Shown piece by piece: positions 1-64,000 of a stretch of DNA of 64,000 nucleotides. How positions within the stretch are numbered: position 1 is the stretch's first letter; every line of letters starts with the position of its first letter. The position numbers and the translations under genes are program-made. This DNA is from Pseudomonadota bacterium (GTDB lineage: Bacteria; Pseudomonadota; Alphaproteobacteria; Sphingomonadales; Govanellaceae), in the NCBI GenBank assembly GCA_003577275.1, contig QEVO01000007.1, forward strand, positions 68,840 through 132,839, read 5' to 3'. Below the pieces are notes generated by a model. That model was not told the origin of the DNA. It ran no database searches and saw only the letters and a list, made by a program, of their open reading frames with translations.

Positions 1-81
1 AAATACCGGACGAGTGGCCGGCAAATCGGTGCGCGCGGCGGTGGCGTCAAGCTTTTTGGCCGGAGATAGGAGCGCCAGCAT
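1..81 (-). CDS. yaaA: YaaA-like (DUF328) peroxide-stress protein, N-terminal 27 codons only; the gene runs off the left edge
   Basis: A minus-strand ATG at 81..79 opens a frame to the window edge. It translates MLALLSPAKKLDATAARTDLPATRPVF, which matches the recognisable YaaA N-terminus (E. coli MLILISPAKTLD...). It is absent from the ORF track because it is truncated. Confidence 0.55.
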   Translation of the reverse strand, partial: MLALLSPAKKLDATAARTDLPATRPVF

Positions 82-297
82 ACTGGTCTTTCGTTGTTAG
101 CGTTAAGCCCTTCCTTTTCTTAGCGTTCCAATGGGGCCGTTGGCAATATCGCGGCGCATCGCTGTCGATATATTTCCCGGCAAGCCGGTGCGGAATGAGA
201 TTGTTGCGCGCTAGAGACGTTAGAAGTTGATATAAATCGCAGCCCGTCATGCCCGCCCCGGAGCGGGCATCCGGTCACATGATAAAATGAAGGCCGA

Positions 298-320
298 ATC
301 CCCGCTTAAGAAGCGGGGAT
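298..320 (-). terminator. Stem-loop downstream of the TonB-dependent receptor gene
   Basis: Perfect 10-bp inverted repeat ATCCCCGCTT-AAG-AAGCGGGGAT, 28 nt after the stop at 348. A second hairpin ATGCCCGC-N6-GCGGGCAT lies at 249..270. Only a weak T-tract follows on the minus strand. Confidence 0.5.
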
Positions 321-347
321 GACAGCTTGTGTTGCGGTTACATCGCC

Positions 348-2450
348 CTAAAACTTTACCCTGCCTTCAACGCCATAGGTTGCCGGCTGGGCGCGAAAGC
401 CGATGGCGTAATCAAGACCGGAGAAAAATGTCGGGTTGAAATCGGTGTAGTACTTCTCGCCGGTGATGTTCTTACCCCACAGGGCGACGCTCCAGTAGTC
501 GCCCTCGACGCCGGCGCGCACATTGAGCAAGTCCACCGGCTTTTGCACATCGGCGTTGTTCACCTGCCAGTATTTCTTACCGCGATGCTCATAGTCGAGG
601 CGAACCATGCCGCTCAAGCCTTCGGTAATCTCCGCACGATACTGAAAGCCGGCATTCAAGCTCCAAGTGGTGTTCTTCGGCGTGTGGTTGCCCTCGAAAT
701 TGGGAAAAGTCGCAAATTCCTTGATATCGGTATCGGTAGTGCCCAGGCCGCCGAACACTTCCAGCCCGTCCATCGGCATGGCCTGCACCTCAAGCTCCAC
801 GCCGAAGATATCAACCTTGTCGATATTGGAAATGATTTGCGAGGCCGTCAGCACGTCGACATAGAAGAACTGAAAGTCCTTGACCTTGGAGAAGTAAACC
901 GCGCCATTGAGGATCAAACGGTTATCCATCCAGGACGATTTGAACCCAGCTTCATAGTTGGTCAGATTTTCATCATCGAAAATCGGCACCGTCGCCGCCG
1001 GCGCGTTATAACCGCCGGAACGGAAGCCGGTGGAAACGGTGGCGTAAACCAGGGCATCCTCCGTGACATCATAGGTCAATGTCACCTTGGGTTGGATGGA
1101 ATCAAAAGACTTCTCCCGCGTATCCAGCGTGAAAATGTTGGTCTGTTGCCTCTTATCATAATCATAGCGCAGCGCGCCCGAGAGCGTCAGCCGCTCGGCA
1201 ATATCGAAATCGAATTGGGCAAACAACGCATAGGCATTGTTGCTGTTATCCTCACCGAGCGCGATGAGCTGCAATAAGGGATTATCGATCTGCTCCAGCG
1301 TGCCGTTAAGATCGACAAAGGCGCGGGTTAAGAGATCGCGATTGGTGTGAATGTAATAACCGCCCGCGATCCAGCGAAAAGCCTGATCATCGGGCGACAC
1401 CAGGCGCACCTCCTGGCTGATATGCTCGACGCCTAAGTCCTGCCCTTGTCCTACTTGAATGCCCAATCCTAAGAAACCGCCCGGCTTATCGACGGGATTG
1501 GAGAAATCCAGATCGCCGCGATAGTTTTCCTCCAGCTTACCATAGGCGGTAATGCTGGTCAGGGTGGCAAATCCCATGTCGGCATCGACCTTCATGGTCA
1601 GCTCCGTCACGTCGCCCCAGGTAACGCCGAGGAGGCTGGTGTGGGGATTGACCATGTCATTAGCATTGTTGCTGAAAATCATGCTGTCATAGGTCGCTCC
1701 GGCTTGAAAGTCGTTATACGAGCCGCGCAGGTCAATTCGCAGATTTTCCGTAGCATTGATTAAAAGCTTGCCGCGCACGCCGTAATCATGATCGATAAAA
1801 TCAGCGTTCTCATTCAGGTAGGTGTTCTCAATGCGGCCATTATCCTCTTTGTAAAATCCGGCAACGCGGAACAGCACTTTATCCTCTAAGACGGGGCCGG
1901 AAACACCACCGGAAATTTCCCATGCATCTCCTCGGCCGTAACTGGCATTGGCGAAACCTTCAAACTCGTTCGACGGCTGCTTGGTGACGATATTGACCGC
2001 GCCGCCGATGGCGTTGCGCCCATAAAGCGCGCCTTGCGGGCCTTTCAATACTTCGATGCGCTCGACATCGAATAAATTCTGCTTGAACTGCTTCTGGTTA
2101 TTCTGCGGCACGCCATCGACCACGATGGCCACCGGCGAATCGGCGTTATTAATCTGCGTCACGCCGCGCACCACCACGAAGCTATTCAGGTAGGTAAAAG
2201 AATGATCCAGACTCATGTTCGGCACCAAGTTGACGAAATCCTGAGTGGTGACGATGCCAGCATCCTCGATTTTCTTCGCGGTAAAAGCGGTGATCTGGAT
2301 CGGCACCGCCTGCAGGTTTTCTTCGCGCTTCTGCGCGGTGACGACAATCTCTTCAAAGCCCGTGGTCTCGGCGACGGCAGCGCCGCCTCCCGCCGCCAAG
2401 GCTAGCGCCGTGCTGGCAAGCAGCAGGTCACGATAAAATTCTCTGATCAT
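348..2450 (-). CDS. TonB-dependent receptor (outer-membrane transporter)
   Basis: 700 aa with a signal-peptide-like N-terminus. Plug motifs EEIVVTAQKREENLQAVPIQITAF and RIEVLKGPQGALYGRNAIGGAVNI. Long beta-barrel-like repeat sequence ending in a terminal aromatic residue (...GVEGRVKF). Confidence 0.9.
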   Translation of the reverse strand: MIREFYRDLLLASTALALAAGGGAAVAETTGFEEIVVTAQKREENLQAVPIQITAFTAKKIEDAGIVTTQDFVNLVPNMSLDHSFTYLNSFVVVRGVTQINNADSPVAIVVDGVPQNNQKQFKQNLFDVERIEVLKGPQGALYGRNAIGGAVNIVTKQPSNEFEGFANASYGRGDAWEISGGVSGPVLEDKVLFRVAGFYKEDNGRIENTYLNENADFIDHDYGVRGKLLINATENLRIDLRGSYNDFQAGATYDSMIFSNNANDMVNPHTSLLGVTWGDVTELTMKVDADMGFATLTSITAYGKLEENYRGDLDFSNPVDKPGGFLGLGIQVGQGQDLGVEHISQEVRLVSPDDQAFRWIAGGYYIHTNRDLLTRAFVDLNGTLEQIDNPLLQLIALGEDNSNNAYALFAQFDFDIAERLTLSGALRYDYDKRQQTNIFTLDTREKSFDSIQPKVTLTYDVTEDALVYATVSTGFRSGGYNAPAATVPIFDDENLTNYEAGFKSSWMDNRLILNGAVYFSKVKDFQFFYVDVLTASQIISNIDKVDIFGVELEVQAMPMDGLEVFGGLGTTDTDIKEFATFPNFEGNHTPKNTTWSLNAGFQYRAEITEGLSGMVRLDYEHRGKKYWQVNNADVQKPVDLLNVRAGVEGDYWSVALWGKNITGEKYYTDFNPTFFSGLDYAIGFRAQPATYGVEGRVKF

Positions 2451-2480
2451 GGCATCCTCCTGATGTTTGTTGGCGTGTAT

Positions 2481-3569
2481 CTACAAAAGCTTCTCAATCG
2501 GCGTGAACTTTTCCTTCAGGCCGAAAGCCTGCGGCCCAAAGCATGCCAAGGCTTGCGGCGTTCGCATCTGGGGCGCGGCGCTGACGCCGACCACTTTCAA
2601 GCGCTGGCCATAGCGCAGCGCTTCGGTGGTGATTGGTTCCGCCGTCTCGCGATCGACCATGGCGATAAGATCCGGCACGATGGCGCGCACGCCCTTATCG
2701 TCGCGAGCAACCAAGTGTTCATTCTGGAAAATGACTTCCATGCGACGGCTGCTGCCGTCCAAGGCTTCCATGATGCAGCGGCCGATGGAAAAGCCGCGAG
2801 TGGTTTCACGTAAAAGATCAACCACTTTGCCATCGAACAGCACGCCGCAGTGCTTGAAATAATCGGTGCTCTTCAAATAGCTGAGGAGCGCCTCAACAGG
2901 GTCACCTTCATGCCGCCCCATGGCGATCGCCCGGCCGATGCCGATCGCCAACGAGATGGTTCCCGGCACCGAGGCCCGCTTAACGTCAGCCCCGGTCATG
3001 GGATAGCCGGTGAACATCACCGCCAACCCCATGCGCATGGCCACCGCCCGGCCGATGTCCTCTGCCGATTTGGCGACTGGGGTTTCGATGACGGTGCTCT
3101 CCATATGATCGTTAGCAATCACAATGGGGCAGATGGGTACGCCGTACACATTAAATGTCGTCATCTGCACTTCAGGAAAAGCGCGCCCCATGCCATCGGC
3201 GTCGATGACGGGCAGGCCGCGCTGCGCCGCAAATGCGATCGGCAGCGTGGAGTTGACGCCGCCGATCTCCGCCGGAATGATATAGTCGGCATTGCGCCCG
3301 GTGATGCTTTCCAGCTTGGAGATTGCCAGCTCCGCATCCTTACCGTTCATCAGTTTTTCGACAATGACGGTGGGCGCGCCCATCATGGCGATGATGTAGC
3401 AAGCGGCGTCGTCCGGGACATCGGCGACGCTGACCATTTCCGGCGCGCCGTGGCGATGGATCATCTGCTCGGCAAACAGGCGGCCGCTATAGGGATCGCC
3501 GCCGCCGCCGGTGCCAAGGAATGTTGCGCCGCGCGCCAAATCCATCATGTCCGCGATGGCGATTTTCAT
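2481..3569 (-). CDS. DUF917 family protein (hydantoinase-associated)
   Basis: 362 aa. The N-terminal ARGATFLGTGGGGDPY glycine-rich motif is typical of DUF917. There is a 4-nt overlap with the upstream hydantoinase-like gene, which is the usual partner. Confidence 0.7.
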   Translation of the reverse strand: MKIAIADMMDLARGATFLGTGGGGDPYSGRLFAEQMIHRHGAPEMVSVADVPDDAACYIIAMMGAPTVIVEKLMNGKDAELAISKLESITGRNADYIIPAEIGGVNSTLPIAFAAQRGLPVIDADGMGRAFPEVQMTTFNVYGVPICPIVIANDHMESTVIETPVAKSAEDIGRAVAMRMGLAVMFTGYPMTGADVKRASVPGTISLAIGIGRAIAMGRHEGDPVEALLSYLKSTDYFKHCGVLFDGKVVDLLRETTRGFSIGRCIMEALDGSSRRMEVIFQNEHLVARDDKGVRAIVPDLIAMVDRETAEPITTEALRYGQRLKVVGVSAAPQMRTPQALACFGPQAFGLKEKFTPIEKLL

Positions 3570-5137
3570 GCCTTGGCTCCCCGACTTTCACCGCTGGCCG
3601 CAAGCTCACCCACGGCGCGCACCCGCAAGCGCACCGCGCCGCCGGGCACGTATTGCAACGGCAATTCCTCCACATCAACGATTTCGATGGTGCCAAGCGC
3701 CGCACCCGCCGCCAGCGCCCGCTCACTTGCTTCCGCCTTGGCGGCACGCAGCGCGCCGTCACGGCCCAGTTCTTCATAGGAGAACACCCGATCGACTTCG
3801 CCGCCGACCTGGGCGATGGCGGCGCCGATGGCGTTGGCCACCGCGGCGTTTTGCGGGACGAGAATGTCGCTGACGCCAGGGATTTGACGGGAAATCAACA
3901 CCGATCCGCCGCCGACCAAGATGAGCGGCGCCGCGGCGGCGCTGGATTTCATGCGATCAACCGCCTCACTAAGCAGGCGATGAATAACGTCAACCGCCTG
4001 ATCAACCATCCCCTTATCAAGATGCTCAACCAGGGATCTGTCGCCCATGTCGGCGGCGCCAGCGGCCACCGCGATATCGCTTGCGGTCAAAGTATCGCCG
4101 CCGAATGCCAGCCCCTTCTCCAGCAGCCGAAAGCCCACTGAATCCGGTCCCACCGTTACGCTGTTCTTGGCGACGCGCACCAGACTGCCGCCGCCCAGGC
4201 CAATGGCGAAAATATCCGGCATGCGGAAATTGGTGCGCACGCCGCCGATATCAACGGTAACCGAGGATTCCCGCGGGAAACCGTTGGATAGTACGCCGAT
4301 ATCGGTGGTGGTGCCGCCGATATCGGCTACGATGGCGTTCTTCGCGCCCGACAGATACGCCGCGCCGCGCATGCTGTTGGTGGGGCCGGAGGCAAAGGTC
4401 AGGACGGGATACTGTTCAACGAATTCGGCGCTCATTAACGTGCCGTCGTTCTGACTGACATAGAATGGCGCGTGAAGTCCGAGTTTTTTCAGCGCAACGC
4501 GAAACGAGTCGACGACCTTGACCGAAAGACTGGCCAGCGAGGCGTTCATGATCGCCGCATTCTCCCGCTCGATCATGCCGATGCGGCCGATGGCGTGGGA
4601 AAGCGTTATCCGCGCCTCCGGCATCTCCTGTTGCACGATTTGCGCCGCGCGATCTTCCTGCGCGGCATTGATCGGGCTGAAGATGCCGGCAATCGCCACC
4701 GCCTTCAGTCCTTTTTTGCGCATCTCTTTTGCCGCCTGAGCGATGGCGCGCTCATCAAGGGCTGAATTTTCCCGGCCGTCATACTGATAGCCGCCCGCCA
4801 CCTCATAAACATGCCGGCCCACCGCTCGCAGGAGACGCTCGGGCCAATCGCTCAAGGGCGGTATGCCCGACGCCGAGGGCAGGGACAGGCGGATAATTCC
4901 CACTTCCAACAGATGCTTGGCTTCGACGAACGCATTGGTGAAATGCGTGGTGCCGATCATCACCGCTTCGATGTCGGCCGGCTTCTTGCCGGATCTTTCG
5001 AGAATTGTCTTGATGGAGGCAATGATGCCGCCGCTGACGTCCTCGGTGGTCGGCGACTTGGTGGCGGCAAGCACCGTCTTGCCCGCCATCAATACCGCGT
5101 CCGTATTGGTGCCGCCGACGTCGACGCCAATGCGCAT
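3566..5137 (-). CDS. Hydantoinase/oxoprolinase (HyuA-like) family protein
   Basis: 523 aa with ASKHA-type phosphate motifs MRIGVDVGGTNTDAVL and ADIGGTTTDIGV, characteristic of the Hydantoinase_A family. Confidence 0.85.
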   Translation of the reverse strand: MRIGVDVGGTNTDAVLMAGKTVLAATKSPTTEDVSGGIIASIKTILERSGKKPADIEAVMIGTTHFTNAFVEAKHLLEVGIIRLSLPSASGIPPLSDWPERLLRAVGRHVYEVAGGYQYDGRENSALDERAIAQAAKEMRKKGLKAVAIAGIFSPINAAQEDRAAQIVQQEMPEARITLSHAIGRIGMIERENAAIMNASLASLSVKVVDSFRVALKKLGLHAPFYVSQNDGTLMSAEFVEQYPVLTFASGPTNSMRGAAYLSGAKNAIVADIGGTTTDIGVLSNGFPRESSVTVDIGGVRTNFRMPDIFAIGLGGGSLVRVAKNSVTVGPDSVGFRLLEKGLAFGGDTLTASDIAVAAGAADMGDRSLVEHLDKGMVDQAVDVIHRLLSEAVDRMKSSAAAAPLILVGGGSVLISRQIPGVSDILVPQNAAVANAIGAAIAQVGGEVDRVFSYEELGRDGALRAAKAEASERALAAGAALGTIEIVDVEELPLQYVPGGAVRLRVRAVGELAASGESRGAKA

Positions 5138-5223
5138 GCCCTAACCTCCGTCCCGCTGATCTTTCTGCGGCCATAGTGAACAGGCGACGGCGGAGGGTCA
5201 AAATGGCGGACGGGTGGATTGGC

Positions 5224-5269
5224 GGAAAAACGGGTAGGCTGTTAAGAAGCGGTCTTCAGCCGCCTACCC
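5224..5269 (-). terminator. Rho-independent terminator ending the oxidase/hemerythrin operon
   Basis: The minus strand reads GGGTAGGCGGCTG...CAGCCTACCC followed by GTTTTTCC. The outer stem is GGGTAGGC/GCCTACCC at 5232..5269. It lies 25 nt after the hemerythrin stop. Confidence 0.6.
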
Positions 5270-5293
5270 GAACGGGTAGTCGCCATAAATGGC

Positions 5294-5701
5294 CTAGTGG
5301 CCGAGGGAGCTATGCAGACGGGCGTCTATGGTGCTGAAATGGCGACCAAACCAGGTGGAGAGGCGGGAGGCGAGAACGTCATCGACATCGCCGCCCCCGT
5401 CTTCCTCATAAGCATCCATGATATCGCGGATTTCGTCCAAAAGACGCTCATGATCGGCCTTGTGCTCATCATAACCGGCATAATTCATGGCGCGCATCTG
5501 CTGTTCTTCCAGCGCAAAATGCGAAGCAATCTTGGCGTAGATCTCGCCAAGAAACGCCATCACCACATCCTTGCCGCCCTGCGCCTTCATTTCGGCGTGC
5601 AGTTCGTTGATGAGCGCGATGAGATGCTGATGCTCATGGTCCACCGCCGGCGACCCGGTGGAGTAAGTCTCGTTCCAGCTGAGGAGAGTCATGATAGCCA
5701 A
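5294..5701 (-). CDS. Hemerythrin-like metal-binding protein (bacteriohemerythrin)
   Basis: 135 aa. Motifs WNETYSTGSPAVDHEHQHLIALINEL, HFALEEQQM and YDEHKADHERL give the H / HxxxE / HxxxH / HxxxxD di-iron ligand pattern of hemerythrins. Confidence 0.85.
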   Translation of the reverse strand: MAIMTLLSWNETYSTGSPAVDHEHQHLIALINELHAEMKAQGGKDVVMAFLGEIYAKIASHFALEEQQMRAMNYAGYDEHKADHERLLDEIRDIMDAYEEDGGGDVDDVLASRLSTWFGRHFSTIDARLHSSLGH

Positions 5702-5705
5702 TCTC

Positions 5706-6218
5706 TTACTTCAGGATGATGAACCCGCCGCCCTCGGCGCGAAAGTCGATCACCATGCTGTGTCGCGGCCCCAAGTCCAGATCAAATGTCCGCTCGTAAT
5801 CGAAGCCGGTTTCCCGGCGGCTATCGCGCATACGGACCTCAATGTTATGCCGTCCGACAGGCAGTTTGAATTTTTGATATATTTTTGAAGGGCCGTCGCC
5901 AAAAAGCCCCGTCGGCTTAGCGCTATCACGATAAATCGTCTCGCCATCCAGCGCAAGCTCGACCACCAGAGGCACCCGACCGCGGGGGCAACTTTGCGGT
6001 TTTCGCATATTGGGCGGCAGCTTGGCCAGCTCCTCACGGCTGCGCTTGCGGCACTCCGTCACCGGCGCGCCGCCATGATTGAAGGCCAGCCGCAACAGCG
6101 CCTGATCCTCGGGGAAATGGCGATAGGCGGGCGTGGTCGCAAAATAGCCGATGAGCGCCGCCAGCGCCGCATAAAACACCCCCTGGCCGGCGAATTTAAG
6201 CACGCTTGACACCGGCAT
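5706..6218 (-). CDS. Membrane-anchored hypothetical protein
   Basis: 170 aa with one N-terminal hydrophobic helix (GVFYAALAALIGYFATT) followed by a soluble domain. It overlaps the end of the upstream gene and lies 4 nt from the hemerythrin gene. I recognise no family. Confidence 0.55.
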   Translation of the reverse strand: MPVSSVLKFAGQGVFYAALAALIGYFATTPAYRHFPEDQALLRLAFNHGGAPVTECRKRSREELAKLPPNMRKPQSCPRGRVPLVVELALDGETIYRDSAKPTGLFGDGPSKIYQKFKLPVGRHNIEVRMRDSRRETGFDYERTFDLDLGPRHSMVIDFRAEGGGFIILK

Positions 6219-7752
6219 CCTCCTCGGAATGAGCGGGCGTCATCTGCGCCAAGCGCTGACTGAAGGCTTGAAGCTCACGTTTGGCCTTGGCTTTTTCAAA
6301 TCTGCCGATCCACAGAGCGGCGATACGGTCACGCGGCACCCGCTGACGCAGATGGGGATCACGCTTGCGGTCGATCCGATCTTTCATCCACTCGACGCCG
6401 AAACGATTATAGCAGCCGCTATCCGGGCAGCCGACCAATGCTACGCCATTGGCCAGCTTCCGGCTTAACACATAATCGATGAACGATGGCGGCAGCGCCG
6501 CGATGCAAGGCAGGTCAACGACGGCGATATTCGCGTTTTCCAAATCCTTTGCCGCAACGCTGTAACGGCAGCTATAGACCAGAATACTGGACGGACCAGT
6601 CAGCCGCGCCGCCGCCTGCTCGGTATCCTGGCGCAGCACCTTGATCGGCCGGTCCGGCAGATCGATGCCGGTGATCGGCTCAACGGCGCGGCGGAACGGC
6701 GTCGAACTGGGACAGGCGCCGGCGCAGATGCCGCAACCGACGCACAGTTTCGGCTTGACCACCGCCTCGCTCGGAAACGGCTTACCGTCGCTGCGCGGCA
6801 TCATGGTGACGGCATTATAAGGGCAGTCTTCAACGCAACGGGTGCAGCCGTTGCAGTTGTCGAGGTCCACCACCGCCGCCGGAACGCGGCTGCCGCGCGG
6901 CAGCCACGGCACCACCATCAGCAAGAGGGTGGCGAGGCCGGCGAACGCCCACACCGAATTGCCGGGCCAGCTATCAAGCAGCGGAAAGAACGCCAGATAA
7001 TACCAGTCCATCGCCAGTTCGCCGGGCACCAGGGCCATATCGGCCGGCGGCTGGCTGACCGCCGGCTTGATGAACGACAACGCCAGCAGCATCAAGGTGA
7101 TGCCCGCCATCAGCCCGAACGCCGGATTGACCTTGGCGCGGCTGACGCGAACGATGTGAATCCATAAGGCAAACACCAGGAACAACGGCACGGCGATGTG
7201 CAGAAACACCAGGAGCGTAAAGAACCGATCGCTCAAGCCGGTGTTGGTGAGAAAATTGCGCGCGATGGTGCCGCCGAAAATCGGCAATAGATCAAGCCAT
7301 TCGGTGGTGTTGACGGCGATATATTGCGCCAGCTGGTCCCACACCAGCCAGTAGCCGGTAATGCCGGAAATCATTACCAGCCAGATCACCGGTGCGCCCG
7401 TTGCCCAGGAAAACCAGCGCACCCCCCGGAAGCGATCAAGGGCGAATTCCCGCAGCATGTGCAGCGCCATGACCACCACCATGCCATCCGAAGCGTAACG
7501 GTGGAAGCTGCGCATGACGCCGCCGAAGTACCACTGGTTATAGGTCAGGCGCTCCATGGAGCTATAGGCGCCATGGATGCTGGTATCAAAAAAGATATAA
7601 ATGTAAACACCGCTGGCAACGACGATCCACAGGAAGAAAAAGCCAATGGCGCCAAGCTGATAAAACGGATTCCACGCCGGGGTAAAGACCCGGGAGAGCG
7701 CTGCTTCCATAGGTTCGAAGCCACGCCGTAAGAGGGACTGTATGAACTTCAT
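6196..7752 (-). CDS. Fusion protein: dihaem cytochrome b domain + 2x[4Fe-4S] ferredoxin domain + MvhD/FlpD-like iron-sulfur domain
   Basis: 518 aa. Two H-x13-H pairs sit in predicted TM helices (FHRYASDGMVVVMALH, LHIAVPLFLVFALWIH). Two ferredoxin motifs are present (CNGCTRCVEDCP, CVGCGICAGACP). The C-terminal Cys-rich region reads ILVYSCRYS..VDLPCIAALP..VGCPDSGCYNRFG. An ATGA overlap joins it to the SCO1 gene. Confidence 0.8.
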   Translation of the reverse strand: MKFIQSLLRRGFEPMEAALSRVFTPAWNPFYQLGAIGFFFLWIVVASGVYIYIFFDTSIHGAYSSMERLTYNQWYFGGVMRSFHRYASDGMVVVMALHMLREFALDRFRGVRWFSWATGAPVIWLVMISGITGYWLVWDQLAQYIAVNTTEWLDLLPIFGGTIARNFLTNTGLSDRFFTLLVFLHIAVPLFLVFALWIHIVRVSRAKVNPAFGLMAGITLMLLALSFIKPAVSQPPADMALVPGELAMDWYYLAFFPLLDSWPGNSVWAFAGLATLLLMVVPWLPRGSRVPAAVVDLDNCNGCTRCVEDCPYNAVTMMPRSDGKPFPSEAVVKPKLCVGCGICAGACPSSTPFRRAVEPITGIDLPDRPIKVLRQDTEQAAARLTGPSSILVYSCRYSVAAKDLENANIAVVDLPCIAALPPSFIDYVLSRKLANGVALVGCPDSGCYNRFGVEWMKDRIDRKRDPHLRQRVPRDRIAALWIGRFEKAKAKRELQAFSQRLAQMTPAHSEEDAGVKRA

Positions 7753-8639
7753 GTCGAGCCGGATTCTCGTCTTTTCTTGGTGTATTTACGCAATAACCAT
7801 GCCTCGCGCACCAACACGACGGCGACCAGTGCAAGACATAGCCCACCGACGATGATTCCCACAAGCAAGGAATAGTCGAAATGATAGCGTTCGCTCCTGG
7901 GATCATAAATCGTGCAAATCAAACGCACCCGGCCGATTAGGCCATCAACGCTGGTAAGGTTCGCCTTGCCGCCGAAAATCAGTCGCTTGAGAGGATCAAC
8001 CACCATCGGCGGCTCGAAATCAGCGCCGTATACTTGGGTTGCCACCTTGCCATCGCTACTAAGAATGGTGGTTTGCGCCAAGTGATCGTAGCCCTTGGGC
8101 GAGGCGTAGAAAATAAAGCCCAGATCCTTGGCCAGCTTCGCCATGGTGTCGGCATCAGTGCTCAAGAGCGTCCAGCTTCGATGATTTGCGCCCTGCTCCT
8201 TGCCATACTGTCGCATGCGGGCAGGCGTGTCGACCGCCGTGTCGAAACCGATGGTGACGATGGAAAAGCTGTCTACGCCCAGCGCATTGCCGGCGGCCCG
8301 CGCTGAGCGGCTGAGCGCCTGGGTGATCATCGGGCAGGTATGATAGCAACTGGTGTAAATCAGGCTGATGACCAGTGGCTTGCCGCGGTATTGCGACAGC
8401 CTCACCGTGCGTCCGTCGGACGCGATGAAGCGATAGTCGCCGACCTCTCGCCCGATCGCCGCCTGACTGTAGGCTAGCGCCTGCCGTTCGTCGAATTCGG
8501 AAAATTTTGGGGCAGCCTCTTCGTGGCCGACGGCAGGATTGCCGCTATTGGCCTCGCCATGGGCAAAAGCGCCGCCGAGACTTGTCGCCAGCGTCAACCA
8601 AACCATCAGGACGCAAAGAACCAGATCCCTCTTACTCAT
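7749..8639 (-). CDS. SCO1/SenC family copper chaperone / thiol-disulfide oxidoreductase
   Basis: 296 aa with an N-terminal signal or anchor. CxxxCP copper motif (IYTSCYHTCPMITQAL), a downstream conserved His (YDHLAQTTIL) and a C-terminal TM helix. It overlaps both neighbours by 4 nt. Confidence 0.85.
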   Translation of the reverse strand: MSKRDLVLCVLMVWLTLATSLGGAFAHGEANSGNPAVGHEEAAPKFSEFDERQALAYSQAAIGREVGDYRFIASDGRTVRLSQYRGKPLVISLIYTSCYHTCPMITQALSRSARAAGNALGVDSFSIVTIGFDTAVDTPARMRQYGKEQGANHRSWTLLSTDADTMAKLAKDLGFIFYASPKGYDHLAQTTILSSDGKVATQVYGADFEPPMVVDPLKRLIFGGKANLTSVDGLIGRVRLICTIYDPRSERYHFDYSLLVGIIVGGLCLALVAVVLVREAWLLRKYTKKRRESGST

Positions 8640-9490
8640 CCGAACAACAACTTATCAACGATCGTTCCCACCAATAATAAGCTGACCTGCACCAAAGAAG
8701 CTTTAAAATTGGTAAGAGCATGGGGCTTGTCGGGAAATTGCACCAGTTGCACGTTGCGCACCAGGAACAGCGCGCCGCCGACGCCAGCGCATATTCCATA
8801 TATCCAGTTCATACCATAAATCAGCGGCAGCAGCGACAAGGGAACGAGGAGCGCGGTATGCGCCAAACTCGCCACCGCGGCAACCTTATTGCCGGCAACT
8901 ACCGGCAGCATAGGCACCCCCGCCGCGGCGTAATCGTCTTTCAAGGCAATGGCCAGGCTCCAAAAGTGCGGCGGCGTCCACAAGAACAACACCACGGCAA
9001 GGATGATGGCCTGGGGCGACAGGCCCGGATCTACCGCCGCAGCGCCGGCCAGCACCGCGAAACTGCCGGCCAGCCCGCCGATGACGATATTGAGCCAACT
9101 ACGGCGCTTCAGCCAGACCGTGTAGATCACGCCATAGGTCACCGCACCGAGAAAAACGTATAGCGCCGCCATGACATTGGTCGCCACGGCAGCCACGGCG
9201 ACCGCCGCTGCCAGCATGGCGACGATGAGGAGGGGCCAGAGAAGACTTGGCGCAAACGCGCCGGTAACAAAAGGCCGCGTGGCGGTGCGCGCCATGCGGG
9301 CGTCAAGATCGCGCTCAGCGTACTGATTGAAAGCGCCGGCAGCCGCCGAGGACGCCAGCACCGCCAGCGCCAACAGAAATGCCTGCCAACCGCCCGGCAT
9401 CGTCCCCGGCATGATCGCCATGCCGGCAAGGGCATTCAAGGTTATGGCGACACCGATCCGTAGCTTGAAAACCGAGGCGAATTGCCGCAA
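8636..9490 (-). CDS. ctaB: Protoheme IX farnesyltransferase (heme O synthase)
   Basis: 284 aa polytopic UbiA-family protein. Motifs NQYAERDLDARMARTATRPF and LWTPPHFWSLA are typical of CtaB/CyoE. The start is a TTG in the ORF track. Confidence 0.88.
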   Translation of the reverse strand: MRQFASVFKLRIGVAITLNALAGMAIMPGTMPGGWQAFLLALAVLASSAAAGAFNQYAERDLDARMARTATRPFVTGAFAPSLLWPLLIVAMLAAAVAVAAVATNVMAALYVFLGAVTYGVIYTVWLKRRSWLNIVIGGLAGSFAVLAGAAAVDPGLSPQAIILAVVLFLWTPPHFWSLAIALKDDYAAAGVPMLPVVAGNKVAAVASLAHTALLVPLSLLPLIYGMNWIYGICAGVGGALFLVRNVQLVQFPDKPHALTNFKASLVQVSLLLVGTIVDKLLFG

Positions 9491-9495
9491 CGCCG

Positions 9496-9519
9496 CCGCC
9501 CCGGACGATGCCGGGGCGG
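9496..9519 (-). other. Intra-operon GC stem-loop between oxidase subunit I and ctaB
   Basis: CCGCCCCGG-N6-CCGGGGCGG, a 9-bp perfect stem in the 72-nt gap. No T-tract follows on the minus strand, so it is not a classical terminator. Confidence 0.4.
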
Positions 9520-9562
9520 ACGGATTGATTGCGTACTCATGTCGAGACAGGGAAAAGCTCCC

Positions 9563-11263
9563 TTACCTGAGCGGCCAAACCTCGGCCAGATACTTCCAGT
9601 TGATGAAGTAGTAGAGCACGAAAGAGACGAAGAATACCGCAACCAGCACCACGGTTCCCGGGATCTTCGCATGCTCCTCGCTGCCATAGGTGGCGACCGC
9701 CGCGGCTTCTTCCTTGATGTTGGCAAGCTTTGGCCACATGACCGTGTCTTTCTCCATCTTTTTACCAAAGAAGACGGAGGCGACCACGATGATGATGAAG
9801 ACAACGCCGCCGATCGCCGCCAGAATAGCGGACAACCCATTCAGTCCCATCATCAGGAACGCCGTCGCCGGCAGGTCAATGGACATCGCCGCATCAGCGA
9901 AGGTGATGTCCCAATGCCGGCGCGGCACGCCGAGCGTCCCGGCGCCCATCATGAACAGCGAGATACCCATGGCGCCCAAGCCAAAGAGATAGGGCTGCCA
10001 TTGCGCCAGCTTTTTCATCATGATCTGGCGCCGGAAGATCAGCGGGATCAAAAGATATGTGACGGCCATGAAGGCAAGCGTGGTGCCCGTCACCACCGTG
10101 GCGTGGAAGTGACCCGGTACGTAGATCGTATTGTGCATGATCAGGTTGATCTGCTCGGTGCCCATCACGACGCCTGAAATGCCGCCAAGGAATCCGAACA
10201 TCACCAACGACATGAACATGCCGGAAAATGCCGGGTTATCCCAAGGCGCCTTGCGCAGCCATTCGAACAGCCCTTTGTTCAGCCCCTTCCGCCGTTGCGC
10301 CGCCTCAATGGAGCCGGGCACGGTCATGCCGTGGATCATGCTGCCGAGAACCGCCAGATACATGGCGTAGCTGGTGTTGAAGATCTTCCATTCCGACGAT
10401 ACGCCGGGTTCCACCAGAAGATGGTGGGCGCTGGCGAGCTGAAGGAACAGGATATAGAGGAGGAACGCCGCGCGGCTGACCTTCTCGGACAGCGGCTTGG
10501 CACCCAGCACCAGGGCGGCGATGGCATACCACACCGCAACGTGGGCGGAGACGTTGATCTGCTGCGACGAGTGCCCCATGCCCCACCAGACAATCTTGTA
10601 AACCAGGGTGTCAATGTTGGCGAGCCAGCCCAGGGACCAGAAGTAGGTGGGGATCAAAATCACCGCGCCGGAGGCGATCGTAAACACGGCGATGATCGCC
10701 GCCGTGATGGCGCCGAAGGTCACCAGCGGTACCGACCCCTGATAGGTCTTTTCGTCCTTGGCGACGACCAAGGTGCCGAAAAAGACGAAAACGGCAACCA
10801 GCGCCCCGACGGCAAACACGATCAGACCAAGATAGAAATTGGGATCGGCCTGCATCGGCGGGTAGGAGGTGAACATCACGCTGGAATTGCCTTGCAGTAT
10901 CGCGATGTTGGCCAAGATGCCGCCGCCCACCATCAAAATAAACGCCAGCCAGGCCACTTTCGGCATCGCCAGCCGGCAGCCAAGCAGCACTGAGGAGGCA
11001 AAATAGAGAACCGCCACCTCAAAAAACAGGATCCACAGCAAAAGCACGTCGGTGCCATGGGCCGTCAGCACTTGATAAAATGTCTCCGCCGGCAGCAGAT
11101 GGACCGCCGGCCAGCGGGTCAACGCCACCAGCAGCCCCAAAAGGCCGCCCACCGCAAGAGATACCACCGCCGCCACCGCATTGGCCTTAATCAGGCTTTC
11201 GGTGGTTGCGTAAACCTTCAGTCCGGTATGGTTACAGATTCTAAAGTCAGCCGCTGTCGCCAT
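9563..11263 (-). CDS. Heme-copper oxidase superfamily subunit I, B-family-like, lacking the cross-link tyrosine (candidate NO reductase)
   Basis: 566 aa, about 12-13 TM helices. It aligns by eye with Thermus ba3 subunit I: LTAHG, SYPPMQADPNFYLG, WWGMGH, SAHHLLVEPG, PWDNPAF and HNTIYVPGHFH. The ba3 motif GHPIVY is GHSSQQ here. Confidence 0.9.
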   Translation of the reverse strand: MATAADFRICNHTGLKVYATTESLIKANAVAAVVSLAVGGLLGLLVALTRWPAVHLLPAETFYQVLTAHGTDVLLLWILFFEVAVLYFASSVLLGCRLAMPKVAWLAFILMVGGGILANIAILQGNSSVMFTSYPPMQADPNFYLGLIVFAVGALVAVFVFFGTLVVAKDEKTYQGSVPLVTFGAITAAIIAVFTIASGAVILIPTYFWSLGWLANIDTLVYKIVWWGMGHSSQQINVSAHVAVWYAIAALVLGAKPLSEKVSRAAFLLYILFLQLASAHHLLVEPGVSSEWKIFNTSYAMYLAVLGSMIHGMTVPGSIEAAQRRKGLNKGLFEWLRKAPWDNPAFSGMFMSLVMFGFLGGISGVVMGTEQINLIMHNTIYVPGHFHATVVTGTTLAFMAVTYLLIPLIFRRQIMMKKLAQWQPYLFGLGAMGISLFMMGAGTLGVPRRHWDITFADAAMSIDLPATAFLMMGLNGLSAILAAIGGVVFIIIVVASVFFGKKMEKDTVMWPKLANIKEEAAAVATYGSEEHAKIPGTVVLVAVFFVSFVLYYFINWKYLAEVWPLR

Positions 11264-11272
11264 GTTGTCCCC

Positions 11273-11818
11273 CTATTGATTTTCGACGACGCGGATGCGG
11301 CCCACCATCTGGTGGTGGCCAATTCCGCAAAATTCGTTGCATACGACGCTGAACACCCCGGCGGTCGTGGGCTCAACCGTCAACACCATCTCATAGTTGG
11401 GATGGACCTGGAGATTGATGTTTTCCGGTTGCAGGGAAAACCCATGCTGCCAATCGAGCGACGCCAAGTGCAGGCGGTACTTGCGGCCCTTTTCAAGCTC
11501 CAGCACCGGATACCATTCCCATAGCCGGGCCAGCATGTAGACATCGGAATCGGCCGGCGGGCGGACCACGGGAATACCGGTATCGCCCTCCTCGCCTACC
11601 TGATACTGCTCGATCATGGCGTCAACCTTGGCGGAAAACGCCTCAGGCGAGATCTTGTAGGTTTCGTTGGACAGGTTCTGCTCGCCCACGCTGTGCCAGA
11701 AGATCATGGTGAAGAACATCACCAGACCCCAGACGAAAGCGACGGCGATCCAAATCAACTCCGTTTTCTGGACGGGCTCGTTCCACCAGACACGGGCTTT
11801 AGGCGGGAAGATAGCCAT
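11273..11818 (-). CDS. Heme-copper oxidase subunit II with CuA centre (cupredoxin fold)
   Basis: 181 aa with one N-terminal TM helix. WQHGFSL...VVCNEFCGIGHHQMVGRIRVVE aligns with ba3 subunit II VIHGFHV...IICNQYCGLGHQNMFGTIVVKE. All CuA ligands (H, C, C, H, M) are present. Confidence 0.85.
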   Translation of the reverse strand: MAIFPPKARVWWNEPVQKTELIWIAVAFVWGLVMFFTMIFWHSVGEQNLSNETYKISPEAFSAKVDAMIEQYQVGEEGDTGIPVVRPPADSDVYMLARLWEWYPVLELEKGRKYRLHLASLDWQHGFSLQPENINLQVHPNYEMVLTVEPTTAGVFSVVCNEFCGIGHHQMVGRIRVVENQ

Positions 11819-11860
11819 TGAATTCTCTCCCTCTTTACGAGTTTGCGTGTTGGCCGGAAA

Positions 11861-12028
11861 TTACTGAGCCATCGGAATGTTGGCGACTTCCACCACGCCC
11901 CATACAATATAAAGGAGCGTCGGGCTCAACACGCCGATAAACAGTAACAGGAATGGATTGTCTAAGAGCCGTTGCATAAAGGGAATTTTTTCCCCTTCGG
12001 CGCCGGAACCGTCAGCATCATTCGCCAT
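11861..12028 (-). CDS. Small single-TM protein (55 aa), first gene of the oxidase operon
   Basis: Not in the ORF track because it is under 60 aa. It translates MANDADGSGAEGEKIPFMQRLLDNPFLLLFIGVLSPTLLYIVWGVVEVANIPMAQ. A strong SD (AAGGGGAG) lies 6 nt upstream of the ATG. It is positioned like the small subunit IIa of ba3-type oxidases. Confidence 0.5.
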   Translation of the reverse strand: MANDADGSGAEGEKIPFMQRLLDNPFLLLFIGVLSPTLLYIVWGVVEVANIPMAQ

Positions 12029-12133
12029 GCGAACTCCCCTTTTTTTGAAGCGACCCGGCGCCCATTGGCGGCGCCGGCAGGAATCACTATACCCCTTAAC
12101 TTAACCGATGTAACACCTACGCAACCTTGGCAC

Positions 12134-12147
12134 TTGATCTAGGTCAA
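12134..12147. promoter_or_regulatory. FNR/NNR/DNR-type box upstream of the oxidase operon
   Basis: TTGATCTAGGTCAA (TTGAT-N4-GTCAA), about 106 nt upstream of the small-ORF start codon and intergenic. Confidence 0.6.
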
Positions 12148-12180
12148 ATGCCCCCTTTCCCAAGCCATTAGCGCCATTTC

Positions 12181-12366
12181 TCAGAATTCAAATTGTTCTA
12201 GAACGGCAAATGCCGCCAGCGCCAAGCCGAGAAGGATAGTAAAAAAAACCAGCGATCTGCCTTTAAGACGAGCGCCGTAGTAAACCTCGATGCGATTCAA
12301 TATCCAGTCCGCCATCACGTAAAGGATGACAGCGACCGCCGTGAACACAAGATATTTCATACCCAA
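12181..12366 (-). CDS. Small hypothetical membrane protein (61 aa, 2 predicted TM helices)
   Basis: MGMKYLVFTAVAVILYVMADWIL...LVFFTILLGLALAAFAVL. It lies between the nirS terminator and the FNR box of the next operon. No recognisable family, no clear SD, and it is more AT-rich than its neighbours. Confidence 0.35.
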   Translation of the reverse strand: MGMKYLVFTAVAVILYVMADWILNRIEVYYGARLKGRSLVFFTILLGLALAAFAVLEQFEF

Positions 12367-12380
12367 TATTACATAAGTAT

Positions 12381-12422
12381 GGAAAAAAAGGAAAGGCCGG
12401 GCCGTCTGCGGACGGCCCGGCC
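12381..12422 (-). terminator. Rho-independent terminator of nirS
   Basis: Perfect 12-bp stem GGCCGGGCCGTC-TGCG-GACGGCCCGGCC at 12395..12422. On the minus strand it is followed by TTTCCTTTTTTTCC. It starts 13 nt after the nirS stop. Confidence 0.8.
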
Positions 12423-12435
12423 CTCATATTATATT

Positions 12436-14244
<1,809 letters not shown>

Positions 14245-14269
14245 CTAAGTGATCCGAGGCATCTCGTAT

Positions 14270-14283
14270 TTGACATATGTCAA
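14270..14283. promoter_or_regulatory. FNR/NNR-type box in the nirS / nirI divergent promoter region
   Basis: Perfect palindrome TTGACATATGTCAA. Its centre is about 62 nt upstream of the nirS ATG (14214) and about 95 nt upstream of the nirI ATG (14372). Confidence 0.7.
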
Positions 14284-14371
14284 GTGAAGGTGCCGACTTG
14301 CAGCTTACAAGGTCGACCCGTTGACGCAGTTAGACCCTCTTGCTTTGGTCGAGCGCTGGAGGCGCCCGTAG

Positions 14372-16645
14372 ATGCGCTCATACTTGCATTGTATCCAGGC
14401 TGGTAGGCTGGGCGGTAAGCATGGGGGGGCTTGGCTGGCGGCCATTTGGATTGTGGCCGCCACCCTATTTTTGCCGGCGATGGCCCAGCCGCCGGGCCCG
14501 GTTCCACCGCTGCAAGGCGGTTTATTGACGACGATCTTCCCCGGCGCCATCCAGGCGTCGGCCATGACTGGCTCTCCGCCGGCGGCGGAAGTCCAGGTCG
14601 AGGGGGGATTTGGTGGGTACATCTTTTCGACATGGTCAGTCATCCACTCTACAGGATATTCTGGCGCGCCTATAGATATTTTGGTGGGGTTGAGCCGCGA
14701 CGGTCGGATTACCGGCGCGGTCTTACGGCAGCACACCGAACCCATCCTGGTGATCGGCATCTCGGACGCCGATCTGAAGGCGTTTGTCGCCCAATTCTCC
14801 GGGCTCTCCATTCGCGGCAAGATATCCCGCAAGGCCGGTGAGGCCGCCGGACGCCTGCCGGACGCCATCAGCGGCGCTACCGTGTCCAGCGCGGTCATTG
14901 GAGACGCCATTCTGACCTCGGCGCGGCTGGTGGCCGAATCACGGCGGCTGTTTGAGGCCGCGCCGACGGTCGCGCCCGAAATTCCCGAGGTCAAGAGCTG
15001 GCAGGACTTTATCGCCAGCGGCGCCATCGGTCACTTGCGGCTCAGCCGGGGCGAAGTGGCGGCGCGGCGCGGCGAAAAACTCGACCACGACGAGGAAGAG
15101 GACGAGCACGAGGACGATCCCTTTATTGATCTTTATGCCGGCGTGGTGACCCCGCATGCCATTGGCAGTCCGATGATCGGCGCGCAGACCTACAACAGAT
15201 TACGCGCCGAAATGGCTGCCGGCGATCAGCTATTCGCCATACTCGCCAACGGTCTTTATTCCTATAAGGGAACGCGCTATGTGCGCAGCGGCGTGTTCGA
15301 CCGCATCAGCCTGGTGCAGGGCGCGCTGACCATTCCCTTCACCCGCGACCGCTATGTCCTTATCGAGAATCTGGCGTTTCCCGACGGCGACATTCCTGAG
15401 TTTCGTGAAATCGGCCTCTTTATTCTGCCGGCAGACAGCGGCTTTGACGGGTCGCTCCCGTGGCGGCTTGATCTGCGGGTAGACGCCGATGACGCCAACC
15501 CTGTGGTTTTCTCGCTGGCCCACACGCCGCAGGCAAGCAGCGCCATCAAACCAGCGCCGGAGCCGGCGGCGGAACCGGCCCCGGCGCAGACAACACCCAC
15601 TCGGCAACCGCAGATACCATCTCAGCCGCAAGCGCATACTACAGTACAACCGCCGCCGCCACCGGCGCAAATCCAGGCAGAGGCGCAGCTCCCGACCGCG
15701 ATATCGATCGAGCCGCTGTGGAAGCGCGCTTGGACGACAAGCGTGCCGGAGATCATTTTTCTCACTCTGATGCTGACGACGCTAACCGGCATTCTGCTGT
15801 TTCAGGACTTCATCGTCCGCAAGACCCACGCCTATTTGATCGCCCGCAATATCTTTCTTGCCGTGACCTTGGTCTGGCTGGGCTACATTGCCGGCGGCCA
15901 GTTGTCGGTGGTCAATGTCCTGACCTTTGTTCACGCCCTGCGTCAGGATTTCCGCTGGGAATATTTCCTGGTATCGCCCATCATTTTCATCCTGTGGGGA
16001 TATGTGGCGGTGGCCATGCTGTTCTGGGGCCGCGGCGTCTACTGCGGCTGGCTCTGTCCATTCGGCGCGATGCAGGAACTGCTGAACGAAGCGGCGCGGC
16101 GCTTGAAGGTGCCGCAAATTCGCGTTCCCTTCGGCCTTCATGAACGGCTGTGGCCGATCAAGTACGTGATCTTTCTCGGGCTGTTTGCGATCTCGCTTTA
16201 TTCCATGGAGCTGGCGGTGATCGCCAGCGAAGTGGAGCCCTTCAAAACCGCCATCGTGCTTAAGTTCGTGCGCGGCTGGCCGTTCCTGTTTTATGTCGTG
16301 GCCATATTGGTCGCGGGATTATTCATCGAACGGTTTTTCTGTCGCTATTTCTGCCCGCTGGGCGCGGCGCTCGCCATTCCGTCGCGGCTCCATATGTTCG
16401 ATTGGCTGAAGCGGCGGCGGCAATGCGGCGCCGAGTGCAGCATTTGCGCCCAGCACTGCACCGTCCAGGCGGTTCATCCCAACGGCGCGATCAACCCCAA
16501 CGAATGCGTTCAGTGTCTGAAGTGTCAGACGCTATATTATGATGACCATACCTGCCCGCCCCTGATCGCCAGCCGCAAACGCGCCGAGAAATTGCGCGCC
16601 TCCGGCTCGCTGATCGCGGAAAAACTATCGGAGGGCAAGAAATGA
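14372..16645 (+). CDS. nirI: NirI/NosR family membrane FMN- and Fe-S-binding regulator/electron-transfer protein
   Basis: 757 aa with an N-terminal signal/TM. Periplasmic FMN-binding motif (ISGATVSS), several TM helices, CX3CP motifs (YCGWLCPFGAMQELL, CRYFCPLGAA) and a C-terminal ferredoxin-like CGAECSICAQHC...CVQCLKCQ. A GGAGG SD lies 9 nt upstream. It is divergent from nirS as in Paracoccus. Confidence 0.88.
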   Translation: MRSYLHCIQAGRLGGKHGGAWLAAIWIVAATLFLPAMAQPPGPVPPLQGGLLTTIFPGAIQASAMTGSPPAAEVQVEGGFGGYIFSTWSVIHSTGYSGAPIDILVGLSRDGRITGAVLRQHTEPILVIGISDADLKAFVAQFSGLSIRGKISRKAGEAAGRLPDAISGATVSSAVIGDAILTSARLVAESRRLFEAAPTVAPEIPEVKSWQDFIASGAIGHLRLSRGEVAARRGEKLDHDEEEDEHEDDPFIDLYAGVVTPHAIGSPMIGAQTYNRLRAEMAAGDQLFAILANGLYSYKGTRYVRSGVFDRISLVQGALTIPFTRDRYVLIENLAFPDGDIPEFREIGLFILPADSGFDGSLPWRLDLRVDADDANPVVFSLAHTPQASSAIKPAPEPAAEPAPAQTTPTRQPQIPSQPQAHTTVQPPPPPAQIQAEAQLPTAISIEPLWKRAWTTSVPEIIFLTLMLTTLTGILLFQDFIVRKTHAYLIARNIFLAVTLVWLGYIAGGQLSVVNVLTFVHALRQDFRWEYFLVSPIIFILWGYVAVAMLFWGRGVYCGWLCPFGAMQELLNEAARRLKVPQIRVPFGLHERLWPIKYVIFLGLFAISLYSMELAVIASEVEPFKTAIVLKFVRGWPFLFYVVAILVAGLFIERFFCRYFCPLGAALAIPSRLHMFDWLKRRRQCGAECSICAQHCTVQAVHPNGAINPNECVQCLKCQTLYYDDHTCPPLIASRKRAEKLRASGSLIAEKLSEGKK

Positions 16646-17637
16646 GCACGTCCATGCCGTCCCTCACACGCCGCCGGATGTTGACCATCATCGCCGCCAC
16701 GGGCGCGGCAAGCCTCTTGCCGTGGACGGGACGAGCGGCCACAGCCTACGAGGCAACCGAATGGCGCGGCTATGCCCTGGGCGCCGATGCCCGCCTGCTG
16801 CTTCATGGCCGCAGCAGGGCCGACGCGGAGCGGGCGATCGCCGTGTCCATGGCGGAAATCGAACGGCTGGAGAATGAGTTCAGTCTTTATCGCGCCAATT
16901 CCAGCTTATGCCGCTTGAATCGCGACGGCATGCTGCCGCGGCCGAGCGCCGATATGACCGCTTTGCTGCGGCTGGGTTGTCGCTTCGGCGATCTAAGCCA
17001 TGGCGCGTTCGACATTTCGGTGCAGCCGCTGTGGCAGCTTTATGCTGCGCATTTCGCCTTGCCCAACGCCGACCCGGCGGGACCGTCGGAAGATAAAATT
17101 AAAGAGACGCTTGCCAGAGTGGATTATCGGCGGATTAGGATCGACGATGACGCCATCCGGCTGGCTCCCGGCATGGCATTGACGCTTAATGGCATCGCGC
17201 AAGGATACATTACCGATCGGGTGGCCGATATCCTGCGTGATCAAGGTTGGTCGCACATCCTGGTTGATCTTGGCGAAACCCGAGCTCTCGATAGCCATCC
17301 CAGCGGGCGGCCGTGGCGCATCGGTCTGAAGGGCGGACCATCGGCCGCTGTCGCGCCGACGCTCGACATTGCCGATCGCGCCGTCGCCACCTCCGCCCGC
17401 CGCGGCTTCATATTTGATGCTGCCGGCCGCCATTGCCATCTCCTGGACCCTGCCTCGGGACATGCCGCCCAAGGCTTTGCCAGCGTCACCGTCGTTGCGC
17501 GTCGCGCCGCCGACGCAGACGCCTTATCCACGGCACTGTCGATCATGCCCCCGGCGCAAGCGGCATCACTGGCGCAACGCCTTAAGGACAGCGAAATTTG
17601 GGTCGGCGTCGATAACGGCAGCATTGCGCACCTCTAG
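16642..17637 (+). CDS. nirX: ApbE-family FAD:protein FMN transferase (NirX/NosX-like)
   Basis: 331 aa with a Tat-type signal (SLTRRRMLTIIAATGAASLL). ApbE motifs FDISVQPLWQLY and LNGIAQGYITDRVADIL. A 4-nt overlap joins it to nirI. Confidence 0.88.
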   Translation: MSTSMPSLTRRRMLTIIAATGAASLLPWTGRAATAYEATEWRGYALGADARLLLHGRSRADAERAIAVSMAEIERLENEFSLYRANSSLCRLNRDGMLPRPSADMTALLRLGCRFGDLSHGAFDISVQPLWQLYAAHFALPNADPAGPSEDKIKETLARVDYRRIRIDDDAIRLAPGMALTLNGIAQGYITDRVADILRDQGWSHILVDLGETRALDSHPSGRPWRIGLKGGPSAAVAPTLDIADRAVATSARRGFIFDAAGRHCHLLDPASGHAAQGFASVTVVARRAADADALSTALSIMPPAQAASLAQRLKDSEIWVGVDNGSIAHL

Positions 17638-17652
17638 CCGGCGTCGAGTAGA

Positions 17653-17666
17653 TTGACCTTTATCAA
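17653..17666. promoter_or_regulatory. FNR/NNR-type box upstream of a TonB-dependent receptor gene
   Basis: TTGACCTTTATCAA (TTGAC-N4-ATCAA), 16 nt after the nirX stop and about 145 nt upstream of the TBDR start at 17809. Confidence 0.5.
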
Positions 17667-17808
17667 GTATTTCCCTAGACATCTAATTTAGAATGCGTCT
17701 CATATGAAATGAGGCCGCCATGGCACGGATGAAATTGACAGGGAGAGAGCCAATGCAGGCAACGCGCCTAACGAACGACGACCACCTGCTTATCCCCACA
17801 CGATAATC

Positions 17809-19995
17809 ATGAGAGCCCGGCGTATGTCGCACGCTGCCCCCCTCTCCGCTCTGCTGCTTTTGGCCATTGCCGCCGATGCGGCGGCTGAGGAAAATCCTCT
17901 GCTCTTGGCCGCTGCGGAAGATAGCGTCCGTTGGATGGAGGAAGTGCTCGTTACCGCCCGCAAGCGCGCCGAACTGGCGCAAGACGTGCCGATTTCCCTA
18001 AGCGTGTTCAGCGGTGATGAGCTGCGGCAATCCGGCATCAATCGCGTCGGAGAACTTGCCCTGTTCGCGCCCGGTCTTTCCTTCGAGGAAACGTACGGCC
18101 GCCAGCTTGACCGGCCAGTGATGCGCGGCATGTCGACGATCCTGTCGGGTACGCAGATTGAGCAAAACATGGCCTTCTATATCGATGGCGTGTTTGTCGC
18201 CGGCGCCGTTTCGGCGACCACTCTGGATGACGTGGAGCGGGTTGAAGTGCTGCGCGGGCCGCAAAATGCACTGTTCGGCCGCACCGCGCTGTCGGGCGCC
18301 GTCAACTTCATCACCCACAAGCCGAGCAAGGAATTCGAGGGACGCATCAAGGCGACGATTGCCACCCACGACGAATACCGCGCGAACGTGATGCTGAGCG
18401 GCCCTTTGGTGGAGGAACGCCTGTTGTTTCGCCTCAATGCCGGTTATTATACCTACGGCGGCGAATACAAGAATACCGTCACCAACAAGACCATCGGCGG
18501 CGAGGAGACCAAGGCCGTCGCCACGCAGCTTCAATGGCAGATCAGCGAAAACCTATCCGCGACGGCCAAGGTGGCCTATAGCGAGGATGACGATGAGCAT
18601 CCGCCGATCCGACTGCAAGACAGCAGCTACAACAACTGCTTTCTTAACACCCCCGATCAATATTACTGCGGCAAGGTCAAGATTTTTGATGAGGTGGCGC
18701 TTAACACCGACGCCGTCGATGGCGGCGGCTTGCGACGCAAAACCTGGCGCACCAGCCTGATGATTGACTGGGACTTTGACAGCAGCCGGTTAACTTCCAT
18801 CACATCCTATAATGACGAGGAGCTTTGGGCCGGCATCGATCTCGACGGTACGGCCATCAACGCCATCAACGGCTTTTTCCAGACCGTCGATATCAACAAT
18901 TTTGAGGATTTCTCCCAGGAGGTCCGCCTGACTTCTCCTGCCGAGGCGCGGCTGCGCTGGATGGTGGGCGGATATTATTATGATTTCACCCAAGACGGCG
19001 AGAATATCAAGCCACAGCCCGGAGACAAGGCGACGGATAAAACTGAGAACTATGCTCTGTTCGGGCAGCTGCAGTTTGACTTGAGCGATGTGCTGACGGC
19101 AAACGCGGAAATGCGCGCGGCAAAGGACAAGAAATCGCTCATTCGCGCCGATGGCGTCGTCTTTCGGGAAAATTTCACGACTCTTAACCCGCGCTTGGCG
19201 CTGGAATATAAATACCGCCCGGAAATACTTCTTTACGCCACCATCGCCAAGGGCAGCAAGCCCGGCGGCTTTAATAGCAATGCCTCTTTGCCGCCCGAAC
19301 TCCGATCATTCGACGAGGAACGCGCCTGGAACTACGAAGCTGGGCTCAAGGGATCTTGGCCGGAGCGCCGCCTCAGCTACAGCTTGTCAGCCTTTTATAT
19401 TGACTGGACGAAGCAGCAATTGACCTCCAGCTTCGATAATCCCAACGGACGCCCGATCATCTACACCCAAAATGCCGGCGAGACCGAGGTTAGCGGCATT
19501 GAAGCAGAGCTTTCCGTCCAGCCCGTTGATGCCTTCTACCTGCGCGCCAATTACGCCCTGGTGAACGCCGAATTCGAGCGCTTCGATGTGGCCGAACAGG
19601 CAGCGCTGACCGGAGACCCTTCGGTGGCGGGCAACAAAACGCCGCGGGCGCCCAAACATATGGCTTCGCTATCCGGCACCTATTCCGTACCGCTGGGGGG
19701 CGACTGGCAGGGCTATGTGCACGGCGATCTGACCTATGAAAGCAAACGCTTTGCCCAAGTCCACAATCTAGCCCACAGCGGCGACAAAGTGATCGCCAGC
19801 CTGCATGGCGGCGTGGAAAGCGGCAACGTCGGCATCGATCTTTGGGTAAAGAATTTATTCAACGACAAATATGCGACATCGATCACGCGCTATCGCGATT
19901 TTGCCGGGTTCAACTCCTTCCAGGCGCCGCGGGCGTTCGTCATTACCCTACCCCGCGGTCGGCAATTCGGCGCTTCGGCAACTTATCGGTTTTAA
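17809..19995 (+). CDS. TonB-dependent receptor
   Basis: 728 aa with a signal peptide. Plug motifs EEVLVTARKRAELAQDVPISLSVF and RVEVLRGPQNALFGRTALSGAVNF. C-terminal ...GASATYRF. Confidence 0.9.
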   Translation: MRARRMSHAAPLSALLLLAIAADAAAEENPLLLAAAEDSVRWMEEVLVTARKRAELAQDVPISLSVFSGDELRQSGINRVGELALFAPGLSFEETYGRQLDRPVMRGMSTILSGTQIEQNMAFYIDGVFVAGAVSATTLDDVERVEVLRGPQNALFGRTALSGAVNFITHKPSKEFEGRIKATIATHDEYRANVMLSGPLVEERLLFRLNAGYYTYGGEYKNTVTNKTIGGEETKAVATQLQWQISENLSATAKVAYSEDDDEHPPIRLQDSSYNNCFLNTPDQYYCGKVKIFDEVALNTDAVDGGGLRRKTWRTSLMIDWDFDSSRLTSITSYNDEELWAGIDLDGTAINAINGFFQTVDINNFEDFSQEVRLTSPAEARLRWMVGGYYYDFTQDGENIKPQPGDKATDKTENYALFGQLQFDLSDVLTANAEMRAAKDKKSLIRADGVVFRENFTTLNPRLALEYKYRPEILLYATIAKGSKPGGFNSNASLPPELRSFDEERAWNYEAGLKGSWPERRLSYSLSAFYIDWTKQQLTSSFDNPNGRPIIYTQNAGETEVSGIEAELSVQPVDAFYLRANYALVNAEFERFDVAEQAALTGDPSVAGNKTPRAPKHMASLSGTYSVPLGGDWQGYVHGDLTYESKRFAQVHNLAHSGDKVIASLHGGVESGNVGIDLWVKNLFNDKYATSITRYRDFAGFNSFQAPRAFVITLPRGRQFGASATYRF

Positions 19996-22709
19996 GCCTG
20001 GATATGTAGCGCGGTATTCTTATCCCGCATCCGGCGGATGAGCTGTGAGCGTGTCGACACCGCCAGCTTGCGGTATAGATTTTTGCGGTGCCACAGCACC
20101 GTATTGATGGACATGCCGAGCGCCCTGGCGATTTCCTTGGAAGTGCAGCCGCTGGAAATCAGATCGACGATTTCGCGCTCCCGCTCGGTCATGACATGGG
20201 CCATCGACGGCGCGTCCTTGACTGTTGCGGCGCGGTGGTCATCCTCTGGCATGCCGAGCACGGCCGCCATCTGCTTTATGACCATGGCAGGCGCCGCGCC
20301 ATGGGCCATGATCGCGCTTTGAATGAGGTCCGCCTCATCGGCAAGACTTTGCAGCAGTCCGTGCTTTTTTGAAATCTCAGCCGCCCTTGCCGCCTCCTCA
20401 AGAGCCGCGGCAAAATCGCCGACGCCAAGCCGAGTGGCAGCTGTCAGCATATGGCGCGCCACCAAGTATTTCTTGCGTGCCGTTTGGCCGGTCGCCTTTT
20501 CCAAGGCTTGGCAATAAATCTGAGCCGTCTTGAAATTACGACGCTGAATCGAGTGCCTGGCCAACGCCATCAACGCCCGCACATAAAGCCGCGGATCGGC
20601 CGGCGTTCGCAGCGCCTCATCAGAAATCAGGGCCTGGATATCGGCGCGCTGCAGCAATGTCTCGGCTGCCGCGATATCTCCAGCGCGCAACAGCTCCCTG
20701 GCCGAGATGATGCCAATCAGGGTATGCAGCCGGTCCCGGCCAAGGGCGCTTCTGCCGGCATCTTTTTCTTCCAGGTAGCTCAGCGTTGACGCAAGATCGC
20801 CGCCACGGGCAGCGATTGAGGCCAGTGTCCCGTAAGCCGCCTCAAAAAGATCGAACCATCCCGAAAAGTGCTCCAGCACGGGCATGGCTTCTGATATGAG
20901 GGATGACGCCTGCGGCAAATTTCCCCGCTCATAGAGAACCTCTGCAAGAAGAATTTTGGCGGCAGCGATCTGGCCAGAGAAATTAATGGATCTGCCTTGC
21001 AAGAAACTGATGATCGACTGATAGTATCGCGCCGCGTCATCCAATCGGCCCAAGGCGAAACTGGAAAGTCCGAGATACATGGTAATATAGTTGCGTAAGT
21101 ATGCCGTCTCATCGAATTTAGCCAGCGGATGAACTTTCAAGCCAGCGTGCAATGATCGCTCATAATCACCCGCTGAGAAGGCGCTGAAGGAAAACAGTAT
21201 GCCAATGAGAATGCGCGTTTGATCGTCGATCATCGACAAGGATTCGAACTGATCCTCTACCGCCTGCACCTCTTCCACTGTGAAGGGGCGGTCTTCATAA
21301 ACGTTCATGACATATTCCATCAGGCAAACCTCCGCCCTGATATGCGGAATCATCGTCGGGGCGTCGGATCGCTGCAGGCTGTGGCGCAGGTTTTTACACA
21401 TCGCGGCGGCTGCCGATAGCTCGCCGCTTTGCATCATGGCATAGATTTGCCCTAGCCTTGTGCGAACGAACGGCTCGCACAGTGCTGAAGGTATTTCGGC
21501 TAATTGTGAGAAAATTACCCCCTCGCCGCGAACAGCAATGCGCCATCCTCCATGTTTCTCAATGATCTCCAGGGCAAGCGTCGGATTGCCGGCTTGCCGG
21601 GCGTGATATACCGCCTCCCGCAACGCCTGCTTTTCCGCAAACCACTGCGCGGATTTGCGATGAAGATCAACAATTATCTCCTGGCTGGATCTTGTTAAGC
21701 GGCCAAGCAGAAAATCCTTAAATAACCTGTGATAGCGGAACCACTGCCGATCGGCATCAATGGCGGAGATCAACAGATTACGCCGCTCCAGTTCTTCGAT
21801 GTTGCGCCACCCATCATCGCGACCGGTCAGGTAATTCATCAGATCGCCGGAAATTCTCTCCGGCACGGAGGATAGCAGCAGGAAATCCTGAAGCTCCCTC
21901 GGCGTATTAAGGAACACCTGTTCGCTCAAGTAATCCGCGCATTCGGCGCTGGTTCCCGTAAAACCGGCGGCAATGCCGCCGACGTTTCCGTTTGCCTGCC
22001 AGGTAAGCTGAAACAGGCGCAAGGCCGCTGGCCAGCCCTCCACTTTATTGATGATGGCTCCCAGATCATTATCGGATAAAGACCCGGCAAAGTATTCCGC
22101 AGCCTCATTGTGGCTGAACCGCAAATCTTTGGTGGAAAATTCCTGCAACTCGCCGCGCACGAAAAACCGTGATAGGGATAAGTTCGGACGCGTGCGGCTG
22201 GAAATGATGAACTTTAAGTTCCGGGGCGCAGATTTCAAGAAATAGTCAAAGAAATCATCAACTTTCTTGCAGCCGATCTCATGATAATCATCCAGGATCA
22301 GATGATAGTCCGAATTGTCTTTGATGATTGCGTCAAAAATCAAGCCGGTGAAATAGTAAATGGTTTTCCCAGAGACGTCACCGGTGTTCAGTTCGGAAAT
22401 TTCCGCAATCGGCAGACCTGCCTGGCGCAGGGATGCCGAAAGGTGGACCAGCAACTGTCGCGGATCCTTATCGAAGGGATCAAGGGTCAGCCATGCCGCC
22501 CTTCGCCCTTCCTCCTGTAAACGCTCGTAGGCTTGCGTCAAAAGCGTCGTTTTGCCGTAGCCGGCCGGCGCGCAAATGATACTGACGCGACACTTTCTCT
22601 CCGCGGTTAATTTGTCCAGGAGATGCGCCCGCGCCACCGCGCGTTCCGACATCGATGGCGGCGTCAATTTGCTTTGCAACAGCCAGCTGGTGGGCTTGCG
22701 GCTGCTCAC
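19992..22709 (-). CDS. LAL/MalT-type large ATP-binding LuxR-family transcriptional regulator
   Basis: 905 aa. Walker A (IICAPAGYGKTTLL), a long helical/TPR-like middle region, and a C-terminal LuxR HTH (REREIVDLISSGCTSKEIARALGMSINTVLWHRKNLYRKLAVSTRSQLI). Its stop overlaps the convergent TBDR stop. Confidence 0.9.
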   Translation of the reverse strand: MSSRKPTSWLLQSKLTPPSMSERAVARAHLLDKLTAERKCRVSIICAPAGYGKTTLLTQAYERLQEEGRRAAWLTLDPFDKDPRQLLVHLSASLRQAGLPIAEISELNTGDVSGKTIYYFTGLIFDAIIKDNSDYHLILDDYHEIGCKKVDDFFDYFLKSAPRNLKFIISSRTRPNLSLSRFFVRGELQEFSTKDLRFSHNEAAEYFAGSLSDNDLGAIINKVEGWPAALRLFQLTWQANGNVGGIAAGFTGTSAECADYLSEQVFLNTPRELQDFLLLSSVPERISGDLMNYLTGRDDGWRNIEELERRNLLISAIDADRQWFRYHRLFKDFLLGRLTRSSQEIIVDLHRKSAQWFAEKQALREAVYHARQAGNPTLALEIIEKHGGWRIAVRGEGVIFSQLAEIPSALCEPFVRTRLGQIYAMMQSGELSAAAAMCKNLRHSLQRSDAPTMIPHIRAEVCLMEYVMNVYEDRPFTVEEVQAVEDQFESLSMIDDQTRILIGILFSFSAFSAGDYERSLHAGLKVHPLAKFDETAYLRNYITMYLGLSSFALGRLDDAARYYQSIISFLQGRSINFSGQIAAAKILLAEVLYERGNLPQASSLISEAMPVLEHFSGWFDLFEAAYGTLASIAARGGDLASTLSYLEEKDAGRSALGRDRLHTLIGIISARELLRAGDIAAAETLLQRADIQALISDEALRTPADPRLYVRALMALARHSIQRRNFKTAQIYCQALEKATGQTARKKYLVARHMLTAATRLGVGDFAAALEEAARAAEISKKHGLLQSLADEADLIQSAIMAHGAAPAMVIKQMAAVLGMPEDDHRAATVKDAPSMAHVMTEREREIVDLISSGCTSKEIARALGMSINTVLWHRKNLYRKLAVSTRSQLIRRMRDKNTALHIQA

Positions 22710-22964
22710 GTCCCTCTCATCCCTCTAATCTGCGTACCGTGCGTTTTCTTTCCTATATACCACTGGTGCCGGCCTTAGCTCCAGCCCGTATATTGCCGGC
22801 CCTACTCATAACCCACCTGTTTTAGGTGGGGTGGGAAAGGCCCTATTACCGCCGGCTACATGAAAAAGTGGTTTGAGCTGTAGGCAGGCATTTGGCAGGC
22901 TCGACGACCATAAAATAATTCTACGCACAGACTAATCATAACCTTAAGGGAAGGGAGAGCGCGG

Positions 22965-25163
22965 ATGACGTCCGACCGCCATATTATTATTACCTATGCC
23001 TATCGTCCGATGATGCTGGCCTTGCTGACGGCAGCCCCGGTAGCTGCGGCAACGCCCGCCTTGGCCTCGGCGGATGCCGCGGCCGACCCGGCAGTGGGAA
23101 AACTCACAATCGAAGAGGTGATCGTCACCTCGCGCAAAAAAGAGGAGAACCTGCAGAAAACCCCGATCGCGGTCACCGCCCTGACCACCGCCGGTCTGGA
23201 AAATCGCACCATCGCCAATATCACCGATATCGCCAATTTCGTGCCCAACGTGCAGTTCCAGGCCGGACCCGCCGGCGGTTCGGGAGCCAATTTCTTCATT
23301 CGCGGCATCGGCGTCGCCGACTGGATTGCGGCGCTGGAACCGGGCGTCGGCAGCTACATTGACGGCGTCTATCTTGGCCGCACCACCGGCGGCGCTTTCG
23401 ACCTCCTAGACATCGAACGCATCGAGGTGCTGCGCGGCCCGCAAGGGACGTTGTTTGGCCGCAATACCATCGGCGGCGCGGTCAGCGTGATTACGGCAAA
23501 GCCTACGGATGCGCTGGAAGGCGAGATCCAGGGCGTGGCCGGCAGTCGGGAAAAATGGGGAGCCAAGGGCTGGATCAACCTGCCGATGGTGGAGGAGAAA
23601 CTTGCCGCCCGTCTCTTCTTCCGCGCTGAAACCCAGGATGGCTACGGCAAACGACTGTTCGATGACACCACCGCCGGCGATAAGGAAATCTGGTCGGCGC
23701 GCGCCGCTGTGCGCTGGCACGCCAGCGAGGATGTCATTATCGACCTGTCGGGCGACTACTGGAAGCGCGACGGCGGCGCGGATTTTACGCATACCTTGGC
23801 GCTCAATCAGCTGTTTTTCCCTGATACGTCGCAGTATGTGACCAGCGATCGCTACGCCACCTGGTCCGGTCTGCAGGGCGGCAATGACACCGAAATTTGG
23901 GGCATCGGCGCTACCGCCGAATGGCGCGCCGCCGATAATCTGACGCTGAAATCCATTACCGCCTACCGCAAATTGGATCAAAGCACCGGCGTTGATTTTG
24001 ACGGCACGCCCATCGCCCATGTGGACCAATTGGCGATCACCGATCAGCATCAGTTCAGTCAGGAATTCCAGATCAGCGGCGAGAATTTCGACAGCCGCTT
24101 GAACTGGCTTCTCGGCCTTTACTATTTCGAGGAAAAGATTGACCAGTTCATTCCCTTAACCTCTGTCGCCTTCTTTGGCGGCGGCACGCTGCATCAGGAT
24201 AACTACCACGATAATAAAAACGCCGCCGTGTTTGCTCATGCCACCTATGCGCTTACGGACCAACTGAACATGAGCGCCGGACTGCGCTACAGCTATGAAA
24301 AGAAACAGCAGACATTCGATCACTACTTGGATGTAGGCATCATCGTGCCGATTCTTGACAATGAATTTATTGAGGATAGCTGGAAGAAATTGACACCCAA
24401 GGTAGGGCTGGAATATCAGGCAACGGATGACGTGCTACTCTACGTTTCCTATTCGTCCGGCTTCCGCAGCGGTGGTTTTAATGGCCGCCCCATCAATACG
24501 GCATCCATCAGCAGCTATGATCCGGAAATAGCCAATGTGTACGAGGCCGGCGTCAAGTCGCAGCTTTTTGATAACCGTGTGCAGCTGAATTTGGCGGCGT
24601 TCTACAACGACTATAAGGATCTGCAATTGACCTTACCGGAAATGACGCCGTCTGGCCCGGCCATCATTGCGCAAAACGCCGCCAAGGCGCGTATTTACGG
24701 CTTCGAGGCGGAAGGCATGATGCGTCTAACCGAATCGCTCGATATCAACTTCGGCGCCGGTTACCTCAACGCAAAGTACAAGGAAGTGGACCCCAGCGCC
24801 GAATTTACCGTGGATGACCCGCTGATCACCACGCCAAAATGGTCGTTTAACGCCGGCATCCAATACGCCATGCCCCTCAGCAATCTAGGCACGCTGACCA
24901 TGCGGGCGGATTATGCGTATCGCAGCAGCTTCTATTTCTTCAGCATCGGCCCCAACGCGCGCCAAAAAGCGTACGATATCGTCAACCTGAAGGCCAGCTT
25001 CGAACCTGATAATAGCAAGTGGAAGATCGCCGCCTATGGTTTGAATGTATTTGACGAAACCTATGCGCTCTTTGCCCAGGATGCCCTGTCGACCTATGGC
25101 TTGGCGCATGAATGGGTAGCACCGCCCGCCGAGTGGGGCGTCGAGCTGACGTTCAGATTTTAA
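22965..25163 (+). CDS. TonB-dependent receptor (cassette A)
   Basis: 732 aa with a signal peptide. EEVIVTSRKKEENLQKTPIAVTAL and RIEVLRGPQGTLFGRNTIGGAVSV. C-terminal ...WGVELTFRF. Confidence 0.9.
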   Translation: MTSDRHIIITYAYRPMMLALLTAAPVAAATPALASADAAADPAVGKLTIEEVIVTSRKKEENLQKTPIAVTALTTAGLENRTIANITDIANFVPNVQFQAGPAGGSGANFFIRGIGVADWIAALEPGVGSYIDGVYLGRTTGGAFDLLDIERIEVLRGPQGTLFGRNTIGGAVSVITAKPTDALEGEIQGVAGSREKWGAKGWINLPMVEEKLAARLFFRAETQDGYGKRLFDDTTAGDKEIWSARAAVRWHASEDVIIDLSGDYWKRDGGADFTHTLALNQLFFPDTSQYVTSDRYATWSGLQGGNDTEIWGIGATAEWRAADNLTLKSITAYRKLDQSTGVDFDGTPIAHVDQLAITDQHQFSQEFQISGENFDSRLNWLLGLYYFEEKIDQFIPLTSVAFFGGGTLHQDNYHDNKNAAVFAHATYALTDQLNMSAGLRYSYEKKQQTFDHYLDVGIIVPILDNEFIEDSWKKLTPKVGLEYQATDDVLLYVSYSSGFRSGGFNGRPINTASISSYDPEIANVYEAGVKSQLFDNRVQLNLAAFYNDYKDLQLTLPEMTPSGPAIIAQNAAKARIYGFEAEGMMRLTESLDINFGAGYLNAKYKEVDPSAEFTVDDPLITTPKWSFNAGIQYAMPLSNLGTLTMRADYAYRSSFYFFSIGPNARQKAYDIVNLKASFEPDNSKWKIAAYGLNVFDETYALFAQDALSTYGLAHEWVAPPAEWGVELTFRF

Positions 25164-25175
25164 TCTGTGACTTGA

Positions 25176-25219
25176 AGCCCAGGCGGGCAGCGCAATCCCT
25201 GCTCGCATGGGCTATTTTT
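25176..25219 (+). terminator. Imperfect hairpin plus T-tract after the TBDR gene (possible attenuating terminator)
   Basis: AGCCCAGGCGGGCAG-N8-CTGCTCGCATGGGCT has 2 mismatches in the stem and is followed by ATTTTTGG. It lies 13 nt after the TBDR stop and before the Rieske gene SD. Confidence 0.4.
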
Positions 25220-25247
25220 GGACTTCTATATAGCCAGGAGAACTGCG

Positions 25248-26270
25248 ATGACGATGGCAAAGATGCGCTCGGCAAAAATAACCTCTAAGGGCCCTCACTT
25301 AGGCGATCCCATCCCGGCGGAGGGTGAGAACGGCCTTTTTTCGCAAAGCTGGTTTCCGATCTGCCGTTCCTATGACATCAGACCCGGCGAAGTCAAAGGC
25401 TTCGATTTCCTCGACGGTCGGGTGATCGTGTTTCGCGGTGAAAACGGCGTCGCATCGGTCAAAAGCGCCTACTGCCCCCATGTCGGCGCGGATTTGTCGG
25501 TGGGCAAGGTAGTGGGCAACAACATTCGCTGCGCCTTCCATCACTGGGACTATGACCAATCAGGCAAATGCGTGAAAACTGGTATCGGCGATCCGCCGCC
25601 ACCCACCGCCTGCCTGTTCAACTTTCCCACGTTGGAGCGGTTCGGCGTCATCTGGGCCTTCAACGGCGAGGAGCCGCTGTTTGAACTGCCCAGCTTCCGT
25701 CATCCGGATAACGAACTGGAAATCGGCGTCATTGCCGGCGATACCTATAATTGCGATGGCTGGGTGTTCGCCTGCAACACGCCGGATATGCAGCATTTGA
25801 AGGTGGTTCATAAAATCATGCCGCACCACGCTGATCCGCACAAAGATGTGGAATGGGATCCATGGGGCTTCCATTACAATGTCGCCGCCGCTCACGGCCA
25901 GGGGCCGGAAATCGGCTGGCGGCTGGCCATCCGTGGCACCAGCATTTTCCATCAGCAGGGCATGATTGATGACTGGTGGTTCGGCGTTATTGCGGGATTT
26001 TCCTGCCCACGGCCCGGCAAGCATCAGATCTTTCTGGCCTGCGCCACCCATCGCGGCTCCGGCTCCGTCGCCGATGTTGCCTTGGCCAAGGAACGGCTGG
26101 AACGCGGCATGATCATCATTCGGCGCACGGCGGATGAAGACCGCGATATTCTCAATACTATTCATTATCGTCCCGGCACGCTGACCAAGGGTGATACCAC
26201 CTTGGCGAAGTATCTGGACTTCTTGCGAGGATATCCGCGCGCCCATCCCAGCGCCCGGTTCATCGTGTAG
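25248..26270 (+). CDS. Rieske [2Fe-2S] non-heme-iron oxygenase, alpha-only type (cassette A)
   Basis: Rieske motif CPHVGADLS...CAFHHWDY and mononuclear iron motif DMQHLKVVH (D-x2-H-x4-H). I place the start at ATG 25248 (MTMAKMRS...), which has an AGGAG SD 8 nt upstream. The track's 25218 TTG start lies inside the upstream T-tract. Confidence 0.85.
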   Translation: MTMAKMRSAKITSKGPHLGDPIPAEGENGLFSQSWFPICRSYDIRPGEVKGFDFLDGRVIVFRGENGVASVKSAYCPHVGADLSVGKVVGNNIRCAFHHWDYDQSGKCVKTGIGDPPPPTACLFNFPTLERFGVIWAFNGEEPLFELPSFRHPDNELEIGVIAGDTYNCDGWVFACNTPDMQHLKVVHKIMPHHADPHKDVEWDPWGFHYNVAAAHGQGPEIGWRLAIRGTSIFHQQGMIDDWWFGVIAGFSCPRPGKHQIFLACATHRGSGSVADVALAKERLERGMIIIRRTADEDRDILNTIHYRPGTLTKGDTTLAKYLDFLRGYPRAHPSARFIV

Positions 26271-26289
26271 GAACAAGAGGAATATAGTA

Positions 26290-26682
26290 ATGGCCATCAA
26301 AGGAAGCGCCTATCATATTCGCGCTCTGGAGCATCAATTCCACTACTCTCAGGCCGTCAAAAGCAATGGTCGGCTTTATATCTCCGGGACCGTCAGCTGG
26401 GACATGGAGAGCAATCCCCTCCATGCCGGAGACATGCGCGGTCAAGTCAGCGCCGCTTACCAAGAACTGGAGAAAACCTTGCTGGAAAATGGCGCCGATT
26501 TTTCCAACGTCGTCAAGGAAACGGTTTACACCACCAATATAGAGGCCTTGGCCGAGGCCAATGATATCCGCATGAAGTTCTATGAAGGCGTTGACCCTCC
26601 GGCGGCGACATGGGTGGAGGTACGCCGGCTCTTGCACCCGGATTTCCTGGTTGAAATTGAACTCATCGTCGAGCTTGCATAG
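26290..26682 (+). CDS. RidA/YjgF/TdcF-family enamine/imine deaminase (cassette A)
   Basis: 130 aa from ATG 26290 (MAIKGSAY...), with an AAGAGGA SD upstream. YSQAVKSNGRLYISGTVSW, ETVYTTNIE and a C-terminal VEIELIVEL are typical of the RidA family. Confidence 0.85.
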   Translation: MAIKGSAYHIRALEHQFHYSQAVKSNGRLYISGTVSWDMESNPLHAGDMRGQVSAAYQELEKTLLENGADFSNVVKETVYTTNIEALAEANDIRMKFYEGVDPPAATWVEVRRLLHPDFLVEIELIVELA

Positions 26683-26862
26683 AATTGAAAAATGCGCTCG
26701 AATATGGGTCGTCTGATTGGAGCGGGAATCATCAGCGCCAACGCTGACAGGATGATGTTAGGATGATTCTTTACTGATGTTAATGACGCGGCCGATTCTT
26801 TACCGTTGGTAAAGCTTATTTCTCGACATGTCTGGATCGAGTTCGTCTGTCATTGAAGTGGA

Positions 26863-27858
26863 GTGCGGCACGTGACACCGACAAAATCACAGCAGCATTG
26901 GATGTATTCCCGGATGGTATTGAGCCGCGGGTATGAGGAGCGGCTGGCGGCGGCGTATATGGAGGGCAAGACGCCGCTGTTCAATATGGCCAACGGGCCG
27001 CTGCCGGGAGAGATGCATTTGTCGAACGGGCAGGAGCCCTGCGCGGTGGGGGTATGCGCGCATCTGGGGGCGGACGATGTGATCACCGCCACGCACCGGC
27101 CGCATCACATCGCCATCGCCAAGGGCGTCGACTTGCAGGCGATGACGGCGGAGATTTTCGGCAAGAAGGCCGGGTTGTCGGGCGGTCGCGGCGGCCATAT
27201 GCACATCTTTGACCCAAAGGTGAACTTCGCCTGTTCGGGGATCATCGCTCAGGGCATGGGGCCGGCGGCAGGCGCGGCCCTGGCGCGCAAACTGCGCGGC
27301 GAGCCGGGGGTGGCGGTGGCGTTCATCGGCGAAGGCGCCGCCAACCAGGGGGCGTTTCACGAGGTGATGAACATCGCGGCGCTGTGGAAGCTGCCGTTTG
27401 TGTGCGTGATCGAGGACAACGCCTGGGGCGTGTCGGTGGCGAAGAGCCAATCCACCGCGGTGGCCCGCAACGACGTGCGCGCCGCGGCCTACGGCATCCC
27501 CGGCGTCTATGTGCCGGGCAATGACCCTTACGCCATCTATGCGGCCGCCGGCGAGGCGATCGCGCGGGCCAGGGCGGGCGGTGGTCCGACGTTGATCGAG
27601 ATTGAGACCTGGCGGCTGGCGGGCCACTTCATGGGCGACGTGGAAGGCTATCGTCCGGCCGGGGAAAAGGAGGCGCTTTTTGCCCGCGACCCCATCCCCG
27701 CCATGCGTCAGCGGATGATCGCGGAAAAAACCGCGACGGCGGAGGACGTAGTGGCGCTGGAGGCGGAGGCCAAGGCCACTTTGGACGAGGTGTTCAATTT
27801 TGCCCGCGCCGCGGCGGAGCCGCAGCCCGAGGAAGCGTTGGAAAAGGTATTCGTATAA
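26863..27858 (+). CDS. TPP-dependent 2-oxoacid/acetoin dehydrogenase E1 component, alpha subunit (cassette A)
   Basis: 331 aa. E1-alpha motifs GEMHLSNGQEPCAVG, GGRGGHMHIF and IGEGAANQGAFHEVMNIAALWKLPFVCVIEDNAWG (the TPP-binding GDG-like region). GTG 26872 is an alternative start; it fits the GGAG SD and the paralog N-terminus better. Confidence 0.9.
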   Translation: MRHVTPTKSQQHWMYSRMVLSRGYEERLAAAYMEGKTPLFNMANGPLPGEMHLSNGQEPCAVGVCAHLGADDVITATHRPHHIAIAKGVDLQAMTAEIFGKKAGLSGGRGGHMHIFDPKVNFACSGIIAQGMGPAAGAALARKLRGEPGVAVAFIGEGAANQGAFHEVMNIAALWKLPFVCVIEDNAWGVSVAKSQSTAVARNDVRAAAYGIPGVYVPGNDPYAIYAAAGEAIARARAGGGPTLIEIETWRLAGHFMGDVEGYRPAGEKEALFARDPIPAMRQRMIAEKTATAEDVVALEAEAKATLDEVFNFARAAAEPQPEEALEKVFV

Positions 27859-27869
27859 AGGATAGAGCC

Positions 27870-28904
27870 ATGGCGGAACCAGCCAGACGAGACAATCGCC
27901 GCAAACGCAAGCTCACCATCGCCAAGGCCATCAGCGAAGCCATCGCCCAGGAGATGGAACGCGACAGCGGCGTTTTTGTCATGGGCGAGGATATCGCCAA
28001 GCTGGGCGGCGTGTTCGGCAATACCCAGGGACTCCTCGACAAGTTCGGACCGGAGCGAGTGCGCGACACGCCGATTTCCGAGACCGGCTTCATCAGCATG
28101 GCGGTGGGCGCGGCGGCGGTGGGGATGCGCCCCCTGGTGGAGCTGATGTTCGTCGACTTCTTCGGGGTGTGCATGGACGCCATCTATAACCTGGCGGCCA
28201 AGCAGGCCTATTTCTCCGGCGGTCATGTCAAATGCCCGATGGTGCTGATGACCTCGGTGGGCGGCGGCTATTCCGACGCCGGGCAGCACAGTCAATGCCT
28301 TTACGGCACCTTTGCCCATCTGCCGGGCATGAAGGTGGTGATCCCTTCCAACGCCTATGACGCCAAGGGGTTGATGACCGCCGCCATTCGCGACGATAAC
28401 CCGGTCATTTTCATGATGCACAAGAATTTGCAGGGCATGGGCTGGCTGGGCACCGCGCCGGGGGCCATTGTGGACGTGCCCGAAGACGCTTACGAAGTTC
28501 CCCTTGGCAAGGCGGACATCGCCCGGCCGGGCAAGGATATAACCGTCGTCGGGCTCGGCGCTACGGTGCACCAAGCCTTGGATGCCGCCGAGACATTGGC
28601 CAAGGACGGCATCGAGGCGGAGGTCATTGACCTGCGCTCCCTGGTACCGCTGGATCGCGAGGCTGTTCTGAAATCCGTGCGCAAAACCGGCCGCCTCCTG
28701 GTGGTGGATGACGATTATCATAGCTTCGGCGTCTCCGGCGAAATCATCGCCACCGTGGCGGAAGCGGGCATTACCCTCAAATCACCGCCCAAGCGCCTCG
28801 CCTATCCCGATATCCCGATCCCCTTCGCCCGGCCCATGGAGCAGTTCGCCCTGCCCAACGCCGGCAAGGTCGCAACCCTCATCCGCCAGATGTTCCAGGA
28901 GTAG
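27870..28904 (+). CDS. 2-oxoacid/acetoin dehydrogenase E1 component, beta subunit (cassette A)
   Basis: 344 aa. LTIAKAISEAIAQEM, VFVMGEDIAKLGGVFG, RVRDTPISETGF and VPLDREAV form the transketolase-like pyrimidine and C-terminal domains. Confidence 0.9.
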   Translation: MAEPARRDNRRKRKLTIAKAISEAIAQEMERDSGVFVMGEDIAKLGGVFGNTQGLLDKFGPERVRDTPISETGFISMAVGAAAVGMRPLVELMFVDFFGVCMDAIYNLAAKQAYFSGGHVKCPMVLMTSVGGGYSDAGQHSQCLYGTFAHLPGMKVVIPSNAYDAKGLMTAAIRDDNPVIFMMHKNLQGMGWLGTAPGAIVDVPEDAYEVPLGKADIARPGKDITVVGLGATVHQALDAAETLAKDGIEAEVIDLRSLVPLDREAVLKSVRKTGRLLVVDDDYHSFGVSGEIIATVAEAGITLKSPPKRLAYPDIPIPFARPMEQFALPNAGKVATLIRQMFQE

Positions 28905-28906
28905 CC

Positions 28907-29137
28907 ATGACCGACGTTCGCATCGATGAGAGCTTTTGGGAGGGCGATGACCCGGCCGCGCTGACCACTTGGTACTACAGCGACGGCGCCTACGTGGAGG
29001 CCGGCAACGTCATCGCCGAGATCATGCTGCAAAAAACCCAGATGGAAATCGAGGCCCCCGTCTCTGGCACCCTCCATCATAAAACCCAGATCGAGCAGGC
29101 CGTGCGCAAGGGGGATGTCATCGCCGTCATCGATTAG
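28907..29137 (+). CDS. Stand-alone lipoyl/biotinyl-attachment domain protein (76 aa, cassette A)
   Basis: MTDVRIDESFWEG...VEAGNVIAEIMLQKTQMEIEAPVSGTL...GDVIAVID, a single hybrid-motif domain with the candidate modified Lys in MLQKTQ. It starts 2 nt after the E1 beta stop. Confidence 0.75.
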   Translation: MTDVRIDESFWEGDDPAALTTWYYSDGAYVEAGNVIAEIMLQKTQMEIEAPVSGTLHHKTQIEQAVRKGDVIAVID

Positions 29138-29309
29138 TCTTTGTCAACAATAGCTTAAGTTAGATACCAGACCTCCCCCCTCCCTACCCCACCACAATGT
29201 TTCGCCTTGCCCACCCGGTAAAAACAGGCGATCATGACGCCATGGGAGAGGTGCGGCGGATCGCCAACCGGCACGCCCTAGCAGCCCGCTATAAACTGAT
29301 GCCCGGATA

Positions 29310-31904
29310 ATGGATCATCGAGCCAATATTGCCGATGTTACTCCGACGCCTCGCGATCTTGCCCTTGAGCAGCGCTGGCGGCGGCTGTTTAACATTCAGG
29401 GCGAGCGCTCCCAGCAGAATAAAATTTGGATCTTAAAAGCCCCGGCAGGATACGGCAAGACCACTATCCTACGAGAGATGGCGAACAATGCCAGCGCCAA
29501 CGGCGGTCGCGCCATCTGGCAGAATGGCGACAGCATCGATATTCTGTCATGGTTCAGCCTGCAGCAAGGCGGTGATTTCGGCGGGCAGCGCGGGCCTAAA
29601 TACCTGTTGATCGATGATCTGGCCATCCGTTCGCAAAACGAAGCGGAACGGCTGGTGGAAATGCTCCGTGGCGCCCTTTCCAGCGTTGATCAGGTATTCA
29701 TTACCGCCCGCAAGAATACTGACATTGAATATATATCCTACCGGCTTTTCGATCGTATTGAAATTCTCGACCAGGAAAGTTTGTCGCTTGATGAAGAGAG
29801 CGTAACGCTGCTTTTCGGCGATTACCTGTCATATACCGAGGCGCGGCAAATCGTGGAATTGACAGATGGCTGGCCATTGGCCGTCCACCTTCTGCTCGCC
29901 TGCACCAGAAGCCTGAAAGAACCGCCGCTATCGACAGCAGTCATCGAGCTTCTTCATGAACGGCTGGCGCCCATTTTCGAAAGCGAGTTTTTCTCACCCT
30001 TGGCGCCCGCGGATGCGGATTTCCTCAAACGCGCCGGCCTTTTTGAGCAGGCCGACGGGGAAGTCATCAATGAAGTACTGGCGATACCGGACGCTTGGCC
30101 GCGCCTTGATCGGCTATACCGAGAAGGAGCGCTGATGCGCAAAATCAACGGCGGTCGCGGTTATACCTGCAACCATTTGCTGCGCCACCATATTCTGCGC
30201 CATCATATTCTGCGCCATCATGCCTCGGCACTCATCGATAACCTTAGCAATTTCCATCTCATAGCGGCGAACGCCTTCAATTCCCGCGGCAAGATCTGGC
30301 AGGCCCTGGCGCATGCCGAGCGCACCGGCAAATGGCAGATCATTGCCGATATCATCGAACGGTATGGCGGCCTGCGCCTCGCTCTCGCCTCGCCTTTCGT
30401 CATCAGCAGATATTTGGATGTCATCCCCATTGAGGCCTATCGCAACTATCCCTTGATCGCGCTTGGCCAGATCTACGTCTTGATACAGCAGGGAAAGCTC
30501 GGTTACGCCTACGATCTGTTCCGGCAGTTGCAGGATAGCGGCGTTATTGACGACAATGGCATGGCATGGGTGCAAAGCCAATTGGTGCTTGAAATTCTTC
30601 GCATGTATCACGATCAGCCGATGCCGCCGGAAGAGATTGATGCCTTAGAAGCCAATATCATCAAGCGCGTCGCAATGGACCGCTTAACGCAGGCGATGAT
30701 CTATCTTTTGAAGGCTTTTTCCTATTTCCGTAGCGGAGCGGTGCATCAGGCGCTGCTTTATGCCGAGCGGCTGCGTGAGATAAATAATGATCTTAATGCT
30801 GAGCTGTTGCGTAATTATACGAATTTTCTCCTTGGATTGTGCCTTCTGAAAAGCGGCCATTTACGGCAGGCGGAATTAATTTTCGAGACCACGGTTGCAT
30901 CATCGCAAAGAAGCTTCGGCCAACATAACATTCAAGCGTTACTGGCGCTTGCTTTGCTGGCCCGAACCCGGGTCGATCGCCTGGCGACCATGGAGACAAA
31001 AGGCTTGGTCGAGCTTTTCATGGAGCCTATCGAACAAACCATACGCTGGTACGACGGCTGCGAAGCGGCCTTTTCAGCCGCCTCCTTCGTATGGTTCGAG
31101 CTGGAGGGCGCGGAGGCCGCTGCAGCCAGGCTTGACGCCATGGCGGAACGCTACCGCTCCCGCCAACTGACAGCCCTGGAAAGAGTGGTGACTGTTCTGA
31201 AAATCCGCGCTCTCATTCGCGGCGGTCTGTTTGATAAGGCGCGCACAGCTTTGGCTGAAGCAGCCATCATCAGTCTAATGGCTGAGGGCGCACGCAAGGA
31301 CCGCTGGTCGCGCCCGAGCTATTTCAAGGCCATGCTCTGCGTCATTCAGCTCGATGTTCTGCAGCATCGGGGCACGGTTGATTCCTTGACCGTGCAGAAC
31401 CTGTTCCAGGATATCAAGCAGAGCGGTGACGAGCCCTTGCATATGCGCGTGCTAATCACGCAGACGCTGATGGCAGCCGCCCAACATAATGACCAACAAG
31501 GACTTGAATTCTTGCGGGATGCGCTTCGGCTCGCCATCGCAACCGGAATCAAGCGACCGCTTTATGAGTCGTGGGCTTATCTCTCGACTATGGCGGATAG
31601 CATGCTGCAACGACGTATGTTGGGCAGCGCTGAGCAGGAGCTGGTCAGCGAACTGGCCCGTCTCTCGGCGGTTGGCACCGTCCACTCGCCGGAAGCGCCG
31701 AATTTGAGCCCCCGCGAGCGCGAGGTGCTGACCATGCTAGCCTACGGCCTGTCGAGCAAGGAAATGGCCAACCGGCTGCGCGTCTCCATCGGCACCGTGA
31801 AGGGATACCGCCGCAAGCTTTACGAAAAACTTGGCGTCACCAGCCGCTCGCAGGCGGTGAAGTCGGCGCGAGATCTAGGGCTTGCCCTGCCGACGCTGCA
31901 ATAA
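29310..31904 (+). CDS. LAL/MalT-type large ATP-binding LuxR-family transcriptional regulator (second copy)
   Basis: 864 aa. Walker A (ILKAPAGYGKTTIL) and C-terminal LuxR HTH (LSPREREVLTMLAYGLSSKEMANRLRVSIGTVKGYRRKLYEKLGVTSRSQAV). Confidence 0.9.
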   Translation: MDHRANIADVTPTPRDLALEQRWRRLFNIQGERSQQNKIWILKAPAGYGKTTILREMANNASANGGRAIWQNGDSIDILSWFSLQQGGDFGGQRGPKYLLIDDLAIRSQNEAERLVEMLRGALSSVDQVFITARKNTDIEYISYRLFDRIEILDQESLSLDEESVTLLFGDYLSYTEARQIVELTDGWPLAVHLLLACTRSLKEPPLSTAVIELLHERLAPIFESEFFSPLAPADADFLKRAGLFEQADGEVINEVLAIPDAWPRLDRLYREGALMRKINGGRGYTCNHLLRHHILRHHILRHHASALIDNLSNFHLIAANAFNSRGKIWQALAHAERTGKWQIIADIIERYGGLRLALASPFVISRYLDVIPIEAYRNYPLIALGQIYVLIQQGKLGYAYDLFRQLQDSGVIDDNGMAWVQSQLVLEILRMYHDQPMPPEEIDALEANIIKRVAMDRLTQAMIYLLKAFSYFRSGAVHQALLYAERLREINNDLNAELLRNYTNFLLGLCLLKSGHLRQAELIFETTVASSQRSFGQHNIQALLALALLARTRVDRLATMETKGLVELFMEPIEQTIRWYDGCEAAFSAASFVWFELEGAEAAAARLDAMAERYRSRQLTALERVVTVLKIRALIRGGLFDKARTALAEAAIISLMAEGARKDRWSRPSYFKAMLCVIQLDVLQHRGTVDSLTVQNLFQDIKQSGDEPLHMRVLITQTLMAAAQHNDQQGLEFLRDALRLAIATGIKRPLYESWAYLSTMADSMLQRRMLGSAEQELVSELARLSAVGTVHSPEAPNLSPREREVLTMLAYGLSSKEMANRLRVSIGTVKGYRRKLYEKLGVTSRSQAVKSARDLGLALPTLQ
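30180..30224 (+). repeat. In-frame 15-bp tandem repeat x3 inside the LAL regulator gene
   Basis: CTGCGCCACCATATT / CTGCGCCATCATATT / CTGCGCCATCATGCC, encoding LRHHI-LRHHI-LRHHA. Confidence 0.9.
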
Positions 31905-31905
31905 T

Positions 31906-32574
31906 TCACCGCTCTTCGATAGCCCTCGCCAGATCGGTGAGAAAGGCGGCGGCTGGCGCACCATCGATGGCGCGATGATCGATGGACAGCGACAAGGCGA
32001 TCATCGGCGTCACCCCAAGCGCGCCGTCGGCGCGAGCCACTGGCCTGTTGACGATGCGGCCCAGGCCTAGGATGGCAAGCTGGGGGATGTTGATGAGCGG
32101 CGTGAAGTGATCAATGCGGTAATGGCCAAGATTACTCACCGTGAAGCTGGCGCCGGTCATCTCGGCAACGGTAAGCTTGTTGGTTTTGGCGCGCGCCACC
32201 AGATCGCGGCGAGCCTCGCTTAAGCCTTCAACAGATAAAGCTTGCGCGCCCATGATCGCCGGCGCAACAAGGCCGTTCGCCAAGGCGACGGCGATACCCA
32301 AATCAATGGCCGGCCGCAGCGTGATCACCTGCTCGCTGAGCGTGCCGTTAAGCGCCGGGTGGCGGGTCAAAGTCTGCACCACGCACATCAGCAACAGGTC
32401 TTCCAGGGATGCCGCCCCGCCTTCCGCCTTGATCGCCGCGCGCCGGGCGACCAGCGCATCGGCATCGGCCTCGCTGTATAGCGTCGCCCGCGCCGTAGTG
32501 CTCACGCTTTCAGCCATCCGCGCCGCAATCATGCCGCGCAGACCCTTTAAGGGAATGCGAGTTGGTTCCGACAT
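31906..32574 (-). CDS. 2-oxoacid dehydrogenase acyltransferase (E2) catalytic domain only (cassette B)
   Basis: 222 aa. Catalytic motif SLSIDHRAIDGAPAAAFL (DHRxxDG) plus GASFTVSNLG. There is no lipoyl domain or peripheral subunit-binding domain. It abuts the upstream lipoyl-protein gene. Confidence 0.85.
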   Translation of the reverse strand: MSEPTRIPLKGLRGMIAARMAESVSTTARATLYSEADADALVARRAAIKAEGGAASLEDLLLMCVVQTLTRHPALNGTLSEQVITLRPAIDLGIAVALANGLVAPAIMGAQALSVEGLSEARRDLVARAKTNKLTVAEMTGASFTVSNLGHYRIDHFTPLINIPQLAILGLGRIVNRPVARADGALGVTPMIALSLSIDHRAIDGAPAAAFLTDLARAIEER

Positions 32575-32804
32575 TACGCGATGGCGCCGATGACCTCGCC
32601 AGGCAGCACCGTGGATTCGGCGGGCTTGGCAATCTTCAACCGGCCGGCGGCGGGAGCATTAATTTCAATCTGCACCTTTTCGATCATCACCTCCGCCACC
32701 AGCGCATCCTGGTTCACGGTATCACCGTCCTCATAAAGCCAAGTGACGATAACGCCTTCTTTATCGGCCTCCCAGAGGCCCTCTGGTATGCGAATATCGG
32801 TCAT
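32574..32804 (-). CDS. Stand-alone lipoyl/biotinyl-attachment domain protein (76 aa, cassette B)
   Basis: MTDIRIPEGLWEA...ALVAEVMIEKVQIEINAPAAGRL...GEVIGAIA. It has the same length and layout as the 28907..29137 product. Confidence 0.75.
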   Translation of the reverse strand: MTDIRIPEGLWEADKEGVIVTWLYEDGDTVNQDALVAEVMIEKVQIEINAPAAGRLKIAKPAESTVLPGEVIGAIA

Positions 32805-32819
32805 AGCTAAACTTACTCC

Positions 32820-33869
32820 TTACATCATGGCGCGCGCAGCGGCGACGATCTTCCGGACATTAGGCAGACAGTGCTGCTCCATGGGTCGCGCAAAGGGGAT
32901 CGGGATATCAGGAAACGCGATACGCTTGGGCGGGCATTTAAGCGACTTGATGTCCCGCTCGGTCACCGTGGCAATAATCTCGGCGGTGACGCCGTAGCTC
33001 AAGTAATCGTCATCCACCACGATCAACCGGCCGGTTTTTTGCACCGAACGGCAGACCGTGTCGCGATCCAACGGCGCCAGCGATCGAAGGTCAACCACTT
33101 CGGCGCTTACGCCTTCTTTCTCCAGGGTCTTGGCGGCCTCAAGGCCTTGATGCACGGTCATGCCAAGGCCGACAATGGTCACGTCCGTCCCGTCTCGCAC
33201 CACGTTGGCCTTGCCGAGAGGCACGGTGTAGCTGTCTTCCGGCACATCGACGATGGCGCCCTGGATGGTGCCGAGAAAACCCATGCCCTGCAGGTTCTTG
33301 TGCATCATGAACACCACCGGATTGTCGTCGCGGATGGCCGATGTCATCATGCCCTTGGCGTCATAGGCATTGGACGGCATCACCACCTTCATGCCCGGCA
33401 AATGGGCAAAGGTGGCGTACAAACATTGCGAATGCTGGGTGGAATCGCAATAGCCGCCGCCCACCGCCGTGGTCAGCACCATGGGCGCCTTGAAAGTGCC
33501 GGCGGAATGGTAGCTCGATTTGGCAGCCAGGTTATAGATCGCATCCATGCAGACGCCGTAAAAGTCGACAAACATCAGCTCGACAATGGGCCGCATGCCT
33601 AGATTGGCTGCGCCCACCGCCGCGCCGATGAAGGCGGTTTCCGAAATCGGCGTATCGCGCACCCGTTCTTCGCCGAATTCCGCCAACAGCCCGCCGGTAT
33701 ATCCCCACACCGCGCCCAGAATGCCAATATCTTCTCCCATGAGGAAAACGTTTTTATCGCGACGCATTTCCTGGGCGATGGCCTCGTTTAAGGCCTTGGC
33801 GATGGTCAGTTTGCGTTCATTGCGATTCTTCTGCGCCGGCTTGACGGCGGTTGCTTCCACAACGCTCAT
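32820..33869 (-). CDS. 2-oxoacid/acetoin dehydrogenase E1 beta subunit (cassette B)
   Basis: 349 aa. LTIAKALNEAIAQEM, VFLMGEDIGILGAVWG and RVRDTPISETAF. It is collinear with the 27870..28904 product. Confidence 0.9.
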   Translation of the reverse strand: MSVVEATAVKPAQKNRNERKLTIAKALNEAIAQEMRRDKNVFLMGEDIGILGAVWGYTGGLLAEFGEERVRDTPISETAFIGAAVGAANLGMRPIVELMFVDFYGVCMDAIYNLAAKSSYHSAGTFKAPMVLTTAVGGGYCDSTQHSQCLYATFAHLPGMKVVMPSNAYDAKGMMTSAIRDDNPVVFMMHKNLQGMGFLGTIQGAIVDVPEDSYTVPLGKANVVRDGTDVTIVGLGMTVHQGLEAAKTLEKEGVSAEVVDLRSLAPLDRDTVCRSVQKTGRLIVVDDDYLSYGVTAEIIATVTERDIKSLKCPPKRIAFPDIPIPFARPMEQHCLPNVRKIVAAARAMM

Positions 33870-33881
33870 GATGGCTGTTCC

Positions 33882-34868
33882 TTACACAAAGACTTTATCA
33901 AAGGCGTCTTCCGGCGCCGGTTCCGCCGCCGCGCGGGCGAAGGCAAATGCCTCATCCACTTCGGCATGAGCCCGCGCCACAATGGCGTCGGCTTCGATTT
34001 CCGTCATCACGCCAGCGGCGATCAATTTCCGACGATAGCGCGGAATGGGGTCCATCTCCGGCTTGGCGGCGATCTCCGCCTTGGGGCGGTAAACTTCGGG
34101 ATCGCCCATGAAATGGCCCTGCAATCGCACGGTTTGCAGCTCCAACAGGCTTGGCCCCTCGCCGGCGCGCGCCCGCGCCACCGCCCGGCCAACCGCGGCG
34201 AAAATATCATCAGGATCGTTGCTGATGACGCGCTCGCCCGGCATGCCGTAGGCGGCGGCGCGATCGGCGTTGGAGGCAATCGCCGTCGACTTCGATTTGG
34301 GAACCGAGACCGCCCACTGATTGTCCTCGATGACGCAAATGAACGGCAGTTTCCAGACCGCCGCCAAGTTCATCGCTTCATGGAAGCCGCCTTGGTTGGC
34401 GCCGCCCTCGCCGATACAGGCAATAGCTATGCCTGCCTCCCCTCTCATTTTCCTGGCAAGTGCGGCGCCAACCGCCGGCCCCATGTTCTGTCCGATAATG
34501 CCGCTTGACCAGAACAGCACCTCATAATCAAAAATATGAATGTGCCCGGCCCGGCCCTCGGACAGCCCCGCTTTGCGGCCCAGTATTTCCGCCGTCATTC
34601 GTTTCAAATCAACGCCCTTGGCCAACGCCTGAGCATGCGAGCGATGGTGACAAGCAAAATAATCATCCTTGGTTAGATGCGCGCCCAAACCCACCGCGCA
34701 TGGTTCCTGGCCATCCGACAAGTGCATCTCGCCGGGCAGCGGACCGTTCGCCATATTAAAGAGCGGCGATTTTCCTTCCATATAGGTCGCCGATAGCCGC
34801 GCTTCGTTGTAGCGGTTTTTGACCATCATCTCGTACATCCATAAGCGTTGTTTAGGTGTCGGTTGCAT
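33882..34868 (-). CDS. 2-oxoacid/acetoin dehydrogenase E1 alpha subunit (cassette B)
   Basis: 328 aa. GEMHLSDGQEPCAVG and IGEGGANQGGFHEAMNLAAVWKLPFICVIEDNQWA. It is collinear with the 26863..27858 product. Confidence 0.9.
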   Translation of the reverse strand: MQPTPKQRLWMYEMMVKNRYNEARLSATYMEGKSPLFNMANGPLPGEMHLSDGQEPCAVGLGAHLTKDDYFACHHRSHAQALAKGVDLKRMTAEILGRKAGLSEGRAGHIHIFDYEVLFWSSGIIGQNMGPAVGAALARKMRGEAGIAIACIGEGGANQGGFHEAMNLAAVWKLPFICVIEDNQWAVSVPKSKSTAIASNADRAAAYGMPGERVISNDPDDIFAAVGRAVARARAGEGPSLLELQTVRLQGHFMGDPEVYRPKAEIAAKPEMDPIPRYRRKLIAAGVMTEIEADAIVARAHAEVDEAFAFARAAAEPAPEDAFDKVFV

Positions 34869-34893
34869 ATTTTTTCTTCCTTCCCTCTACCCT

Positions 34894-36186
34894 TCAGCGA
34901 TAAACCACATGACTCAAGGCGGGCAGCGCCAGCCGATTGATCAGCAGCGACATCATGCCCGCAAAAGGCACCGATTTGAGCGCCATCGGCGGCACGCGAA
35001 GCCGGGCGCGATCGCCGGTGGCCATCCAATCGGCCATCTCCGTTCCCACCATAGACGCCTGGGCAATGCCGTTTCCTGAATAGCCATAAGCGGCAAAAAG
35101 CCCGGGCGACAACTCTTCGGTCTTGACCAAGGCATCCGACGGCACGCAGATATGGCCATGCCATAGGGATTGCCATCCGACCCTTTCCGGCGCATCAGGA
35201 AAGGCATTACGGAACATCCGCCAAAAGGGGCGCGCCGCGGCCGCCGGCGTAATGCCGTCTCTGAACGCCGGCAGCACCGAGGTCACCAGCCTGCCGTCGC
35301 CGTCAAAGCCGACGCCAAAGGCATCACGGGAGTCTACATCCGCCACCGCCACCCCTTGCGGTAAATAGCGCCGGCCCTGATCCGCAAACGGCTCAGAGGC
35401 GATCATGGCGATTTTGATGTGCAGGAATTTGCTCTGCATCTTGCCGAAAATCGGTGAGAAAGCGTTAGTCGCCAACAACACCTGTTGGGCCTTCACTGTT
35501 CCCATCGGCGCTGTCACGCGCCAGCCATTGCCCGCGGGCGAAAGACCGATAACCGGGCTTTGACCGTGAATGCGCACGCCAGCCCGCACCGCCGCGGCGG
35601 CCAACCCACGGCAGTAATCCAACGGCTGCAGTTGCCCGCCATCGCGGTAGATGATGCCGCCGATATAGCGATCGGTGGCGATATAGCCGCGCATGGCGGC
35701 GGCATCGATGTCATCCACCGGCGCGCCCCATTGCCGCCACGTCGCAGCCGAATTTTGAAGCTTTTTCAGCGTCTCCGGCGTGCGCGCCGCGCACACGACA
35801 CCCACTTGCCGGATGTCGCATTCGATAGCGTGGGTTGTGACAAGCTGGCTGACCAAACGGCCGGCGTCGATCATCATTTGACAGAAACGCCCACCATCCG
35901 CCTCGCCGAAACGCTCTAATGCTTTCTCCGGCGTCATCAGCGTCCAGAACGGCACCCACCAGCCGGTATTGCGGCCGGAAGCGCCGAAACCCGGCTCTTG
36001 CGCTTCAAGCACGATGACGTCACGGCCATGTGAGGCGAACCGCAAGGCTGCCGCCAGGCCGGTGTAGCCAGCGCCAATAATTGCCACATCCGCCGTGGCG
36101 TCAGCGCCAAGCGGCGGGTAGGTTGGAGCCGGGCGCGCCGTCCGCCGCCATAAGTTATCGTGCCAAGGCTCCATCGATTCCGCCAC
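34894..36186 (-). CDS. FAD-dependent oxidoreductase (DAO / amine-oxidase-like family)
   Basis: 430 aa. The N-terminal dinucleotide fold DVAIIGAGYTGLAAALRFASHGRDVIVLE followed by GASGRNTG is typical of the DAO family (PuuB/OrdL-like). Confidence 0.85.
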   Translation of the reverse strand: MAESMEPWHDNLWRRTARPAPTYPPLGADATADVAIIGAGYTGLAAALRFASHGRDVIVLEAQEPGFGASGRNTGWWVPFWTLMTPEKALERFGEADGGRFCQMMIDAGRLVSQLVTTHAIECDIRQVGVVCAARTPETLKKLQNSAATWRQWGAPVDDIDAAAMRGYIATDRYIGGIIYRDGGQLQPLDYCRGLAAAAVRAGVRIHGQSPVIGLSPAGNGWRVTAPMGTVKAQQVLLATNAFSPIFGKMQSKFLHIKIAMIASEPFADQGRRYLPQGVAVADVDSRDAFGVGFDGDGRLVTSVLPAFRDGITPAAAARPFWRMFRNAFPDAPERVGWQSLWHGHICVPSDALVKTEELSPGLFAAYGYSGNGIAQASMVGTEMADWMATGDRARLRVPPMALKSVPFAGMMSLLINRLALPALSHVVYR

Positions 36187-36218
36187 TTCTGCTCCGTATC
36201 ACGATTTGCCGATAAAAC

Positions 36219-36659
36219 TCAGGCGGCGCAGCCGAGGATCTCGGCAACGGCATCGGCGATGCTTTGCTCGGCGGCAGTGTAGAACGTCTGGAATTCGGCG
36301 GCCGTCATGCCGATGGGAACCAGCCGGCTGGAAAAGCATAAGGTCGAGGCGCGAGGTCCCGCCGGCGTTACGCATAGCTGGCCGGTGTAATCGCCGAGCG
36401 GTAAATCGCCGCAGTCGAGTACGCCATAGCGGTACCGCCGCGCCCCTTCGTCATAGCTGAGCAACACCTCGGTGAACGGCGATCCACCGGCAGTTGGCGT
36501 CATGGTGCGCGTGGCACCAATTATCGGCTCGCGGGTCGAAAAAGTTACGGCATTGAAGAAGACCTTCCCAGAAAGTCTCTCAATGCCAGCCCAGTTGACC
36601 AATGACCAAACGTCTGATGCCTTGGCGTTGATGCGAAAACCGGCATGCACTTCGATCAT
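36219..36659 (-). CDS. SRPBCC (START/Bet v1/polyketide cyclase-like) family protein
   Basis: 146 aa. The start MIEVHAGFRINAKASDVWSLVNWAGIERL resembles the Polyketide_cyc2 N-terminus. The call is tentative. Confidence 0.5.
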   Translation of the reverse strand: MIEVHAGFRINAKASDVWSLVNWAGIERLSGKVFFNAVTFSTREPIIGATRTMTPTAGGSPFTEVLLSYDEGARRYRYGVLDCGDLPLGDYTGQLCVTPAGPRASTLCFSSRLVPIGMTAAEFQTFYTAAEQSIADAVAEILGCAA

Positions 36660-36666
36660 CGCGCCC

Positions 36667-37080
36667 TCACCCGCGCACCGGCGGCAGTTCCGCCGTGATT
36701 TCCACCTCCAGCATGAAATCCTCGTTGAACAGGCGGGAAACCTGCACCCAGGTCGCCGCTGGCGGCGCCACCTGATCGTCCTTGAAAAACTTCAGCCGTT
36801 CATCCGCAGCTTCCACTACCGCCGACAGGTTGGTGGTATAAACGGTTTCACGCACCACATGGGCATAGGTCAGCCCGTAATCGCGCAAGATATTCTCAAT
36901 TTCCTTGTAGATGGTGCGAATCTGGGTGCGGGCATCACCCTTGCCGATGCAATTCGCGTTCTCATCGCAGCTGCAAATGCCGGACAGCATTAGAAAAGGT
37001 CCGGATACCACGGCCTGGGAAAACCCCACCGCTTTCTCCAGGGCCGGTCTGTAATGACGAATTTGTTTCGTGACAGCCAT
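36667..37080 (-). CDS. RidA/YjgF-family enamine/imine deaminase (cassette B)
   Basis: 137 aa. FSQAVVSGPFLMLSG, ETVYTTNLS and LEVEITAEL. Confidence 0.8.
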   Translation of the reverse strand: MAVTKQIRHYRPALEKAVGFSQAVVSGPFLMLSGICSCDENANCIGKGDARTQIRTIYKEIENILRDYGLTYAHVVRETVYTTNLSAVVEAADERLKFFKDDQVAPPAATWVQVSRLFNEDFMLEVEITAELPPVRG

Positions 37081-37094
37081 CGTACGTCCTCCTA

Positions 37095-38150
37095 TTAGCG
37101 TAGAAAATCTGCAGCCGGATGGGCCCTTGGGTAATTGCGAATATGATCGAGAAATTTCGCCAGCGGCTTATCGCTTTTGGTCAGCGTGCCTTGACGAAAC
37201 TTGATCAAGGTCAAAATGGAGTAGTCCTGCCACACGAACCGGCGTTCAACGTCTAGGGCATATTCGGATAACTCTTTGGCTTCCTTCAATGCCTTCTCCG
37301 AGCCGTCACCCTTCTTGACCGCCAGCACGAAATAAGGCTCGGTCACGCCCGGCCGCGGCATGCCCATGGGCGCCAGAATGCCGAACCAACGGCCATCGAA
37401 GGTCGAACTTTGGTAGAAGAACGTCGTGCCGTAGATGCCGACGGAATATTTCACAAATTCATTCTTCCAGTGCCGGGCGGTGAATTCGTACGTTACGTCG
37501 TGGGGCCGCCAACGAATTCTTTCGACCCCCGGCAAATCTTCCGGCGAAATATGGTGCAGGGTGATGATATGGTTCTGATCAAGGGTGTTGGCGCATACCA
37601 CCCATGGATCTGTATTCATGGAAAATACCCGCTCGGTGGTGATGATCAGTTCATCGTCCGACAAGCGTTTCCCGGCCACTGGCCCATCCTGATCGTAGAA
37701 ATCCGGCAGCTGCCACAATGGCTCCAGGCCATTGAAGGCAAAGATGATGCCCCAGCGCTCAACGGTCGGAAAGTGGAACAATCCGGTGTTCTTCGGCGCC
37801 GGATCACCGACCCCGGTCTTGCACACAAAGCCATCGCGGCCAAACTCCCAGGCATGAAATGGGCACACCACCCGGTTCTCCGTCACCCACCCCGCCGACA
37901 CGTCCGCACCAACGTGCGGGCAATAGGCGCTCAGCACCTGCGCCACGCCATCCTCGCCACGATAGACCAGCACCTTGCCATCGAGAAAATTCCGCCCGAT
38001 GACCTTGCCCTTCTCCACATCCCCCGACATGCACACTGCATACCAGGATTGGGTGAAAAGGCCGTTGTCGCCTTCCATCGGCATCGGCACCGTATAGCGT
38101 TTCGGCGCCTCCGGCTGCCGTGAGGCTGGAACTATCATCGGTTTTGACAT
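37095..38150 (-). CDS. Rieske [2Fe-2S] non-heme-iron oxygenase (cassette B)
   Basis: 351 aa. CPHVGADVS...CPFHAWEF and iron motif DQNHIITLH. The C-terminus LAKFLDHIRNYPRAHPAADF parallels the cassette A paralog (LAKYLDFLRGYPRAHPSARF). Confidence 0.85.
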   Translation of the reverse strand: MSKPMIVPASRQPEAPKRYTVPMPMEGDNGLFTQSWYAVCMSGDVEKGKVIGRNFLDGKVLVYRGEDGVAQVLSAYCPHVGADVSAGWVTENRVVCPFHAWEFGRDGFVCKTGVGDPAPKNTGLFHFPTVERWGIIFAFNGLEPLWQLPDFYDQDGPVAGKRLSDDELIITTERVFSMNTDPWVVCANTLDQNHIITLHHISPEDLPGVERIRWRPHDVTYEFTARHWKNEFVKYSVGIYGTTFFYQSSTFDGRWFGILAPMGMPRPGVTEPYFVLAVKKGDGSEKALKEAKELSEYALDVERRFVWQDYSILTLIKFRQGTLTKSDKPLAKFLDHIRNYPRAHPAADFLR

Positions 38151-38173
38151 CGGCCTTCTCCCAATCTTGAACG

Positions 38174-40459
38174 TTAGAAATTAACCTGTAACGAAGCGCC
38201 CCATTCGCGTGGGCGGCCAAATTTCGCCGTCGTGACCGCGGTGCCAAAGGGCGCCGTCTCCTCACCGAACATCTTGTACTTCTTGTCCGTCAGGTTCTGG
38301 ACAAAGAAGTGTAATTCCCATCTACCGCTTTCCGGCGCAAGCACGGCGCGGCTGTTGACGATGGAATATCCTTCCTGATGTTCGCTCGGGAAGTTCGGCA
38401 GGAAGAACTCGTGTGCGCTTTTGTAGAAATAGTCGCCGCGCAACGCCAGCGTGCCCCAATTTGACAGCGCAACCGTATACTGGGCGCCCAGCGCCACCGT
38501 CCATTTGGGCGACTGCGGCAACTGGGTGTCCGGCCGGATGGTGATGATGGCGTTAGGATCGACATCGGTGATGTTATTTTCGTTATAGCCGATGCCGATA
38601 AATATATCGAGGTCATCCATAGGCCGCGCATAACCTTCAATTTCCATGCCGTATATCTCGACGGATGCGATATTGCCGGTGGAGATTGCCAAGTTGCGCA
38701 GGGTATTGCCCTGATAATCGGTATAATCGTAGTAATAACCGCTGACATTCAGCCTGACGCGGCGCTCCATCCACTCTGATTTCATGCCCACCTCATAGGC
38801 CCAGATTTTTTCCGGATCAAAGCTTCCCGGTGGGAACGGCGTAAATTCACGGCCATTAAAGCCGCCGCTTCTAAAGCCGCGCGATGCAGATACGTAAACC
38901 ATGGCATCGTCATTGATGTGATATTCCAGACCGAATTTCGGCGACAGGTTGTTCCAGCTATCGCTGGTTTCCGCTTCGGGACGGACGTTGCCGATCGCAA
39001 ACATGCCGAAGGATGACGTGAGTTCCTTCTTTTCATGACTGTAGCGCAAGCCAACAGTGGCGCTGAATTTTTCGGTGATGGCGTAGTTCAACTGACCAAA
39101 TCCCGCATAGCTGGTGGTCTTCTGGTCAAGAACGTTCCGGAAGTCGACGCCGCCGGTAACATCGGGAACAAAGTCATAGGGGCCGGGACCGGTGACAATG
39201 ACCGGCTGGAACAGGATCGCGTGCTGATGCTCAAAAGCATCTTCCTTGAAATAAAAGCCGCCGATGATCCACTTCAGCCTGTCATCCATCGCTTTGCCGG
39301 ATAAATGAATTTCCTGGCTGATCTGGTCCTGATCGTACACGTTATCCTGTTCGACCAGGGGATAGGGCGTGGAGTCAAAGTCATAAGCCATGTGGGCGTT
39401 CAGCGCCCGGTAGGCGGTCAGTGATTTTAGCTGCACGCCGCCGAAATCCTTATTGATTTCCAGAGACGTGCCCCACACTTCGCTGAAATCTTCGTCGGTG
39501 CGTGACGATAGGCCAATGTAGGGATTATCCTGAACCATATTTTCGTCAATGATCGGCAGACCTTGCGCCGCCAGCGCCATGTTGTAGAACACGACGCCGA
39601 TGGAGCCTGGATCATCGAGGTTGACATTGACCAGCGTATCCAGACCCATATTGCCTTTGCGCCGGAACGTATCGGCGCGCAGAATGATGTCGAGTGTTTC
39701 ATCAGGCTGGAAACGGATCTGGCCGCGCACGTAATCGTTGTTGACATTGGCGGCGTCGATGCCGCTGGGCAATAAGGTGCCATAGCCGTCGCGGTTCAAG
39801 GAAGCCGCGGTTATCCGCGCCGATACCTTATCGACGATCGGCAGATTGATGGTGCCTTCCACATCGCGCCTATCATAGCGCCCCACGGTGAAGCGGGCCC
39901 GTCCTGACAACTCATCAGTGGGCTTGGGCGTGATGACCTGAATGGCGCCGCCCAAGGCATTGCGGCCAAACAGCGTGCCTTGCGGCCCGCGCAGAACCTC
40001 GACCCGCTCGATATCGAAGAGATCAAGCGCCGATCCCGCCGTGCGCGCCACGTAGACGCCATCAACATAGATGGGCACGTTGGGCTCCTGGGTGGTGATG
40101 TAATCGAACTGCCCAACGCCGCGCAAAAAGATCTGGGTGCCGGAATTGCCGCCCATGGGCGAGGCGGACATGGCGAGGTTCGGCACATTGAACGGCAGAT
40201 CGGTGATGTTGTAGATGCCGCGCCGCTCCATCTCCTTGGTGGTGATGGCAGCCACGGAAATCGGCACGTCTTGCAGACGCTCTTCAACCCGCTGGGCGGT
40301 AATGAGGACTTCTTCCAGCGCCCCCCGAGCAGGCGCCGGATCGGCCGGGGCGGCGGCCATCGCCGCCGTGGCGCAGAGTACAGTCATAGCCGTCCCGGTC
40401 AAAAGACCACGGCCATACACATCGACAAAACGGGTTGCCGTTTTCATCCGTCCCTCCAT
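38174..40459 (-). CDS. TonB-dependent receptor (cassette B)
   Basis: 761 aa with a signal peptide. LEEVLITAQRVEERLQDVPISVAAI and RVEVLRGPQGTLFGRNALGGAIQV. C-terminal ...WGASLQVNF. The start may be the internal MKTATRF. Confidence 0.9.
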   Translation of the reverse strand: MEGRMKTATRFVDVYGRGLLTGTAMTVLCATAAMAAAPADPAPARGALEEVLITAQRVEERLQDVPISVAAITTKEMERRGIYNITDLPFNVPNLAMSASPMGGNSGTQIFLRGVGQFDYITTQEPNVPIYVDGVYVARTAGSALDLFDIERVEVLRGPQGTLFGRNALGGAIQVITPKPTDELSGRARFTVGRYDRRDVEGTINLPIVDKVSARITAASLNRDGYGTLLPSGIDAANVNNDYVRGQIRFQPDETLDIILRADTFRRKGNMGLDTLVNVNLDDPGSIGVVFYNMALAAQGLPIIDENMVQDNPYIGLSSRTDEDFSEVWGTSLEINKDFGGVQLKSLTAYRALNAHMAYDFDSTPYPLVEQDNVYDQDQISQEIHLSGKAMDDRLKWIIGGFYFKEDAFEHQHAILFQPVIVTGPGPYDFVPDVTGGVDFRNVLDQKTTSYAGFGQLNYAITEKFSATVGLRYSHEKKELTSSFGMFAIGNVRPEAETSDSWNNLSPKFGLEYHINDDAMVYVSASRGFRSGGFNGREFTPFPPGSFDPEKIWAYEVGMKSEWMERRVRLNVSGYYYDYTDYQGNTLRNLAISTGNIASVEIYGMEIEGYARPMDDLDIFIGIGYNENNITDVDPNAIITIRPDTQLPQSPKWTVALGAQYTVALSNWGTLALRGDYFYKSAHEFFLPNFPSEHQEGYSIVNSRAVLAPESGRWELHFFVQNLTDKKYKMFGEETAPFGTAVTTAKFGRPREWGASLQVNF

Positions 40460-40480
40460 CTAAAATTCTGTGACTAAAAG

Positions 40481-40518
40481 TTTTTTTTAGCTTTTTTCAG
40501 TTTTTTAAAATTTTTTTT
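40481..40518. promoter_or_regulatory. Four helically phased T-tracts (intrinsically curved DNA) in the TBDR upstream region
   Basis: T8 at 40481, T6 at 40492, T6 at 40501 and T8 at 40511. The starts are spaced 11/9/10 bp apart and lie 22-60 bp upstream of the TBDR start codon. Confidence 0.35.
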
Positions 40519-40747
40519 CCGCGAACATTTCCGCGGCCGGTGTGTCATTGGTACGGGATGGGGCCCGTTGCGACAACGCCGTAAAAAGTGGGGGCTTTCA
40601 GAATGACGGGTGGGGTATGGTGGGGTGCTTAGAAACCGTCAAGTCGTCACTGCGATTAAATCTCGGTCAGCATGCCGGATTGGCAGCTAATACCTTAATT
40701 TTGCTTGGAAAATATAAGCGAGCGCAAGACTCAGGGCCGAAAATGCT

Positions 40748-41497
40748 CTAAAGGCACGTCAGCGCATTATCTACATATAGCGTGGCGCCGGTCATCGAGG
40801 CGCAGCCGCCGCGAGCCAGGAACGCCGCCACTTCCGCGATCTCCTCCGGCTGCGCCAAGTGTCGCGTCGGCGTCACCGCCAGTAGGGCTTCGCGATGAAG
40901 ATCAAGATATCCCTTGGCCGGCGGGGTTTCCACAAATCCGGGGCAGATGGCGTTGGCAATGATATTCTGCGCCCCATAATCCACCGCCACCGATTTCGTC
41001 AGCATCACCACCCCGGCCTTGGCGGCGGAATAGGCATGAAGCGCCGGCGCCACCACGGAATGGCCCACCGACGCCATGTTGATGATGGCCCCGCCGCCGG
41101 ATTGCAGCATCAGCGGCAGAGCGTATTTCATACAAAGATAAACCCCCTTCAGGTTGACTGCGATCATGCGGTCGAAATCCCCCTCGCTTAATTCATGAAG
41201 CGGCACCTCGGATACCTTCGTGCCAACCAAACCGCCGGCGACATTGCACAGCACATCCAGCCGGCCGAACTGCTTGCGTACTTTCTCAAATACCGCCGCC
41301 ACTTCCTTTGCCGAGGAGACATCGGCGCGCATGGCATAAGCCCGCTTGCCCAATGCCGCTGCTGTCTTCTCCTCATTGCCGGAGACATCCACCGCCACCA
41401 CTTTGGCGCCTTCCTGACAAAGACGCTCGGCAATGGCCTTGCCGATGCCCGATCCCGCTCCGGTCACCAGGGCTACGGATTTCGTCAAGTCACGCAT
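40748..41497 (-). CDS. Short-chain dehydrogenase/reductase (SDR)
   Basis: 249 aa. VALVTGAGSGIGKAIA (TGxxxGxG), NMASV and YSAAKAGV (YxxxK). Confidence 0.9.
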   Translation of the reverse strand: MRDLTKSVALVTGAGSGIGKAIAERLCQEGAKVVAVDVSGNEEKTAAALGKRAYAMRADVSSAKEVAAVFEKVRKQFGRLDVLCNVAGGLVGTKVSEVPLHELSEGDFDRMIAVNLKGVYLCMKYALPLMLQSGGGAIINMASVGHSVVAPALHAYSAAKAGVVMLTKSVAVDYGAQNIIANAICPGFVETPPAKGYLDLHREALLAVTPTRHLAQPEEIAEVAAFLARGGCASMTGATLYVDNALTCL

Positions 41498-41512
41498 TAT
41501 CTAAACTCCGTC

Positions 41513-42415
41513 TTAGATCACGGCAAAGGGATTGGCCACCATTTGCGTGGCGCCATAGAGGCGTGGAAGTCCCAAGCAAAACATAAATTCATGGACGCGG
41601 TTTTTATGCAGTTCCTCAAGCGTCAATAATTGCAAGTGATAGACGCCGTTCTGCGCCAGATTGAGCTGGTGTCCCGGGGCGAATGTGGCGGGATCTTCGG
41701 CGGGATGAACTTCTGTCGTCGCCTGATCGGCGCCGATGATCACGACGCCGCAGTCGGCCAGATACTGCGCCGCTTCAAGTCCGACGCCCGGTGAGGAACC
41801 AAGAAATTTTTGTCCGTCAATCTCAATCATCTTGATCCAGCCGGTGCGCAGCACCACCACGTCGCCGGACTGGATTTCGACATTCTGCGCGCTAGCGGTC
41901 GCCCTGATATCATCTACCGTGATGACCTCGCCGCCCTGCATCATGTCGACGCCCTTCCAGGCGGCAATGTCCAGCATCAGGCCGCGCGTTACGATCGGCG
42001 GCAACGCATGGGTGCCGAATTTCTTCAAGCCGGCGAAATCATAAAAATCGTTGGCGTGCGTGCCGTTATAGTAATAGTGATCGATGCCGACATGGCCCAA
42101 GCCATCCAAGTGCGTGCCAAGGCCGCCCCAAACGGACAAGTACTCATCATATCCCGTCACGCGATTGGCCCCCACCGGCATTCCAGTGCCGTTGATCGGT
42201 GCGACAATATGAATTTCATAGCGTCGTAATGTATAGCCGGGCGTCTTCGGGGTGGCGATCAGCGCCATGGAATAAGTTTTGCCGGATCTCACCAATTTCG
42301 ATGCCTGCACCATCTTCTCCGGCGTGATGAGATTGATAGCGCCCAGGGTGTCGTTCGGTCCGAAGCGCGACGGTCGTACAGGGCATTGGCTCCCGGTCAT
42401 ATTGCCATTCCTCAC
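41513..42415 (-). CDS. Putative cyclase / arylformamidase-like metal hydrolase family protein
   Basis: 300 aa. GGLGTHLDGLGHVG resembles the HxGTHxDxPxH motif of the cyclase (kynurenine formamidase/isatin hydrolase) family. Confidence 0.7.
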   Translation of the reverse strand: MRNGNMTGSQCPVRPSRFGPNDTLGAINLITPEKMVQASKLVRSGKTYSMALIATPKTPGYTLRRYEIHIVAPINGTGMPVGANRVTGYDEYLSVWGGLGTHLDGLGHVGIDHYYYNGTHANDFYDFAGLKKFGTHALPPIVTRGLMLDIAAWKGVDMMQGGEVITVDDIRATASAQNVEIQSGDVVVLRTGWIKMIEIDGQKFLGSSPGVGLEAAQYLADCGVVIIGADQATTEVHPAEDPATFAPGHQLNLAQNGVYHLQLLTLEELHKNRVHEFMFCLGLPRLYGATQMVANPFAVI

Positions 42416-42427
42416 TTAATATAACGG

Positions 42428-42919
42428 CTATAAAGGTATGGAGGAGAGATAAAAAGCTCCCTCGCTATCGATCAGGTCGATCCGTTTGGCGTGGATGCGA
42501 AAGGCGTCGCCTTGCGGTCGCAAGGTATAGCGGACCGCGCCTGCGTAAAGCGCGCGCGTCGGCTCCCCCGTTACCCGCAGGCGGAATTCATGAACGACGA
42601 GATTGGCGCGGACTTGAACGCTGCCGTCCTCGTCTTCCCCCATCACCTGGATATTGCTGATGAGGCGACAGGTGCGGGACGGCGGATGTTCGCTATAGGC
42701 ATTGGGCAATCTAAGGCGCTGGATGCGCGCCTCCATGAACGAGCGCTCTTCATCGAAATGCGCCATGCATTCTCCCCGCTCAGCAGCATCGGGAAGAACC
42801 GGCGCCCAGTAATGCGCATCCTCGTCATAAAGCTCCAGCCATTCGTCAAAACGCTTGTCGTCCAGCAGGGCTGCCTCGTGCGTCAGGAAATCTTCAATGC
42901 GGGATTTCAGGCCTGACAT
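42428..42919 (-). CDS. Aromatic-ring-hydroxylating dioxygenase beta (small) subunit
   Basis: 163 aa, NTF2-like. IEDFLTHEAALLDDKRFDEWLELYDEDAHYW is typical of ARHD beta subunits. It overlaps the alpha-subunit gene. Confidence 0.8.
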   Translation of the reverse strand: MSGLKSRIEDFLTHEAALLDDKRFDEWLELYDEDAHYWAPVLPDAAERGECMAHFDEERSFMEARIQRLRLPNAYSEHPPSRTCRLISNIQVMGEDEDGSVQVRANLVVHEFRLRVTGEPTRALYAGAVRYTLRPQGDAFRIHAKRIDLIDSEGAFYLSSIPL

Positions 42920-44211
42920 GGCGCATCTCCCGTCAGGAATTCAAGCCACACCCGGTACTGGTTGCGGATATATTCTTCGCTGGTGGCGGGCGGCGGCGCA
43001 TTGCGCCCTGCATCCGCCTCCTGGCGGTAGCCGCGCGCTACGTTGACCCAATCGGTCATGCCCCGTTCGTGCACCTGTTGCGCCCGTTCGTAAATTTCCA
43101 AATCATCAGCCACCACCGGGGAAAAACCTGAGGTGGCGATATTGCAGTAAAATACCGAATTGCGCGTCACTTCTTCCGGCGCGCCCTTAAGACGGAAGGC
43201 GTAGCCCCACACCTCGGTTTCATTGACGCTTAACGGCCGGACCACCCGGATGGTGCATTGCGCGCCATTGACGTTGGAGCTGGGATAGATCAGCATCAAG
43301 TGACGGTCGGTTTTAAGGATCTCCTCGGCCCGCGCCGCGCCATAAGCTTTTTCCAACGCGTGATAGTGATCGCCCTTGGGAATTTCCTGGTTGATAACGG
43401 AAATCAGCCCGGTGGCGTAGCTGTGCCCATAGCGGGTGATCTTGGATTGCAGCTTGGGCAGCACTGGCATCATTTTCGACGATCCGACCAGCGATTTGGT
43501 AACCGGATGCAGTTTGGCGGGATTACTGACGGAATTAATCGCAGTCGCCGCCGAGGCATGAGCGCCCATGGGGTGCAGGATGTCATTGAGATTTTCAAAC
43601 ATCATCTTCCAATTGGCGCGATAGCGATGGCCGATGGCGCCGGGAATGATCTCAATCTCACCCTCCGGCGAGCGGTCGATGATATCGTCGAAGCCGCTGC
43701 GGGCTTCGCCCAGATACGTCATCAGATCAACGCCGCCGGGTTTCAGTCTGGCGAAAATAAAGCCGCGATAAATTTCCACATCCTCAACCCGCGTCAAGTC
43801 GAACTCCGATTTAAGGCATTCCTGCGGATATTCCTCCGGGAAGGGCATGCCGAAAAACTTGCCTTTCAGCGTGAACGACCAGGCATGATAAGGACAGACG
43901 ATCCGTTTGGTGTTGCCGCGGGAATTGCCGCACAAGTGCGGCCCGCGATGAGGGCAGCGATTATGAAAGATGTTCACCTCGCCGTCATTATCCCGCATGA
44001 TGATGACATCCTGCGGCCCCAACCGAGTGGTGATATAGTCCCCCTTGTTCGGTATCTGGCTGACATGGCCGACATACATCCAGGCGCGGCTGAACAGGGT
44101 ATCCATTTCCAGATCGAATATGTCCGGATCGGTATAAATGTCGCGATGCACCCGATCCGGTTTGATCAGATCGGCGACATGTTTTTTTAAGGACTGATCT
44201 GGGGCCATCAT
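42907..44211 (-). CDS. Aromatic-ring-hydroxylating dioxygenase alpha (large) subunit, Rieske type
   Basis: 434 aa. Rieske motif CPHRGPHLC...CPYHAWSF and mononuclear iron motif NDILHPMGAH. Confidence 0.85.
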   Translation of the reverse strand: MMAPDQSLKKHVADLIKPDRVHRDIYTDPDIFDLEMDTLFSRAWMYVGHVSQIPNKGDYITTRLGPQDVIIMRDNDGEVNIFHNRCPHRGPHLCGNSRGNTKRIVCPYHAWSFTLKGKFFGMPFPEEYPQECLKSEFDLTRVEDVEIYRGFIFARLKPGGVDLMTYLGEARSGFDDIIDRSPEGEIEIIPGAIGHRYRANWKMMFENLNDILHPMGAHASAATAINSVSNPAKLHPVTKSLVGSSKMMPVLPKLQSKITRYGHSYATGLISVINQEIPKGDHYHALEKAYGAARAEEILKTDRHLMLIYPSSNVNGAQCTIRVVRPLSVNETEVWGYAFRLKGAPEEVTRNSVFYCNIATSGFSPVVADDLEIYERAQQVHERGMTDWVNVARGYRQEADAGRNAPPPATSEEYIRNQYRVWLEFLTGDAPCQA

Positions 44212-45293
44212 TGCTGCTCTCCAGCCAGAATATCGCGAAAGGCGCGGTTCAAATTTCCGCCTAAAATTTTGGCGGTATCAGTTTCGCTATAGCCGCGCCT
44301 CAAGAGCGCCGCGGCGACATTGAAGAAGCCGCGGGTATTGGAGACTTCCTTGATGTCCAGGCTGCGTTGCTTGCCGGGCGTTCGCAAGAATGGCGGCAGC
44401 GGCAGCATGTTTTGCGGCGGCAGCGCATCCCATCCCTGAATGGGGCCATCATGGCCGATGCCCACGTGGTCGATGCCGGCCACCTTCACCGCATGGGAAA
44501 TCTGGTCTATGTAATGCTCGATGGTGGTGGGGTCTTCTTCCGAGACCAGCACGCTCATGGGCGCGACGCAAAAGACGCCGCCGGTTTGGCCGATGGCGGC
44601 GATCACCTCATCGCTTTCATTGCGCTCGCTCTGCCGAATGGCGCGGGTGTTGCCATGGGAAATGATGACGGGCTTCGTCGTGACCCGGCACACATCCTCG
44701 ATGGTTTCCTCATTGGCATGGGATAGATCGATGATCACGCCGAGCTTGTTCATGCGCGCCACCACCTGCTTGCCAAACTCAGTCAGCCCGCTGCCCTTCG
44801 GCTCGCGAAAGCCAGCGCCGATCATGCCCTGGAAGTCGGAAGTGAGGAGCGATAATCGCAAGCCCATGCGGTGGAGATAGTCAACGTCATCGACGCGGCG
44901 GAAATGATCGCAACTATGAGCGCCGAGGATAATGCCGAGCCGGCCGGTGGCCACGGCGCGGTCGATGTCCTCCGGGCGAGTGATGCGCATGAGATGGGCG
45001 TCCATCTCGGCGATTTTGGCATTCCAGGCGGCGGTGCGCCTCTCAACCTCGCTAAAAAAATCCGGGCCGAAGGCGGGGTAGAAGAAGTTGCCGACATTAA
45101 GCCCGCTGCCTTCATAGGGTTTTAAATCAGCCACGCTGAGCTTTTCTGGCTCAAAGAGGATGTTCAGTTCGTTGCCTTGGCCCCAGAGAAAGACGGCGGC
45201 GCTGCTGATCACCAGGCCATCTCGAACCAACTTTTCCGCCGCTTCGCCGATGGCCTGGGGAGTGTCTGATGACTTGTGGGGAGTCACCTTCAT
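44208..45293 (-). CDS. Peptidase M19 (renal/membrane dipeptidase) family protein, non-canonical (P1)
   Basis: 361 aa. M19 core motifs GVIIDLSHANEETIEDV, PVIISHGNTRAI, GIDHVGIGHDG and LLRRGYSETDTAKILGGNLNRAF. The N-terminal DGHND zinc motif is not visible (LVISSAAV instead). Confidence 0.8.
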   Translation of the reverse strand: MKVTPHKSSDTPQAIGEAAEKLVRDGLVISSAAVFLWGQGNELNILFEPEKLSVADLKPYEGSGLNVGNFFYPAFGPDFFSEVERRTAAWNAKIAEMDAHLMRITRPEDIDRAVATGRLGIILGAHSCDHFRRVDDVDYLHRMGLRLSLLTSDFQGMIGAGFREPKGSGLTEFGKQVVARMNKLGVIIDLSHANEETIEDVCRVTTKPVIISHGNTRAIRQSERNESDEVIAAIGQTGGVFCVAPMSVLVSEEDPTTIEHYIDQISHAVKVAGIDHVGIGHDGPIQGWDALPPQNMLPLPPFLRTPGKQRSLDIKEVSNTRGFFNVAAALLRRGYSETDTAKILGGNLNRAFRDILAGEQQ

Positions 45294-45308
45294 GAAAACG
45301 TCCTGACG

Positions 45309-47678
45309 TTAGAATTGGTACATCACGCTGGCGCCAAATTCCCGCGGTCTGCCAGCTTTCTGAACGTCGTAAAAGCCAAGGGTTGCCGATCCGTCAAGAC
45401 CGGACGTGATGTAATCCTTGTTGGTCAGATTCTGACCGAATACCGCCAGCCGCCAATGTCCGGATTCATCCTCAAAGGTGATGCGCGCGTCGACCAGACT
45501 ATAGCCATCCTGGGCGATGTTTTCCGAATTGGTGGCTTCGGGGTAGAATTTGGAGCGGTAGGAATAATCACCGCGGAAGGTCAGCTTGCCCAGATTGGAC
45601 AACGGCACCGTGTACTGCGCCGCCAGATTGAGCGTCCATTTGGGCGAGCGCATGAACTCCGCATCTATGGAAATCGGCACGCCCGGGTCGAGCTCCTTGA
45701 ACTTCGTGCTCAAATAACCAACGCCGCCCGAGAGTTCAAAATTCTCCACCGGCAGCGCCTGCATTTCCAGTTCAAAGCCCTGGGTTCTCGCCTTGGCGGC
45801 ATTATCCACCAGAACGGTCACGCTGCCGTTCGGATTGACGACGCCGACGGTCATCTGAATATCCGAATAGTCGTTATAGAAGACTGCGCCATTCAGCCGC
45901 AGGCGGCGCTCAAGCCATTCCGATTTCACCCCTGCTTCATACGATAAGACTTTTTCCGGATCGAAGGAGGTGAAGGCCGCCGCGTCGAAGGAGCGCCCGT
46001 TGTATCCGCCGCTCTTGAAGCCATGCGCCACGGAGCCGTAGACCATGACATCAGGGGTAATGCGGTACTCAAGCCCGGCCTTGGGCGAGGTGGACGACCA
46101 GGTATCCTTAAGATTGGTATTGGGCGGAGCGATATTCGCGCCGCTGTTCACCCGCCGACTGAGGACGGAGAGATAGTCTTTCGTCTCCCGGGTGTGACGG
46201 ATGCCCAGCGTTACGCTGAGCTCATCGGTCAGCGCGAAGCTGCCTTGGGCAAAAGCGGCGTAGCTGTCGATCTTGATCTTGTTGACAAATAGGAAATCTA
46301 GGTCAAAGCCGACGTTATAAGGGTTGCCGGCGCCGCCCAGGCATGGCGCGGGGAAGGGCGCAGGACAGACCACGCCTGGCGCCAAGGGAATGACGGCGGC
46401 GGGCAAGGCTTCCAGCGCGTTATAAAGGCCGCCAAACACCGTGCCGTTATTAATTTCCGTTGCCGACTCATGGAGATAATAGCCGCCCACCAACCAGTTC
46501 AGTCGATCATTGAAAGACAGGCCGGAGACTTGCAGCTCCTGGCTGAACTGCTCCTGGTCCAGATCATAATCCGCGCCATTCAGCACCATTGGCGTGCCGT
46601 CCGCATCGCGGCCGACAAAGCTGTCCATCGTGCGGTAGGCGGAAATGGATTTCACCGTGACCACCCCCGGCGACCAAGTGAGTGTCAGATGGCCGCCGTA
46701 AATATCCTGATCCGAGCGGTTGGTGCCGGTGGCGTAGCTATCATACCGGCCTTCGGTGGTAAAGTCGTCGGTGAGCGGCGTGCCGGCTGGCCCACCCACC
46801 AGCATATTCCATATGCCGGCGAATGCCGCACCGGCAATATTGTTGTAGGTCACCTTGACCGGGATGCCTTGGTCGCGATTGATGGTGAAATCAAAGCCGA
46901 GATCGGCGGTAAGGGTTTCGCTCAATTCAGCGCGCAGGCCTAAGCGGCCGGTGACATCCTCGACGCCGCCGGCTTCCGCAACCTTGGCGCCATCGGGATA
47001 GGACAGCCGCTTGCCAAACCCTCCCTTGTGCTTATAGGAAAACGCCGCCTTCCCCGCCACTTTGTCGCCCAACGGGCCGGACAGGTAGCCGCGAGCCTCG
47101 TACCGTTCCCGCTCGCCGGCGATGACTTCCAGACGTCCGGTCGTCACCTTGCTGGGCGTGGTGGTGACGATGTTGAGCGCGCCGCCGATGGTGTTCTTAC
47201 CAAACAGCGTGCCCTGGGGCCCGCGCAACACTTCGATGCGCTCGATATCCATCAGATCCATGATGCCGCCGGTTGAGCGGGCGACATAGACGCCATCGAC
47301 ATAGGTGCCGACGCCGGGGTCCGTGGTAATGATGAAGTCGTAAGCGCCGATGCCGCGGATGAAGATGGAAGCAGTGCTGGGGCTGGCGCTGTTGCCGGCG
47401 CCAAGACCGATATCCAGATTGGGCACATAGCGCGCGATCTGATCCAAGGCATCCATCGTGCGATCCCTGAGCCCATCGGCGCTGAACGCGGTCACCGATA
47501 CCGGCGTTTCCTGCAAGCGTTCTTCGCGCTTACGCGCCGTCACCAGAATTTCTTCTAACGACACGCTAGCATCGGCGCTCAGCGCCGGCGTCATGGGATA
47601 AAGCGCTGCTCCAACCAGCGCGCACAACGCAACATCAGTAATATACCCACGGCGGCGATTCCGATTTATCTGTCTCAT
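45309..47678 (-). CDS. TonB-dependent receptor
   Basis: 789 aa with a signal peptide. LEEILVTARKREERLQETPVSVTAF and RIEVLRGPQGTLFGKNTIGGALNI. C-terminal ...FGASVMYQF. Confidence 0.9.
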   Translation of the reverse strand: MRQINRNRRRGYITDVALCALVGAALYPMTPALSADASVSLEEILVTARKREERLQETPVSVTAFSADGLRDRTMDALDQIARYVPNLDIGLGAGNSASPSTASIFIRGIGAYDFIITTDPGVGTYVDGVYVARSTGGIMDLMDIERIEVLRGPQGTLFGKNTIGGALNIVTTTPSKVTTGRLEVIAGERERYEARGYLSGPLGDKVAGKAAFSYKHKGGFGKRLSYPDGAKVAEAGGVEDVTGRLGLRAELSETLTADLGFDFTINRDQGIPVKVTYNNIAGAAFAGIWNMLVGGPAGTPLTDDFTTEGRYDSYATGTNRSDQDIYGGHLTLTWSPGVVTVKSISAYRTMDSFVGRDADGTPMVLNGADYDLDQEQFSQELQVSGLSFNDRLNWLVGGYYLHESATEINNGTVFGGLYNALEALPAAVIPLAPGVVCPAPFPAPCLGGAGNPYNVGFDLDFLFVNKIKIDSYAAFAQGSFALTDELSVTLGIRHTRETKDYLSVLSRRVNSGANIAPPNTNLKDTWSSTSPKAGLEYRITPDVMVYGSVAHGFKSGGYNGRSFDAAAFTSFDPEKVLSYEAGVKSEWLERRLRLNGAVFYNDYSDIQMTVGVVNPNGSVTVLVDNAAKARTQGFELEMQALPVENFELSGGVGYLSTKFKELDPGVPISIDAEFMRSPKWTLNLAAQYTVPLSNLGKLTFRGDYSYRSKFYPEATNSENIAQDGYSLVDARITFEDESGHWRLAVFGQNLTNKDYITSGLDGSATLGFYDVQKAGRPREFGASVMYQF

Positions 47679-47813
47679 TGTTCTCCCCTATCTTGGTGGC
47701 TGGATTGTCCGAAGCTCGATTTATTGATTTTTTTAGGCATTGCCGACAGCGCGCATCTTATGGCCGCGTCGCTGCACTATAGTTCATAGTACCCCAGAAC
47801 CTGAGATATGCAG

Positions 47814-47829
47814 CTGTCAGTTTTGACAG
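47814..47829. promoter_or_regulatory. lux-type box (a): CTGTCAGTTTTGACAG
   Basis: CTGTCA-N4-TGACAG inverted repeat (CTG-N10-CAG), about 136 nt upstream of the TBDR start (47678) and 44 nt after the luxR-solo stop. Confidence 0.45.
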
Positions 47830-47872
47830 ATACGGGCCTGCTCTATGGTAGGAAGCTCACGAACAGAGCCGG

Positions 47873-48604
47873 TTAATGCACCGGCCCCAGGAGGCCAAGG
47901 TAGGATGCCCGGGCGATGGCGTGAACGCGATTGGTTGCCCCCAGCTTTTCACACACCTTGCCCAGGTGGAAGCGTACGGTGCGTTCCGACAAACTCATAA
48001 TCGTGGCAATTTCATCCAGCGTCTTGCCATGGGCGGCCAGGGACAGGCATTCATTCTCACGATCAGAGAGAGGATCGGCGACCAACTCCCTCGGCGTGAC
48101 CTTCTTAATCAGGTCGGCCATGCAACGATGCGACAACGCCAGCAGGTGATTTTCATGATGCCTGTTGCGCTCCATCAATTCTTGGACAGGCAAATAGGAG
48201 GAAAATACGATATAGCCAAATCCTCCGAGCGCCGAGTGGACCGGGATAGATACCCCGGAGCGCACGCCCAGCTCCTGCACGCAACGGTTAAACAAGCTGA
48301 TTTGCATGGCGCTGGAAGTTTTGCCAAGACCAACAATTAAATTCGGCTTGGTATCATATCCCCACCACACCGGCAGCGTGGTTTGCAAACAAGCCTGGTA
48401 CACCGGGTCAAGTTTATACCATTCGTCATGCAGATAATGATCTTGCCACGACGGATCGATATTGGATTCCGCGGACATGCCGAGCATCGTCGGACGCTGC
48501 ATCGCGCCATATCTATCCCGAGCCCGCGGCGCATAGACCATGCCCGCGCCCATGAAATCCTGTGTCGATCTTTGCTGATAAAGCGTTGAGAGTGCTTGTA
48601 TCAA
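47873..48604 (-). CDS. LuxR-family transcriptional regulator with N-terminal autoinducer-binding domain (LuxR solo 1)
   Basis: 243 aa. The autoinducer-domain-like region reads EWYKLDPVYQACLQTTLPVWWGY...GVSIPVHSALGGFGYIVF. The C-terminal HTH reads LSDRENECLSLAAHGKTLDEIATIMSLSERTVRFHLGKVCEKLGATNRVHAIA. There is no luxI-type synthase in the window. Confidence 0.85.
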   Translation of the reverse strand: MIQALSTLYQQRSTQDFMGAGMVYAPRARDRYGAMQRPTMLGMSAESNIDPSWQDHYLHDEWYKLDPVYQACLQTTLPVWWGYDTKPNLIVGLGKTSSAMQISLFNRCVQELGVRSGVSIPVHSALGGFGYIVFSSYLPVQELMERNRHHENHLLALSHRCMADLIKKVTPRELVADPLSDRENECLSLAAHGKTLDEIATIMSLSERTVRFHLGKVCEKLGATNRVHAIARASYLGLLGPVH

Positions 48605-48705
48605 GACACGTCTCCAATCACCTCGTGCACATTATTTTGTTATGTTTGAGTTTGAAAAAATGCTCCCATAACTTCGTCGGAAAGTCCAGAACCCATCAAG
48701 GGTCG

Positions 48706-48721
48706 GTGTCAAAACTGACAG
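48706..48721. promoter_or_regulatory. lux-type box (b): GTGTCAAAACTGACAG
   Basis: It is the reverse complement of box (a) except for one base. It lies in the divergent region between luxR solo 1 (start 48604) and the SDR gene (start 48797). Confidence 0.45.
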
Positions 48722-48796
48722 TTGCCCATAGTGATCGATGCCCCCAGGTATATGCTCATGACCATTAGCCGATCGCAATTCATGGATAAATAATCG

Positions 48797-49567
48797 ATGA
48801 AAATCAAAGGGATAGGAGCTATTATCACCGGCGCAGGCTCGGGCATGGGAATGGCCACGGCCAAGATGCTGGCGCAGGCCGGGGCGCGCGTCGCCTTCTT
48901 GGACATCAATGAAGGCGGCATCCGCGACGCTGCCAAGGATGCGGGCGGCGTCGCCCTTCCCTGCAATGTCGCGGACCCCAAGAGCCTGGAGCGGGCCATA
49001 GCCGACGCCATTTCCGCGGTGGGACCGGCGCGCATCCTGGTGACCTGCGCCGGAGTGGGACGGATGGAGCCGCTGATCGGCAGGGATAACGCCGAAGCGT
49101 ATAGCCAAATGGTCGACACCGTCATGGTCAATCTCATCGGCACGCTCAATGCCGTGCGTCTGGTGGCCAATGATCTGGCGCGACAGCCGCCGCTTGATGA
49201 TGGATCGCGGGGCGCGATGATCATGGTGGCCTCTGGCGCGGCTTTCGATGGCGTGCCGCAATCCGTACCCTACACGGCATCCAAGGGCGCGGTCGTCAGC
49301 ATGACCTTGGCGCTGGCGCGGGAGTTCGGCGATCTTGGCATCCGCGTCAACACCATCAGCCCCGGCGCTTTCGCCACCCCCATGATCAAAGCCGCGCCGA
49401 AGGAGATGCTGGACGTCATCAAAAACACAACGCCGTTTCCAAAACGGCCCGGCGTGCCAGAGGAATTTGCGGCTCTTGCTCTTCATATCTGCGAGAATGA
49501 TTTCATGAATGGCTCCGTGTTGCGCTTGGATGGCGCACACCGAACGGGTTATTTTTCCAATGGTTGA
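48797..49567 (+). CDS. Short-chain dehydrogenase/reductase (SDR, 3-hydroxyacyl-CoA dehydrogenase-like)
   Basis: 256 aa. AIITGAGSGMGMATA, VASGAA and YTASKGAVVSM (YxxxK). Confidence 0.9.
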   Translation: MKIKGIGAIITGAGSGMGMATAKMLAQAGARVAFLDINEGGIRDAAKDAGGVALPCNVADPKSLERAIADAISAVGPARILVTCAGVGRMEPLIGRDNAEAYSQMVDTVMVNLIGTLNAVRLVANDLARQPPLDDGSRGAMIMVASGAAFDGVPQSVPYTASKGAVVSMTLALAREFGDLGIRVNTISPGAFATPMIKAAPKEMLDVIKNTTPFPKRPGVPEEFAALALHICENDFMNGSVLRLDGAHRTGYFSNG

Positions 49568-49589
49568 GAGGGCTTAATCTTGCCCTCTC
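49566..49589. terminator. Hairpin between convergent SDR and M19-like genes (possible bidirectional terminator)
   Basis: GAGAGGGC-N8-GCCCTCTC, an 8-bp perfect stem that overlaps the SDR stop codon and lies 12 nt from the M19-like (P2) stop. Confidence 0.45.
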
Positions 49590-49600
49590 TTCCATCCCGC

Positions 49601-50704
49601 TCACGCAACAAAAATTTCCTTGAAGGCGCGCACGAAATTGCCGCCTAGGATTCCGGAAATATCCTGATCGCTGTAGCCGCGGCGGATCAATCCTTCCACC
49701 AAGACCCTCACCCGATCGTGGCCGCACAACTCGGGGATATCCATGCTGCGTTCACGATTTAGATAGGATACCTGCCCGGTGACCCCTTTGACATTATTGC
49801 ATGGATCAAAGCCGATCATTGGCGTCTCAAGGCCCAAGCCCACATGCCGGGGACCAATCAGCTGACAAACGTGGTCGAAGTGATCAATCACATGTTCGAC
49901 CGTTACCGGATCTTGAGGCCGCACCATGGGCCGCCAGTACATCAACCCGATGACGCCGCCGGTTGCGGCCAACGCCTTCAACATCTCATCAGAATTATTG
50001 CGCGAGGAAGGACAAATCGCCGCGGCATTGCCGTGAGTTATCAGCACCGGCCTTGACGAGGCGTCCATTGTCTCGCGCCGAGTCTTTAGCCCACAGTGCG
50101 ACACATCCACCGCCATGCCGATACTGTTCATCCGCTCCACCACGGCGCGGCCGAAGCGGCTCAGCCCGGCATCGCGATCATCGCCTTCATCGGTAGCCGT
50201 TCCTATCCGGCTCTGCGCAAAGCAAGTCAACAGCGCATGACGCAACCCCACTTCCGAATAGAAAAAGTTGATGTCATCGAGCGTGCGGAAAATCGCGCTG
50301 GCATTATGGGTGCCCACGAGGAATCCAATACGGCCGCTTTTCTGCGCCTTATCGAACGACTCTCTCTTGGTCAGCAGCATCATGTCATCCGCATGATCGG
50401 CGACAAAGGTATTCCAGCGGCCAAATACGCGCAGCGCTTCCTGCATCGGATTGGCGACCGGGCCCATGTTGGAAAAATCAAGAAACGGCTGCGGCACCAG
50501 AATGGCGTTGTATCCTTGTTTACGCCAATCGTCGATCATAATCTCCTCCAGCGGCTCAAGGCCGGTGAAGTTCATGCGAATGCCGCCATCGACGTGACTG
50601 ACGGTGGCTTCCGTAGCATTAAATACAAATGATTCCTCAACCAGCCTGGCGGCATGGTCCCAAGTCTTGCTGCTGCTATTGGCGGCTGTCGCTGTCTTAG
50701 TCAT
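49601..50704 (-). CDS. Peptidase M19 family protein, non-canonical (P2; tandem array member)
   Basis: 367 aa. GMAVDVSHCGLKTRRETMD, PVLITHGNAAAICPSSRNNSDEML, GPRHVGLGLETP and LIRRGYSDQDISGILGGNFVRAFKEIFVA. The N-terminus reads SFVFNATEA where DGHND is expected. Confidence 0.8.
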   Translation of the reverse strand: MTKTATAANSSSKTWDHAARLVEESFVFNATEATVSHVDGGIRMNFTGLEPLEEIMIDDWRKQGYNAILVPQPFLDFSNMGPVANPMQEALRVFGRWNTFVADHADDMMLLTKRESFDKAQKSGRIGFLVGTHNASAIFRTLDDINFFYSEVGLRHALLTCFAQSRIGTATDEGDDRDAGLSRFGRAVVERMNSIGMAVDVSHCGLKTRRETMDASSRPVLITHGNAAAICPSSRNNSDEMLKALAATGGVIGLMYWRPMVRPQDPVTVEHVIDHFDHVCQLIGPRHVGLGLETPMIGFDPCNNVKGVTGQVSYLNRERSMDIPELCGHDRVRVLVEGLIRRGYSDQDISGILGGNFVRAFKEIFVA

Positions 50705-50779
50705 GATATTTCCCCGATATGCGTTAAGGGTCGAAACTATTCACGCCGACGATTCTAGGAGGCAAGGGGCCACTGGCAG

Positions 50780-50795
50780 CTGTCAGTTCCGACAA
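50780..50795. promoter_or_regulatory. lux-type box (c), degenerate: CTGTCAGTTCCGACAA
   Basis: It lies about 76 nt upstream of the P2 start (50704). The left half-site is perfect and the right half-site has 2 mismatches. Confidence 0.35.
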
Positions 50796-50836
50796 AAATG
50801 AAGCAGTCATACCCGAATGAGAGGGAAAATTCAGCG

Positions 50837-50886
50837 ATAAAAAAACGCAAAGCAGCACGGCGGTACGCTTAATTGTACCACCGTGC
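50837..50886 (-). terminator. Rho-independent terminator after the P4-P3 pair
   Basis: The minus strand reads GCACGGTGGTAC-N8-GTACCGCCGTGC, a 12-bp stem with 1 mismatch, followed by TGCTTTGCGTTTTTTTATC. It lies about 110 nt after the P3 stop (50997). Confidence 0.65.
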
Positions 50887-50996
50887 CAGATATCGTCCTG
50901 TTGGCAACCTTGCTTATTATTTTAAATGCTGACGCATAAAATCCAGGGCAAGTCCTCTTCGAATGAAGCTATGTGTCAATCTGTCGTTAATTCCAT

Positions 50997-52115
50997 TTAA
51001 GCGACAAAGATTTCCTTAAAGACTCGCACAAAATTGCCACCTAGGATTCCAGTAATATCCTGGTCGCTGTAACCGCGACGAAGCAGTCCTTCCACCAGGG
51101 TTCGCACCCGATCGGCGCCACACAGCTCGGGAATGTCCATGCTGCGAACTTGCTTTAAGTACGACACTTGCCGCGCCGGACCCATGGAATTTTCGCAAGC
51201 GTCAAAACCGACCATCGGCGTTTCAAGCCCTAATCCTACGTGCTGCGGGCCAATAAGTTGGCACACGTGATCAAAGTGATCGAGCACATGCTCGACCGTC
51301 ACCGGGTCTTCCAGCCGCACCATGGGTCGCCAGAACATCAGGCCAATGACGCCGCCAGTTGCGGCCATCGCCTTCAACATCTCATCGGAATTGTTGCGCG
51401 AGGTGGGGCAGATCGCGGCCGCATTGCCGTGGGTGATCAATACCGGCTTTGATGAAGCGTCCATGGTCTCGCGCCGGGTTTTAAGTCCGCAGTGCGATAC
51501 GTCCACCGCCATGCCGAGGGAATTCATGCGCTCCACCACGGCGCGGCCGAAACGGGTCAAGCCGCCGTCGCGGCCGTCGCCTTCATCAGCAGAGGTGCCG
51601 ATCCGATTTTGGCCAAAACAGGTTAAGAGCGCATGCCGCAGCCCCACTTCCGAATAGAAAAAATTGATATCGTCCAGTGTGCGGAAAATCTCGCCGCCAC
51701 AGTGGGTTCCCACCAGAAGACCGATGCGGCCGCTTTTTTGCGCCTTGTCAAAGGACTCCCGCTTGGTCAGCAGCATCATGTCATCGGCATGATCGGCAAC
51801 AAAGGTGTTCCAACGCCCAAACACGCGCAATGCTGTCTCCAGCGGATTAGCGACCGGTCCCATATGGGCCGGGTCAAGAAATCCCTGCGGTATCAAAATG
51901 GCGTTATAGCCCTCCTTGCGGTATTCATCAATCAGTCGGTTGGTCAAGGGCCCGCTGCCCGTGAAATCCATGATATGCTTGCCATCAATCTCATGGGCAG
52001 GGGCCTCCGTGGTATTGAACACGAATGACTGCTCAACCAGCCTGGCCGCATGGTCGCGTGTTTCATTCATGGTATCAGCAGTCGCTGCTGTCTTAGCCAT
52101 TGTACTTCCTATCAT
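50997..52115 (-). CDS. Peptidase M19 family protein, non-canonical (P3; tandem array member)
   Basis: 372 aa, collinear with P2 and P4. GMAVDVSHCGLKTRRETMD and ...ILGGNFVRVFKEIFVA. The N-terminus reads SFVFNTTEA. Confidence 0.8.
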   Translation of the reverse strand: MIGSTMAKTAATADTMNETRDHAARLVEQSFVFNTTEAPAHEIDGKHIMDFTGSGPLTNRLIDEYRKEGYNAILIPQGFLDPAHMGPVANPLETALRVFGRWNTFVADHADDMMLLTKRESFDKAQKSGRIGLLVGTHCGGEIFRTLDDINFFYSEVGLRHALLTCFGQNRIGTSADEGDGRDGGLTRFGRAVVERMNSLGMAVDVSHCGLKTRRETMDASSKPVLITHGNAAAICPTSRNNSDEMLKAMAATGGVIGLMFWRPMVRLEDPVTVEHVLDHFDHVCQLIGPQHVGLGLETPMVGFDACENSMGPARQVSYLKQVRSMDIPELCGADRVRTLVEGLLRRGYSDQDITGILGGNFVRVFKEIFVA

Positions 52116-52144
52116 CTGTTAAGTGTTTGCGCTGCGCCTAGTTT

Positions 52145-53248
52145 CTAGGCGACAAAGATTTCCTTGAAAGCGCGCACGAAATTGCCGCCCAATATTCCGG
52201 CAATATCCTGATCGCTGTATCCGCGGCGGATCAGTCCTTCTACCAGCGTCCGCACCCTGTCATGGCCGCATAACTCGGGAATATCCATACTGCGAACCTG
52301 TTTTAAGTACGACACTTGCCGCGCCGGCGTCATGGTATTCTCGCAGTTATCAAAGCCGACAACCGGCGTCTCGAACCCCAAGCCCACATGTTGCGGGCCG
52401 ATCAGTTGACAGACATGATCGAAGTGATCAAGCAGGTGTTCGATCGTCACCGGATCCTCCAGCCGCACCATGGGCCGCCAGAACATCAACCCGACGACGC
52501 CGCCCGTGGCCGCCATCGCCTTCAACATTTCATCGGAATTGTTGCGCGAAGAGGGGCAAATCGCCGCGGCATTGCCATGGGTGATCAATACCGGCTTCGA
52601 GGAGGCGTCTATGGCTTCGCGACGAGTCCTAAGCCCGCAGTGGGATACGTCCACCGCCATGCCGATGCTGTTCATGCGCTCCACCATGGCGCGGCCGAAG
52701 CGGGTCAGCCCGCCGTCGCGGTCGTCGCCCTCGTCTACGGAAGTGCCCACTCTGTTTTGCCCAAAGCAAGTGAGCAGCGCATGGCGCAATCCCATTTCGG
52801 TATAGAAAAAGTCGATATCATCCAGGGTGCGAAAAATTTCACCGGCGTGATGGGTTCCCACCAAGAATCCAATGCGACCTGTCTGTTGCGCCCTATCAAA
52901 TGATTCGCGTTTGGTCAGCAGCATCATGTCATCGGCATGATCGGCGACATAGGTATTCCAGCGGCCGAATACCCGCAAACACATCTCCCGCATGTTGGCG
53001 GCCGGACACATGTTGGAGGGATCAAGGAATCCTTGCGGAATCAGGATCGCGTTATACCCCTGCTGACGCCATTCGTCGATCAGACGCTCTTCCAATGGCT
53101 CCAGTCCAACGAAATTAACCCGTGGTTTGCCGGAGGCGTAACTGACGGATGCTTCCGTCGTGTTGAACACGAATGACTCGGCGACCAACCGCGCCGCATG
53201 TTCGCGCGCGTCACCTTCGTTGCTGCTTTTTACCGCTGCCTTGGCCAT
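52145..53248 (-). CDS. Peptidase M19 family protein, non-canonical (P4; tandem array member)
   Basis: 367 aa. GMAVDVSHCGLRTRREAID and ...ILGGNFVRAFKEIFVA. A 29-nt gap to P3 suggests co-transcription. Confidence 0.8.
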   Translation of the reverse strand: MAKAAVKSSNEGDAREHAARLVAESFVFNTTEASVSYASGKPRVNFVGLEPLEERLIDEWRQQGYNAILIPQGFLDPSNMCPAANMREMCLRVFGRWNTYVADHADDMMLLTKRESFDRAQQTGRIGFLVGTHHAGEIFRTLDDIDFFYTEMGLRHALLTCFGQNRVGTSVDEGDDRDGGLTRFGRAMVERMNSIGMAVDVSHCGLRTRREAIDASSKPVLITHGNAAAICPSSRNNSDEMLKAMAATGGVVGLMFWRPMVRLEDPVTIEHLLDHFDHVCQLIGPQHVGLGFETPVVGFDNCENTMTPARQVSYLKQVRSMDIPELCGHDRVRTLVEGLIRRGYSDQDIAGILGGNFVRAFKEIFVA

Positions 53249-53358
53249 ATGATATCCCCAATATAATATTTAACTAGGTGCTGTGCGCATTGTTCTGCCG
53301 GCTATCTCATGCGCCATGCTTGCCCGATCAATTCTAAAGAACAATGCAGTATTCACAG

Positions 53359-53374
53359 CTGTCACATCCGACAG
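53359..53374. promoter_or_regulatory. lux-type box (d): CTGTCACATCCGACAG
   Basis: It lies about 110 nt upstream of the P4 start (53248) and 36 nt after the luxR solo 2 stop. Confidence 0.4.
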
Positions 53375-53409
53375 GCTGAACAGAATGAATAAAATGAACG
53401 CAATAGAGC

Positions 53410-54153
53410 CTAGTGAATGGGCCCCAGCAGCCCGAGATAGGAAGCGCGAGCGATGGCGTGCGTACGGTTAACCGTGCCCAGCTTATCGCAGGCATTGCCC
53501 AGATGGAAGCGGACAGTGCGCTCGGAAAGGTCGAGGATAACCGCAATATCTTCCAAAGTCTTGCCATGAGCCGCCAGCGTCAAACATTCAACTTCGCGGG
53601 AAGATAATGAAATCCCCACAGGTTTTGACACTTCGACATGATTAATGATCTTGGAAAAATAGCGATGCGCCAATGACATGATCTGGTCTTGATGGTGCTC
53701 GTTGCGGTCGAGAAGTTCCTGAATAGGTATGCAAGAAGGAAAAACGATATACCCGAAACCGCCCAACGCGGAGTGGAGCGGGATCGATACGCCAGAACGG
53801 ACCCCCACTCTCTCGGCGCAGCTATGGAACAAACTGACCTGCGCGGCGCTGGATGTCTTGCCAAGTCCCACGATCAAATTTGGCTTGGTGTCATACCCCC
53901 ACCATACCGGCAACGTCGTCGTCAAGCATGCCTGGTAGACCGGATCGATTTTGTAGTGTTCGTGTTGGAGATAATAGTCGCCCCACCAGGGAGCGAGCTC
54001 GCATTGCGACGACATGGTAATAAGCGTTGGCCGCTGCATGGCGCCGGAACGATCGCGGGCGCGAGGCGCATAACTCAAACACGCGCCTTCAAAGTCCGTA
54101 ATGGCGACTTCCTCGTATAGCGATGACAGGGATTCGGTTACAATGCCGCTCAC
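53410..54153 (-). CDS. LuxR-family regulator with autoinducer-binding domain (LuxR solo 2)
   Basis: 247 aa, collinear with solo 1. HYKIDPVYQACLTTTLPVWWGYDTKPNLIVGLGKTSS is near-identical. The HTH reads LSSREVECLTLAAHGKTLEDIAVILDLSERTVRFHLGNACDKLGTVNRTHAIA. Confidence 0.85.
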   Translation of the reverse strand: MSGIVTESLSSLYEEVAITDFEGACLSYAPRARDRSGAMQRPTLITMSSQCELAPWWGDYYLQHEHYKIDPVYQACLTTTLPVWWGYDTKPNLIVGLGKTSSAAQVSLFHSCAERVGVRSGVSIPLHSALGGFGYIVFPSCIPIQELLDRNEHHQDQIMSLAHRYFSKIINHVEVSKPVGISLSSREVECLTLAAHGKTLEDIAVILDLSERTVRFHLGNACDKLGTVNRTHAIARASYLGLLGPIH

Positions 54154-54299
54154 TGCATGACCTCATCCAGCTTGTGCCCGCCCGCGCCAGCGGTCCACCT
54201 ACAGCCCGTCAAGACGGCTGCTTCAGTATCAATTTTCTCTAGCCGGCAGTAAAATGCTCACACAGCTTACCAGCATTGTCCAGATTTTATCCGGAACAA

Positions 54300-54315
54300 G
54301 TGTCAGAAGTGACAG
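54300..54315. promoter_or_regulatory. lux-type box (e): GTGTCAGAAGTGACAG
   Basis: It lies about 150 nt upstream of the luxR solo 2 start (54153) and 66 nt after the acyl-CoA synthetase stop. Confidence 0.4.
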
Positions 54316-54380
54316 GTGGGCTGCCGCCGGCCCTGGGTGTAAAATTTATATTATTATAATTCAATGAGTTATATTTATCT

Positions 54381-56204
54381 TCAAGCGAGTTCTATCACAT
54401 TCCCACCGCCGGCATAGAGTTCAGCGACCTTATCCGCCCGCCGCCGCAAGGTGGTGCGCTGGTTCAAATACCCCTTATCGGTGGTCTCGCCGGCGTCGAT
54501 GTCCGGCGGCGTCGCCAACAACAGGAGGCGGGCAATCTGGGTGGAATTTCCCGGGTATTGCCGATTATAGACGGCTGCCTTTTCCCGCAAGGCGCGTTGC
54601 AGGTCCGGGTGCCTGAGCACCTCCTCAATCGAGAGTTTCGCCTCATGATCGCCAATGAGACTACGGCAGGCCGCCACACTGGGAAACGCCAGGACGCTCA
54701 GGTCGGCTTGGTTTTCCCCCGCGATGGCCACATCCAACAAGAGCGGTGACAGCGCATTGACAAAAGCGGTGCGCACCGCGCCCACATTGACCCAGGTGCC
54801 GGATTGCAATTTGAAATTCTCGCTGATGCGGCCATGGAATTTCAGCCCAGCTTCCGGCGCATCGGGATGGCGAAATATCACGGCATCGCCGGTGCAATAA
54901 AATCCGTCCTCATCGAAAGCCTTCTTTGTCGCCTCTGGATCCTCCAGATAGCCCGAGGTCACGCTGGGGCCGCGCACGCGAATTTCCAGCCGCTCCTGAA
55001 CCAGGGCCAGCTTGATCTCCACCCCCGGCACCGGCAGGCCAATGACGCCGCTCTCATTCACCAGAAAATAAGAGGACATCGCCAGGGGACCGGTCTCCGT
55101 CGCCCCCCAGCCCGAGGTCATCGGCACCACGCGACCCAGAGTTTTCTGCGATACCGCCTGCAGGCGGTCCCACGTGGTTTGCGGCAAGGCGGCGGCGCCG
55201 TAAAACATCAATTCAAGGCGGGAGAAAAAAGTTGCCGCCAGCTCATCATCTTCCTCAAGGAACGGCAACAGCGCCTCGTAGCCGGCGGGCACATTGAAAT
55301 AAATGGTGGAAGCAATCTCTTTCAGATTATCGACCGTGGTGCGTATCAGCGCCGGCGTCGGCTTGCCGCCGTCGATGTAAAGGGCGCCGCCGTTGCGCAG
55401 CACCAGATTGAAATTATGATTGCCGCCGAAGGTGTGGCTCCACGGCAGCCAATCCACCAGAATCGGCGGACGAACTTCGACGAATGGCCAGCTGCGCGCC
55501 AGCGACTGCTGATTGGCGCACAGCATGCGCTGGCTGTTGACGACGCCTTTGGGATTGCCGGTCGATCCCGAGGTGAACAGAATTTTCGCCACCGTATCTT
55601 CGTTGACGGAACCATGCGCTCGCCGCACCCGCTCGTCATGCCCACGAGAGGAAAGAAGATCATGGAATTTCTTGCCGCCGCCGCCATCACCGCTGACAAC
55701 CGGGATCTTGGCCTCGCCGATGGCCGCCAGCGCTGCGGCAAAAGGCGCGTGAGCCTCAACATAGATAAGCCCCGGTTTGACCAAATCGACGATATGGCGA
55801 AGCTTGGCGAAATCCCTGGACATCAAGCTGTAGGCCGGCGACACCGGCGCCACGGGAATGCCCACATGCAACGCCGCCAGGGTTAGGAGCGCGTGATTGA
55901 TGCTATTGCCGGAAAGAATGGCGACCGGCCGTTCGGCGCTCAAGCCGAAATCGAGAAGGGCGCCGGCCAGCGCGACCACGATGTCCGTGGTTTCACCATA
56001 GGTCAGCCGCCGCCAGGAAGACGGCCCGTCGCGTTCAGCCAAAAAAAGCCGTTCTGGGGCTTGCCGCTGCCAACGCAACAGGTGCTCGGTCAGGGCTTTG
56101 GGGTATTCACCCATCTCCACCCGCGAACGTAAAATACAGCCGCCCTCTTTACGCGGCGTCAATTCGATATCTACCGGCGCAAACAGTCCTGCATCCTTAT
56201 GCAC
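54381..56204 (-). CDS. AMP-dependent acyl-CoA synthetase/ligase (feruloyl-CoA-synthase-like architecture)
   Basis: 607 aa. AMP-binding motif ILFTSGSTGNPKGV, followed by GWGATETGP, YCTGD and a long C-terminal extension. The substrate cannot be assigned from the sequence alone. Confidence 0.85.
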   Translation of the reverse strand: MHKDAGLFAPVDIELTPRKEGGCILRSRVEMGEYPKALTEHLLRWQRQAPERLFLAERDGPSSWRRLTYGETTDIVVALAGALLDFGLSAERPVAILSGNSINHALLTLAALHVGIPVAPVSPAYSLMSRDFAKLRHIVDLVKPGLIYVEAHAPFAAALAAIGEAKIPVVSGDGGGGKKFHDLLSSRGHDERVRRAHGSVNEDTVAKILFTSGSTGNPKGVVNSQRMLCANQQSLARSWPFVEVRPPILVDWLPWSHTFGGNHNFNLVLRNGGALYIDGGKPTPALIRTTVDNLKEIASTIYFNVPAGYEALLPFLEEDDELAATFFSRLELMFYGAAALPQTTWDRLQAVSQKTLGRVVPMTSGWGATETGPLAMSSYFLVNESGVIGLPVPGVEIKLALVQERLEIRVRGPSVTSGYLEDPEATKKAFDEDGFYCTGDAVIFRHPDAPEAGLKFHGRISENFKLQSGTWVNVGAVRTAFVNALSPLLLDVAIAGENQADLSVLAFPSVAACRSLIGDHEAKLSIEEVLRHPDLQRALREKAAVYNRQYPGNSTQIARLLLLATPPDIDAGETTDKGYLNQRTTLRRRADKVAELYAGGGNVIELA

Positions 56205-56465
56205 GTCACTTCCTCTCAGCCCTCAATTTTTCCGGCGCAATATGCACTATACCGCACTATTAATATAGCGCGTTAAGAAGCCATGCCAAGTTGGCTATAG
56301 TGACAGGCGTTCAATACAGCACGCACGACCTGCCCAGAAACCGCAAAGGAAGTCTTAATACTTTGAAAAATAACAACTTATTTTTAACATTAGCATAGGG
56401 TAACACAGCGACCCCCATCGCTTCGGCGCCAGCCGTGCAATGCTGAACCCGATAACGCCCCCGCC

Positions 56466-57677
56466 CTACCCGCAAACGTCCTCGAAAACCCGCAGCGCAT
56501 TTTCTCCCAAAATACCGCGGATCTGCTCATCGGAATAGCCGCGCTTGACCAAGCCCCGCGTGATATTGGCTAGATCGCGATAATCCTCAAACCCCACCAC
56601 ATGGTCGTCGGTATCAACCCGATCCTCCGGTCGAAAACCGATCTCGGCGAGCGAGTCTTTCATCAGCGCCGCCATCATGCCGGGGGGCAGTTGATAAGGC
56701 CAGTCTGTGCCGAGCGACACATGCCGCCACCCCACGAGATTGGCAATATAGTCGATATGATCGAGGACAATCTCTATGCTCGGCGTGGGCGTGCGCGATA
56801 TGAAAAAGGGAACCACCAGCACGCCAATGACGCCGCCGGTGTCGGCAATCGCCTTCAGGGCATCGTCGGATTTGGCCCTGGCCACCGGACTGAGGGCTTT
56901 GGCGCAAGTATGATTGGCGTTCACCGGTCGCTTGGCGACACGGCAGGCATCCATCGTCGTCGCCTGACCGCAATGGCTGACGTCAACCAGAAGGCCCAGC
57001 TCTTCGCAATGCCGCACCACGTCTACGCCAAACATGGAAAGACCGGCATCCACCCGCTCGGTGCAACCGACGCCAACATTGTCCATGCGATTGTAGGTCA
57101 GCATCAGTGAGCGAAGCCCCAGATCATAGGCGCGGTCGATGGCGCTCAATTTACGGGGGATGGGAATGGTCGGCTGCCAATGGCCGTAAAGGGCGATAAC
57201 GCCGTCTTGCTTGGCTTGGCGAATTTCCGCCGCAGTGGTAACCCGCCGCAGCCAAGGCAGCGCGTCGTAACGCCGGGCCATCTTTTCGTAGATTTCGCCA
57301 TCAGGATCACTGCCCTCATAAACGGGCATGATATAAGTGCCGCATGTCAGACCGGACTGGATGAACCAGTCCCGCACTACGTCGGAACGGCCGGCAATCG
57401 CCATCTCATAGGGCCAGAATGAGGCAATGCAGAAAGCGCTGAAGCCGGCGCCGGCCTTGGCCACCTCTTGCCGCATCTCGGCCAGCATGCCTTTCGGATA
57501 ATGCGAGAAAATATTTGAGCCGCCAATATCGGTAGACATCCAGTCAAAGATTATGCTCTGACGGTGCAGCTTCAAAGCGCGAGCTTCCTCGCTATCGCTA
57601 AGTCCGAACGGATATTGCCCGGGCTGCATGCCAATTCCTTCCGTTTCTTTGCGAAATAGCCCAACGAAAATTGCCAT
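56466..57677 (-). CDS. Peptidase M19 family protein, non-canonical (P5)
   Basis: 403 aa. GLLVDVSHCGQATTMD, PVNANHTCAKAL, WRHVSLGTDWP and LVKRGYSDEQIRGILGENALRVF. The N-terminus reads SIIFDWMST where DGHND is expected. The internal MQPGQYPF is an alternative start. Confidence 0.8.
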   Translation of the reverse strand: MAIFVGLFRKETEGIGMQPGQYPFGLSDSEEARALKLHRQSIIFDWMSTDIGGSNIFSHYPKGMLAEMRQEVAKAGAGFSAFCIASFWPYEMAIAGRSDVVRDWFIQSGLTCGTYIMPVYEGSDPDGEIYEKMARRYDALPWLRRVTTAAEIRQAKQDGVIALYGHWQPTIPIPRKLSAIDRAYDLGLRSLMLTYNRMDNVGVGCTERVDAGLSMFGVDVVRHCEELGLLVDVSHCGQATTMDACRVAKRPVNANHTCAKALSPVARAKSDDALKAIADTGGVIGVLVVPFFISRTPTPSIEIVLDHIDYIANLVGWRHVSLGTDWPYQLPPGMMAALMKDSLAEIGFRPEDRVDTDDHVVGFEDYRDLANITRGLVKRGYSDEQIRGILGENALRVFEDVCG

Positions 57678-57705
57678 GGCTTGCTCTTTCGTCTCAAGCC
57701 GCCCG

Positions 57706-58998
57706 TTAATTTACCATGCTGACATCAACACGAGAAGCACACCGGCGGTATAACCAAGCCGCCAGGATGGTAATTGGAATGCCGACCGTGGAAAGAGCCA
57801 AGCCGATGCTTGTCGGGTCTTTATAAATCGATTCTACGATCAGCGGCGGCAGAAGGGATCCGATGCCGAGACCAATGATAATGTTCAGAAAGGCCGCTAT
57901 CGAGATACCGAAGCCGCGCAGTTCGTTTGGCAGGATGTTTTGCAATGTCGTGATGCCGATCAGGCTGCTGCAGGTGGCTGAAAATTGCCAAAGGAAAAAC
58001 AACGCCAGCGCCAGGGTGCCGGAATTTGCAAAGCCGACGGCCATCGTTAGCGTGCCAAATCCGACAGCCATGGCGGCGGCCTTCAATAAGCCCTGCACCG
58101 ACCATCGCTTGATGATCCAGACAGACAATAGCCCGCCGATCAATGTTCCCAGGATGGCTGCGGTGATGACGATGGTCCCCAGCGTGCCTCCGGCCTCGCT
58201 CAAGCCAAAATTGAAGCGCCGCGTGAGGAGCGTAGGCATCCACATCATCATGCCGAATTCCATGACGCTGACGGAGGCGATCGCGGCGTAAAGCGGTAGA
58301 AGCGTGGAGCGGCGGGAGCGAACGCTATAATACATTCCCCGCAAGCTCTGCCCGGCGCCGCTGACCGCGCCGCGTCGGGCCGGCTCCGAAACGGTCCACA
58401 AAAGAATAATCAAGAGAATACCGCTAAATCCCATAACAACCAAGGCTACCCGCCATGGCGTGAGCGCCTGTAAAAATGGCCATGACTCAAAACCGCCGGT
58501 GGCGGCGATGGACAGTAAACCGCCGCCGACGATAAACGCACCGCCGCCGCCAATGATCATTCCCATGTTAAAAAGACCAATGGCAAGACCGCGACGTTCC
58601 AACGGAAACAGATCAGCGATCATGGATATCACCGCCGGCGCCAGCGACGCCTCGCCAATCCCGATGAACATCCGCGCCAGAAACAGTTCATTAAAGGAAC
58701 GCGCATAACCGCAGGCAATGGTTGCCAGGCTCCAGATGACGACGCCGACAATAACCAGATTTCGCCGCGACGTCCTGTCGGAGGCCCAGCCCAGCGGCAA
58801 ACTGGCCAGGGCATAAACCATGGCGAACGCCACGCCTTGCAACAAGCCAAGATCGGTGTCGCGCAAAGAAAGCTCAGCGCGTATCGGATCAACAAGAAGG
58901 CCCAGAACCTGACGGTCGGAGTAAGAGATGATGGCGGCCAGCACAAAGACCGCCATGGCCCACCAGGCCCGTGCAGACACGCGAGAGGTTTGATGCAT
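57706..58998 (-). CDS. MFS transporter
   Basis: 430 aa, about 12 TM helices. The MFS_1 loop motif is in LPLGWASDRTSRRNLVIVG. Confidence 0.85.
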   Translation of the reverse strand: MHQTSRVSARAWWAMAVFVLAAIISYSDRQVLGLLVDPIRAELSLRDTDLGLLQGVAFAMVYALASLPLGWASDRTSRRNLVIVGVVIWSLATIACGYARSFNELFLARMFIGIGEASLAPAVISMIADLFPLERRGLAIGLFNMGMIIGGGGAFIVGGGLLSIAATGGFESWPFLQALTPWRVALVVMGFSGILLIILLWTVSEPARRGAVSGAGQSLRGMYYSVRSRRSTLLPLYAAIASVSVMEFGMMMWMPTLLTRRFNFGLSEAGGTLGTIVITAAILGTLIGGLLSVWIIKRWSVQGLLKAAAMAVGFGTLTMAVGFANSGTLALALFFLWQFSATCSSLIGITTLQNILPNELRGFGISIAAFLNIIIGLGIGSLLPPLIVESIYKDPTSIGLALSTVGIPITILAAWLYRRCASRVDVSMVN

Positions 58999-59097
58999 CG
59001 TCGGCCTGAATCCGGATATCCAGATGAAATTCGCTCTGGGAGCGTAAATCCCTGGACGCCTCCAGACGTCAACCCTGGAGGCGTCCAGCGGGTGATA

Positions 59098-61353
59098 CTA
59101 GTTCATGCTGTAGCGGAGTATCAACATGAACATGCGGGGCGATGCTACCGTATATCTTGCGGCATCCGGCGGCACCGGCAAGCCACCGAAGTTGATGGCA
59201 TGGACCTGGAACGAATTCGTCAGGTTTTGGCCCTGGAGCTCCAGCTGGAAGGGGCCATGCCCTACGCCTAAGGCCGCGTTGACATTGGTATAGGCGTCGC
59301 GAATAGTGCGCGCATCATTGGTCGTATAGCTGGTCGGAGTAGAGCCCACGCGTTGCAGACCTGCCCTCATGAACAGTTGCAAGTCATCTTTAATCTCGCG
59401 GGTGTAGTCGGCGCCCACAGAGAAATTCGTTTTCGGCACATCAATCACTCTATCGCCAGCATTGACGCCGATCCCGACCACTTCCGGATTGATGGAGCGA
59501 ATTTCAGCGTCGTTGTAGGAAAAGCTGGCGCGCAACGCAAGGCCATCAACGGGTTTCAGCACGACTTCGCTCTCGATGCCGCGGACCCGCGCCTTGCCGA
59601 TATTTGCGATGAAAGCGCCGCAGTCGGAGCGCACCAGGCCCTGTATCTTATTCCAGTTTATTTGATAGATGGCGCTGTTGATGGACAGGACGCCGTCAAA
59701 CAGCGTGGCCTTCTGACCGGTTTCAAAGTTCCACACCGTATCGGAACCGTAGCTGGGATTGTAGGCATCGCCGAAAAGACAGGCATCCGGCGGCGCAATA
59801 AGAGCCGCGTTGCCGCCGCCCGCCCGGAAGCCTTTCGAAGCTGATGCATAGATCATCGCGTCCTCATCGATCTTGTACATGATGTTGGCGCGCGGATTGA
59901 CCCCGCTCTGCTTGCTGGTGACCGTCGGAGTGAATGGACCGGCCAGGATGCCGGTTTGAGTGATGGTGATGGTCTGCTTTAAATCATAGGCGCGCAGGCC
60001 GGCGGAGATGGAAACGCTGGGCGTCACCTCGTAGGTAAGATCAGCAAAGCCTGCGAATTGCCGATCCTTGATCGGGCTGTAATAGCCGATGATATCGCTG
60101 GTTGCGGGAATGCCGAACAGGTCTGCGAGGAAAGCGCCAAACTCTTCGCTTTCAACCACCTGATTGGTATCATTTGTGACCTTCTGGAAGAATCCGCCAA
60201 CCAGCCAGCCCAAACGCTGCTCGCCAGACGAGGCAAGCCGCAGCTCCTGGCTCCAGCTTTCAAAATTCACCGGGAAATAATTCAACGTCTGAAGCTCGGG
60301 CACATCATCAGTCGTCCCCATGATGTCCGCATAAATCTTGGCGCTCAATGCCGAATAGTCTTCTATGCTGAGCGTGTCCCGATCCACATAGGATGAGGAA
60401 GAAATCAACTCGGCGAACCCTAAGTCCTTGCTGGCCAAAAGGTTGAGGATAACCATTTCATCGGTGTATTCCGGCGTGAACTGGTTAGCATAGGTATATT
60501 TGTTGCGATTGCTGTCGCTTTGATTGTAACCGTCGACATTGGACTTCTGATAGATCACGGACGGCTGGAATTTCAGCGTCTCGCTGGGCTGCCAGGTTGC
60601 CGCCAACCGCAGGAATGTCCGCTCGTTGCGTCCATTCTCGTCATCAGTTACCGGATCGGATGCGGATGGCGCGAAATAATCCACGGGGAATACGGTCTTG
60701 GTATAGCCGGGGAATTTCTGATGGCTGACGCTGGCGCGAACGGCAAGGGTTTCGCCCACTGGCAGGTTGACCGCCGCCTTCGCGGCATATCCCTCGCCGC
60801 CGCCCTTCACGGTGCTGCCGGATGCTTCCGCTTTGAGCTGATGTTCGCCCAACGCCGCCTGGTTTTGAATGATCCTGAGGGTGCCGCCAAGCGAACTGGC
60901 GCCAAACAGCGTGCCCTGCGGGCCACGCAGCACCTCAACCCGCGATACGTCGAAGAAATCGGTATCCGAGGCGCTGGCGCGGGCATCCGTGCGAAAATCC
61001 AGCGGCGTCTCATCAATGTAGACGGAAACCGTCGGCGCCAGATTATAGGAAGAAGTGACGCCGCGGATGGATACCGTGTTCTGTCCGGGTCCGGTTTGCA
61101 CCAATGCCAGGCTCGGCGTCAGGCGCGCCAAATCCGCGGACCCCATAACGCCCATCGCCTGCAGGTCTGTCCCCGTCATGGCGGAAACCGCCAGCGGAAT
61201 ATCGCCGAGGCTTTGGTCCCGCTTCTGTGCGGAAACGATGATCTCCTCAAAATCCGAAATCGCCGTCGTAGAGTCCGCCAGTACTTGGGCCGGGATGGCC
61301 AGCAGCAAGGGCAATGTCATGCAGCTGCGCGATATCTTATTCCAATGCATCAT
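59098..61353 (-). CDS. TonB-dependent receptor
   Basis: 751 aa with a signal peptide. FEEIIVSAQKRDQSLGDIPLAVSAM and RVEVLRGPQGTLFGASSLGGTLRI. It has a beta-barrel-type C-terminal region. Confidence 0.88.
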   Translation of the reverse strand: MMHWNKISRSCMTLPLLLAIPAQVLADSTTAISDFEEIIVSAQKRDQSLGDIPLAVSAMTGTDLQAMGVMGSADLARLTPSLALVQTGPGQNTVSIRGVTSSYNLAPTVSVYIDETPLDFRTDARASASDTDFFDVSRVEVLRGPQGTLFGASSLGGTLRIIQNQAALGEHQLKAEASGSTVKGGGEGYAAKAAVNLPVGETLAVRASVSHQKFPGYTKTVFPVDYFAPSASDPVTDDENGRNERTFLRLAATWQPSETLKFQPSVIYQKSNVDGYNQSDSNRNKYTYANQFTPEYTDEMVILNLLASKDLGFAELISSSSYVDRDTLSIEDYSALSAKIYADIMGTTDDVPELQTLNYFPVNFESWSQELRLASSGEQRLGWLVGGFFQKVTNDTNQVVESEEFGAFLADLFGIPATSDIIGYYSPIKDRQFAGFADLTYEVTPSVSISAGLRAYDLKQTITITQTGILAGPFTPTVTSKQSGVNPRANIMYKIDEDAMIYASASKGFRAGGGNAALIAPPDACLFGDAYNPSYGSDTVWNFETGQKATLFDGVLSINSAIYQINWNKIQGLVRSDCGAFIANIGKARVRGIESEVVLKPVDGLALRASFSYNDAEIRSINPEVVGIGVNAGDRVIDVPKTNFSVGADYTREIKDDLQLFMRAGLQRVGSTPTSYTTNDARTIRDAYTNVNAALGVGHGPFQLELQGQNLTNSFQVHAINFGGLPVPPDAARYTVASPRMFMLILRYSMN

Positions 61354-61388
61354 TTTTTTACTCTCCCCATCGGTTGAACGTGTTAACG

Positions 61389-62396
61389 TTATTGGGCCAT
61401 AAAATCCCAGGCTCTACTTTTGCCTGCTCGTTTCGCCGCCACGGCAGCGAACATCTCGGCCACCAAGCGCGCGGCCAAGGCGCTGGTAATATGCGAGCCG
61501 CCATCCCACTCCGGCGCAACTTCGACAACATCGAAACCGGCGACGCCTCTTTCACATACAATGCGAGTCCCCATGATGATCTCGCGGCTGGTCAAACCGC
61601 CGACATCGACGCTGTTGGTGCCGGGCGCGAAAGCGGCATCCACCGCATCGATATCGACGCTGACGTAGGGTGGGCATCCTTCAGACGTTGCCAGCGCCAG
61701 CGCTTCTTCGGCCACCGCGCGCATGCCGCGCGTGTCCACTTCCGCAAGGGTGAAGATGCGAATGCCCAAGTCGCGCGCCAACGGCATCCATTCCGGCAGA
61801 TTGCGCGGGCCCTTGGCGCCGATCACGCAGACCCGCGTGGGGTCAATATGCTCAAGTTCGCAAATGCGCTTCAGCGGCGAGGCGCGGGATAACCGGTCAT
61901 TGCGATATTGTTCGCAAAGGTCCAGGTGGGTATCAAAAATGATCACGCCAAATCCCCGGCCAAGGGATTCCGTCAATCCTTTTACGGCGGGATAAGTCAC
62001 GCCGTGATCGCCGCCGAGCATGACCGGAAATGCTCCGGCCCGAACAATCTCGGCCACCGCCATCTCCAGTCGGCGATAGCTCTCGGCGGCATTGCCCAAC
62101 ACCACGTCGATGTCGCCGCAATCGGCGGCTGTTAAGTAATCGAAAACCTCGAAATCCCAGTCGAGGTTATAGCCGCCATAAAGCATGGACATTTTCCGGA
62201 TCACCGCGGGCGCATGCCGGGTGGCCCCGCCGCGCAAGGTGGCAAGACCGTCAAACGGCATGCCAAAAACCACTGCATCGAGCTTACTGAGCGCGTGAGG
62301 CGGCTGGTGGGGCAGCGCCATGAAGGATGGAACGTCGCCATAGATACGCGGCGCTTGTTCCGGATGTTCAATGACCCTTTTGAGCACTCGACCCAC
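61389..62396 (-). CDS. Ureohydrolase (arginase/agmatinase/guanidino-acid hydrolase) family protein
   Basis: 335 aa with the Mn-ligand motifs of the family: MLGGDHGVTYP, IIFDTHLDL, YVSVDIDAVDAAFAPGT and FDVVEVAP. Confidence 0.85.
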   Translation of the reverse strand: MGRVLKRVIEHPEQAPRIYGDVPSFMALPHQPPHALSKLDAVVFGMPFDGLATLRGGATRHAPAVIRKMSMLYGGYNLDWDFEVFDYLTAADCGDIDVVLGNAAESYRRLEMAVAEIVRAGAFPVMLGGDHGVTYPAVKGLTESLGRGFGVIIFDTHLDLCEQYRNDRLSRASPLKRICELEHIDPTRVCVIGAKGPRNLPEWMPLARDLGIRIFTLAEVDTRGMRAVAEEALALATSEGCPPYVSVDIDAVDAAFAPGTNSVDVGGLTSREIIMGTRIVCERGVAGFDVVEVAPEWDGGSHITSALAARLVAEMFAAVAAKRAGKSRAWDFMAQ

Positions 62397-62708
62397 CTGA
62401 CGACAAAACCACAGTCAGGGTATCACTTCCGCTCATTGCTTTGTCACCAAAGGCTGGAAGTACAGCCCAATATTTTAGTGTTATTATCTAGTAAAGTTGA
62501 ATATCATGGATTTTTTGGCTAGGTTATATTTCGCCGACAGGATTTGGGTGGTTTTCCTGACTAGAAGCGCCTCAATGCAGGAAGTAATGTCTAAGATATT
62601 GAAATATTGTAAAATATACTATAAAATAACACTATATTGTTGGAATTCTGCCTCACCGCTGTCGCATACGGCAACCGAGTCGCAGCAAAGGGGATTATCA
62701 CTAGTCTA

Positions 62709-63155
62709 ATGGAGATTGATGATTATGATCGCCGGATCATAAAGGTCCTTGCCGCCGAGGGTCGCATCAGCAACCTCGATCTGGCCGAGCGCATCGGCTT
62801 ATCCCCCACGCCCACCGCCAGGCGGGTCAAGCGGCTGGAAGACGCCGGCATCATTCGCGGCTACTCGGCGGTGATCGATACGGCGAAATTGGGCCAGGGT
62901 TTTATCGTCATGGTTGCGGTCCACTTCGACAACCATAATGTCGACATGTTCGATGAATTCATCCGGCAAATACGCCTGCGCCCGGAAGTACTGGAAGCCT
63001 ATATGATCACTGGCGTTTACGAGTGCATATTAAAGGTCGCTACGCGGGATTTGCAGGATTACAGCGATTTTCAGCGCCGGCATCTCCTGTCGATACCGCA
63101 CGTCATTCGTATTGACTCGATGTTCGTGCTGCAACAGGTAAAGCCTGAAAGGTGA
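62709..63155 (+). CDS. Lrp/AsnC-family transcriptional regulator
   Basis: 148 aa from ATG 62709. MEIDDYDRRIIKVLAAEGRISNLDLAERIGLSPTPTARRVKRLEDAGIIRGY is the HTH_AsnC region, and the RAM domain follows. It is divergent from the ureohydrolase operon across an AT-rich spacer. Confidence 0.85.
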   Translation: MEIDDYDRRIIKVLAAEGRISNLDLAERIGLSPTPTARRVKRLEDAGIIRGYSAVIDTAKLGQGFIVMVAVHFDNHNVDMFDEFIRQIRLRPEVLEAYMITGVYECILKVATRDLQDYSDFQRRHLLSIPHVIRIDSMFVLQQVKPER

Positions 63156-63726
63156 GGTTAAGGCGCGCTGACGGCATAATCTATGCCATCAACCGGCCTG
63201 CCATGGAGATCATGACCGGCGCCAATCCATCCACCTGATCCTTATTTGCGGGCTGTCAGTGTAATCTCGCCGATAGTTCCATATGGACCGGTCCGTCGGC
63301 ACGCGGCCCTCGATTATCCGCAAATCAGCGTCAGAGAGGCCGAAGTGCGAGCCCTTCGCGCAGTCGCGTCTTGCGATATTGAAGCGGCCGCGAAATCCTC
63401 GGCGTGAACTTGATCGGATGTGCGTACGACGCAGTGGCCCATGTGCCGGCCCGTCATCACAGACACACAAAAATGCGCGAAACCCCTTGCGACATGAGAT
63501 TAATGTCTACGTTAGCGTGTGCGCAGGCATATCGAATTTGTGTTCAACCTACACATGGTATCGCGCTCTATATGTCATGCTTATTCCGGGAATCTCTGGA
63601 ATCCTCAAAGGCCGATCGAGCGGCTCGGGTTGCAATATATGGCCATTGCGCCTATCAATCATAGGATCATCCGCTCGCAGTGGGATATTATATATCCCAT
63701 AACCATTATAGATAAGGAGAAGTATA

Positions 63727-64000
63727 TTGTCGGAACAGATCACACACATTAATGAAAGCAAAGCAGTTTTTAACGATATATATGTGATGAGCGATCCTCG
63801 CTCTTATTTTTCTGTACTTGGGGCTCTCGATTATATGATCCCCGATGTGGCGGAACCGGTCATTCGCCAGATTCTTGCGGCAAGAGCAGCTAGATATGGT
63901 GATAACGCTACGGTGCTCGACGTGGGCTGCTCCTACGGCATCAATGCCGCCGTGCATCGCTTTCCGGTCAATTTCGCAAGTCTGCGACAACGCTACGCGC
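63727..64000 (+). CDS. Class I SAM-dependent methyltransferase-like protein, N-terminal part (runs off the right edge)
   Basis: The frame is open from TTG 63727 to the window end, with an AAGGAG SD 7 nt upstream. It contains ATVLDVGCSYGINAA, which resembles methyltransferase motif I (VLDxGCGxG). It is absent from the ORF track because it has no stop. Confidence 0.45.
   Translation, partial: MSEQITHINESKAVFNDIYVMSDPRSYFSVLGALDYMIPDVAEPVIRQILAARAARYGDNATVLDVGCSYGINAAVHRFPVNFASLRQRYA

What the first reader, a model, noticed from the sequence alone, without database searches (positions are those of the whole stretch)
6196..7752. Unusual three-domain fusion (dihaem cytochrome b + 2x[4Fe-4S] ferredoxin + MvhD/FlpD-like domain) inside the oxidase/NOR operon
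Seen: one 518-aa ORF joins three parts.
- A membrane domain with two H-x13-H pairs (FHRYASDGMVVVMALH; LHIAVPLFLVFALWIH), the spacing used by bc1/b6f cytochrome b for two b hemes.
- Two CxxCxxCxxxCP motifs.
- A C-terminal Cys-rich domain (ILVYSCRYS, VDLPCIAALP, VGCPDSGCYNRFG) that resembles the MvhD/FlpD subunit of hydrogenase/heterodisulfide-reductase systems.
It is translationally coupled (ATGA overlaps) within the SCO1/ctaB/oxidase operon. The operon encodes no cytochrome c, Rieske protein or cupredoxin as an electron donor for the CuA site.
Inference: it could be a dedicated quinol-oxidising or electron-input module for the CuA-containing enzyme. I do not know of a characterised respiratory complex that uses such a fusion.
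Basis: partly seen in the sequence, partly recalled or inferred. Interest (0 to 1): 0.7.

Follow-up and report, generated by a model that had tools for sequence, protein, structure and literature searches.

The report
Membrane electron-relay protein accompanying eNOR
The three-part protein is real and is a conserved but uncharacterised companion of an alternative nitric-oxide reductase (eNOR) in hundreds of bacterial species, most likely carrying electrons from the cell interior across the membrane to help build or feed the enzyme's copper centre.

Summary
The ORF is real but lies on the minus strand (7752..6196). All three domains are confirmed. There is a bc1/b6-type dihaem cytochrome b cut short after helix F, then 2x[4Fe-4S], then an MvhD/FlpD-like four-Cys domain. 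The neighbouring haem-copper enzyme is an eNOR, because Gln replaces the cross-linked Tyr.

The fusion is not a one-off. At least 579 species genomes encode it. In all 80 loci fetched, the order subunit II, subunit I, (ctaB), SCO1, fusion, 170-aa protein, hemerythrin is kept. Relatives at 30-40% identity still sit beside B-type haem-copper enzymes.

In about half of the family's representatives the downstream 170-aa protein is fused to the C-terminus through one extra membrane helix. Sister proteins keep the same cytochrome b but carry NAD(P)H-flavin reductase modules instead of the Fe-S part.

The Fe-S domains are cytoplasmic. Some eNOR operons (Thermus, Thermomicrobium) lack SCO1, the fusion and the 170-aa protein.

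My best reading is a cytoplasm-to-periplasm electron relay working with SCO1, probably a metal reductase for CuA maturation. Direct electron supply to CuA is the main rival. No member has been characterised.

The parts
6196..7752 (-). 518-aa fusion protein: cytochrome b (helices A-F), then 2x[4Fe-4S], then an MvhD/FlpD-like domain
6889..7752 (-). Cytochrome b domain, aa 1-288. It has six membrane helices, haem ligands H84/H98/H185/H199, and the motif M-D249-W-Y-Y (family consensus LDWFY) at the position of the PEWY loop.
6673..6888 (-). 2x[4Fe-4S] ferredoxin domain, aa 289-360, with two CxxCxxCxxxCP motifs. Predicted cytoplasmic.
6238..6600 (-). MvhD/FlpD-like domain, aa 385-505. Cys395/416/442/447 align with Cys residues of solved MvhD chains.
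5706..6218 (-). 170-aa protein ('p170'): an N-terminal membrane helix plus a beta-sandwich. No Pfam family. It is fused to the C-terminus of the cytochrome b protein in 71 of 150 family representatives.
7749..8639 (-). SCO1/SenC copper chaperone with a CxxxCP motif and an unusual extra C-terminal membrane helix. Its stop codon overlaps the fusion's start (ATGA).
8636..9490 (-). Haem O synthase (ctaB/cyoE)
9563..11263 (-). eNOR subunit I, a B-family-derived haem-copper enzyme. The GHSSQQ motif places Gln at the position of ba3 Tyr237.
   Evidence: diagnostic residue from PMC8756737
11273..11818 (-). eNOR subunit II with an intact CuA motif (CNEFCGIGHHQM)
11861..12028 (-). 55-aa single-helix membrane protein. 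It is conserved upstream of subunit II in 58 loci and also in the eNOR operons of Thermus, Thermomicrobium and Defluviimonas.
5294..5701 (-). Hemerythrin-family protein, the last gene of the conserved cassette (75 of 80 loci)
12134..12147 (.). FNR/NNR-like box TTGATCTAGGTCAA upstream of the cassette. A consensus match only.

Best explanation
The protein is the core of a conserved accessory module made of SCO1, the cytochrome b-Fe/S fusion and p170. The module travels with eNOR, and occasionally with ba3-type oxidases.

Shown:
- It is a bc1/b6-type dihaem cytochrome b that ends after helix F.
- Its C-terminal 2x[4Fe-4S] and [2Fe-2S]-type MvhD domains lie in the cytoplasm next to the inner haem.
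- p170 is a beta-sandwich held on the other, periplasmic side by one membrane helix.
- SCO1 is encoded immediately upstream with overlapping stop and start codons.

Inferred:
- Electrons enter from a cytoplasmic donor and pass [2Fe-2S], then the two [4Fe-4S] clusters, then the inner haem b, then the outer haem b.
- They leave at the periplasmic face, where the Qo-like pocket with its invariant Asp lies.
- This would be a NOX/FRE-style transmembrane reductase built on a cytochrome b scaffold.

Favoured but unproven: the periplasmic acceptor is copper, either free or SCO1-bound Cu(II), or the SCO1/CuA site. The module would then be a dedicated metal reductase that matures or maintains the CuA centre. 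That role would parallel CcoG and CrpH for other haem-copper oxidases.
For: Architecture and cofactor ligands.

Topology:
- Alignment to cytochrome b helices A-F.
- Six hydrophobic helices and positively charged cytoplasmic loops.
- 71 of 150 representatives continue through one more membrane helix into a p170 domain.

Dedicated association:
- At least 579 species genomes carry a relative.
- Among the 80 loci, SCO1 is present in 79, p170 in 78 and hemerythrin in 75. Subunit I is present in 66; in L021, L026 and L058, which I checked, the contig ends before the expected position, and I did not check the others.
- All 65 subunit I ORFs detected carry the eNOR Gln signature.
- Relatives at 30-39% identity still sit beside eNOR or beside a ba3-type oxidase.
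- The same eight-gene cassette lies on a Defluviimonas plasmid.

Direction of electron flow: sister proteins with 49-55% identical cytochrome b carry Flavodoxin+FAD+NAD(P) or Fer2+FAD+NAD(P) modules instead of the Fer4+FlpD part.

Copper link:
- SCO1 lies next to every variant. In L087 the order is PCuAC, CtaG, SCO1, cytochrome b-reductase, NnrS. In L088 it is SCO1, cytochrome b-FNR, p172.
- SCO1 in these cassettes has an extra C-terminal membrane helix in 49 of 50 cases.

Not a core subunit:
- The Thermus and Thermomicrobium eNOR operons lack SCO1, the fusion and p170.
- Purified eNORs are reported to contain haem A_s only (PMC11214002).

Precedents:
- CcoG is a membrane 2x[4Fe-4S] cupric reductase with a periplasmic Ig-like domain, encoded beside the cbb3 oxidase genes (PMC7558416).
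- CrpH is a dihaem PepSY_TM protein that supports haem-copper oxidase function (PMC13038864).
Against: - No activity, cofactor content or interaction has been measured for any member.
- The version in this window has no NAD(P)H or flavin domain, so its cytoplasmic donor is unknown.
- Five redox cofactors is a heavy investment for an assembly factor.
- The conserved Qo-like motif could equally mean that quinone or quinol is a substrate.
- p170 shows no homology to the CcoG Ig-like domain (hhalign probability 0.1%). It also has no universally conserved metal ligands, so the CcoG parallel is architectural only.
- I could not check whether R. marinus or M. magnetotacticum, the sources of the purified eNORs, encode the fusion.
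Confidence: 0.42

Rival explanations
1. The protein is a catalytic electron-input chain. It, perhaps with SCO1 or p170 as a periplasmic relay, delivers electrons from a cytoplasmic donor across the membrane directly to CuA of eNOR. NO reduction would then be independent of bc1 and cytochrome c.
For: - The architecture, topology and variants with NAD(P)H modules are the same as for the best explanation.
- The cassette encodes no cytochrome c or cupredoxin donor.
- The cassette moves as a self-contained unit on a plasmid.
- The proteins are reported in the denitrifying Ferrigenium proteome.
Against: - Thermus and Thermomicrobium eNOR operons lack it.
- Purified eNORs are reported to contain only haem A and to work with TMPD/ascorbate.
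- Its presence tracks SCO1 and other copper chaperones rather than the catalytic subunits.
- 17 of 80 loci carry a cytochrome c gene nearby.
- The route would waste the energy otherwise conserved through bc1.
Confidence: 0.22
2. The cytochrome b domain oxidises quinol at its Qo-like site, or reduces quinone, and so links the quinone pool to eNOR or to the cytoplasmic Fe-S clusters.
For: - The fold is that of bc1/b6-type cytochrome b, including the ef-loop motif, with Asp conserved in 140 of 143 aligned representatives.
- The nearest NCBIfam model is a b-type cytochrome from a reductase operon (ExtP, E 1e-28, below its cutoff).
Against: - No Rieske or other high-potential P-side acceptor gene is present.
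- Helices G and H are absent.
- The bc1 Qi-site residues are not recognisable by my reading of the sequence.
- Swapping in NAD(P)H-flavin modules fits a cytoplasmic donor better than quinol.
Confidence: 0.13
3. The module is an energy-coupling quinol:NAD+ or quinol:ferredoxin oxidoreductase supercomplex. Part of the large free energy of NO reduction would drive reduction of a low-potential cytoplasmic acceptor. This was proposed for related genes in Ferrigenium.
For: The Ferrigenium straubiae preprint proposes this for two cytochrome b/Fe-S genes in its eNOR operon. MvhD and HdrA2-type domains do occur in bifurcating systems.
Against: - There is no flavin site for bifurcation in this protein.
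- Electrons would have to move from the periplasmic to the cytoplasmic side against the membrane potential, and uphill from haem b to NAD+. This is an inference from standard potentials.
- The module is widespread in heterotrophs that do not need reverse electron flow.
Confidence: 0.05
4. The module has a haem-cofactor role. It would supply or remove electrons for making the haem A_s that eNOR needs, possibly without O2, in place of the CtaA found in other eNOR operons.
For: - eNOR is reported to use haem A_s, and many eNOR operons are reported to carry ctaA.
- Thermomicrobium has a CtaA::CtaB fusion and no module.
- Only 1 of about 85 module-carrying loci has a ctaA within 10 kb.
- The fusion lies two genes downstream of ctaB, with SCO1 between them.
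Against: - Both haems are bis-His, as in electron-transfer cytochromes b, which does not suggest a catalytic site.
- The tightest linkage is to SCO1, not to ctaB. ctaB is missing from some cassettes.
- Thermus has neither ctaA nor the module in its operon.
- ctaA may simply lie elsewhere in these aerobes' genomes.
Confidence: 0.05

Closest known systems
Cytochrome b of bc1 / b6f complexes (Pfam PF00033)
   Same: It has the same fold (Foldseek probability 1.0, about 285 aligned columns). It has the same four His haem ligands with x13 spacing in helices B and D, as in bc1. It has the same helix order A-F and an ef-loop motif related to PEWY.
   Different: It stops after helix F. No Rieske or cytochrome c1/f partner is encoded. 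Asp replaces the PEWY Glu. The cytoplasmic face is fused to Fe-S domains. It lies in a haem-copper enzyme operon.
MvhD, and the C-terminal ferredoxin+MvhD part of HdrA2, in hydrogenase/heterodisulfide reductase systems
   Same: Residues 292-509 match the last 200 residues of the HdrA2 model (E 2.4e-16). The four Cys align with Cys residues of solved MvhD chains.
   Different: No hydrogenase, HdrABC or flavin partner is present in the cassette. The domain is tethered to a membrane cytochrome in aerobic or denitrifying Proteobacteria.
CcoG/FixG, cupric reductase for cbb3 oxidase assembly
   Same: It is a membrane protein with two cytoplasmic [4Fe-4S] clusters, followed by a membrane helix and a periplasmic beta-sandwich. 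It is encoded next to a haem-copper enzyme and copper-handling genes.
   Different: CcoG has no haems and different membrane helices. There is no detectable homology between p170 and the FixG Ig-like domain. CcoG is thought to reduce Cu(II) on the cytoplasmic side.
NOX / FRE / STEAP / Dcytb, and bacterial PepSY_TM (FoxB, CrpH) transmembrane dihaem reductases
   Same: The logic is the same: cytoplasmic reductant, then two stacked haems b, then an extracytoplasmic metal acceptor. Sister proteins of this family even carry FAD/NAD(P)H modules. CrpH supports haem-copper oxidase function.
   Different: The membrane fold is unrelated. This is analogy only.
Cytochrome b/[Fe-S] genes in the Ferrigenium straubiae eNOR operon (bioRxiv 10.64898/2026.01.22.701106)
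   Same: They are probably the same family and have the same operon neighbours: eNOR II and I, haem O synthase, sco1, and a 'scaffold protein'.
   Different: The preprint treats them as unusual and as specific markers for Ferrigenium. It proposes a quinol:NAD+ supercomplex. The survey here shows that the family is widespread.

Membership tests
Cytochrome b (bc1/b6f type) | Four His haem ligands in helices B and D, 13 residues apart | tested here: met
   H84/H98 and H185/H199. They are invariant in alignment A1 and in about 140 of 150 representatives.
Cytochrome b (bc1/b6f type) | Cytochrome b fold and sequence-family score above the curated cutoff | tested here: met
   PF00033 scores 70 bits against a cutoff of 27. 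PDB cytochrome b6 scores 4e-26. Foldseek matches bc1 cytochrome b.
Cytochrome b (bc1/b6f type) | PEWY Qo-site motif | tested here: inconclusive
   The position holds (L/I/M)-D-W-(F/Y)-(Y/F). Asp is conserved in 140 of 143, and there is no Pro or Glu.
Cytochrome b (bc1/b6f type) | Works with a Rieske protein and cytochrome c1/f encoded alongside | tested here: not met
   Neither is found in the window cassette or in the 80 related loci.
2x[4Fe-4S] ferredoxin domain | Two CxxCxxCxxxCP motifs | tested here: met
   C300-C310 and C337-C347. Fer4, Fer4_7 and other models score above their cutoffs.
MvhD / FlpD (PF02662) | Family score above the cutoff, and four conserved Cys that align with those of MvhD | tested here: met
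   35 bits against a cutoff of 22.3. A profile of the domain against 9sw2_D gives 7e-15 and against 5odc_D gives 1e-13. Three of the Cys align in 9sw2_D and 8rvu_F, and all four align in 5odc_D. That these Cys ligate a [2Fe-2S] cluster is prior knowledge and was not tested here.
MvhD / FlpD (PF02662) | Partnership with a hydrogenase or heterodisulfide reductase | tested here: not met
   No such genes occur in the cassette or in related loci.
eNOR (the neighbouring enzyme) | Gln at the position of the cross-linked Tyr, and a CuA-type subunit II | tested here: met
   GHSSQQ aligns with ba3 GHPIVY. The criterion comes from PMC8756737. The CuA motif CNEFCGIGHHQM is present.
eNOR (the neighbouring enzyme) | NO reductase activity without O2 reductase activity | not testable with these tools
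   Shown only for the R. marinus enzyme.
CcoG-type cupric reductase | Sequence homology to CcoG/FixG, including its Ig-like C-terminal domain | tested here: not met
   hhalign of the p170 profile against the S. meliloti FixG C-terminus gives probability 0.1%. No FixG-type Pfam hits were found.
CcoG-type cupric reductase | Cu(II) reductase activity needed for haem-copper enzyme maturation | not testable with these tools
   This needs biochemistry and genetics.
NOX/FRE ferric-reductase superfamily | Ferric-reductase transmembrane domain | tested here: not met
   No such Pfam hit was found. The membrane domain is cytochrome b. Only the functional logic is shared.

The most novel reading that the evidence does not exclude
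SCO1, the fusion and p170 form a Rieske-less respiratory complex built on a cytochrome b scaffold. It would wire cytoplasmic low-potential reductant (ferredoxin or NAD(P)H), or quinol, straight to the CuA centre of eNOR, with copper-loaded SCO1 or p170 acting as the periplasmic relay. This would be a new kind of electron-input complex for denitrification and a relic or offshoot of bc-complex evolution.
Probability: 0.15. Interest if true: 0.85.

Novelty: new variant of a known kind. Interest (0 to 1): 0.62.

Why it matters
eNOR is reported to be among the commonest NO reductases in environmental data, and so is a source of the greenhouse gas N2O. Neither its physiological electron donor nor its assembly pathway is known.

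A conserved multi-cofactor membrane protein travels with eNOR in hundreds of species. That gives a concrete and genetically tractable candidate for either role.

It also shows a bc-type cytochrome b working without a Rieske protein, with interchangeable cytoplasmic reductase modules. This bears on how bc complexes evolved and on how bacteria deliver reducing power to periplasmic copper centres.

In practice the cassette is poorly annotated. Subunit I is called 'cbb3-type oxidase', the fusion is called 'cytochrome b N-terminal domain-containing protein' or 'hydrogenase iron-sulfur subunit', and p170 is 'hypothetical'.

Tried and rejected
- A homologue search with eNOR subunit I returned only 73-100% identical relatives, so it said nothing about distant eNOR operons.
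- The supplements of the PNAS eNOR paper are not held. Literature searches found no characterisation of the fusion. The Magnetospirillum gene-cluster papers are not in the library. The AOB 'orf1' of norSY-senC-orf1 is never described in the papers I read.
- A single-sequence search of the FlpD domain against the PDB found nothing. A 12-sequence profile did find MvhD.
- I considered a Cu or Fe site in p170 formed by H48/C56/M71/C77. These residues are invariant among close homologues but not across deep four-part relatives, so I dropped the idea.
- The p170 fold gave no significant PDB match, only generic beta-sandwiches (E > 1e-3). It has no Pfam family even at E = 10.
- I tested p170 for homology to the CcoG Ig-like domain and found none.
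- One representative, P0316, looks like a SCO1-cytochrome b fusion. Its linker has no membrane helix, so it may be a frameshift artefact of the ATGA overlap. I did not use it as evidence.
- I looked for complementary distribution of ctaA and the module. Only three module-free eNOR operons were available, which is too few to decide.
Full report
**1. The observation**

The ORF exists but is on the minus strand (7752..6196, 518 aa). Pfam assigns Cytochrome_B to residues 25-203 (E 2.6e-19), two Fer4 motifs to 294-350, and FlpD to 406-504. All score above their curated cutoffs. NCBIfam adds that residues 292-509 resemble the C-terminal ferredoxin+MvhD part of HdrA2.

The two H-x13-H pairs, both CxxCxxCxxxCP motifs and four further Cys account for every Cys in the protein. 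They are invariant in 36 homologues. They are nearly invariant in 150 cluster representatives down to 30% identity.

A profile search of the PDB gives cytochrome b6 at 4e-26. It aligns residues 18-300 with mitochondrial cytochrome b, which covers helices A to F including the PEWY region. An AlphaFold2 model (pLDDT 77.5) matches bc1 cytochrome b by Foldseek. A profile of the C-terminal domain hits solved MvhD chains at 7e-15 to 1e-13. Three of its Cys align with MvhD Cys in 9sw2_D and 8rvu_F, and all four align in 5odc_D.

The ATGA overlaps at ctaB/SCO1 and at SCO1/fusion are real. The next gene starts 23 nt inside the fusion, behind a GAGGAGG.

**2. The neighbourhood**

The haem-copper subunit I next door aligns with T. 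thermophilus ba3 at 2e-47. It has Gln where ba3 has the cross-linked Tyr237: GHSSQQ against GHPIVY. That substitution is the published diagnostic of the eNOR family (PMC8756737). Subunit II keeps a full CuA motif.

A strong terminator-like hairpin follows nirS. An FNR/NNR-like box precedes the cassette. The cassette therefore looks like its own denitrification-regulated unit. On the minus strand it reads: a 55-aa membrane protein, subunit II, subunit I, ctaB, SCO1, the fusion, a 170-aa protein (p170), and hemerythrin. The source assembly is GCA_039794145.1.

**3. How widespread it is, and what it travels with**

The fusion has thousands of full-length homologues and 535 clusters at the 50% level with E < 1e-30. 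A scan of one genome per species found at least 579 species carrying it.

In the 80 loci fetched, tblastn with the window's proteins found SCO1 in 79, p170 in 78, hemerythrin in 75 and subunit I in 66, always in the same order. In L021, L026 and L058, which I checked, subunit I is missing only because the contig ends before it; I did not check the other loci without it. All 65 subunit I ORFs detected carry the Gln signature. The same eight-gene cassette lies on a plasmid of an isolate, Defluviimonas sp. SAOS-178_SWC. There it is annotated as 'cbb3-type cytochrome c oxidase subunit I', 'SCO family protein', 'cytochrome b N-terminal domain-containing protein' and 'hypothetical protein'.

Relatives at only 30-39% identity still sit beside eNOR genes (L085, L086, L093). 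One sits beside a true ba3-type oxidase that keeps the Tyr (L094). The association is therefore with CuA-containing B-type haem-copper enzymes, and overwhelmingly with eNOR.

**4. New anatomy: p170 and module swapping**

Many representatives are about 690-720 aa long. Their extra C-terminal part is homologous to the window's p170 and is joined through one hydrophobic helix. A domain census of the 150 best representatives gives:
- 71 with cytochrome b, Fer4, FlpD and p170
- 44 with cytochrome b, Fer4 and FlpD
- 12 with cytochrome b and Fer4
- 3 in which the same cytochrome b (49-55% identical) is followed by NAD(P)H-dependent reductase modules, either Flavodoxin+FAD+NAD or Fer2+FAD+NAD

These flavin variants also lie next to SCO1. 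One sits in the run PCuAC, CtaG, SCO1, cytochrome b-reductase, NnrS, a few genes from a Fer4-FlpD copy and an eNOR. Another lies between SCO1 and a p170 homologue.

p170 models with high confidence (pLDDT 95.6) as an N-terminal membrane helix plus a beta-sandwich. It has no Pfam family and no significant fold match. Its His and Cys residues are not conserved in deep relatives.

SCO1 in these cassettes keeps CxxxCP in 48 of 50 cases. In 49 of 50 cases it has an unusual extra C-terminal membrane helix just before the fusion's start codon.

**5. Topology**

Three lines of evidence place the N-terminus and the segment after helix F on the cytoplasmic side. These are homology to cytochrome b, six hydrophobic helices, and positively charged N-side loops. 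The Fer4 and FlpD domains then sit between helix F and, in the fused forms, a seventh helix that leads to p170. So the Fe-S domains are cytoplasmic and p170 is periplasmic.

This is an inference from sequence and was not measured. It means the only route from the Fe-S clusters to the periplasm is through the two haems.

**6. Mechanism**

Shown: a transmembrane dihaem scaffold with a cytoplasmic chain of three Fe-S clusters, partnered with SCO1 and p170, and dedicated to eNOR-type enzymes.

Inferred: electrons flow from the cytoplasm outward. The interchangeable cytoplasmic modules are of the kind that oxidise NAD(P)H. The reverse direction would be uphill and against the membrane potential.

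Favoured acceptor: copper at SCO1 or CuA, which would make this a maturation or maintenance reductase. My reasons are these:
- The module co-varies with SCO1 and other copper chaperones, not with the catalytic subunits.
- It lies in the biogenesis half of the operon.
- It is absent, together with SCO1, from the eNOR operons of Thermus and Thermomicrobium.
- Purified eNORs are reported to contain only haem A_s.
- There are precedents. CcoG is a 2x[4Fe-4S] membrane cupric reductase with a periplasmic Ig-like domain. CrpH is a dihaem PepSY_TM protein that supports haem-copper oxidases.

The CcoG parallel is not homology. p170 against the FixG C-terminus gives hhalign probability 0.1%.

I put about 0.4 on this reading and about 0.2 on direct catalytic electron supply to CuA. 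Smaller weights go to a quinone-linked role, to the bifurcating quinol:NAD+ idea of the Ferrigenium preprint, and to a haem A role. Only 1 of about 85 module-carrying loci has ctaA nearby.

**7. Comparison with what is known, and novelty**

Each domain belongs to a known family. The protein is not a bc complex, because it has no Rieske partner and is truncated. It is not an Mvh/Hdr component, because no such partners are encoded.

No member has been studied experimentally. The only mention I found is a 2026 preprint that calls such genes 'rather unusual' in Ferrigenium and treats them as genus markers. The survey here shows instead that they are a general feature of proteobacterial-type eNOR cassettes.

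I class it as a new variant of a known kind, namely a membrane redox accessory protein of a copper enzyme, alongside NosR, CcoG and CrpH. The role of NosR cited here is prior knowledge. The unusual points are the use of a bc-type cytochrome b as the transmembrane wire and the Rosetta-stone link to p170.

**8.

The description was accurate apart from the strand. The proposed co-occurrence test is passed. The 'quinol-oxidising input module for CuA' reading is only partly supported, because the Fe-S domains are cytoplasmic, there is no Rieske-type partner, and some eNOR operons do without the protein.

Noticed in passing
window 11861-12028 (-): A 55-aa single-helix ORF (…PFMQRLLDNPFLLLFIGVLSPTLLYIVWG…) sits just upstream of eNOR subunit II. 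It is conserved in 58 of 80 loci and also in the module-free eNOR operons of Thermus, Thermomicrobium and Defluviimonas. It is a candidate third, small subunit of eNOR.
   Followed up: partly
window 12181-12366 (-): A 61-aa ORF with two hydrophobic helices lies between the nirS terminator and the cassette. A similar ORF occurs in 24 related loci. It lies upstream of the FNR-like box.
   Followed up: no
window 12134-12147 and 14270-14283: FNR/NNR-like palindromes. TTGATCTAGGTCAA lies upstream of the eNOR cassette. TTGACATATGTCAA lies in the nirS-nosR intergenic region. A 15-bp-stem terminator at 12425-12392 (-) follows nirS.
   Followed up: partly
window 7749-8639 (-), and loci L005-L084: The SCO1 of these cassettes has an extra C-terminal membrane helix in 49 of 50 cases, in addition to the usual N-terminal anchor. 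Its C-terminus should therefore be cytoplasmic, right where the fusion gene starts.
   Followed up: partly
L085 5323-6759 (-), L087 5020-6516, L092 2067-2354: A second, shorter COX1-like gene (478-498 aa, motif WGGGH(V/I)LQ(Y/F)) lies next to paralogous fusion/p170 genes in distant lineages. Its haem-copper family was not determined.
   Followed up: no
L094 273-4903: A four-part relative (792 aa, 32% identity) lies directly after a true ba3-type oxygen reductase (GHPLVYFWLLPAY) and its cupredoxin subunit. The module is therefore not strictly specific to eNOR.
   Followed up: partly
L090 9838-11640 (Thermomicrobium roseum megaplasmid): The 600-aa gene annotated 'heme o synthase' after eNOR subunit I is a CtaA::CtaB fusion, that is, haem A synthase joined to haem O synthase.
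   Followed up: partly
L089, L090, L091 and protein names: eNOR subunit I is routinely annotated 'cbb3-type cytochrome c oxidase subunit I'. Subunit II is annotated 'hypothetical protein' or 'cytochrome'. This is systematic misannotation of the family.
   Followed up: no
L053: A contig labelled 'uncultured Halobacteria archaeon' carries a cassette 55-71% identical to the proteobacterial ones, together with nirS and nosR. This suggests a binning error or recent transfer.
   Followed up: no
window 14372-16645 (+) and 16642-17637 (+): A NosR-type membrane Fe-S flavoprotein and ApbE are encoded divergently from nirS. NosR is another dedicated membrane redox accessory of a copper enzyme, found in the same gene neighbourhood.
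   Followed up: no

What the first reader, a model, noticed from the sequence alone, without database searches (positions are those of the whole stretch)
9563..11818. Heme-copper oxidase beside nirS lacks the catalytic cross-link tyrosine: candidate non-canonical (eNOR-like) nitric oxide reductase
Seen in subunit I: it aligns by eye along its length with Thermus ba3 (B-family). The low-spin heme His (LTAHG), CuB His (WWGMGH), CuB His pair (SAHHLLVEPG vs ba3 FHHQFADPG) and HNTIYVPGHFH (ba3 HNTAWVPGHFH) are all present. The ba3 helix-VI motif GHPIVY reads GHSSQQ, so the His-Tyr cross-link position is Gln.
Seen in subunit II: it keeps every CuA ligand (WQHGF...VVCNEFCGIGHHQM vs ba3 VIHGF...IICNQYCGLGHQNM).
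Context: the operon starts about 400 nt downstream of nirS and has its own TTGAT-N4-GTCAA box. No norCB or qnor is present in the window.
Established knowledge, recalled from memory and not checked here: HCO families that lost the tyrosine were predicted to be NO reductases (Hemp and Gennis; Murali, Hemp and colleagues). One B-family-related family (eNOR, Rhodothermus marinus) was shown to reduce NO.
Inference: this enzyme is the NO-reducing partner of NirS rather than an O2 reductase.
Basis: partly seen in the sequence, partly recalled or inferred. Interest (0 to 1): 0.78.

Follow-up and report, generated by a model that had tools for sequence, protein, structure and literature searches.

The report
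eNOR-type nitric oxide reductase operon
The two genes encode a respiratory enzyme of the already described eNOR family, which most likely turns nitric oxide into nitrous oxide, so this genome's denitrification pathway probably has no gap, although databases label the genes as an oxygen-using cytochrome oxidase.

Summary
Window 9563-11818 (minus strand) encodes a heme-copper oxidase subunit I (566 aa) and a CuA subunit II (181 aa). Their closest solved relative is Thermus ba3. All six metal-binding histidines and all CuA ligands are present. The cross-link tyrosine (ba3 Y237) is Gln235, within the motif GHSSQQ.

This substitution is a family trait. Gln occupies that position in 96 of 96 relatives from Proteobacteria, Chloroflexi, Thermus and a haloarchaeon. 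These form a clade (81.5% bootstrap) apart from tyrosine-bearing B-family oxidases (99.5%). Gln at this site is the published signature of eNOR, whose Rhodothermus marinus member reduces NO and not O2.

The conserved gene order matches the published Ferrigenium eNOR operon: small TM protein, subunit II, subunit I, heme O synthase, SCO, cytochrome b/Fe-S fusion, a 170-aa protein, hemerythrin. An FNR-type box precedes the operon in 59 of 76 related loci and also precedes nirS here.

Verdict: an unrecognised member of a known family and a plausible NO-reducing partner of NirS. Activity was not tested, and the rest of the genome was not searched for other NORs. The conserved accessory genes have no known function and are the most interesting remainder.

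The parts
12134..12147 (.). FNR/CRP-family (FNR, NNR or DNR type) binding box TTGATCTAGGTCAA upstream of the eNOR operon
   Evidence: 4 matches in the window against 0.27 expected; a box lies within 400 nt upstream of the first operon ORF in 59 of 76 related loci, against a background of 0.0145 per 400 nt.
11861..12028 (-). 55-aa protein with one transmembrane helix, first gene of the operon. It is a candidate small third subunit, positioned like cbaD (subunit IIa) of ba3 oxidase.
   Evidence: the ORF has an upstream ribosome-binding site. It is conserved directly upstream of subunit II in 78 of 86 loci, including the Thermus and Thermomicrobium plasmids. It matches no Pfam family.
11273..11818 (-). 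eNOR subunit II: one transmembrane helix plus a CuA cupredoxin domain
   Evidence: aligns with ba3 subunit II (E=4e-12); the CuA ligands H125, C160, C164, H168 and M171, and also E20 (placed like the ba3 K-channel entry residue E15), are conserved in at least 97% of 80 sequences.
9563..11263 (-). eNOR subunit I (566 aa), the catalytic heme/non-heme-metal subunit, with Gln235 in place of the cross-link tyrosine
8636..9490 (-). Heme O synthase (CtaB/CyoE)
   Evidence: TIGR01473, 253 bits, above its cutoff; found at this position in 70 of 83 loci.
7749..8639 (-). SCO1/SenC-type copper chaperone (CxxxC motif), presumably for CuA assembly
   Evidence: PF02630; found in 75 of 83 loci. C97, C101 and a downstream His are conserved.
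6196..7752 (-). Fusion protein of unknown role: di-heme cytochrome b (about 6 transmembrane helices), two [4Fe-4S] ferredoxin motifs and an MvhD/FlpD-like domain
   Evidence: Cytochrome_B, Fer4 and FlpD domains. H84/H98 and H185/H199 (H-x13-H twice) and two CxxCxxCxxxCP motifs are conserved; found in 69 of 83 loci.
5706..6218 (-). 170-aa membrane-anchored beta-sandwich protein of unknown function, possibly the 'eNOR scaffold protein' of the Ferrigenium preprint
   Evidence: H48, C56, E63, C77 and R79 are invariant. AlphaFold2 model with mean pLDDT 95; no PDB fold match below E=1e-3; found in 65 of 83 loci.
5294..5701 (-). Bacteriohemerythrin, last gene of the conserved cluster
   Evidence: NF033749, 101 bits; found in 60 of 83 loci.
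12181..12366 (-). Conserved small membrane protein of about 59-61 aa with two transmembrane helices, lying between the nirS terminator and the FNR box
   Evidence: conserved upstream of subunit II in 35 loci; called as a gene in related contigs. It matches no Pfam family.
12392..12425 (-). Intrinsic terminator after nirS (15-bp stem followed by a T run)
12436..14235 (-). nirS, cytochrome cd1 nitrite reductase, the producer of NO
   Evidence: Cytochrom_D1, E=4e-154, plus a cytochrome c domain.
14270..14283 (.). Second FNR-type box (TTGACATATGTCAA) in the divergent nirS / nirI promoter region
14372..17637 (+). NosR/NirI-like membrane Fe-S flavoprotein (14372-16645) and ApbE/NirX-like protein (16642-17637), divergent from nirS
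   Evidence: NosR model E=1e-205, which is below that model's cutoff. ApbE.

Best explanation
This is an operon for a nitric oxide reductase of the eNOR family. eNOR is a branch of the heme-copper oxidase superfamily derived from B-type (ba3-like) oxygen reductases.

Inferred mechanism:
- A periplasmic donor (cytochrome c or a cupredoxin) reduces the CuA centre of subunit II.
- Electrons pass to the low-spin heme (ligands H69 and H387).
- They then reach the binuclear site, made of the high-spin heme (H385) and a non-heme metal held by H231, H280 and H281. There two NO molecules are reduced to N2O and water.
- This is a two-electron reaction, so the His-Tyr radical cofactor needed for O2 reduction is dispensable. 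Its position is Gln235, in a pocket lined by Gln234, Asn237 and Gln275.
- Protons probably enter from the cytoplasm through a remodelled K-channel: subunit II E20, then T314, H311, S308, Y246, Y270 and S259. That would make the step electrogenic.

The heme O synthase and the SCO protein in the operon build the cofactors. An FNR/NNR-type regulator switches the operon on together with nirS at low O2 or in the presence of NO.

What is shown: the sequence features, the clade membership, the operon conservation and the regulatory box. What is inferred: the catalytic activity, the identity of the non-heme metal, the proton route and the regulation.
For: - Gln at the ba3 Y237 position: alignment to 1EHK; 120 of 120 close homologs; 96 of 96 diverse clade members.
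- Published definition: eNOR is recognised by Gln at this site. O2 reductases have Tyr, sNOR and bNOR have Asn, cNOR and qNOR have Glu, and gNOR has Asp (PMC8756737, Table A4).
- Biochemistry: R. marinus eNOR reduces NO and does not reduce O2 (PMC11214002).
- Phylogeny: in an NJ tree of 517 columns with 200 bootstraps, the Gln clade has 81.5% support and splits from classical B-family oxidases at 99.5%. The clade holds a Natrarchaeobius protein and Chloroflexi proteins.
- The Thermus plasmid proteins in this clade have Lys in place of the second low-spin heme His. PMC11214002 reports this variant for some eNORs.
- The Ser309 equivalent is kept, as reported for eNOR and unlike sNOR.
- All CuA ligands are present.
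- The operon order (subunit II, subunit I, heme O synthase, SCO, cytochrome b/[Fe-S] fusion, unknown protein) matches the Ferrigenium straubiae eNOR operon, whose transcripts were the most abundant of that organism's three HCOs under denitrifying conditions (bioRxiv 10.64898/2026.01.22.701106).
- The cluster is conserved in about 60-75 of 83 loci.
- Denitrification context: nirS is adjacent here and lies within 8 kb in about 10 of 80 species-level loci. NnrS, NosR-like, nirS and nirE genes are adjacent in L088.
- FNR-type boxes precede both this operon and nirS, and 59 of 76 related operons have one.
- CtaA follows the cluster in L087 and three other loci, as reported for many eNOR operons.
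- The best PDB fold match is ba3 (TM about 0.8). No cNOR or qNOR appears in the top 50.
Against: - No activity data exist for this proteobacterial subclade. The only characterised eNOR (R. marinus) could not be retrieved, so its similarity to this protein is unknown. Other eNOR-clade members from outside the Proteobacteria are 41-49% identical.
- R. marinus eNOR turns over slowly (0.68 NO per second).
- An FNR-type box is equally typical of high-affinity O2 reductases.
- The operon contains an O2-binding hemerythrin, and some relatives carry the O2-dependent CtaA, so a link to O2 is not excluded.
- Two eNOR-specific invariant residues at the periplasmic end of helix VIII (N296, Y299) lie at roughly the depth of the metal ligands in the AlphaFold2 secondary-structure map. 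No coordinates were available to exclude that Y299 approaches H231.
- Only 64 kb of the genome was seen, so a cNOR or qNOR elsewhere may do the main work.
- The tree is a simple distance tree, without curated reference sequences for sNOR, bNOR, gNOR or nNOR.
Confidence: 0.8

Rival explanations
1. It is a specialised low-oxygen terminal oxidase. In this reading a B-family derivative still reduces O2 despite lacking Tyr237, using another redox-active residue (for example the clade-specific Y299 or Y270), and FNR induces it under microoxia.
For: - It has a B-family fold and a CuA subunit.
- FNR boxes also drive cbb3-type oxidases (established knowledge).
- Hemerythrin is in the operon, and CtaA is in some relatives' operons.
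- Y299 is invariant and specific to the Gln clade.
- Databases name the protein a cytochrome c oxidase.
Against: - Y270 coexists with Y237 in the sister clade, so it is not a replacement for Y237.
- Neither tyrosine sits where the C-family migrated tyrosine lies, which is 6 residues before the HH pair. That position is Leu here.
- Murali et al. found no migrated tyrosine in their structural models of these families, and R. marinus eNOR showed no O2 reduction with several donors.
- The residues ba3 V236 and W239 are Gln and Asn here. From memory, these two residues line the hydrophobic O2 channel in ba3.
Confidence: 0.06
2. It is a true eNOR-family enzyme, but it acts mainly in NO detoxification or signalling and is not the respiratory partner of NirS. 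A canonical cNOR or qNOR elsewhere in the genome would carry the denitrification flux.
For: - Many organisms carry several NOR families (PMC11214002).
- nirS is adjacent in only about 10 of 80 related loci.
- Turnover of the characterised eNOR is low.
- nirS and the operon are separate transcription units, divided by a strong terminator.
Against: - nirS and the operon are immediately adjacent here and carry the same type of regulatory box.
- No norB-like or nirK-like motif was found within 8 kb of the cluster in any of 86 loci or in the window. This motif test relies on motifs recalled from memory and is weak.
- In Ferrigenium, eNOR transcripts were the most abundant of that organism's three HCOs under denitrifying conditions.
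Confidence: 0.1
3. It catalyses a different reaction at the modified binuclear site, such as NO dismutation, N2O reduction, or reduction of another small oxidant.
For: - Other tyrosine-less HCO families have been proposed as NO dismutases or N2O reductases.
- The active-site pocket is lined with amide side chains (Q234, Q235, N237, Q275) and differs from that of any structurally characterised NOR.
- No nosZ is present in the window.
Against: - The proposed NO dismutase and N2O reductase families are related to qNOR and cNOR, not to the B family.
- N2O production by an enzyme of the Gln-signature family has been measured directly.
Confidence: 0.04

Closest known systems
eNOR of Rhodothermus marinus DSM 4252 (Murali et al. 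2024, PMC11214002)
   Same: By published description: a B-family-derived HCO with a CuA subunit, the cross-link tyrosine missing, and a conserved K-channel-like set of residues including the Ser309 equivalent. Its genome, like this window, encodes NirS and no canonical NOR was found.
   Different: The R. marinus sequence could not be fetched, so identity to it is unknown. R. marinus eNOR uses heme As, and many eNOR operons carry CtaA. This window has only heme O synthase and no CtaA. This proteobacterial subclade adds a cytochrome b/Fe-S fusion, a 170-aa protein and a hemerythrin.
eNOR operon of Ferrigenium straubiae KS (bioRxiv 10.64898/2026.01.22.701106)
   Same: The same gene set: eNOR II, eNOR I, heme O synthase, sco1, a protein of unknown function called a 'scaffold', and a cytochrome b/[Fe-S] protein. 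That operon was also misannotated as coxAB.
   Different: Ferrigenium has an additional cytochrome b/Fe-S/FAD/NADH-domain protein. The preprint calls the cytochrome b proteins unusual, whereas here the cytochrome b/Fe-S/FlpD fusion is present in 69 of 83 loci. Hemerythrin and the two small membrane proteins are not mentioned in the passages read.
'Cytochrome a1-like hemoprotein' of Magnetospirillum magnetotacticum MS-1
   Same: Murali et al. cite it as an eNOR member. From memory (Tanimura and Fukumori 2000, not checked here), its genes are ordered subunit II, subunit I, heme O synthase, and the protein lacked cytochrome c oxidase activity.
Thermus thermophilus cytochrome ba3 (B-family O2 reductase; PDB 1EHK, 1XME)
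   Same: It is the best sequence and fold match (E=5e-47; TM about 0.8). It has the same six histidines, a CuA subunit with one transmembrane helix, and a small single-helix protein encoded upstream.
   Different: Changes relative to ba3 (ba3 residue to query residue): Y237 to Q, V236 to Q, W239 to N, Y244 to V, F272 to Y, T312 to H, I85 to E. Identity is only about 26-31%. ba3 reduces O2.
sNOR (norSY-senC cluster of ammonia oxidisers and others)
   Same: It is a tyrosine-less B-family relative with a CuA subunit and a SenC/SCO gene in the cluster.
   Different: sNOR has Asn at the tyrosine position and lacks the Ser309 equivalent. This protein has Gln and keeps the Ser (S308).

Membership tests
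eNOR | Gln at the position of the cross-link tyrosine (four residues after the first B-site His) | tested here: met
   GHSSQQ aligns with GHPIVY. Gln is found in 120 of 120 close homologs and 96 of 96 diverse clade members. The definition comes from PMC8756737.
eNOR | All six heme and B-site histidine ligands retained (a Lys variant of one low-spin heme ligand is allowed) | tested here: met
   H69, H231, H280, H281, H385 and H387 are present. The Lys variant occurs in Thermus members of the same clade.
eNOR | CuA-binding cupredoxin subunit II | tested here: met
   H125, C160, C164, H168 and M171 align with the ba3 CuA ligands and are conserved in at least 97% of sequences.
eNOR | Groups phylogenetically with eNORs, apart from B-family O2 reductases and other NOR families | tested here: inconclusive
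   In the NJ tree the Gln clade has 81.5% support and the split from the classical B family has 99.5%. The clade includes haloarchaeal, Chloroflexi and Thermus members, which are taxa reported to carry eNOR. No curated eNOR, sNOR, bNOR, gNOR or nNOR reference sequence could be included.
eNOR | Conserved K-channel-like polar residues, including the Ser309 equivalent | tested here: met
   S308, Y246 and S259 are kept, T314 is Thr or Ser, and H311 replaces T312. Y270 appears where Y244 is lost. Subunit II E20 is invariant.
eNOR | Reduces NO to N2O and does not reduce O2 | not testable with these tools
   Biochemistry exists only for R. marinus eNOR.
eNOR | Heme A-type cofactors; a CtaA gene in many operons | tested here: inconclusive
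   The operon has heme O synthase. No CtaA is present in the window. CtaA follows the same cluster in L087, L006, L027 and L034.
eNOR | Operon containing heme O synthase, SCO and the protein of unknown function | tested here: met
   The gene order is conserved in 60-75 of 83 loci and matches the Ferrigenium eNOR operon.
sNOR | Asn at the tyrosine position; Ser309 equivalent absent | tested here: not met
   Gln235 and S308 are present. The SenC gene in the cluster does not discriminate between the families.
bNOR (CuANOR) | Asn at the tyrosine position; found only in Bacillales | tested here: not met
   The residue is Gln235, and the source is a proteobacterial MAG.
gNOR | One B-site His replaced by Asp; subunit II lacks the CuA ligands | tested here: not met
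   All three B-site His and all CuA ligands are present.
nNOR | cNOR-like Glu in the active site; low-spin heme with His/Met ligation | tested here: not met
   The residues are Gln235 and H387.
cNOR / qNOR | Glu four residues after the first B-site His; cytochrome c subunit or fused N-terminal domain; related to the C family | tested here: not met
   The protein has Gln rather than Glu and a CuA subunit. The nearest folds are ba3 and A-family oxidases, and no cNOR or qNOR is in the top 50.
B-family O2 reductase (ba3 type) | His-Tyr cross-link tyrosine in helix VI | tested here: not met
   Y237 is replaced by Gln, invariantly. The fold and the CuA subunit are otherwise of B type.

The most novel reading that the evidence does not exclude
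In the proteobacterial eNOR clade the enzyme is not a simple two-subunit reductase. It would be the core of a conserved nine-gene unit. In this reading, the di-heme cytochrome b / 2x[4Fe-4S] / MvhD-like fusion, the membrane-anchored beta-sandwich protein with an invariant His-Cys-Cys triad, and the hemerythrin form a quinol-linked cytoplasmic redox module that works with eNOR. Possible roles are keeping a hemerythrin reduced so it can capture O2 for heme A synthesis or capture NO under near-anoxic denitrifying conditions, or feeding quinol electrons to the enzyme. The two small membrane proteins would be additional subunits.
Probability: 0.2. Interest if true: 0.6.

Novelty: new member of a known kind. 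Interest (0 to 1): 0.3.

Why it matters
Public databases label this protein and thousands of close relatives as cytochrome c oxidase or even cbb3-type oxidase. Genome surveys would therefore score this organism, and many Alpha-, Beta- and Gammaproteobacteria, as having nirS but no NOR. Recognising the genes as eNOR closes the NO step of denitrification and changes predictions of N2O production. If the conserved K-channel works, NO reduction here also conserves energy.

The cross-species conservation of the FNR-type box, of two small membrane proteins, and of the cytochrome b/Fe-S, 170-aa and hemerythrin genes gives concrete targets for genetics. The family itself and its chemistry are already published, so the discovery value is modest.

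Tried and rejected
- **Retrieving the R. marinus eNOR for direct comparison.** The single genome-collection scan used peptide patterns specific to close relatives and returned only proteobacterial loci. A protein search seeded with the Thermomicrobium homolog returned Chloroflexi proteins and no Rhodothermus. The supplements of Murali et al. are not held.
- **Tree building.** The Biopython BLOSUM distance and bootstrap run timed out. I replaced it with a numpy Kimura-distance NJ tree. No maximum-likelihood tool was available.
- **Fold of the 170-aa protein.** I tested the idea that it is a Cox11-like metallochaperone. The model is confident, but the best PDB matches are generic beta-sandwiches with E above 1e-3, so the idea is neither supported nor excluded.
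- **Motif scan for NirK (HNxDFH) and NorB (HLWVEG) in all loci.** It found nothing. The motifs were recalled from memory, so this negative result is weak.
- **Y270 as a migrated cross-link tyrosine.** Rejected, because it is also present in the tyrosine-retaining sister clade and co-varies with loss of Y244.
- **sNOR, suggested by the SenC gene.** Rejected on the Gln and Ser308 criteria.
- **First translation of the small ORF.** It was out of frame and was corrected.
- **Literature search for the Magnetospirillum a1-like protein.** It gave nothing usable.
Full report
**What is at the coordinates.** On the minus strand, 11273-11818 encodes a 181-aa protein and 9563-11263 a 566-aa protein. The larger one is a COX1-family protein (Pfam PF00115, E=3e-67). 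No NCBIfam oxidase model reaches its cutoff. Its best solved relative is Thermus thermophilus cytochrome ba3 subunit I (E about 5e-47 over residues 33-491). An AlphaFold2 model (pLDDT 84) matches ba3 with TM about 0.8, ahead of all A-family oxidases, and no cNOR or qNOR appears in the top 50.

H69, H231, H280/H281 and H385/H387 correspond to ba3 H72, H233, H282/H283 and H384/H386. GHSSQQ lines up without a gap with GHPIVY, so the cross-link Tyr237 is Gln235. Subunit II aligns with ba3 subunit II (E=4e-12) and keeps all CuA ligands: H125, C160, C164, H168 and M171.

**Source.** The identical subunit I is deposited as 'MAG: cytochrome C oxidase subunit I [Proteobacteria bacterium]'. A Sphingomonadales MAG contig (BROCD004) is 95.5% identical in DNA over 14 kb. 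The window therefore comes from a close relative of that MAG.

**The tyrosine loss is a family trait.** More than 8000 database proteins match. The best 120 are 73-92% identical, and all have Gln-Gln at ba3 positions 236/237. Homologs on a Thermomicrobium roseum megaplasmid and on Thermus plasmids (44-49% identical) also read GHGAQQ.

In a set of 96 diverse sequences (Proteobacteria, Chloroflexi, Thermus, a Natrarchaeobius haloarchaeon), both Gln residues are invariant. Other clade markers, written as ba3 residue to query residue, are W239 to N237, Y244 to V242, F272 to Y270, T312 to H311 and I85 to E82. S308 (ba3 S309), Y246 (Y248), S259 (S261) and R448/R449 are retained.

**Phylogeny.** I searched 1.84 billion 50%-identity cluster representatives and took the full-length hits. 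A neighbour-joining tree (517 columns, 200 bootstraps) puts the query in a Gln-Gln clade with 81.5% support.

A sister group at about 36-45% identity still has Tyr237 (motif Q-Y) but already shares the Q236, N239, Y272, H312 and E85 changes. Named members of that group come from Hodarchaeales and Thermoproteota MAGs. Together these clades separate from classical Val-Tyr B-family oxidases (ba3, Geobacillus, Deinococcus, Haloarcula) with 99.5% support.

The invariant Y270 is not a migrated cross-link tyrosine, because it coexists with Y237 in the sister clade and tracks the loss of the K-channel residue Y244. The position where C-family oxidases place their migrated tyrosine (6 residues before the HH pair) is Leu.

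One caveat remains. N296 and Y299 are specific to the Gln clade. By helix depth in the model they lie near the level of the metal ligands. Without coordinates I could not measure their distance to H231.

**Comparison with known families.** The literature defines eNOR by Gln at this position. O2 reductases have Tyr, cNOR and qNOR have Glu, sNOR and bNOR have Asn, and gNOR has Asp (PMC8756737, Table A4). Murali et al. 2024 (PMC11214002) report the following:
- R. marinus eNOR reduces NO at 0.68 per second and does not reduce O2.
- eNOR keeps CuA and a K-channel-like residue set including the Ser309 equivalent, which sNOR lacks.
- Some eNORs ligate the low-spin heme with His and Lys.
- Many eNOR operons contain CtaA.

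All sequence-testable points fit. Gln235, CuA and S308 are present. The Thermus members of the clade have exactly the HFK (Lys) variant. CtaA follows the same cluster in L087 and three other loci, although it is absent from this window.

sNOR is worth excluding explicitly because the cluster contains a SenC/SCO gene. It fails on the Gln and Ser308 criteria. I could not retrieve the R. marinus sequence or the curated family HMMs, so membership rests on signature residues, clade composition and operon architecture, not on a reference-anchored tree.

**The operon.** Comparison with 80 species-level genome loci, plasmid loci and two further contigs shows a conserved unit. Loci counts are out of 83 unless stated:

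| Window coordinates | Gene | Loci with it |
|---|---|---|
| 11861-12028 | 55-aa single-TM protein | 78 of 86 |
| 11273-11818 | subunit II | 80 |
| 9563-11263 | subunit I | 83 |
| 8636-9490 | heme O synthase | 70 |
| 7749-8639 | SCO/SenC | 75 |
| 6196-7752 | cytochrome b / 2x[4Fe-4S] / FlpD fusion | 69 |
| 5706-6218 | 170-aa protein | 65 |
| 5294-5701 | hemerythrin | 60 |

- The 55-aa gene sits where ba3 has cbaD.
- A second small membrane protein (12181-12366) lies further upstream in 35 loci.
- The cytochrome b fusion keeps two H-x13-H heme motifs and two CxxCxxCxxxCP cluster motifs.
- The 170-aa protein is a confidently modelled membrane-anchored beta-sandwich with invariant H48, C56, E63, C77 and R79. 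It has no informative fold match or Pfam family.

The same gene set (eNOR II, eNOR I, heme O synthase, sco1, a 'scaffold' of unknown function, cytochrome b/[Fe-S]) is described for the Ferrigenium straubiae eNOR operon. There the genes had been misread as coxAB, and eNOR transcripts were the most abundant of that organism's three HCOs under denitrifying Fe(II) oxidation.

**Link to NirS and regulation.** nirS (12436-14235) ends in a strong terminator (12392-12425). The eNOR operon is therefore a separate transcription unit.

The box TTGATCTAGGTCAA (12134-12147) lies about 110 nt upstream of the 55-aa ORF. The window has four such boxes where 0.27 are expected. Three of them are in promoter regions of this island, including the divergent nirS/nirI region at 14270-14283.

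Across relatives, a box lies within 400 nt upstream of the first ORF in 59 of 76 loci, against a background of 0.0145 per 400 nt. CRP/FNR-family regulator genes lie within 8 kb in 20 loci. This argues strongly for control by an FNR-family regulator. It cannot tell O2-sensing FNR from NO-sensing NNR or DNR.

A true nirS (above 60% identity) lies within 8 kb in about 10 of 80 loci. In L088 the cluster is flanked by NnrS, a NosR-like gene, nirS and nirE.

No second COX1-family gene is among the non-overlapped ORFs of 180 aa or more that were scanned. The rest of the genome was not available.

**Mechanism (inferred).** Electrons from a periplasmic carrier enter at CuA, pass the low-spin heme, and reach the high-spin heme and non-heme metal site. 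There two NO are reduced to N2O. The reaction needs only two electrons, so the tyrosine radical cofactor is dispensable. Protons probably come from the cytoplasm through the remodelled K-channel, which would make the step electrogenic, as proposed for eNOR and shown for bNOR.

**Verdict.** The enzyme belongs to a family proposed in 2008 and characterised in 2024, with the operon type described in 2026, so I rate it a new member of a known kind and of modest interest.

The parts that remain open are the roles of the conserved cytochrome b/Fe-S fusion, the His-Cys-Cys beta-sandwich protein, the hemerythrin and the two small membrane proteins. Whether this subclade truly reduces NO, and whether it pumps protons, is also untested.

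Noticed in passing
window 11861-12028 (-): A 55-aa single-TM ORF (MANDADGSGAEGEKIPFMQRLLDNPFLLLFIGVLSPTLLYIVWGVVEVANIPMAQ) lies directly upstream of subunit II. It falls below the default ORF length threshold. It is conserved in 78 of 86 loci, including the Thermus and Thermomicrobium plasmids, and matches no Pfam family. It is a likely unrecognised small subunit, positioned like ba3 subunit IIa.
   Followed up: partly
window 12181-12366 (-): A conserved membrane protein of about 59-61 aa with two TM helices lies between the nirS terminator and the FNR box. It is present upstream of the operon in 35 loci and is called as a gene in related contigs. Its function is unknown.
   Followed up: partly
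window 6196-7752 (-): A fusion of di-heme cytochrome b, two [4Fe-4S] motifs and an MvhD/FlpD-like domain is conserved in 69 of 83 eNOR loci. The Ferrigenium preprint treats such cytochrome b/[Fe-S] genes as unusual, but in this clade they are the rule. By helix count the Fe-S part should face the cytoplasm, which suggests a link between the quinone pool and a cytoplasmic partner.
   Followed up: partly
window 5706-6218 (-): A 170-aa membrane-anchored beta-sandwich protein (AlphaFold2 pLDDT 95) has invariant H48, C56, E63, C77 and R79. It has no Pfam family and no PDB fold match below E=1e-3. It may be a metal-handling assembly factor.
   Followed up: partly
window 5294-5701 (-): A bacteriohemerythrin is the last gene of the eNOR cluster in 60 of 83 loci. 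It could bind O2 or NO, and its role beside a NO reductase is unexplained.
   Followed up: no
window 17653-17666 and 17809-19995 (+): A third FNR-type box (TTGACCTTTATCAA) sits between the nirX-like gene and a TonB-dependent receptor gene. The receptor may therefore belong to the same low-oxygen/NO regulon.
   Followed up: no
window 12436-17637: nirS has divergent NosR/NirI-like and ApbE/NirX-like genes. No heme d1 biosynthesis genes (the nirE to nirN type) and no nosZ are present anywhere in the 64 kb, so these must lie elsewhere in the genome if NirS is functional.
   Followed up: partly
proteins P0128, P0131, P0133, P0146: A sister clade of eNOR, with named members from Hodarchaeales (Asgard) and Thermoproteota MAGs, keeps the cross-link Tyr237. 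It already has the eNOR-type changes V236Q, W239N, Y244V/I/A, F272Y, T312H and I85E. It looks like the O2-reducing lineage from which eNOR arose.
   Followed up: partly
proteins P0189, P0191, P0199, P0262: This clade of HCO homologs has Tyr in place of one B-site histidine (ba3 H282) and in place of the high-spin heme ligand (H384). It keeps H233, Y237, H283 and H386. I could not match this pattern to any named HCO family.
   Followed up: partly
window subunit I residues E82, N296, Y299: E82 is an invariant membrane-embedded Glu in helix II, shared with the sister clade and absent from classical B-family oxidases. N296 and Y299 at the periplasmic end of helix VIII are invariant only in the Gln clade. 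Their roles are unknown.
   Followed up: no
L083 (Thermus thermophilus plasmid pTthSNM6-6b) 8307-10668: The Thermus eNOR-type genes sit beside cytochrome P460, a multicopper oxidase, an Rrf2-family regulator and a DUF542 (ScdA/YtfE N-terminal type) gene. This is a nitrogen-oxide stress context without the proteobacterial accessory genes.
   Followed up: no
L001-L080: Subunit I sequences 70-80% identical occur in Alpha-, Beta- and Gammaproteobacteria and on a Defluviimonas plasmid. One locus is binned as a Halobacteria archaeon. This suggests frequent horizontal transfer of the whole cluster, or a binning error in the last case.
   Followed up: no
window 44208-57677: Five paralogous membrane dipeptidase (Peptidase_M19) genes, several TonB-dependent receptors, Rieske oxygenases and two LuxR-type autoinducer-binding regulators fill the rest of the window. 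They are unrelated to the finding.
   Followed up: no

What the first reader, a model, noticed from the sequence alone, without database searches (positions are those of the whole stretch)
22965..40459. Two paralogous, convergent cassettes: TBDR - Rieske oxygenase - RidA - E1 alpha/beta - lipoyl protein, bracketed by LAL regulators
Seen, cassette A (+, 22965..29137): TBDR, Rieske oxygenase, RidA, E1 alpha, E1 beta, 76-aa lipoyl protein.
Seen, cassette B (-, 40459..31906): TBDR, Rieske oxygenase, RidA, SRPBCC protein, DAO-family FAD oxidoreductase, E1 alpha, E1 beta, 76-aa lipoyl protein, E2 catalytic domain.
Each shared member aligns end to end by eye. Examples are the Rieske C-termini LAKYLDFLRGYPRAHPSARF / LAKFLDHIRNYPRAHPAADF and the E1 alpha segment PLFNMANGPLPGEMHLS(N/D)GQEPCAVG.
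The cassettes converge on one LAL regulator (29310..31904). A second LAL regulator (19992..22709) is divergent from cassette A.
Inference from the conserved order: this is one functional unit. It would combine TonB-powered uptake, oxygenation or oxidation at an amine-bearing carbon (Rieske, DAO), RidA hydrolysis of the resulting enamine/imine to a 2-oxo compound, and TPP/lipoyl-dependent oxidative cleavage to an acyl-CoA. I do not recognise a described pathway with this composition, and the substrate is unknown.
Basis: partly seen in the sequence, partly recalled or inferred. Interest (0 to 1): 0.75.

Follow-up and report, generated by a model that had tools for sequence, protein, structure and literature searches.

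The report
Twin Rieske–Rid–E1 catabolic cassettes
Two diverged copies of a gene set for importing and oxidatively breaking down an unknown, probably nitrogen-containing nutrient; the same set recurs in many bacteria, including the cultivable Rhizorhabdus wittichii RW1, and I found no description of what it does.

Summary
Every gene is present at the stated coordinates, and the shared members align end to end (38-72% identity).

- Synteny is conserved. The Rieske proteins belong to an uncharacterised clade of alpha3-type monooxygenases, at most 21% identical to any solved structure.
- In 78 genome loci of this clade, a Rid gene is nearby in 36, an E1 gene in 11, a TonB receptor in 28, a LAL regulator in 19 and an SRPBCC gene in 20.
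- Four E1 lineages, at most 40% identical to each other, lie beside the clade in different genomes.
- R. wittichii RW1 carries the cassette-B set except the E2 core, in shuffled order.

Two corrections.
- The 'RidA' proteins lack the catalytic Arg105, so they are Arg-less Rid proteins, a group of unknown function.
- The E1 belongs to a subfamily that elsewhere sits in operons resembling acetoin dehydrogenase operons, with a free lipoyl protein and a separate E2 core. E1 linkage is frequent but not obligatory.

Best model: uptake, then oxidation at or near a C-N carbon, giving a neutral 2-oxo or acyloin product, then TPP/lipoyl cleavage to acyl-CoA. The substrate is unknown. I rate it a new variant of a known kind, of moderate interest.

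The parts
19992..22709 (-). LAL (large ATP-binding LuxR/MalT-like) regulator, divergent from cassette A
   Evidence: GerE 2.8e-14, TPR_MalT 5.5e-12, STAND NTPase. LAL genes flank the Rieske family in 19 of 78 loci.
22825..22832 (-). ACCCCACC motif in the divergent LAL/TBDR_A promoter region. It is part of the inverted repeat ACCCACC-N7-GGTGGGGT.
   Evidence: The 8-mer occurs 8 times in the window against 1.3 expected, and 0 of 100 shuffles reach 8. Four copies lie in the three cassette-associated intergenic regions. A role as an operator is inferred only.
22965..25163 (+). TonB-dependent receptor A
   Evidence: Plug plus barrel. 38% identical to TBDR_B and 37% to TBDR_C, against 24-31% to the other three receptors in the window.
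25248..26270 (+). Rieske non-haem iron monooxygenase A (alpha3 type, uncharacterised clade)
   Evidence: Invariant CxH...CxxH, D180-x2-H183-x4-H188 and D298. AF2 model pLDDT 90. Best folds are SxtT/GxtA, KshA, NdmA and DdmC at 14-21% identity.
26290..26682 (+). Rid-family protein A, lacking Arg105 (motif PAATWV)
   Evidence: PF01042 4.8e-27. TIGR00004 66 bits against a cut-off of 106. Arg105 is replaced by Ala.
26798..26814 (+). Weak hairpin plus T-rich tail in the 180-220 bp gap between Rid A and E1 alpha A. It may mark a boundary between two transcription units.
   Evidence: Terminator-like sites are fewer than in shuffles overall, so this is not significant.
26863..27858 (+). E1 alpha A (TPP-dependent; subfamily signature GEG...EDNAWG). 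The likely start is 26902.
   Evidence: PF00676 2.3e-65. 70-77% identical to E1 alpha of operons resembling acetoin dehydrogenase operons. Signature found in 119 of 120 homologues.
27870..28904 (+). E1 beta A
   Evidence: Transket_pyr 5.4e-43 and Transketolase_C 1.5e-35. NF006667 337.7 bits, above its cut-off of 321.
28907..29137 (+). Free-standing 76-aa lipoyl protein A
   Evidence: PF00364 2.6e-10. A Lys is conserved in AEIMLQKTQMEIEAP.
29186..29193 (+). ACCCCACC motif upstream of the central LAL gene
29310..31904 (+). Central LAL regulator, on which both cassettes converge
   Evidence: GerE 9.4e-17 and STAND NTPase 6.6e-10.
31906..32574 (-). E2 catalytic core only (222 aa), with no lipoyl domain and no subunit-binding domain
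   Evidence: PF00198 7.2e-64. The DHRAIDG motif is present. It overlaps the lipoyl gene by 4 bp. The same split is seen in Marinobacter, Roseibium and L090.
32574..32804 (-). Free-standing 76-aa lipoyl protein B
   Evidence: PF00364 1.5e-11. 60% identical to the RW1 lipoyl protein.
32820..33869 (-). E1 beta B
   Evidence: 72% identical to copy A and to RW1.
33882..34868 (-). E1 alpha B
   Evidence: PF00676 2e-70. 69% identical to RW1.
34894..36186 (-). DAO-family FAD amine oxidoreductase
   Evidence: PF01266 4.1e-58. Nearest NCBIfam model is L-pipecolate oxidase AmaA at 230 bits against a cut-off of 600. Nearest solved structures are all amine-oxidising flavoenzymes at weak scores. Homologues occur in 7 of 78 loci, and in L121, L174 and RW1.
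36219..36659 (-). SRPBCC (Polyketide_cyc2) small protein
   Evidence: PF10604 9.5e-09. Homologues lie next to the Rieske gene in 20 of 78 loci.
36667..37080 (-). Rid-family protein B, lacking Arg105
   Evidence: PF01042 1.3e-18. Arg105 is replaced by Ala and Tyr17 by Phe.
37095..38150 (-). Rieske monooxygenase B
   Evidence: PF00355 1.7e-18. 53% identical to the RW1 protein; 75-92% relatives occur in metagenomes.
38174..40459 (-). TonB-dependent receptor B
   Evidence: 49% identical to the RW1 receptor.
40609..40626 (-). Two direct ACCCCACC copies upstream of TBDR_B
40748..47678 (-). Possible third, related cassette: TBDR_C, M19 dipeptidase, RHO alpha, RHO beta, cyclase (PF04199), SDR. It lies directly upstream of cassette B on the same strand.
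   Evidence: TBDR_C is in the same receptor subfamily as A and B. Receptors 40-42% identical to TBDR_C flank the Rieske family in L015, L040, L056, L077 and L108. Its membership of the unit is not established.

Best explanation
Each cassette is one copy of a widespread but uncharacterised catabolic module. The module acts on a scarce organic substrate that most likely carries an amine next to a hydroxyl or carbonyl carbon: an amino alcohol, an aminoketone, or an opine- or Amadori-like secondary amine.

Proposed steps:
1. The LAL regulators switch on transcription. (Family inference; the ACCCCACC sites are candidate operators.)
2. The TonB-dependent receptor imports the compound. (Family inference.)
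3. The alpha3 Rieske monooxygenase inserts one oxygen atom at or next to the C-N carbon. It is fed by a reductase encoded elsewhere in the genome. In cassette B the DAO flavoenzyme also oxidises an amine to an imine. (The catalytic motifs are shown; the reaction is inferred.)
4. The Arg-less Rid protein, and in B the SRPBCC protein, handle the unstable product. That product would be a neutral imine, enamine or hemiaminal, not a 2-imino acid. (Inferred; this is the weakest step.)
5. The resulting 2-oxo compound, probably an acyloin or alpha-dicarbonyl, is cleaved by the TPP-dependent E1 alpha/beta onto the free lipoyl protein.
6. The single E2 core transfers the acyl group to CoA and probably serves both cassettes. 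The housekeeping E3 re-oxidises lipoate. (Domains and motifs are shown; substrate and sharing are inferred.)

The two cassettes would serve two related substrates.
For: Shown:
- Domains and paralogy.
- The Rieske catalytic residues are invariant.
- The full-length fold is that of alpha3 monooxygenases.
- The E2 core has DHRxxDG, and both lipoyl proteins keep the Lys.

Conserved association, in 78 genome loci of the clade:
- Rid in 36, of which 24 are directly adjacent on the same strand
- E1 in 11
- SRPBCC in 20, TBDR in 28, LAL in 19, DAO in 7

My rough estimates of chance co-location are about 4% for Rid and about 2% for E1.

Further linkage evidence:
- Four E1 lineages (split window type, split Steroidobacter type, two fused types) are at most 40% identical to each other, yet all lie next to the clade.
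- Some fused E1 genes overlap the Rieske start by 4 bp.
- Among 80 Rid-anchored metagenome loci, E1 is present in 3 of the 4 that also have the Rieske gene, but in only 1 of the 76 without it.
- L090 is Rieske-Rid-E1a-E1b-Lip-E2core-LplA. L121 is aminotransferase-Rieske-Rid-E1a-E1b-Lip-DAO.
- RW1 holds TBDR, Rieske, SRPBCC, Rid, LAL, E1a, E1b, Lip and DAO within 13 kb. Every component except Rid and LAL is closer to the B copy than to the A copy.

Hints of a nitrogen-bearing substrate:
- DAO and aminotransferase genes are among the neighbours.
- The nearest relatives of the DAO are all amine oxidases.
- In the Mesorhizobium version the binding protein resembles MotA (mannopine), agropine-binding and GABA-binding proteins.

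Hints of an acyloin-type product:
- E1 alpha homologues at 72% identity sit in operons with AcoR/MimR-like regulators and alcohol dehydrogenases.
- One source names such a homologue acetoin:DCPIP oxidoreductase.
- The Rid proteins lack the carboxylate-binding Arg.
Against: - No substrate or activity has been shown for any member.
- The Rid proteins lack the residue needed for the only proven Rid chemistry. S. enterica Rid7, which also lacks this arginine, showed no imine hydrolase activity.
- The closest Rid homologues in metagenomes mostly sit in unrelated, housekeeping-like contexts.
- E1 is absent from most loci of the clade. It is encoded about 300 kb from the Rieske-Rid operon in one Sphingomonadales genome.
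- Cassette A has a 180-220 bp gap between Rid and E1 alpha.
- The window contains no reductase, ferredoxin, E3, lipoate ligase or inner-membrane transporter for the cassettes.
- Other frequent neighbours of the clade fit hydrophobic or heterocyclic substrates as well: P450, SDR, luciferase-like monooxygenase, DJ-1/PfpI and molybdenum hydroxylases.
- The 'acetoin-like' label for E1 rests on gene context and a source annotation, not on a test.
Confidence: 0.45

Rival explanations
1. The unit is the same, but the substrate has no nitrogen. It would be a hydrophobic aromatic, terpenoid or steroid-like compound. The Rieske enzyme is a hydroxylase or O-demethylase. SRPBCC, DUF4440 and Rid are ligand-binding, isomerase or accessory proteins. 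E1 and the lipoyl protein cleave an acyloin-type side chain.
For: - The nearest folds include KshA (steroid), the guaiacol O-demethylase and DdmC.
- SRPBCC, DUF4440/SnoaL, P450, SDR and luciferase-like monooxygenase genes are frequent neighbours.
- The Rid proteins lack the deaminase arginine.
- The 77%-identical E1 in the Sphingomonadales MAG sits with a ring-hydroxylating dioxygenase, UbiD, a thiolase and an enoyl-CoA hydratase.
- From background knowledge, TBDR plus LAL loci in sphingomonads often serve aromatic catabolism.
Against: - DAO amine oxidases recur with the module, and an aminotransferase lies beside it in L121.
- Where the transporter is an ABC system, its binding protein is of the opine/GABA/polyamine type.
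- SxtT, GxtA and NdmA, which are also among the nearest folds, act on nitrogen-rich substrates.
Confidence: 0.25
2. Oxidation at the alpha-carbon of an amino acid gives a 2-imino acid. A RidA-type deaminase hydrolyses it to a 2-oxo acid. A classical 2-oxoacid dehydrogenase then decarboxylates that oxidatively to acyl-CoA.
For: - DAO plus Rid pairs are a known theme (Niehaus 2015).
- E1 alpha and beta score best against pyruvate dehydrogenase models, and E1 beta passes the NF006667 cut-off.
- The E2 core is catalytically intact.
- M19 dipeptidases nearby could supply unusual amino acids.
Against: - Arg105 is absent from both window Rid proteins and from 36 of 38 Rieske-linked Rid proteins that have a residue at that position.
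- TIGR00004 scores are below the cut-off.
- E1 alpha is below the PDH equivalog cut-offs (276 against 394 bits) and carries a different cofactor-motif signature.
- Cassette A and many other loci have no DAO.
Confidence: 0.12
3. There are two independent modules that merely travel together in catabolic islands: (TBDR-)Rieske-Rid(-SRPBCC) and E1a-E1b-Lip(-E2). They act on unrelated substrates.
For: - Each module occurs alone.
- E1 is near the clade in only 11 of 78 loci.
- Cassette A has an intergenic gap with a weak hairpin between Rid and E1 alpha.
Against: - Four unrelated E1 lineages have each come to lie beside the same Rieske clade.
- Some fused E1 genes overlap the Rieske start by 4 bp.
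- Cassette B, L090 and L121 are tightly packed.
- RW1 keeps the whole B-type set together despite a shuffled order.
- E1 tracks the Rieske gene among Rid-anchored loci: 3 of 4 with it, 1 of 76 without.
Confidence: 0.13
4. The small proteins encoded after the Rieske gene (the Rid trimer, SRPBCC or DUF4440) are structural or substrate-delivery partners of the alpha3 oxygenase. They would take the place that the beta subunit holds in alpha3beta3 oxygenases, and would not be enzymes of a later step.
For: - The slot directly downstream of the Rieske gene is filled in different genomes by a 125-150 aa protein: Rid, SRPBCC or an NTF2-like DUF4440.
- From background knowledge, Rid proteins are trimers, like the alpha3 oxygenase.
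- The Rid proteins lack the catalytic arginine.
Against: - There is no direct evidence of a complex.
- The same Rid subfamily is common away from any Rieske gene.
- Related alpha3 oxygenases (KshA, DdmC, NdmA, SxtT) work without such partners, from background knowledge.
Confidence: 0.08

Closest known systems
Acetoin dehydrogenase enzyme system (AcoA/AcoB/AcoC/AcoL) and 2-oxoacid dehydrogenase complexes
   Same: A heterotetramer-type E1 alpha/beta with TPP domains. A lipoyl-lysine carrier. An E2 acyltransferase core with DHRxxDG. The closest E1 homologues (72%) sit in operons with sigma-54 AcoR/MimR-like activators.
   Different: E2 is split into a 76-aa free lipoyl protein and a 222-aa core, with no subunit-binding domain. 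Cassette A has no E2. The window has no E3. The cofactor motif reads GEG...EDN instead of GDG...ENN. The E1 is embedded in an oxygenase/uptake cassette. Substrate not tested.
Alpha3 Rieske monooxygenases: SxtT/GxtA, KshA, NdmA/NdmB, DdmC, guaiacol O-demethylase
   Same: The same two-domain fold over the full length (TM 0.60-0.73). The same Rieske and 2-His-1-carboxylate motifs and bridging Asp.
   Different: Only 14-21% identity. No Pfam model matches the catalytic domain. This is a separate clade of about 296 clusters at 50% identity, and no member seen here carries a source name more specific than a generic Rieske or ring-hydroxylating oxygenase label.
Amine-catabolic Rieske systems (GbcAB, Stc2, CntAB, NdmABCDE)
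   Same: The idea is the same: a Rieske monooxygenase attacks a carbon next to nitrogen, so that a C-N bond breaks.
   Different: CntA and Stc2-type chains match only the Rieske domain, at E values of 1e-4 to 1e-10. Those pathways use neither Rid nor E1/lipoyl. The window has no adjacent reductase.
RidA / Rid family (YjgF/YER057c/UK114), and pairs of FAD amine oxidase with Rid (e.g. DadA-DadY, DauA)
   Same: The PF01042 fold. Glu120 is conserved, and Tyr17 is kept or replaced by Phe. In cassette B the Rid gene lies two genes from a DAO gene.
   Different: Arg105 is replaced by Ala, Ser or Thr. Scores are below the TIGR00004 cut-off. [quoted passage not shown] Here the main partner is a Rieske oxygenase, a link that paper does not mention ('Rieske' occurs 0 times in it).
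Sphingomonad-type catabolic loci with a TonB-dependent receptor and a LuxR/MalT-type regulator
   Same: An outer-membrane receptor gene heads a catabolic operon, next to a large ATP-binding LuxR regulator.
   Different: The enzyme content is new. The same enzyme core is coupled in other genomes to ABC or MFS transporters and to IclR or TetR regulators.

Membership tests
Rieske non-haem iron oxygenase (alpha3 monooxygenase type) | Rieske [2Fe-2S] ligands CxH...CxxH | tested here: met
   C76, H78, C95 and H98 are invariant in 27 sequences. PF00355 2.9e-18 and 1.7e-18.
Rieske non-haem iron oxygenase (alpha3 monooxygenase type) | Mononuclear iron 2-His-1-carboxylate site and bridging Asp (D-x2-H-x4-H ... 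D) | tested here: met
   D180, H183, H188 and D298 are invariant. NTPDMQHLKVVH in A and NTLDQNHIITLH in B.
Rieske non-haem iron oxygenase (alpha3 monooxygenase type) | Two-domain fold of the oxygenase alpha subunit | tested here: met
   AF2 pLDDT 90.4 and pTM 0.88. Foldseek E 1e-15 to 1e-19 against SxtT/GxtA, KshA, NdmA and DdmC over about 320-340 columns.
Rieske non-haem iron oxygenase (alpha3 monooxygenase type) | Dedicated reductase or ferredoxin partner | tested here: not met
   tblastn with partners from homologous loci finds none in the 64-kb window. Partners are present beside homologues in L079 and L088. They must be encoded elsewhere in this genome.
   No Pfam catalytic-domain hit. 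PDB sequence matches are confined to the Rieske domain. Fold matches are at most 21% identical. No formal phylogeny with those clades was built.
RidA subfamily (enamine/imine deaminase) | Catalytic Arg105 (E. coli numbering), which binds the substrate alpha-carboxylate | tested here: not met
   Ala in both window proteins. In the alignment of Rieske-linked Rid proteins the column reads Ser 20, Ala 11, Thr 5, Arg 2, one of the Arg being the E. coli reference. 80 metagenome homologues: Ala 64, Ser 16. Requirement from Niehaus 2015.
RidA subfamily (enamine/imine deaminase) | Curated family score (TIGR00004) | tested here: not met
   66.2 and 47.0 bits against a cut-off of 106.25.
Rid superfamily (PF01042) | Domain match and conserved Glu120 | tested here: met
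   PF01042 4.8e-27 and 1.3e-18. Glu120 is conserved in 41 of 41 sequences.
2-oxoacid / acetoin dehydrogenase complex | E1 alpha and beta subunits with TPP and transketolase-type domains | tested here: met
   PF00676, PF02779 and PF02780 at 1e-35 to 1e-70. E1 beta passes NF006667.
2-oxoacid / acetoin dehydrogenase complex | Canonical TPP/Mg motif GDG...NN | tested here: inconclusive
   It reads GEG...EDN(A/S)WG in both copies and in 119 of 120 homologues. This is a conserved variant, so the enzymes are probably functional, but that is untested.
2-oxoacid / acetoin dehydrogenase complex | Lipoyl-lysine domain | tested here: met
   PF00364 in both 76-aa proteins. The Lys is conserved across five homologues.
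2-oxoacid / acetoin dehydrogenase complex | Multidomain E2 (lipoyl, subunit-binding and catalytic domains) and an E3 | tested here: not met
   E2 is split into a free lipoyl protein and a 222-aa core with DHRAIDG and no subunit-binding domain. Cassette A has no E2. No E3 was found in the annotated window.
Acetoin dehydrogenase (Aco) specifically | Cleavage of acetoin or another acyloin | not testable with these tools
   The only support is context. Homologues at 72% identity lie in operons with AcoR/MimR-like sigma-54 regulators and alcohol dehydrogenases, and one source names its protein acetoin:DCPIP oxidoreductase.
L-pipecolate oxidase AmaA (nearest named DAO family) | Curated family score | tested here: not met
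   229.7 bits against a cut-off of 600. The protein is a DAO-family member only (PF01266 4.1e-58).
LAL regulators (MalT-like large ATP-binding LuxR) | N-terminal STAND NTPase, a TPR or sensor region, and a C-terminal GerE helix-turn-helix | tested here: met
   for both proteins (864 and 905 aa).
TonB-dependent receptor | Plug domain plus 22-strand barrel domain | tested here: met
   PF07715 and PF00593 in both. The TonB box was not examined.

The most novel reading that the evidence does not exclude
A new clade of Rieske monooxygenases and arginine-less Rid proteins work as a dedicated pair. The pair carries out oxygen-dependent C-N cleavage of amino-alcohol-, opine- or Amadori-like compounds. 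The carbon skeleton is then cut by an acyloin-cleaving E1 that loads a free lipoyl carrier. This would be a previously undescribed oxygenolytic route for amine catabolism. It would also give the first physiological function to an arginine-less Rid protein.
Probability: 0.15. Interest if true: 0.8.

Novelty: new variant of a known kind. Interest (0 to 1): 0.55.

Why it matters
Every part belongs to a known protein family. The combination is what appears undescribed: an uncharacterised Rieske clade, an arginine-less Rid protein, an E1 with a free lipoyl protein and a split E2, and often a DAO and an SRPBCC protein. I found no description of it in four full-text searches.

The combination is nevertheless conserved. 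It occurs in Alpha-, Beta- and Gammaproteobacteria and in some other phyla, with interchangeable transporters and regulators.

It offers a concrete, testable genetic context for two open questions:
- What do Rid proteins lacking the catalytic arginine do? They were called 'mysterious' in 2015.
- What are stand-alone lipoyl proteins and core-only E2 proteins for?

Because R. wittichii RW1, a cultivable strain, carries the set, the pathway and its substrate could be found by ordinary genetics and substrate screening. The substrate may be an unrecognised class of environmental carbon and nitrogen source taken up through TonB-dependent receptors.

Tried and rejected
1. Four full-text literature searches found no paper describing the module. 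They combined Rieske with RidA, YjgF, L-PSP, E1, acetoin dehydrogenase, TonB, and opine/Amadori terms.
2. I looked for expression data on the RW1 locus. I could not map the locus to Swit_ tags, and the papers and supplements found say nothing about it.
3. Reverse synteny test from the Rid side. The first alignment was too diverse for the scan. The second showed that the closest Rid homologues are mostly in unrelated contexts such as glutamate-cysteine ligase and DUF885. Rid is therefore not an exclusive partner of the Rieske clade.
4. The promoter and terminator scan of 22.5-41 kb gave fewer sites than shuffled sequence. It says nothing about operon structure.
5. The ACCCCACC motif is not conserved upstream of related loci in other genomes. 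It remains a within-genome lead only.
6. I rejected a recent tandem or inverted duplication. DNA similarity is limited to the E1 region at 69%, and each copy has closer relatives elsewhere.
7. I rejected a frameshifted E2 pseudogene. The lipoyl/core split with a 4-bp overlap is conserved in Marinobacter and Roseibium.
8. I considered E1/lipoyl as the electron donor for the Rieske enzyme, because the window has no reductase. I judged this unlikely, because homologous loci carry ordinary reductases and ferredoxins.
9. My first ORF-based gene calling in GC-rich loci produced shadow ORFs. I relied instead on homology hits and on precomputed gene calls.

Full report
**Observation**

- Cassette A runs on the + strand: TonB-dependent receptor (22965-25163), Rieske protein (to 26270), Rid-family protein (to 26682), E1 alpha (to 27858), E1 beta (27870-28904), and a 76-aa lipoyl protein (28907-29137).
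- Cassette B runs on the - strand from 40459 to 31906: receptor, Rieske, Rid, SRPBCC, DAO flavoenzyme, E1 alpha, E1 beta, 76-aa lipoyl protein, and a 222-aa E2 catalytic core.
- One large LuxR-type (LAL) regulator lies between the cassettes (29310-31904). Another is divergent from cassette A (19992-22709).

All shared members align over their full length: receptor 38%, Rieske 44%, Rid 45%, E1 alpha 64%, E1 beta 72%, lipoyl 43%.

Independent gene calls on identical metagenome contigs shift three starts: Rieske A to 25248, Rid A to 26290, E1 alpha A to 26902.

The copies are old. DNA similarity is confined to the E1 genes, at 69%. Each copy has closer relatives in other genomes than its partner in the window.

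**The Rieske proteins**

They carry the Rieske ligands and the D-x2-H-x4-H...D iron site, all invariant in an alignment of 27 homologues. An AlphaFold model (pLDDT 90) matches full-length alpha3 monooxygenases: SxtT/GxtA, KshA, a guaiacol O-demethylase, NdmA and DdmC. Identity to these is only 14-21%.

By sequence, solved structures match only the Rieske domain. No Pfam model recognises the catalytic domain.

The family is of moderate size: more than 1000 database proteins at E<=1e-10, and 296 clusters at 50% identity at E<=1e-30. Sources name it only generically.

I did not build a formal tree with the named clades.

**Synteny**

A scan of one genome per species returned 78 loci of the family. 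Homology mapping of the window proteins onto them gave these counts:

| Neighbour | Loci (of 78) |
|---|---|
| Rid gene | 36 (24 directly adjacent, same strand) |
| TonB receptor | 28 |
| SRPBCC | 20 |
| LAL regulator | 19 |
| E1 | 11 |
| DAO | 7 |

Many contigs are short, so these are lower bounds. My rough expectations by chance are about 4% for Rid and about 2% for E1.

A distance tree shows that the context-rich loci form the part of the family that holds Rieske A. Clades from Binatia and Polyangium lack this context.

Precomputed gene calls show the same enzyme core coupled to different transporters and regulators:

- Mesorhizobium: fused E1-Rieske-Rid-ABC transporter-Rieske-IclR, with a divergent ferredoxin reductase. 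The E1 gene overlaps the Rieske gene by 4 bp.
- Parasphingopyxis: Lip-fused E1-Rid, then TetR, then TBDR-SRPBCC-Rieske-SRPBCC-DAO.
- Hyphococcus: fused E1, then Rid-MFS-Rieske-IclR.

**The E1 link**

The E1 genes next to the family belong to four lineages, no more than 40% identical to each other:

- the window type (split)
- a split Steroidobacter type
- two fused alpha-beta types

Repeated recruitment of different E1 enzymes to the same oxygenase clade is the strongest argument for a functional link.

Searching metagenomes from the Rid side gave two contigs that repeat the window cassette:

- L090: LAL, then Rieske-Rid-E1a-E1b-Lip-E2core-LplA
- L121: LAL-aminotransferase-Rieske-Rid-E1a-E1b-Lip-DAO

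In that set, E1 occurred in 3 of the 4 loci that had the Rieske gene and in 1 of the 76 that did not.

Rhizorhabdus wittichii RW1 carries the following within about 13 kb: Rid, TBDR, Rieske, SRPBCC, LAL, an acyl-CoA-synthetase-like gene, E1a, E1b, a 78-aa lipoyl protein, and DAO. Identities to the cassette-B proteins are receptor 49%, Rieske 53%, E1a 69%, E1b 72%, Lip 60% and DAO 44%. Every component except Rid and LAL is closer to the B copy than to the A copy.

The link is not obligatory. A Sphingomonadales genome has LAL-TBDR-Rieske-Rid-SRPBCC-DUF4440 at one site and TBDR-E1a-E1b-Lip about 300 kb away.

**First correction: the 'RidA' proteins**

I aligned them to E. coli RidA. Both window proteins have Ala in place of Arg105. 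The same position reads Ser, Ala or Thr in 36 of the 38 Rieske-linked Rid proteins that have a residue there. It reads Ala or Ser in 80 of 83 members of the wider PAATWV subfamily. Both window proteins score below the NCBIfam Rid cut-off.

Niehaus et al. 2015 report that this arginine is essential for imine hydrolysis. They found no such activity in an arginine-less Rid protein (S. enterica Rid7), and state that the functions of arginine-less Rid subfamilies are unknown.

The step 'RidA hydrolyses the imine to a 2-oxo acid' is therefore not supported as written. If these proteins do act on an imine or enamine, it is probably one without an alpha-carboxylate.

This Rid subfamily is also common in unrelated contexts. 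It is not an exclusive partner of the oxygenase.

**Second correction: the E1**

E1 alpha is 70-77% identical to proteins of many marine Alpha- and Gammaproteobacteria. In Marinobacter and Roseibium these sit in E1a-E1b-Lip(77 aa)-E2core(226 aa)-lipoate ligase operons, next to sigma-54 AcoR/MimR-like activators and alcohol dehydrogenases. One source calls its protein acetoin:DCPIP oxidoreductase.

The subfamily has its own cofactor-motif signature, GEG...EDN(A/S)WG, in 119 of 120 members. E1 alpha is below the PDH equivalog cut-offs; E1 beta passes a subfamily model.

The split of E2 into a free lipoyl protein and a core with an intact DHRxxDG motif is conserved, with overlapping genes. It is therefore not a pseudogene.

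Cassette A has no E2, and the window has no E3 or lipoate ligase. The single E2 core probably serves both cassettes, and housekeeping enzymes would supply the rest. This last point is inference.

**Mechanism**

I favour one pathway unit per cassette:

1. TonB-powered uptake.
2. Rieske monooxygenation, plus DAO oxidation in cassette B, at or next to a C-N carbon.
3. Handling of the unstable product by Rid and SRPBCC.
4. TPP-dependent cleavage of the resulting 2-oxo compound onto the lipoyl carrier.
5. Transfer of the acyl group to CoA.

Evidence for a nitrogen-bearing substrate is indirect:
- DAO and aminotransferase genes are neighbours.
- The nearest relatives of the DAO are all amine oxidases.
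- In the Mesorhizobium version the binding protein resembles MotA (mannopine), agropine-binding and GABA-binding proteins.

An amine next to a hydroxyl or carbonyl carbon would give an acyloin or alpha-dicarbonyl after deamination. That would fit both an E1 resembling acetoin dehydrogenase and a Rid protein without a carboxylate anchor. This is inference, and I give the whole model 0.45.

The rivals are:
- a nitrogen-free hydrophobic substrate (0.25)
- two modules that merely travel together (0.13)
- small proteins acting as oxygenase partner subunits (0.08)

**Regulation and gaps**

The 8-mer ACCCCACC occurs 8 times in the window against 1.3 expected. Four copies lie in the promoter regions of receptor A, the central LAL gene and receptor B. 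It is not conserved in other genomes. It is a candidate operator only.

The generic promoter and terminator scan was uninformative. No reductase or ferredoxin for the three Rieske oxygenases of the window is encoded in the 64 kb.

**Verdict**

The finding is real, and the conserved-unit idea survives its own refutation tests. Two labels need correcting, the E1 link is facultative, and the substrate remains unknown.

All parts are known families in an arrangement for which I found no description. I class it as a new variant of a known kind, with interest 0.55. Its main value is a tractable context for arginine-less Rid proteins and free lipoyl/E2-core systems, now testable in R. wittichii RW1.

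Noticed in passing
window 40748-47678 (-): Directly upstream of cassette B, on the same strand, lies TBDR-M19 dipeptidase-ring-hydroxylating dioxygenase alpha-beta-cyclase (PF04199)-SDR. Its receptor belongs to the same subfamily as receptors A and B (37-38% identity). Receptors 40-42% identical to it flank the Rieske family in five other loci. It may be a third related cassette.
   Followed up: partly
window 44208-62396 (-): There are five M19 'membrane dipeptidase' paralogues, three of them 77-81% identical to each other. With them are two LuxR solos carrying autoinducer-binding domains (65% identical), an AMP-binding enzyme, an MFS transporter, another TonB receptor and an arginase-family gene. 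This looks like a large uptake and amide-hydrolysis island.
   Followed up: partly
window 22825-22832, 29186-29193, 40609-40626: The 8-mer ACCCCACC is enriched: 8 copies against 1.3 expected. Four copies are in the promoter regions of receptor A, the central LAL gene and receptor B. Upstream of receptor A it forms an inverted repeat. It is not conserved in related loci of other genomes.
   Followed up: partly
window 26863-27858 and 33882-34868; proteins P0121-P0240: This E1 alpha subfamily replaces the canonical TPP/Mg motif GDG...ENN with GEG...EDN(A/S)WG in 119 of 120 homologues. The consequence for cofactor binding or substrate choice is unknown.
   Followed up: partly
L079 11493-12545 (Mesorhizobium MAG): The ABC binding protein inside the E1-Rieske-Rid operon matches the mannopine-binding protein MotA (184 bits). 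It also matches agropine-, mannopine- and GABA-binding proteins. This is a lead to the substrate class.
   Followed up: partly
L061, L068-L073, L090: Genes of xanthine-dehydrogenase-type molybdenum hydroxylases (MoCo-binding and FAD-binding subunits, XdhC) and of DJ-1/PfpI proteins recur beside the Rieske family: 12 and 13 of 78 loci respectively. This hints at N-heterocyclic substrates in some lineages.
   Followed up: no
L088 11054-11446, L173 11906-12367, L175 6591-7139: In several genomes a small NTF2-like (DUF4440/SnoaL) protein follows or accompanies the Rieske gene. In alpha3beta3 oxygenases that position holds the beta subunit.
   Followed up: no
window 6196-17637: A respiratory and denitrification block: a fused cytochrome b/4Fe-4S/FlpD-like protein, SCO1, a UbiA-family prenyltransferase, a haem-copper oxidase subunit I-like protein, cytochrome cd1 nitrite reductase (nirS), a NosR/NirI-like protein and ApbE.
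   Followed up: no
window 2481-5137 (-): An adjacent pair: a DUF917 (S-Me-THD-like) protein and a hydantoinase/oxoprolinase A-type protein. They lie next to another TonB receptor (348-2450).
   Followed up: no
window 48632-49540 (-), 11273-11818 (-), 5706-6218 (-): Three ORFs of 170-302 aa with no Pfam match.
   Followed up: no
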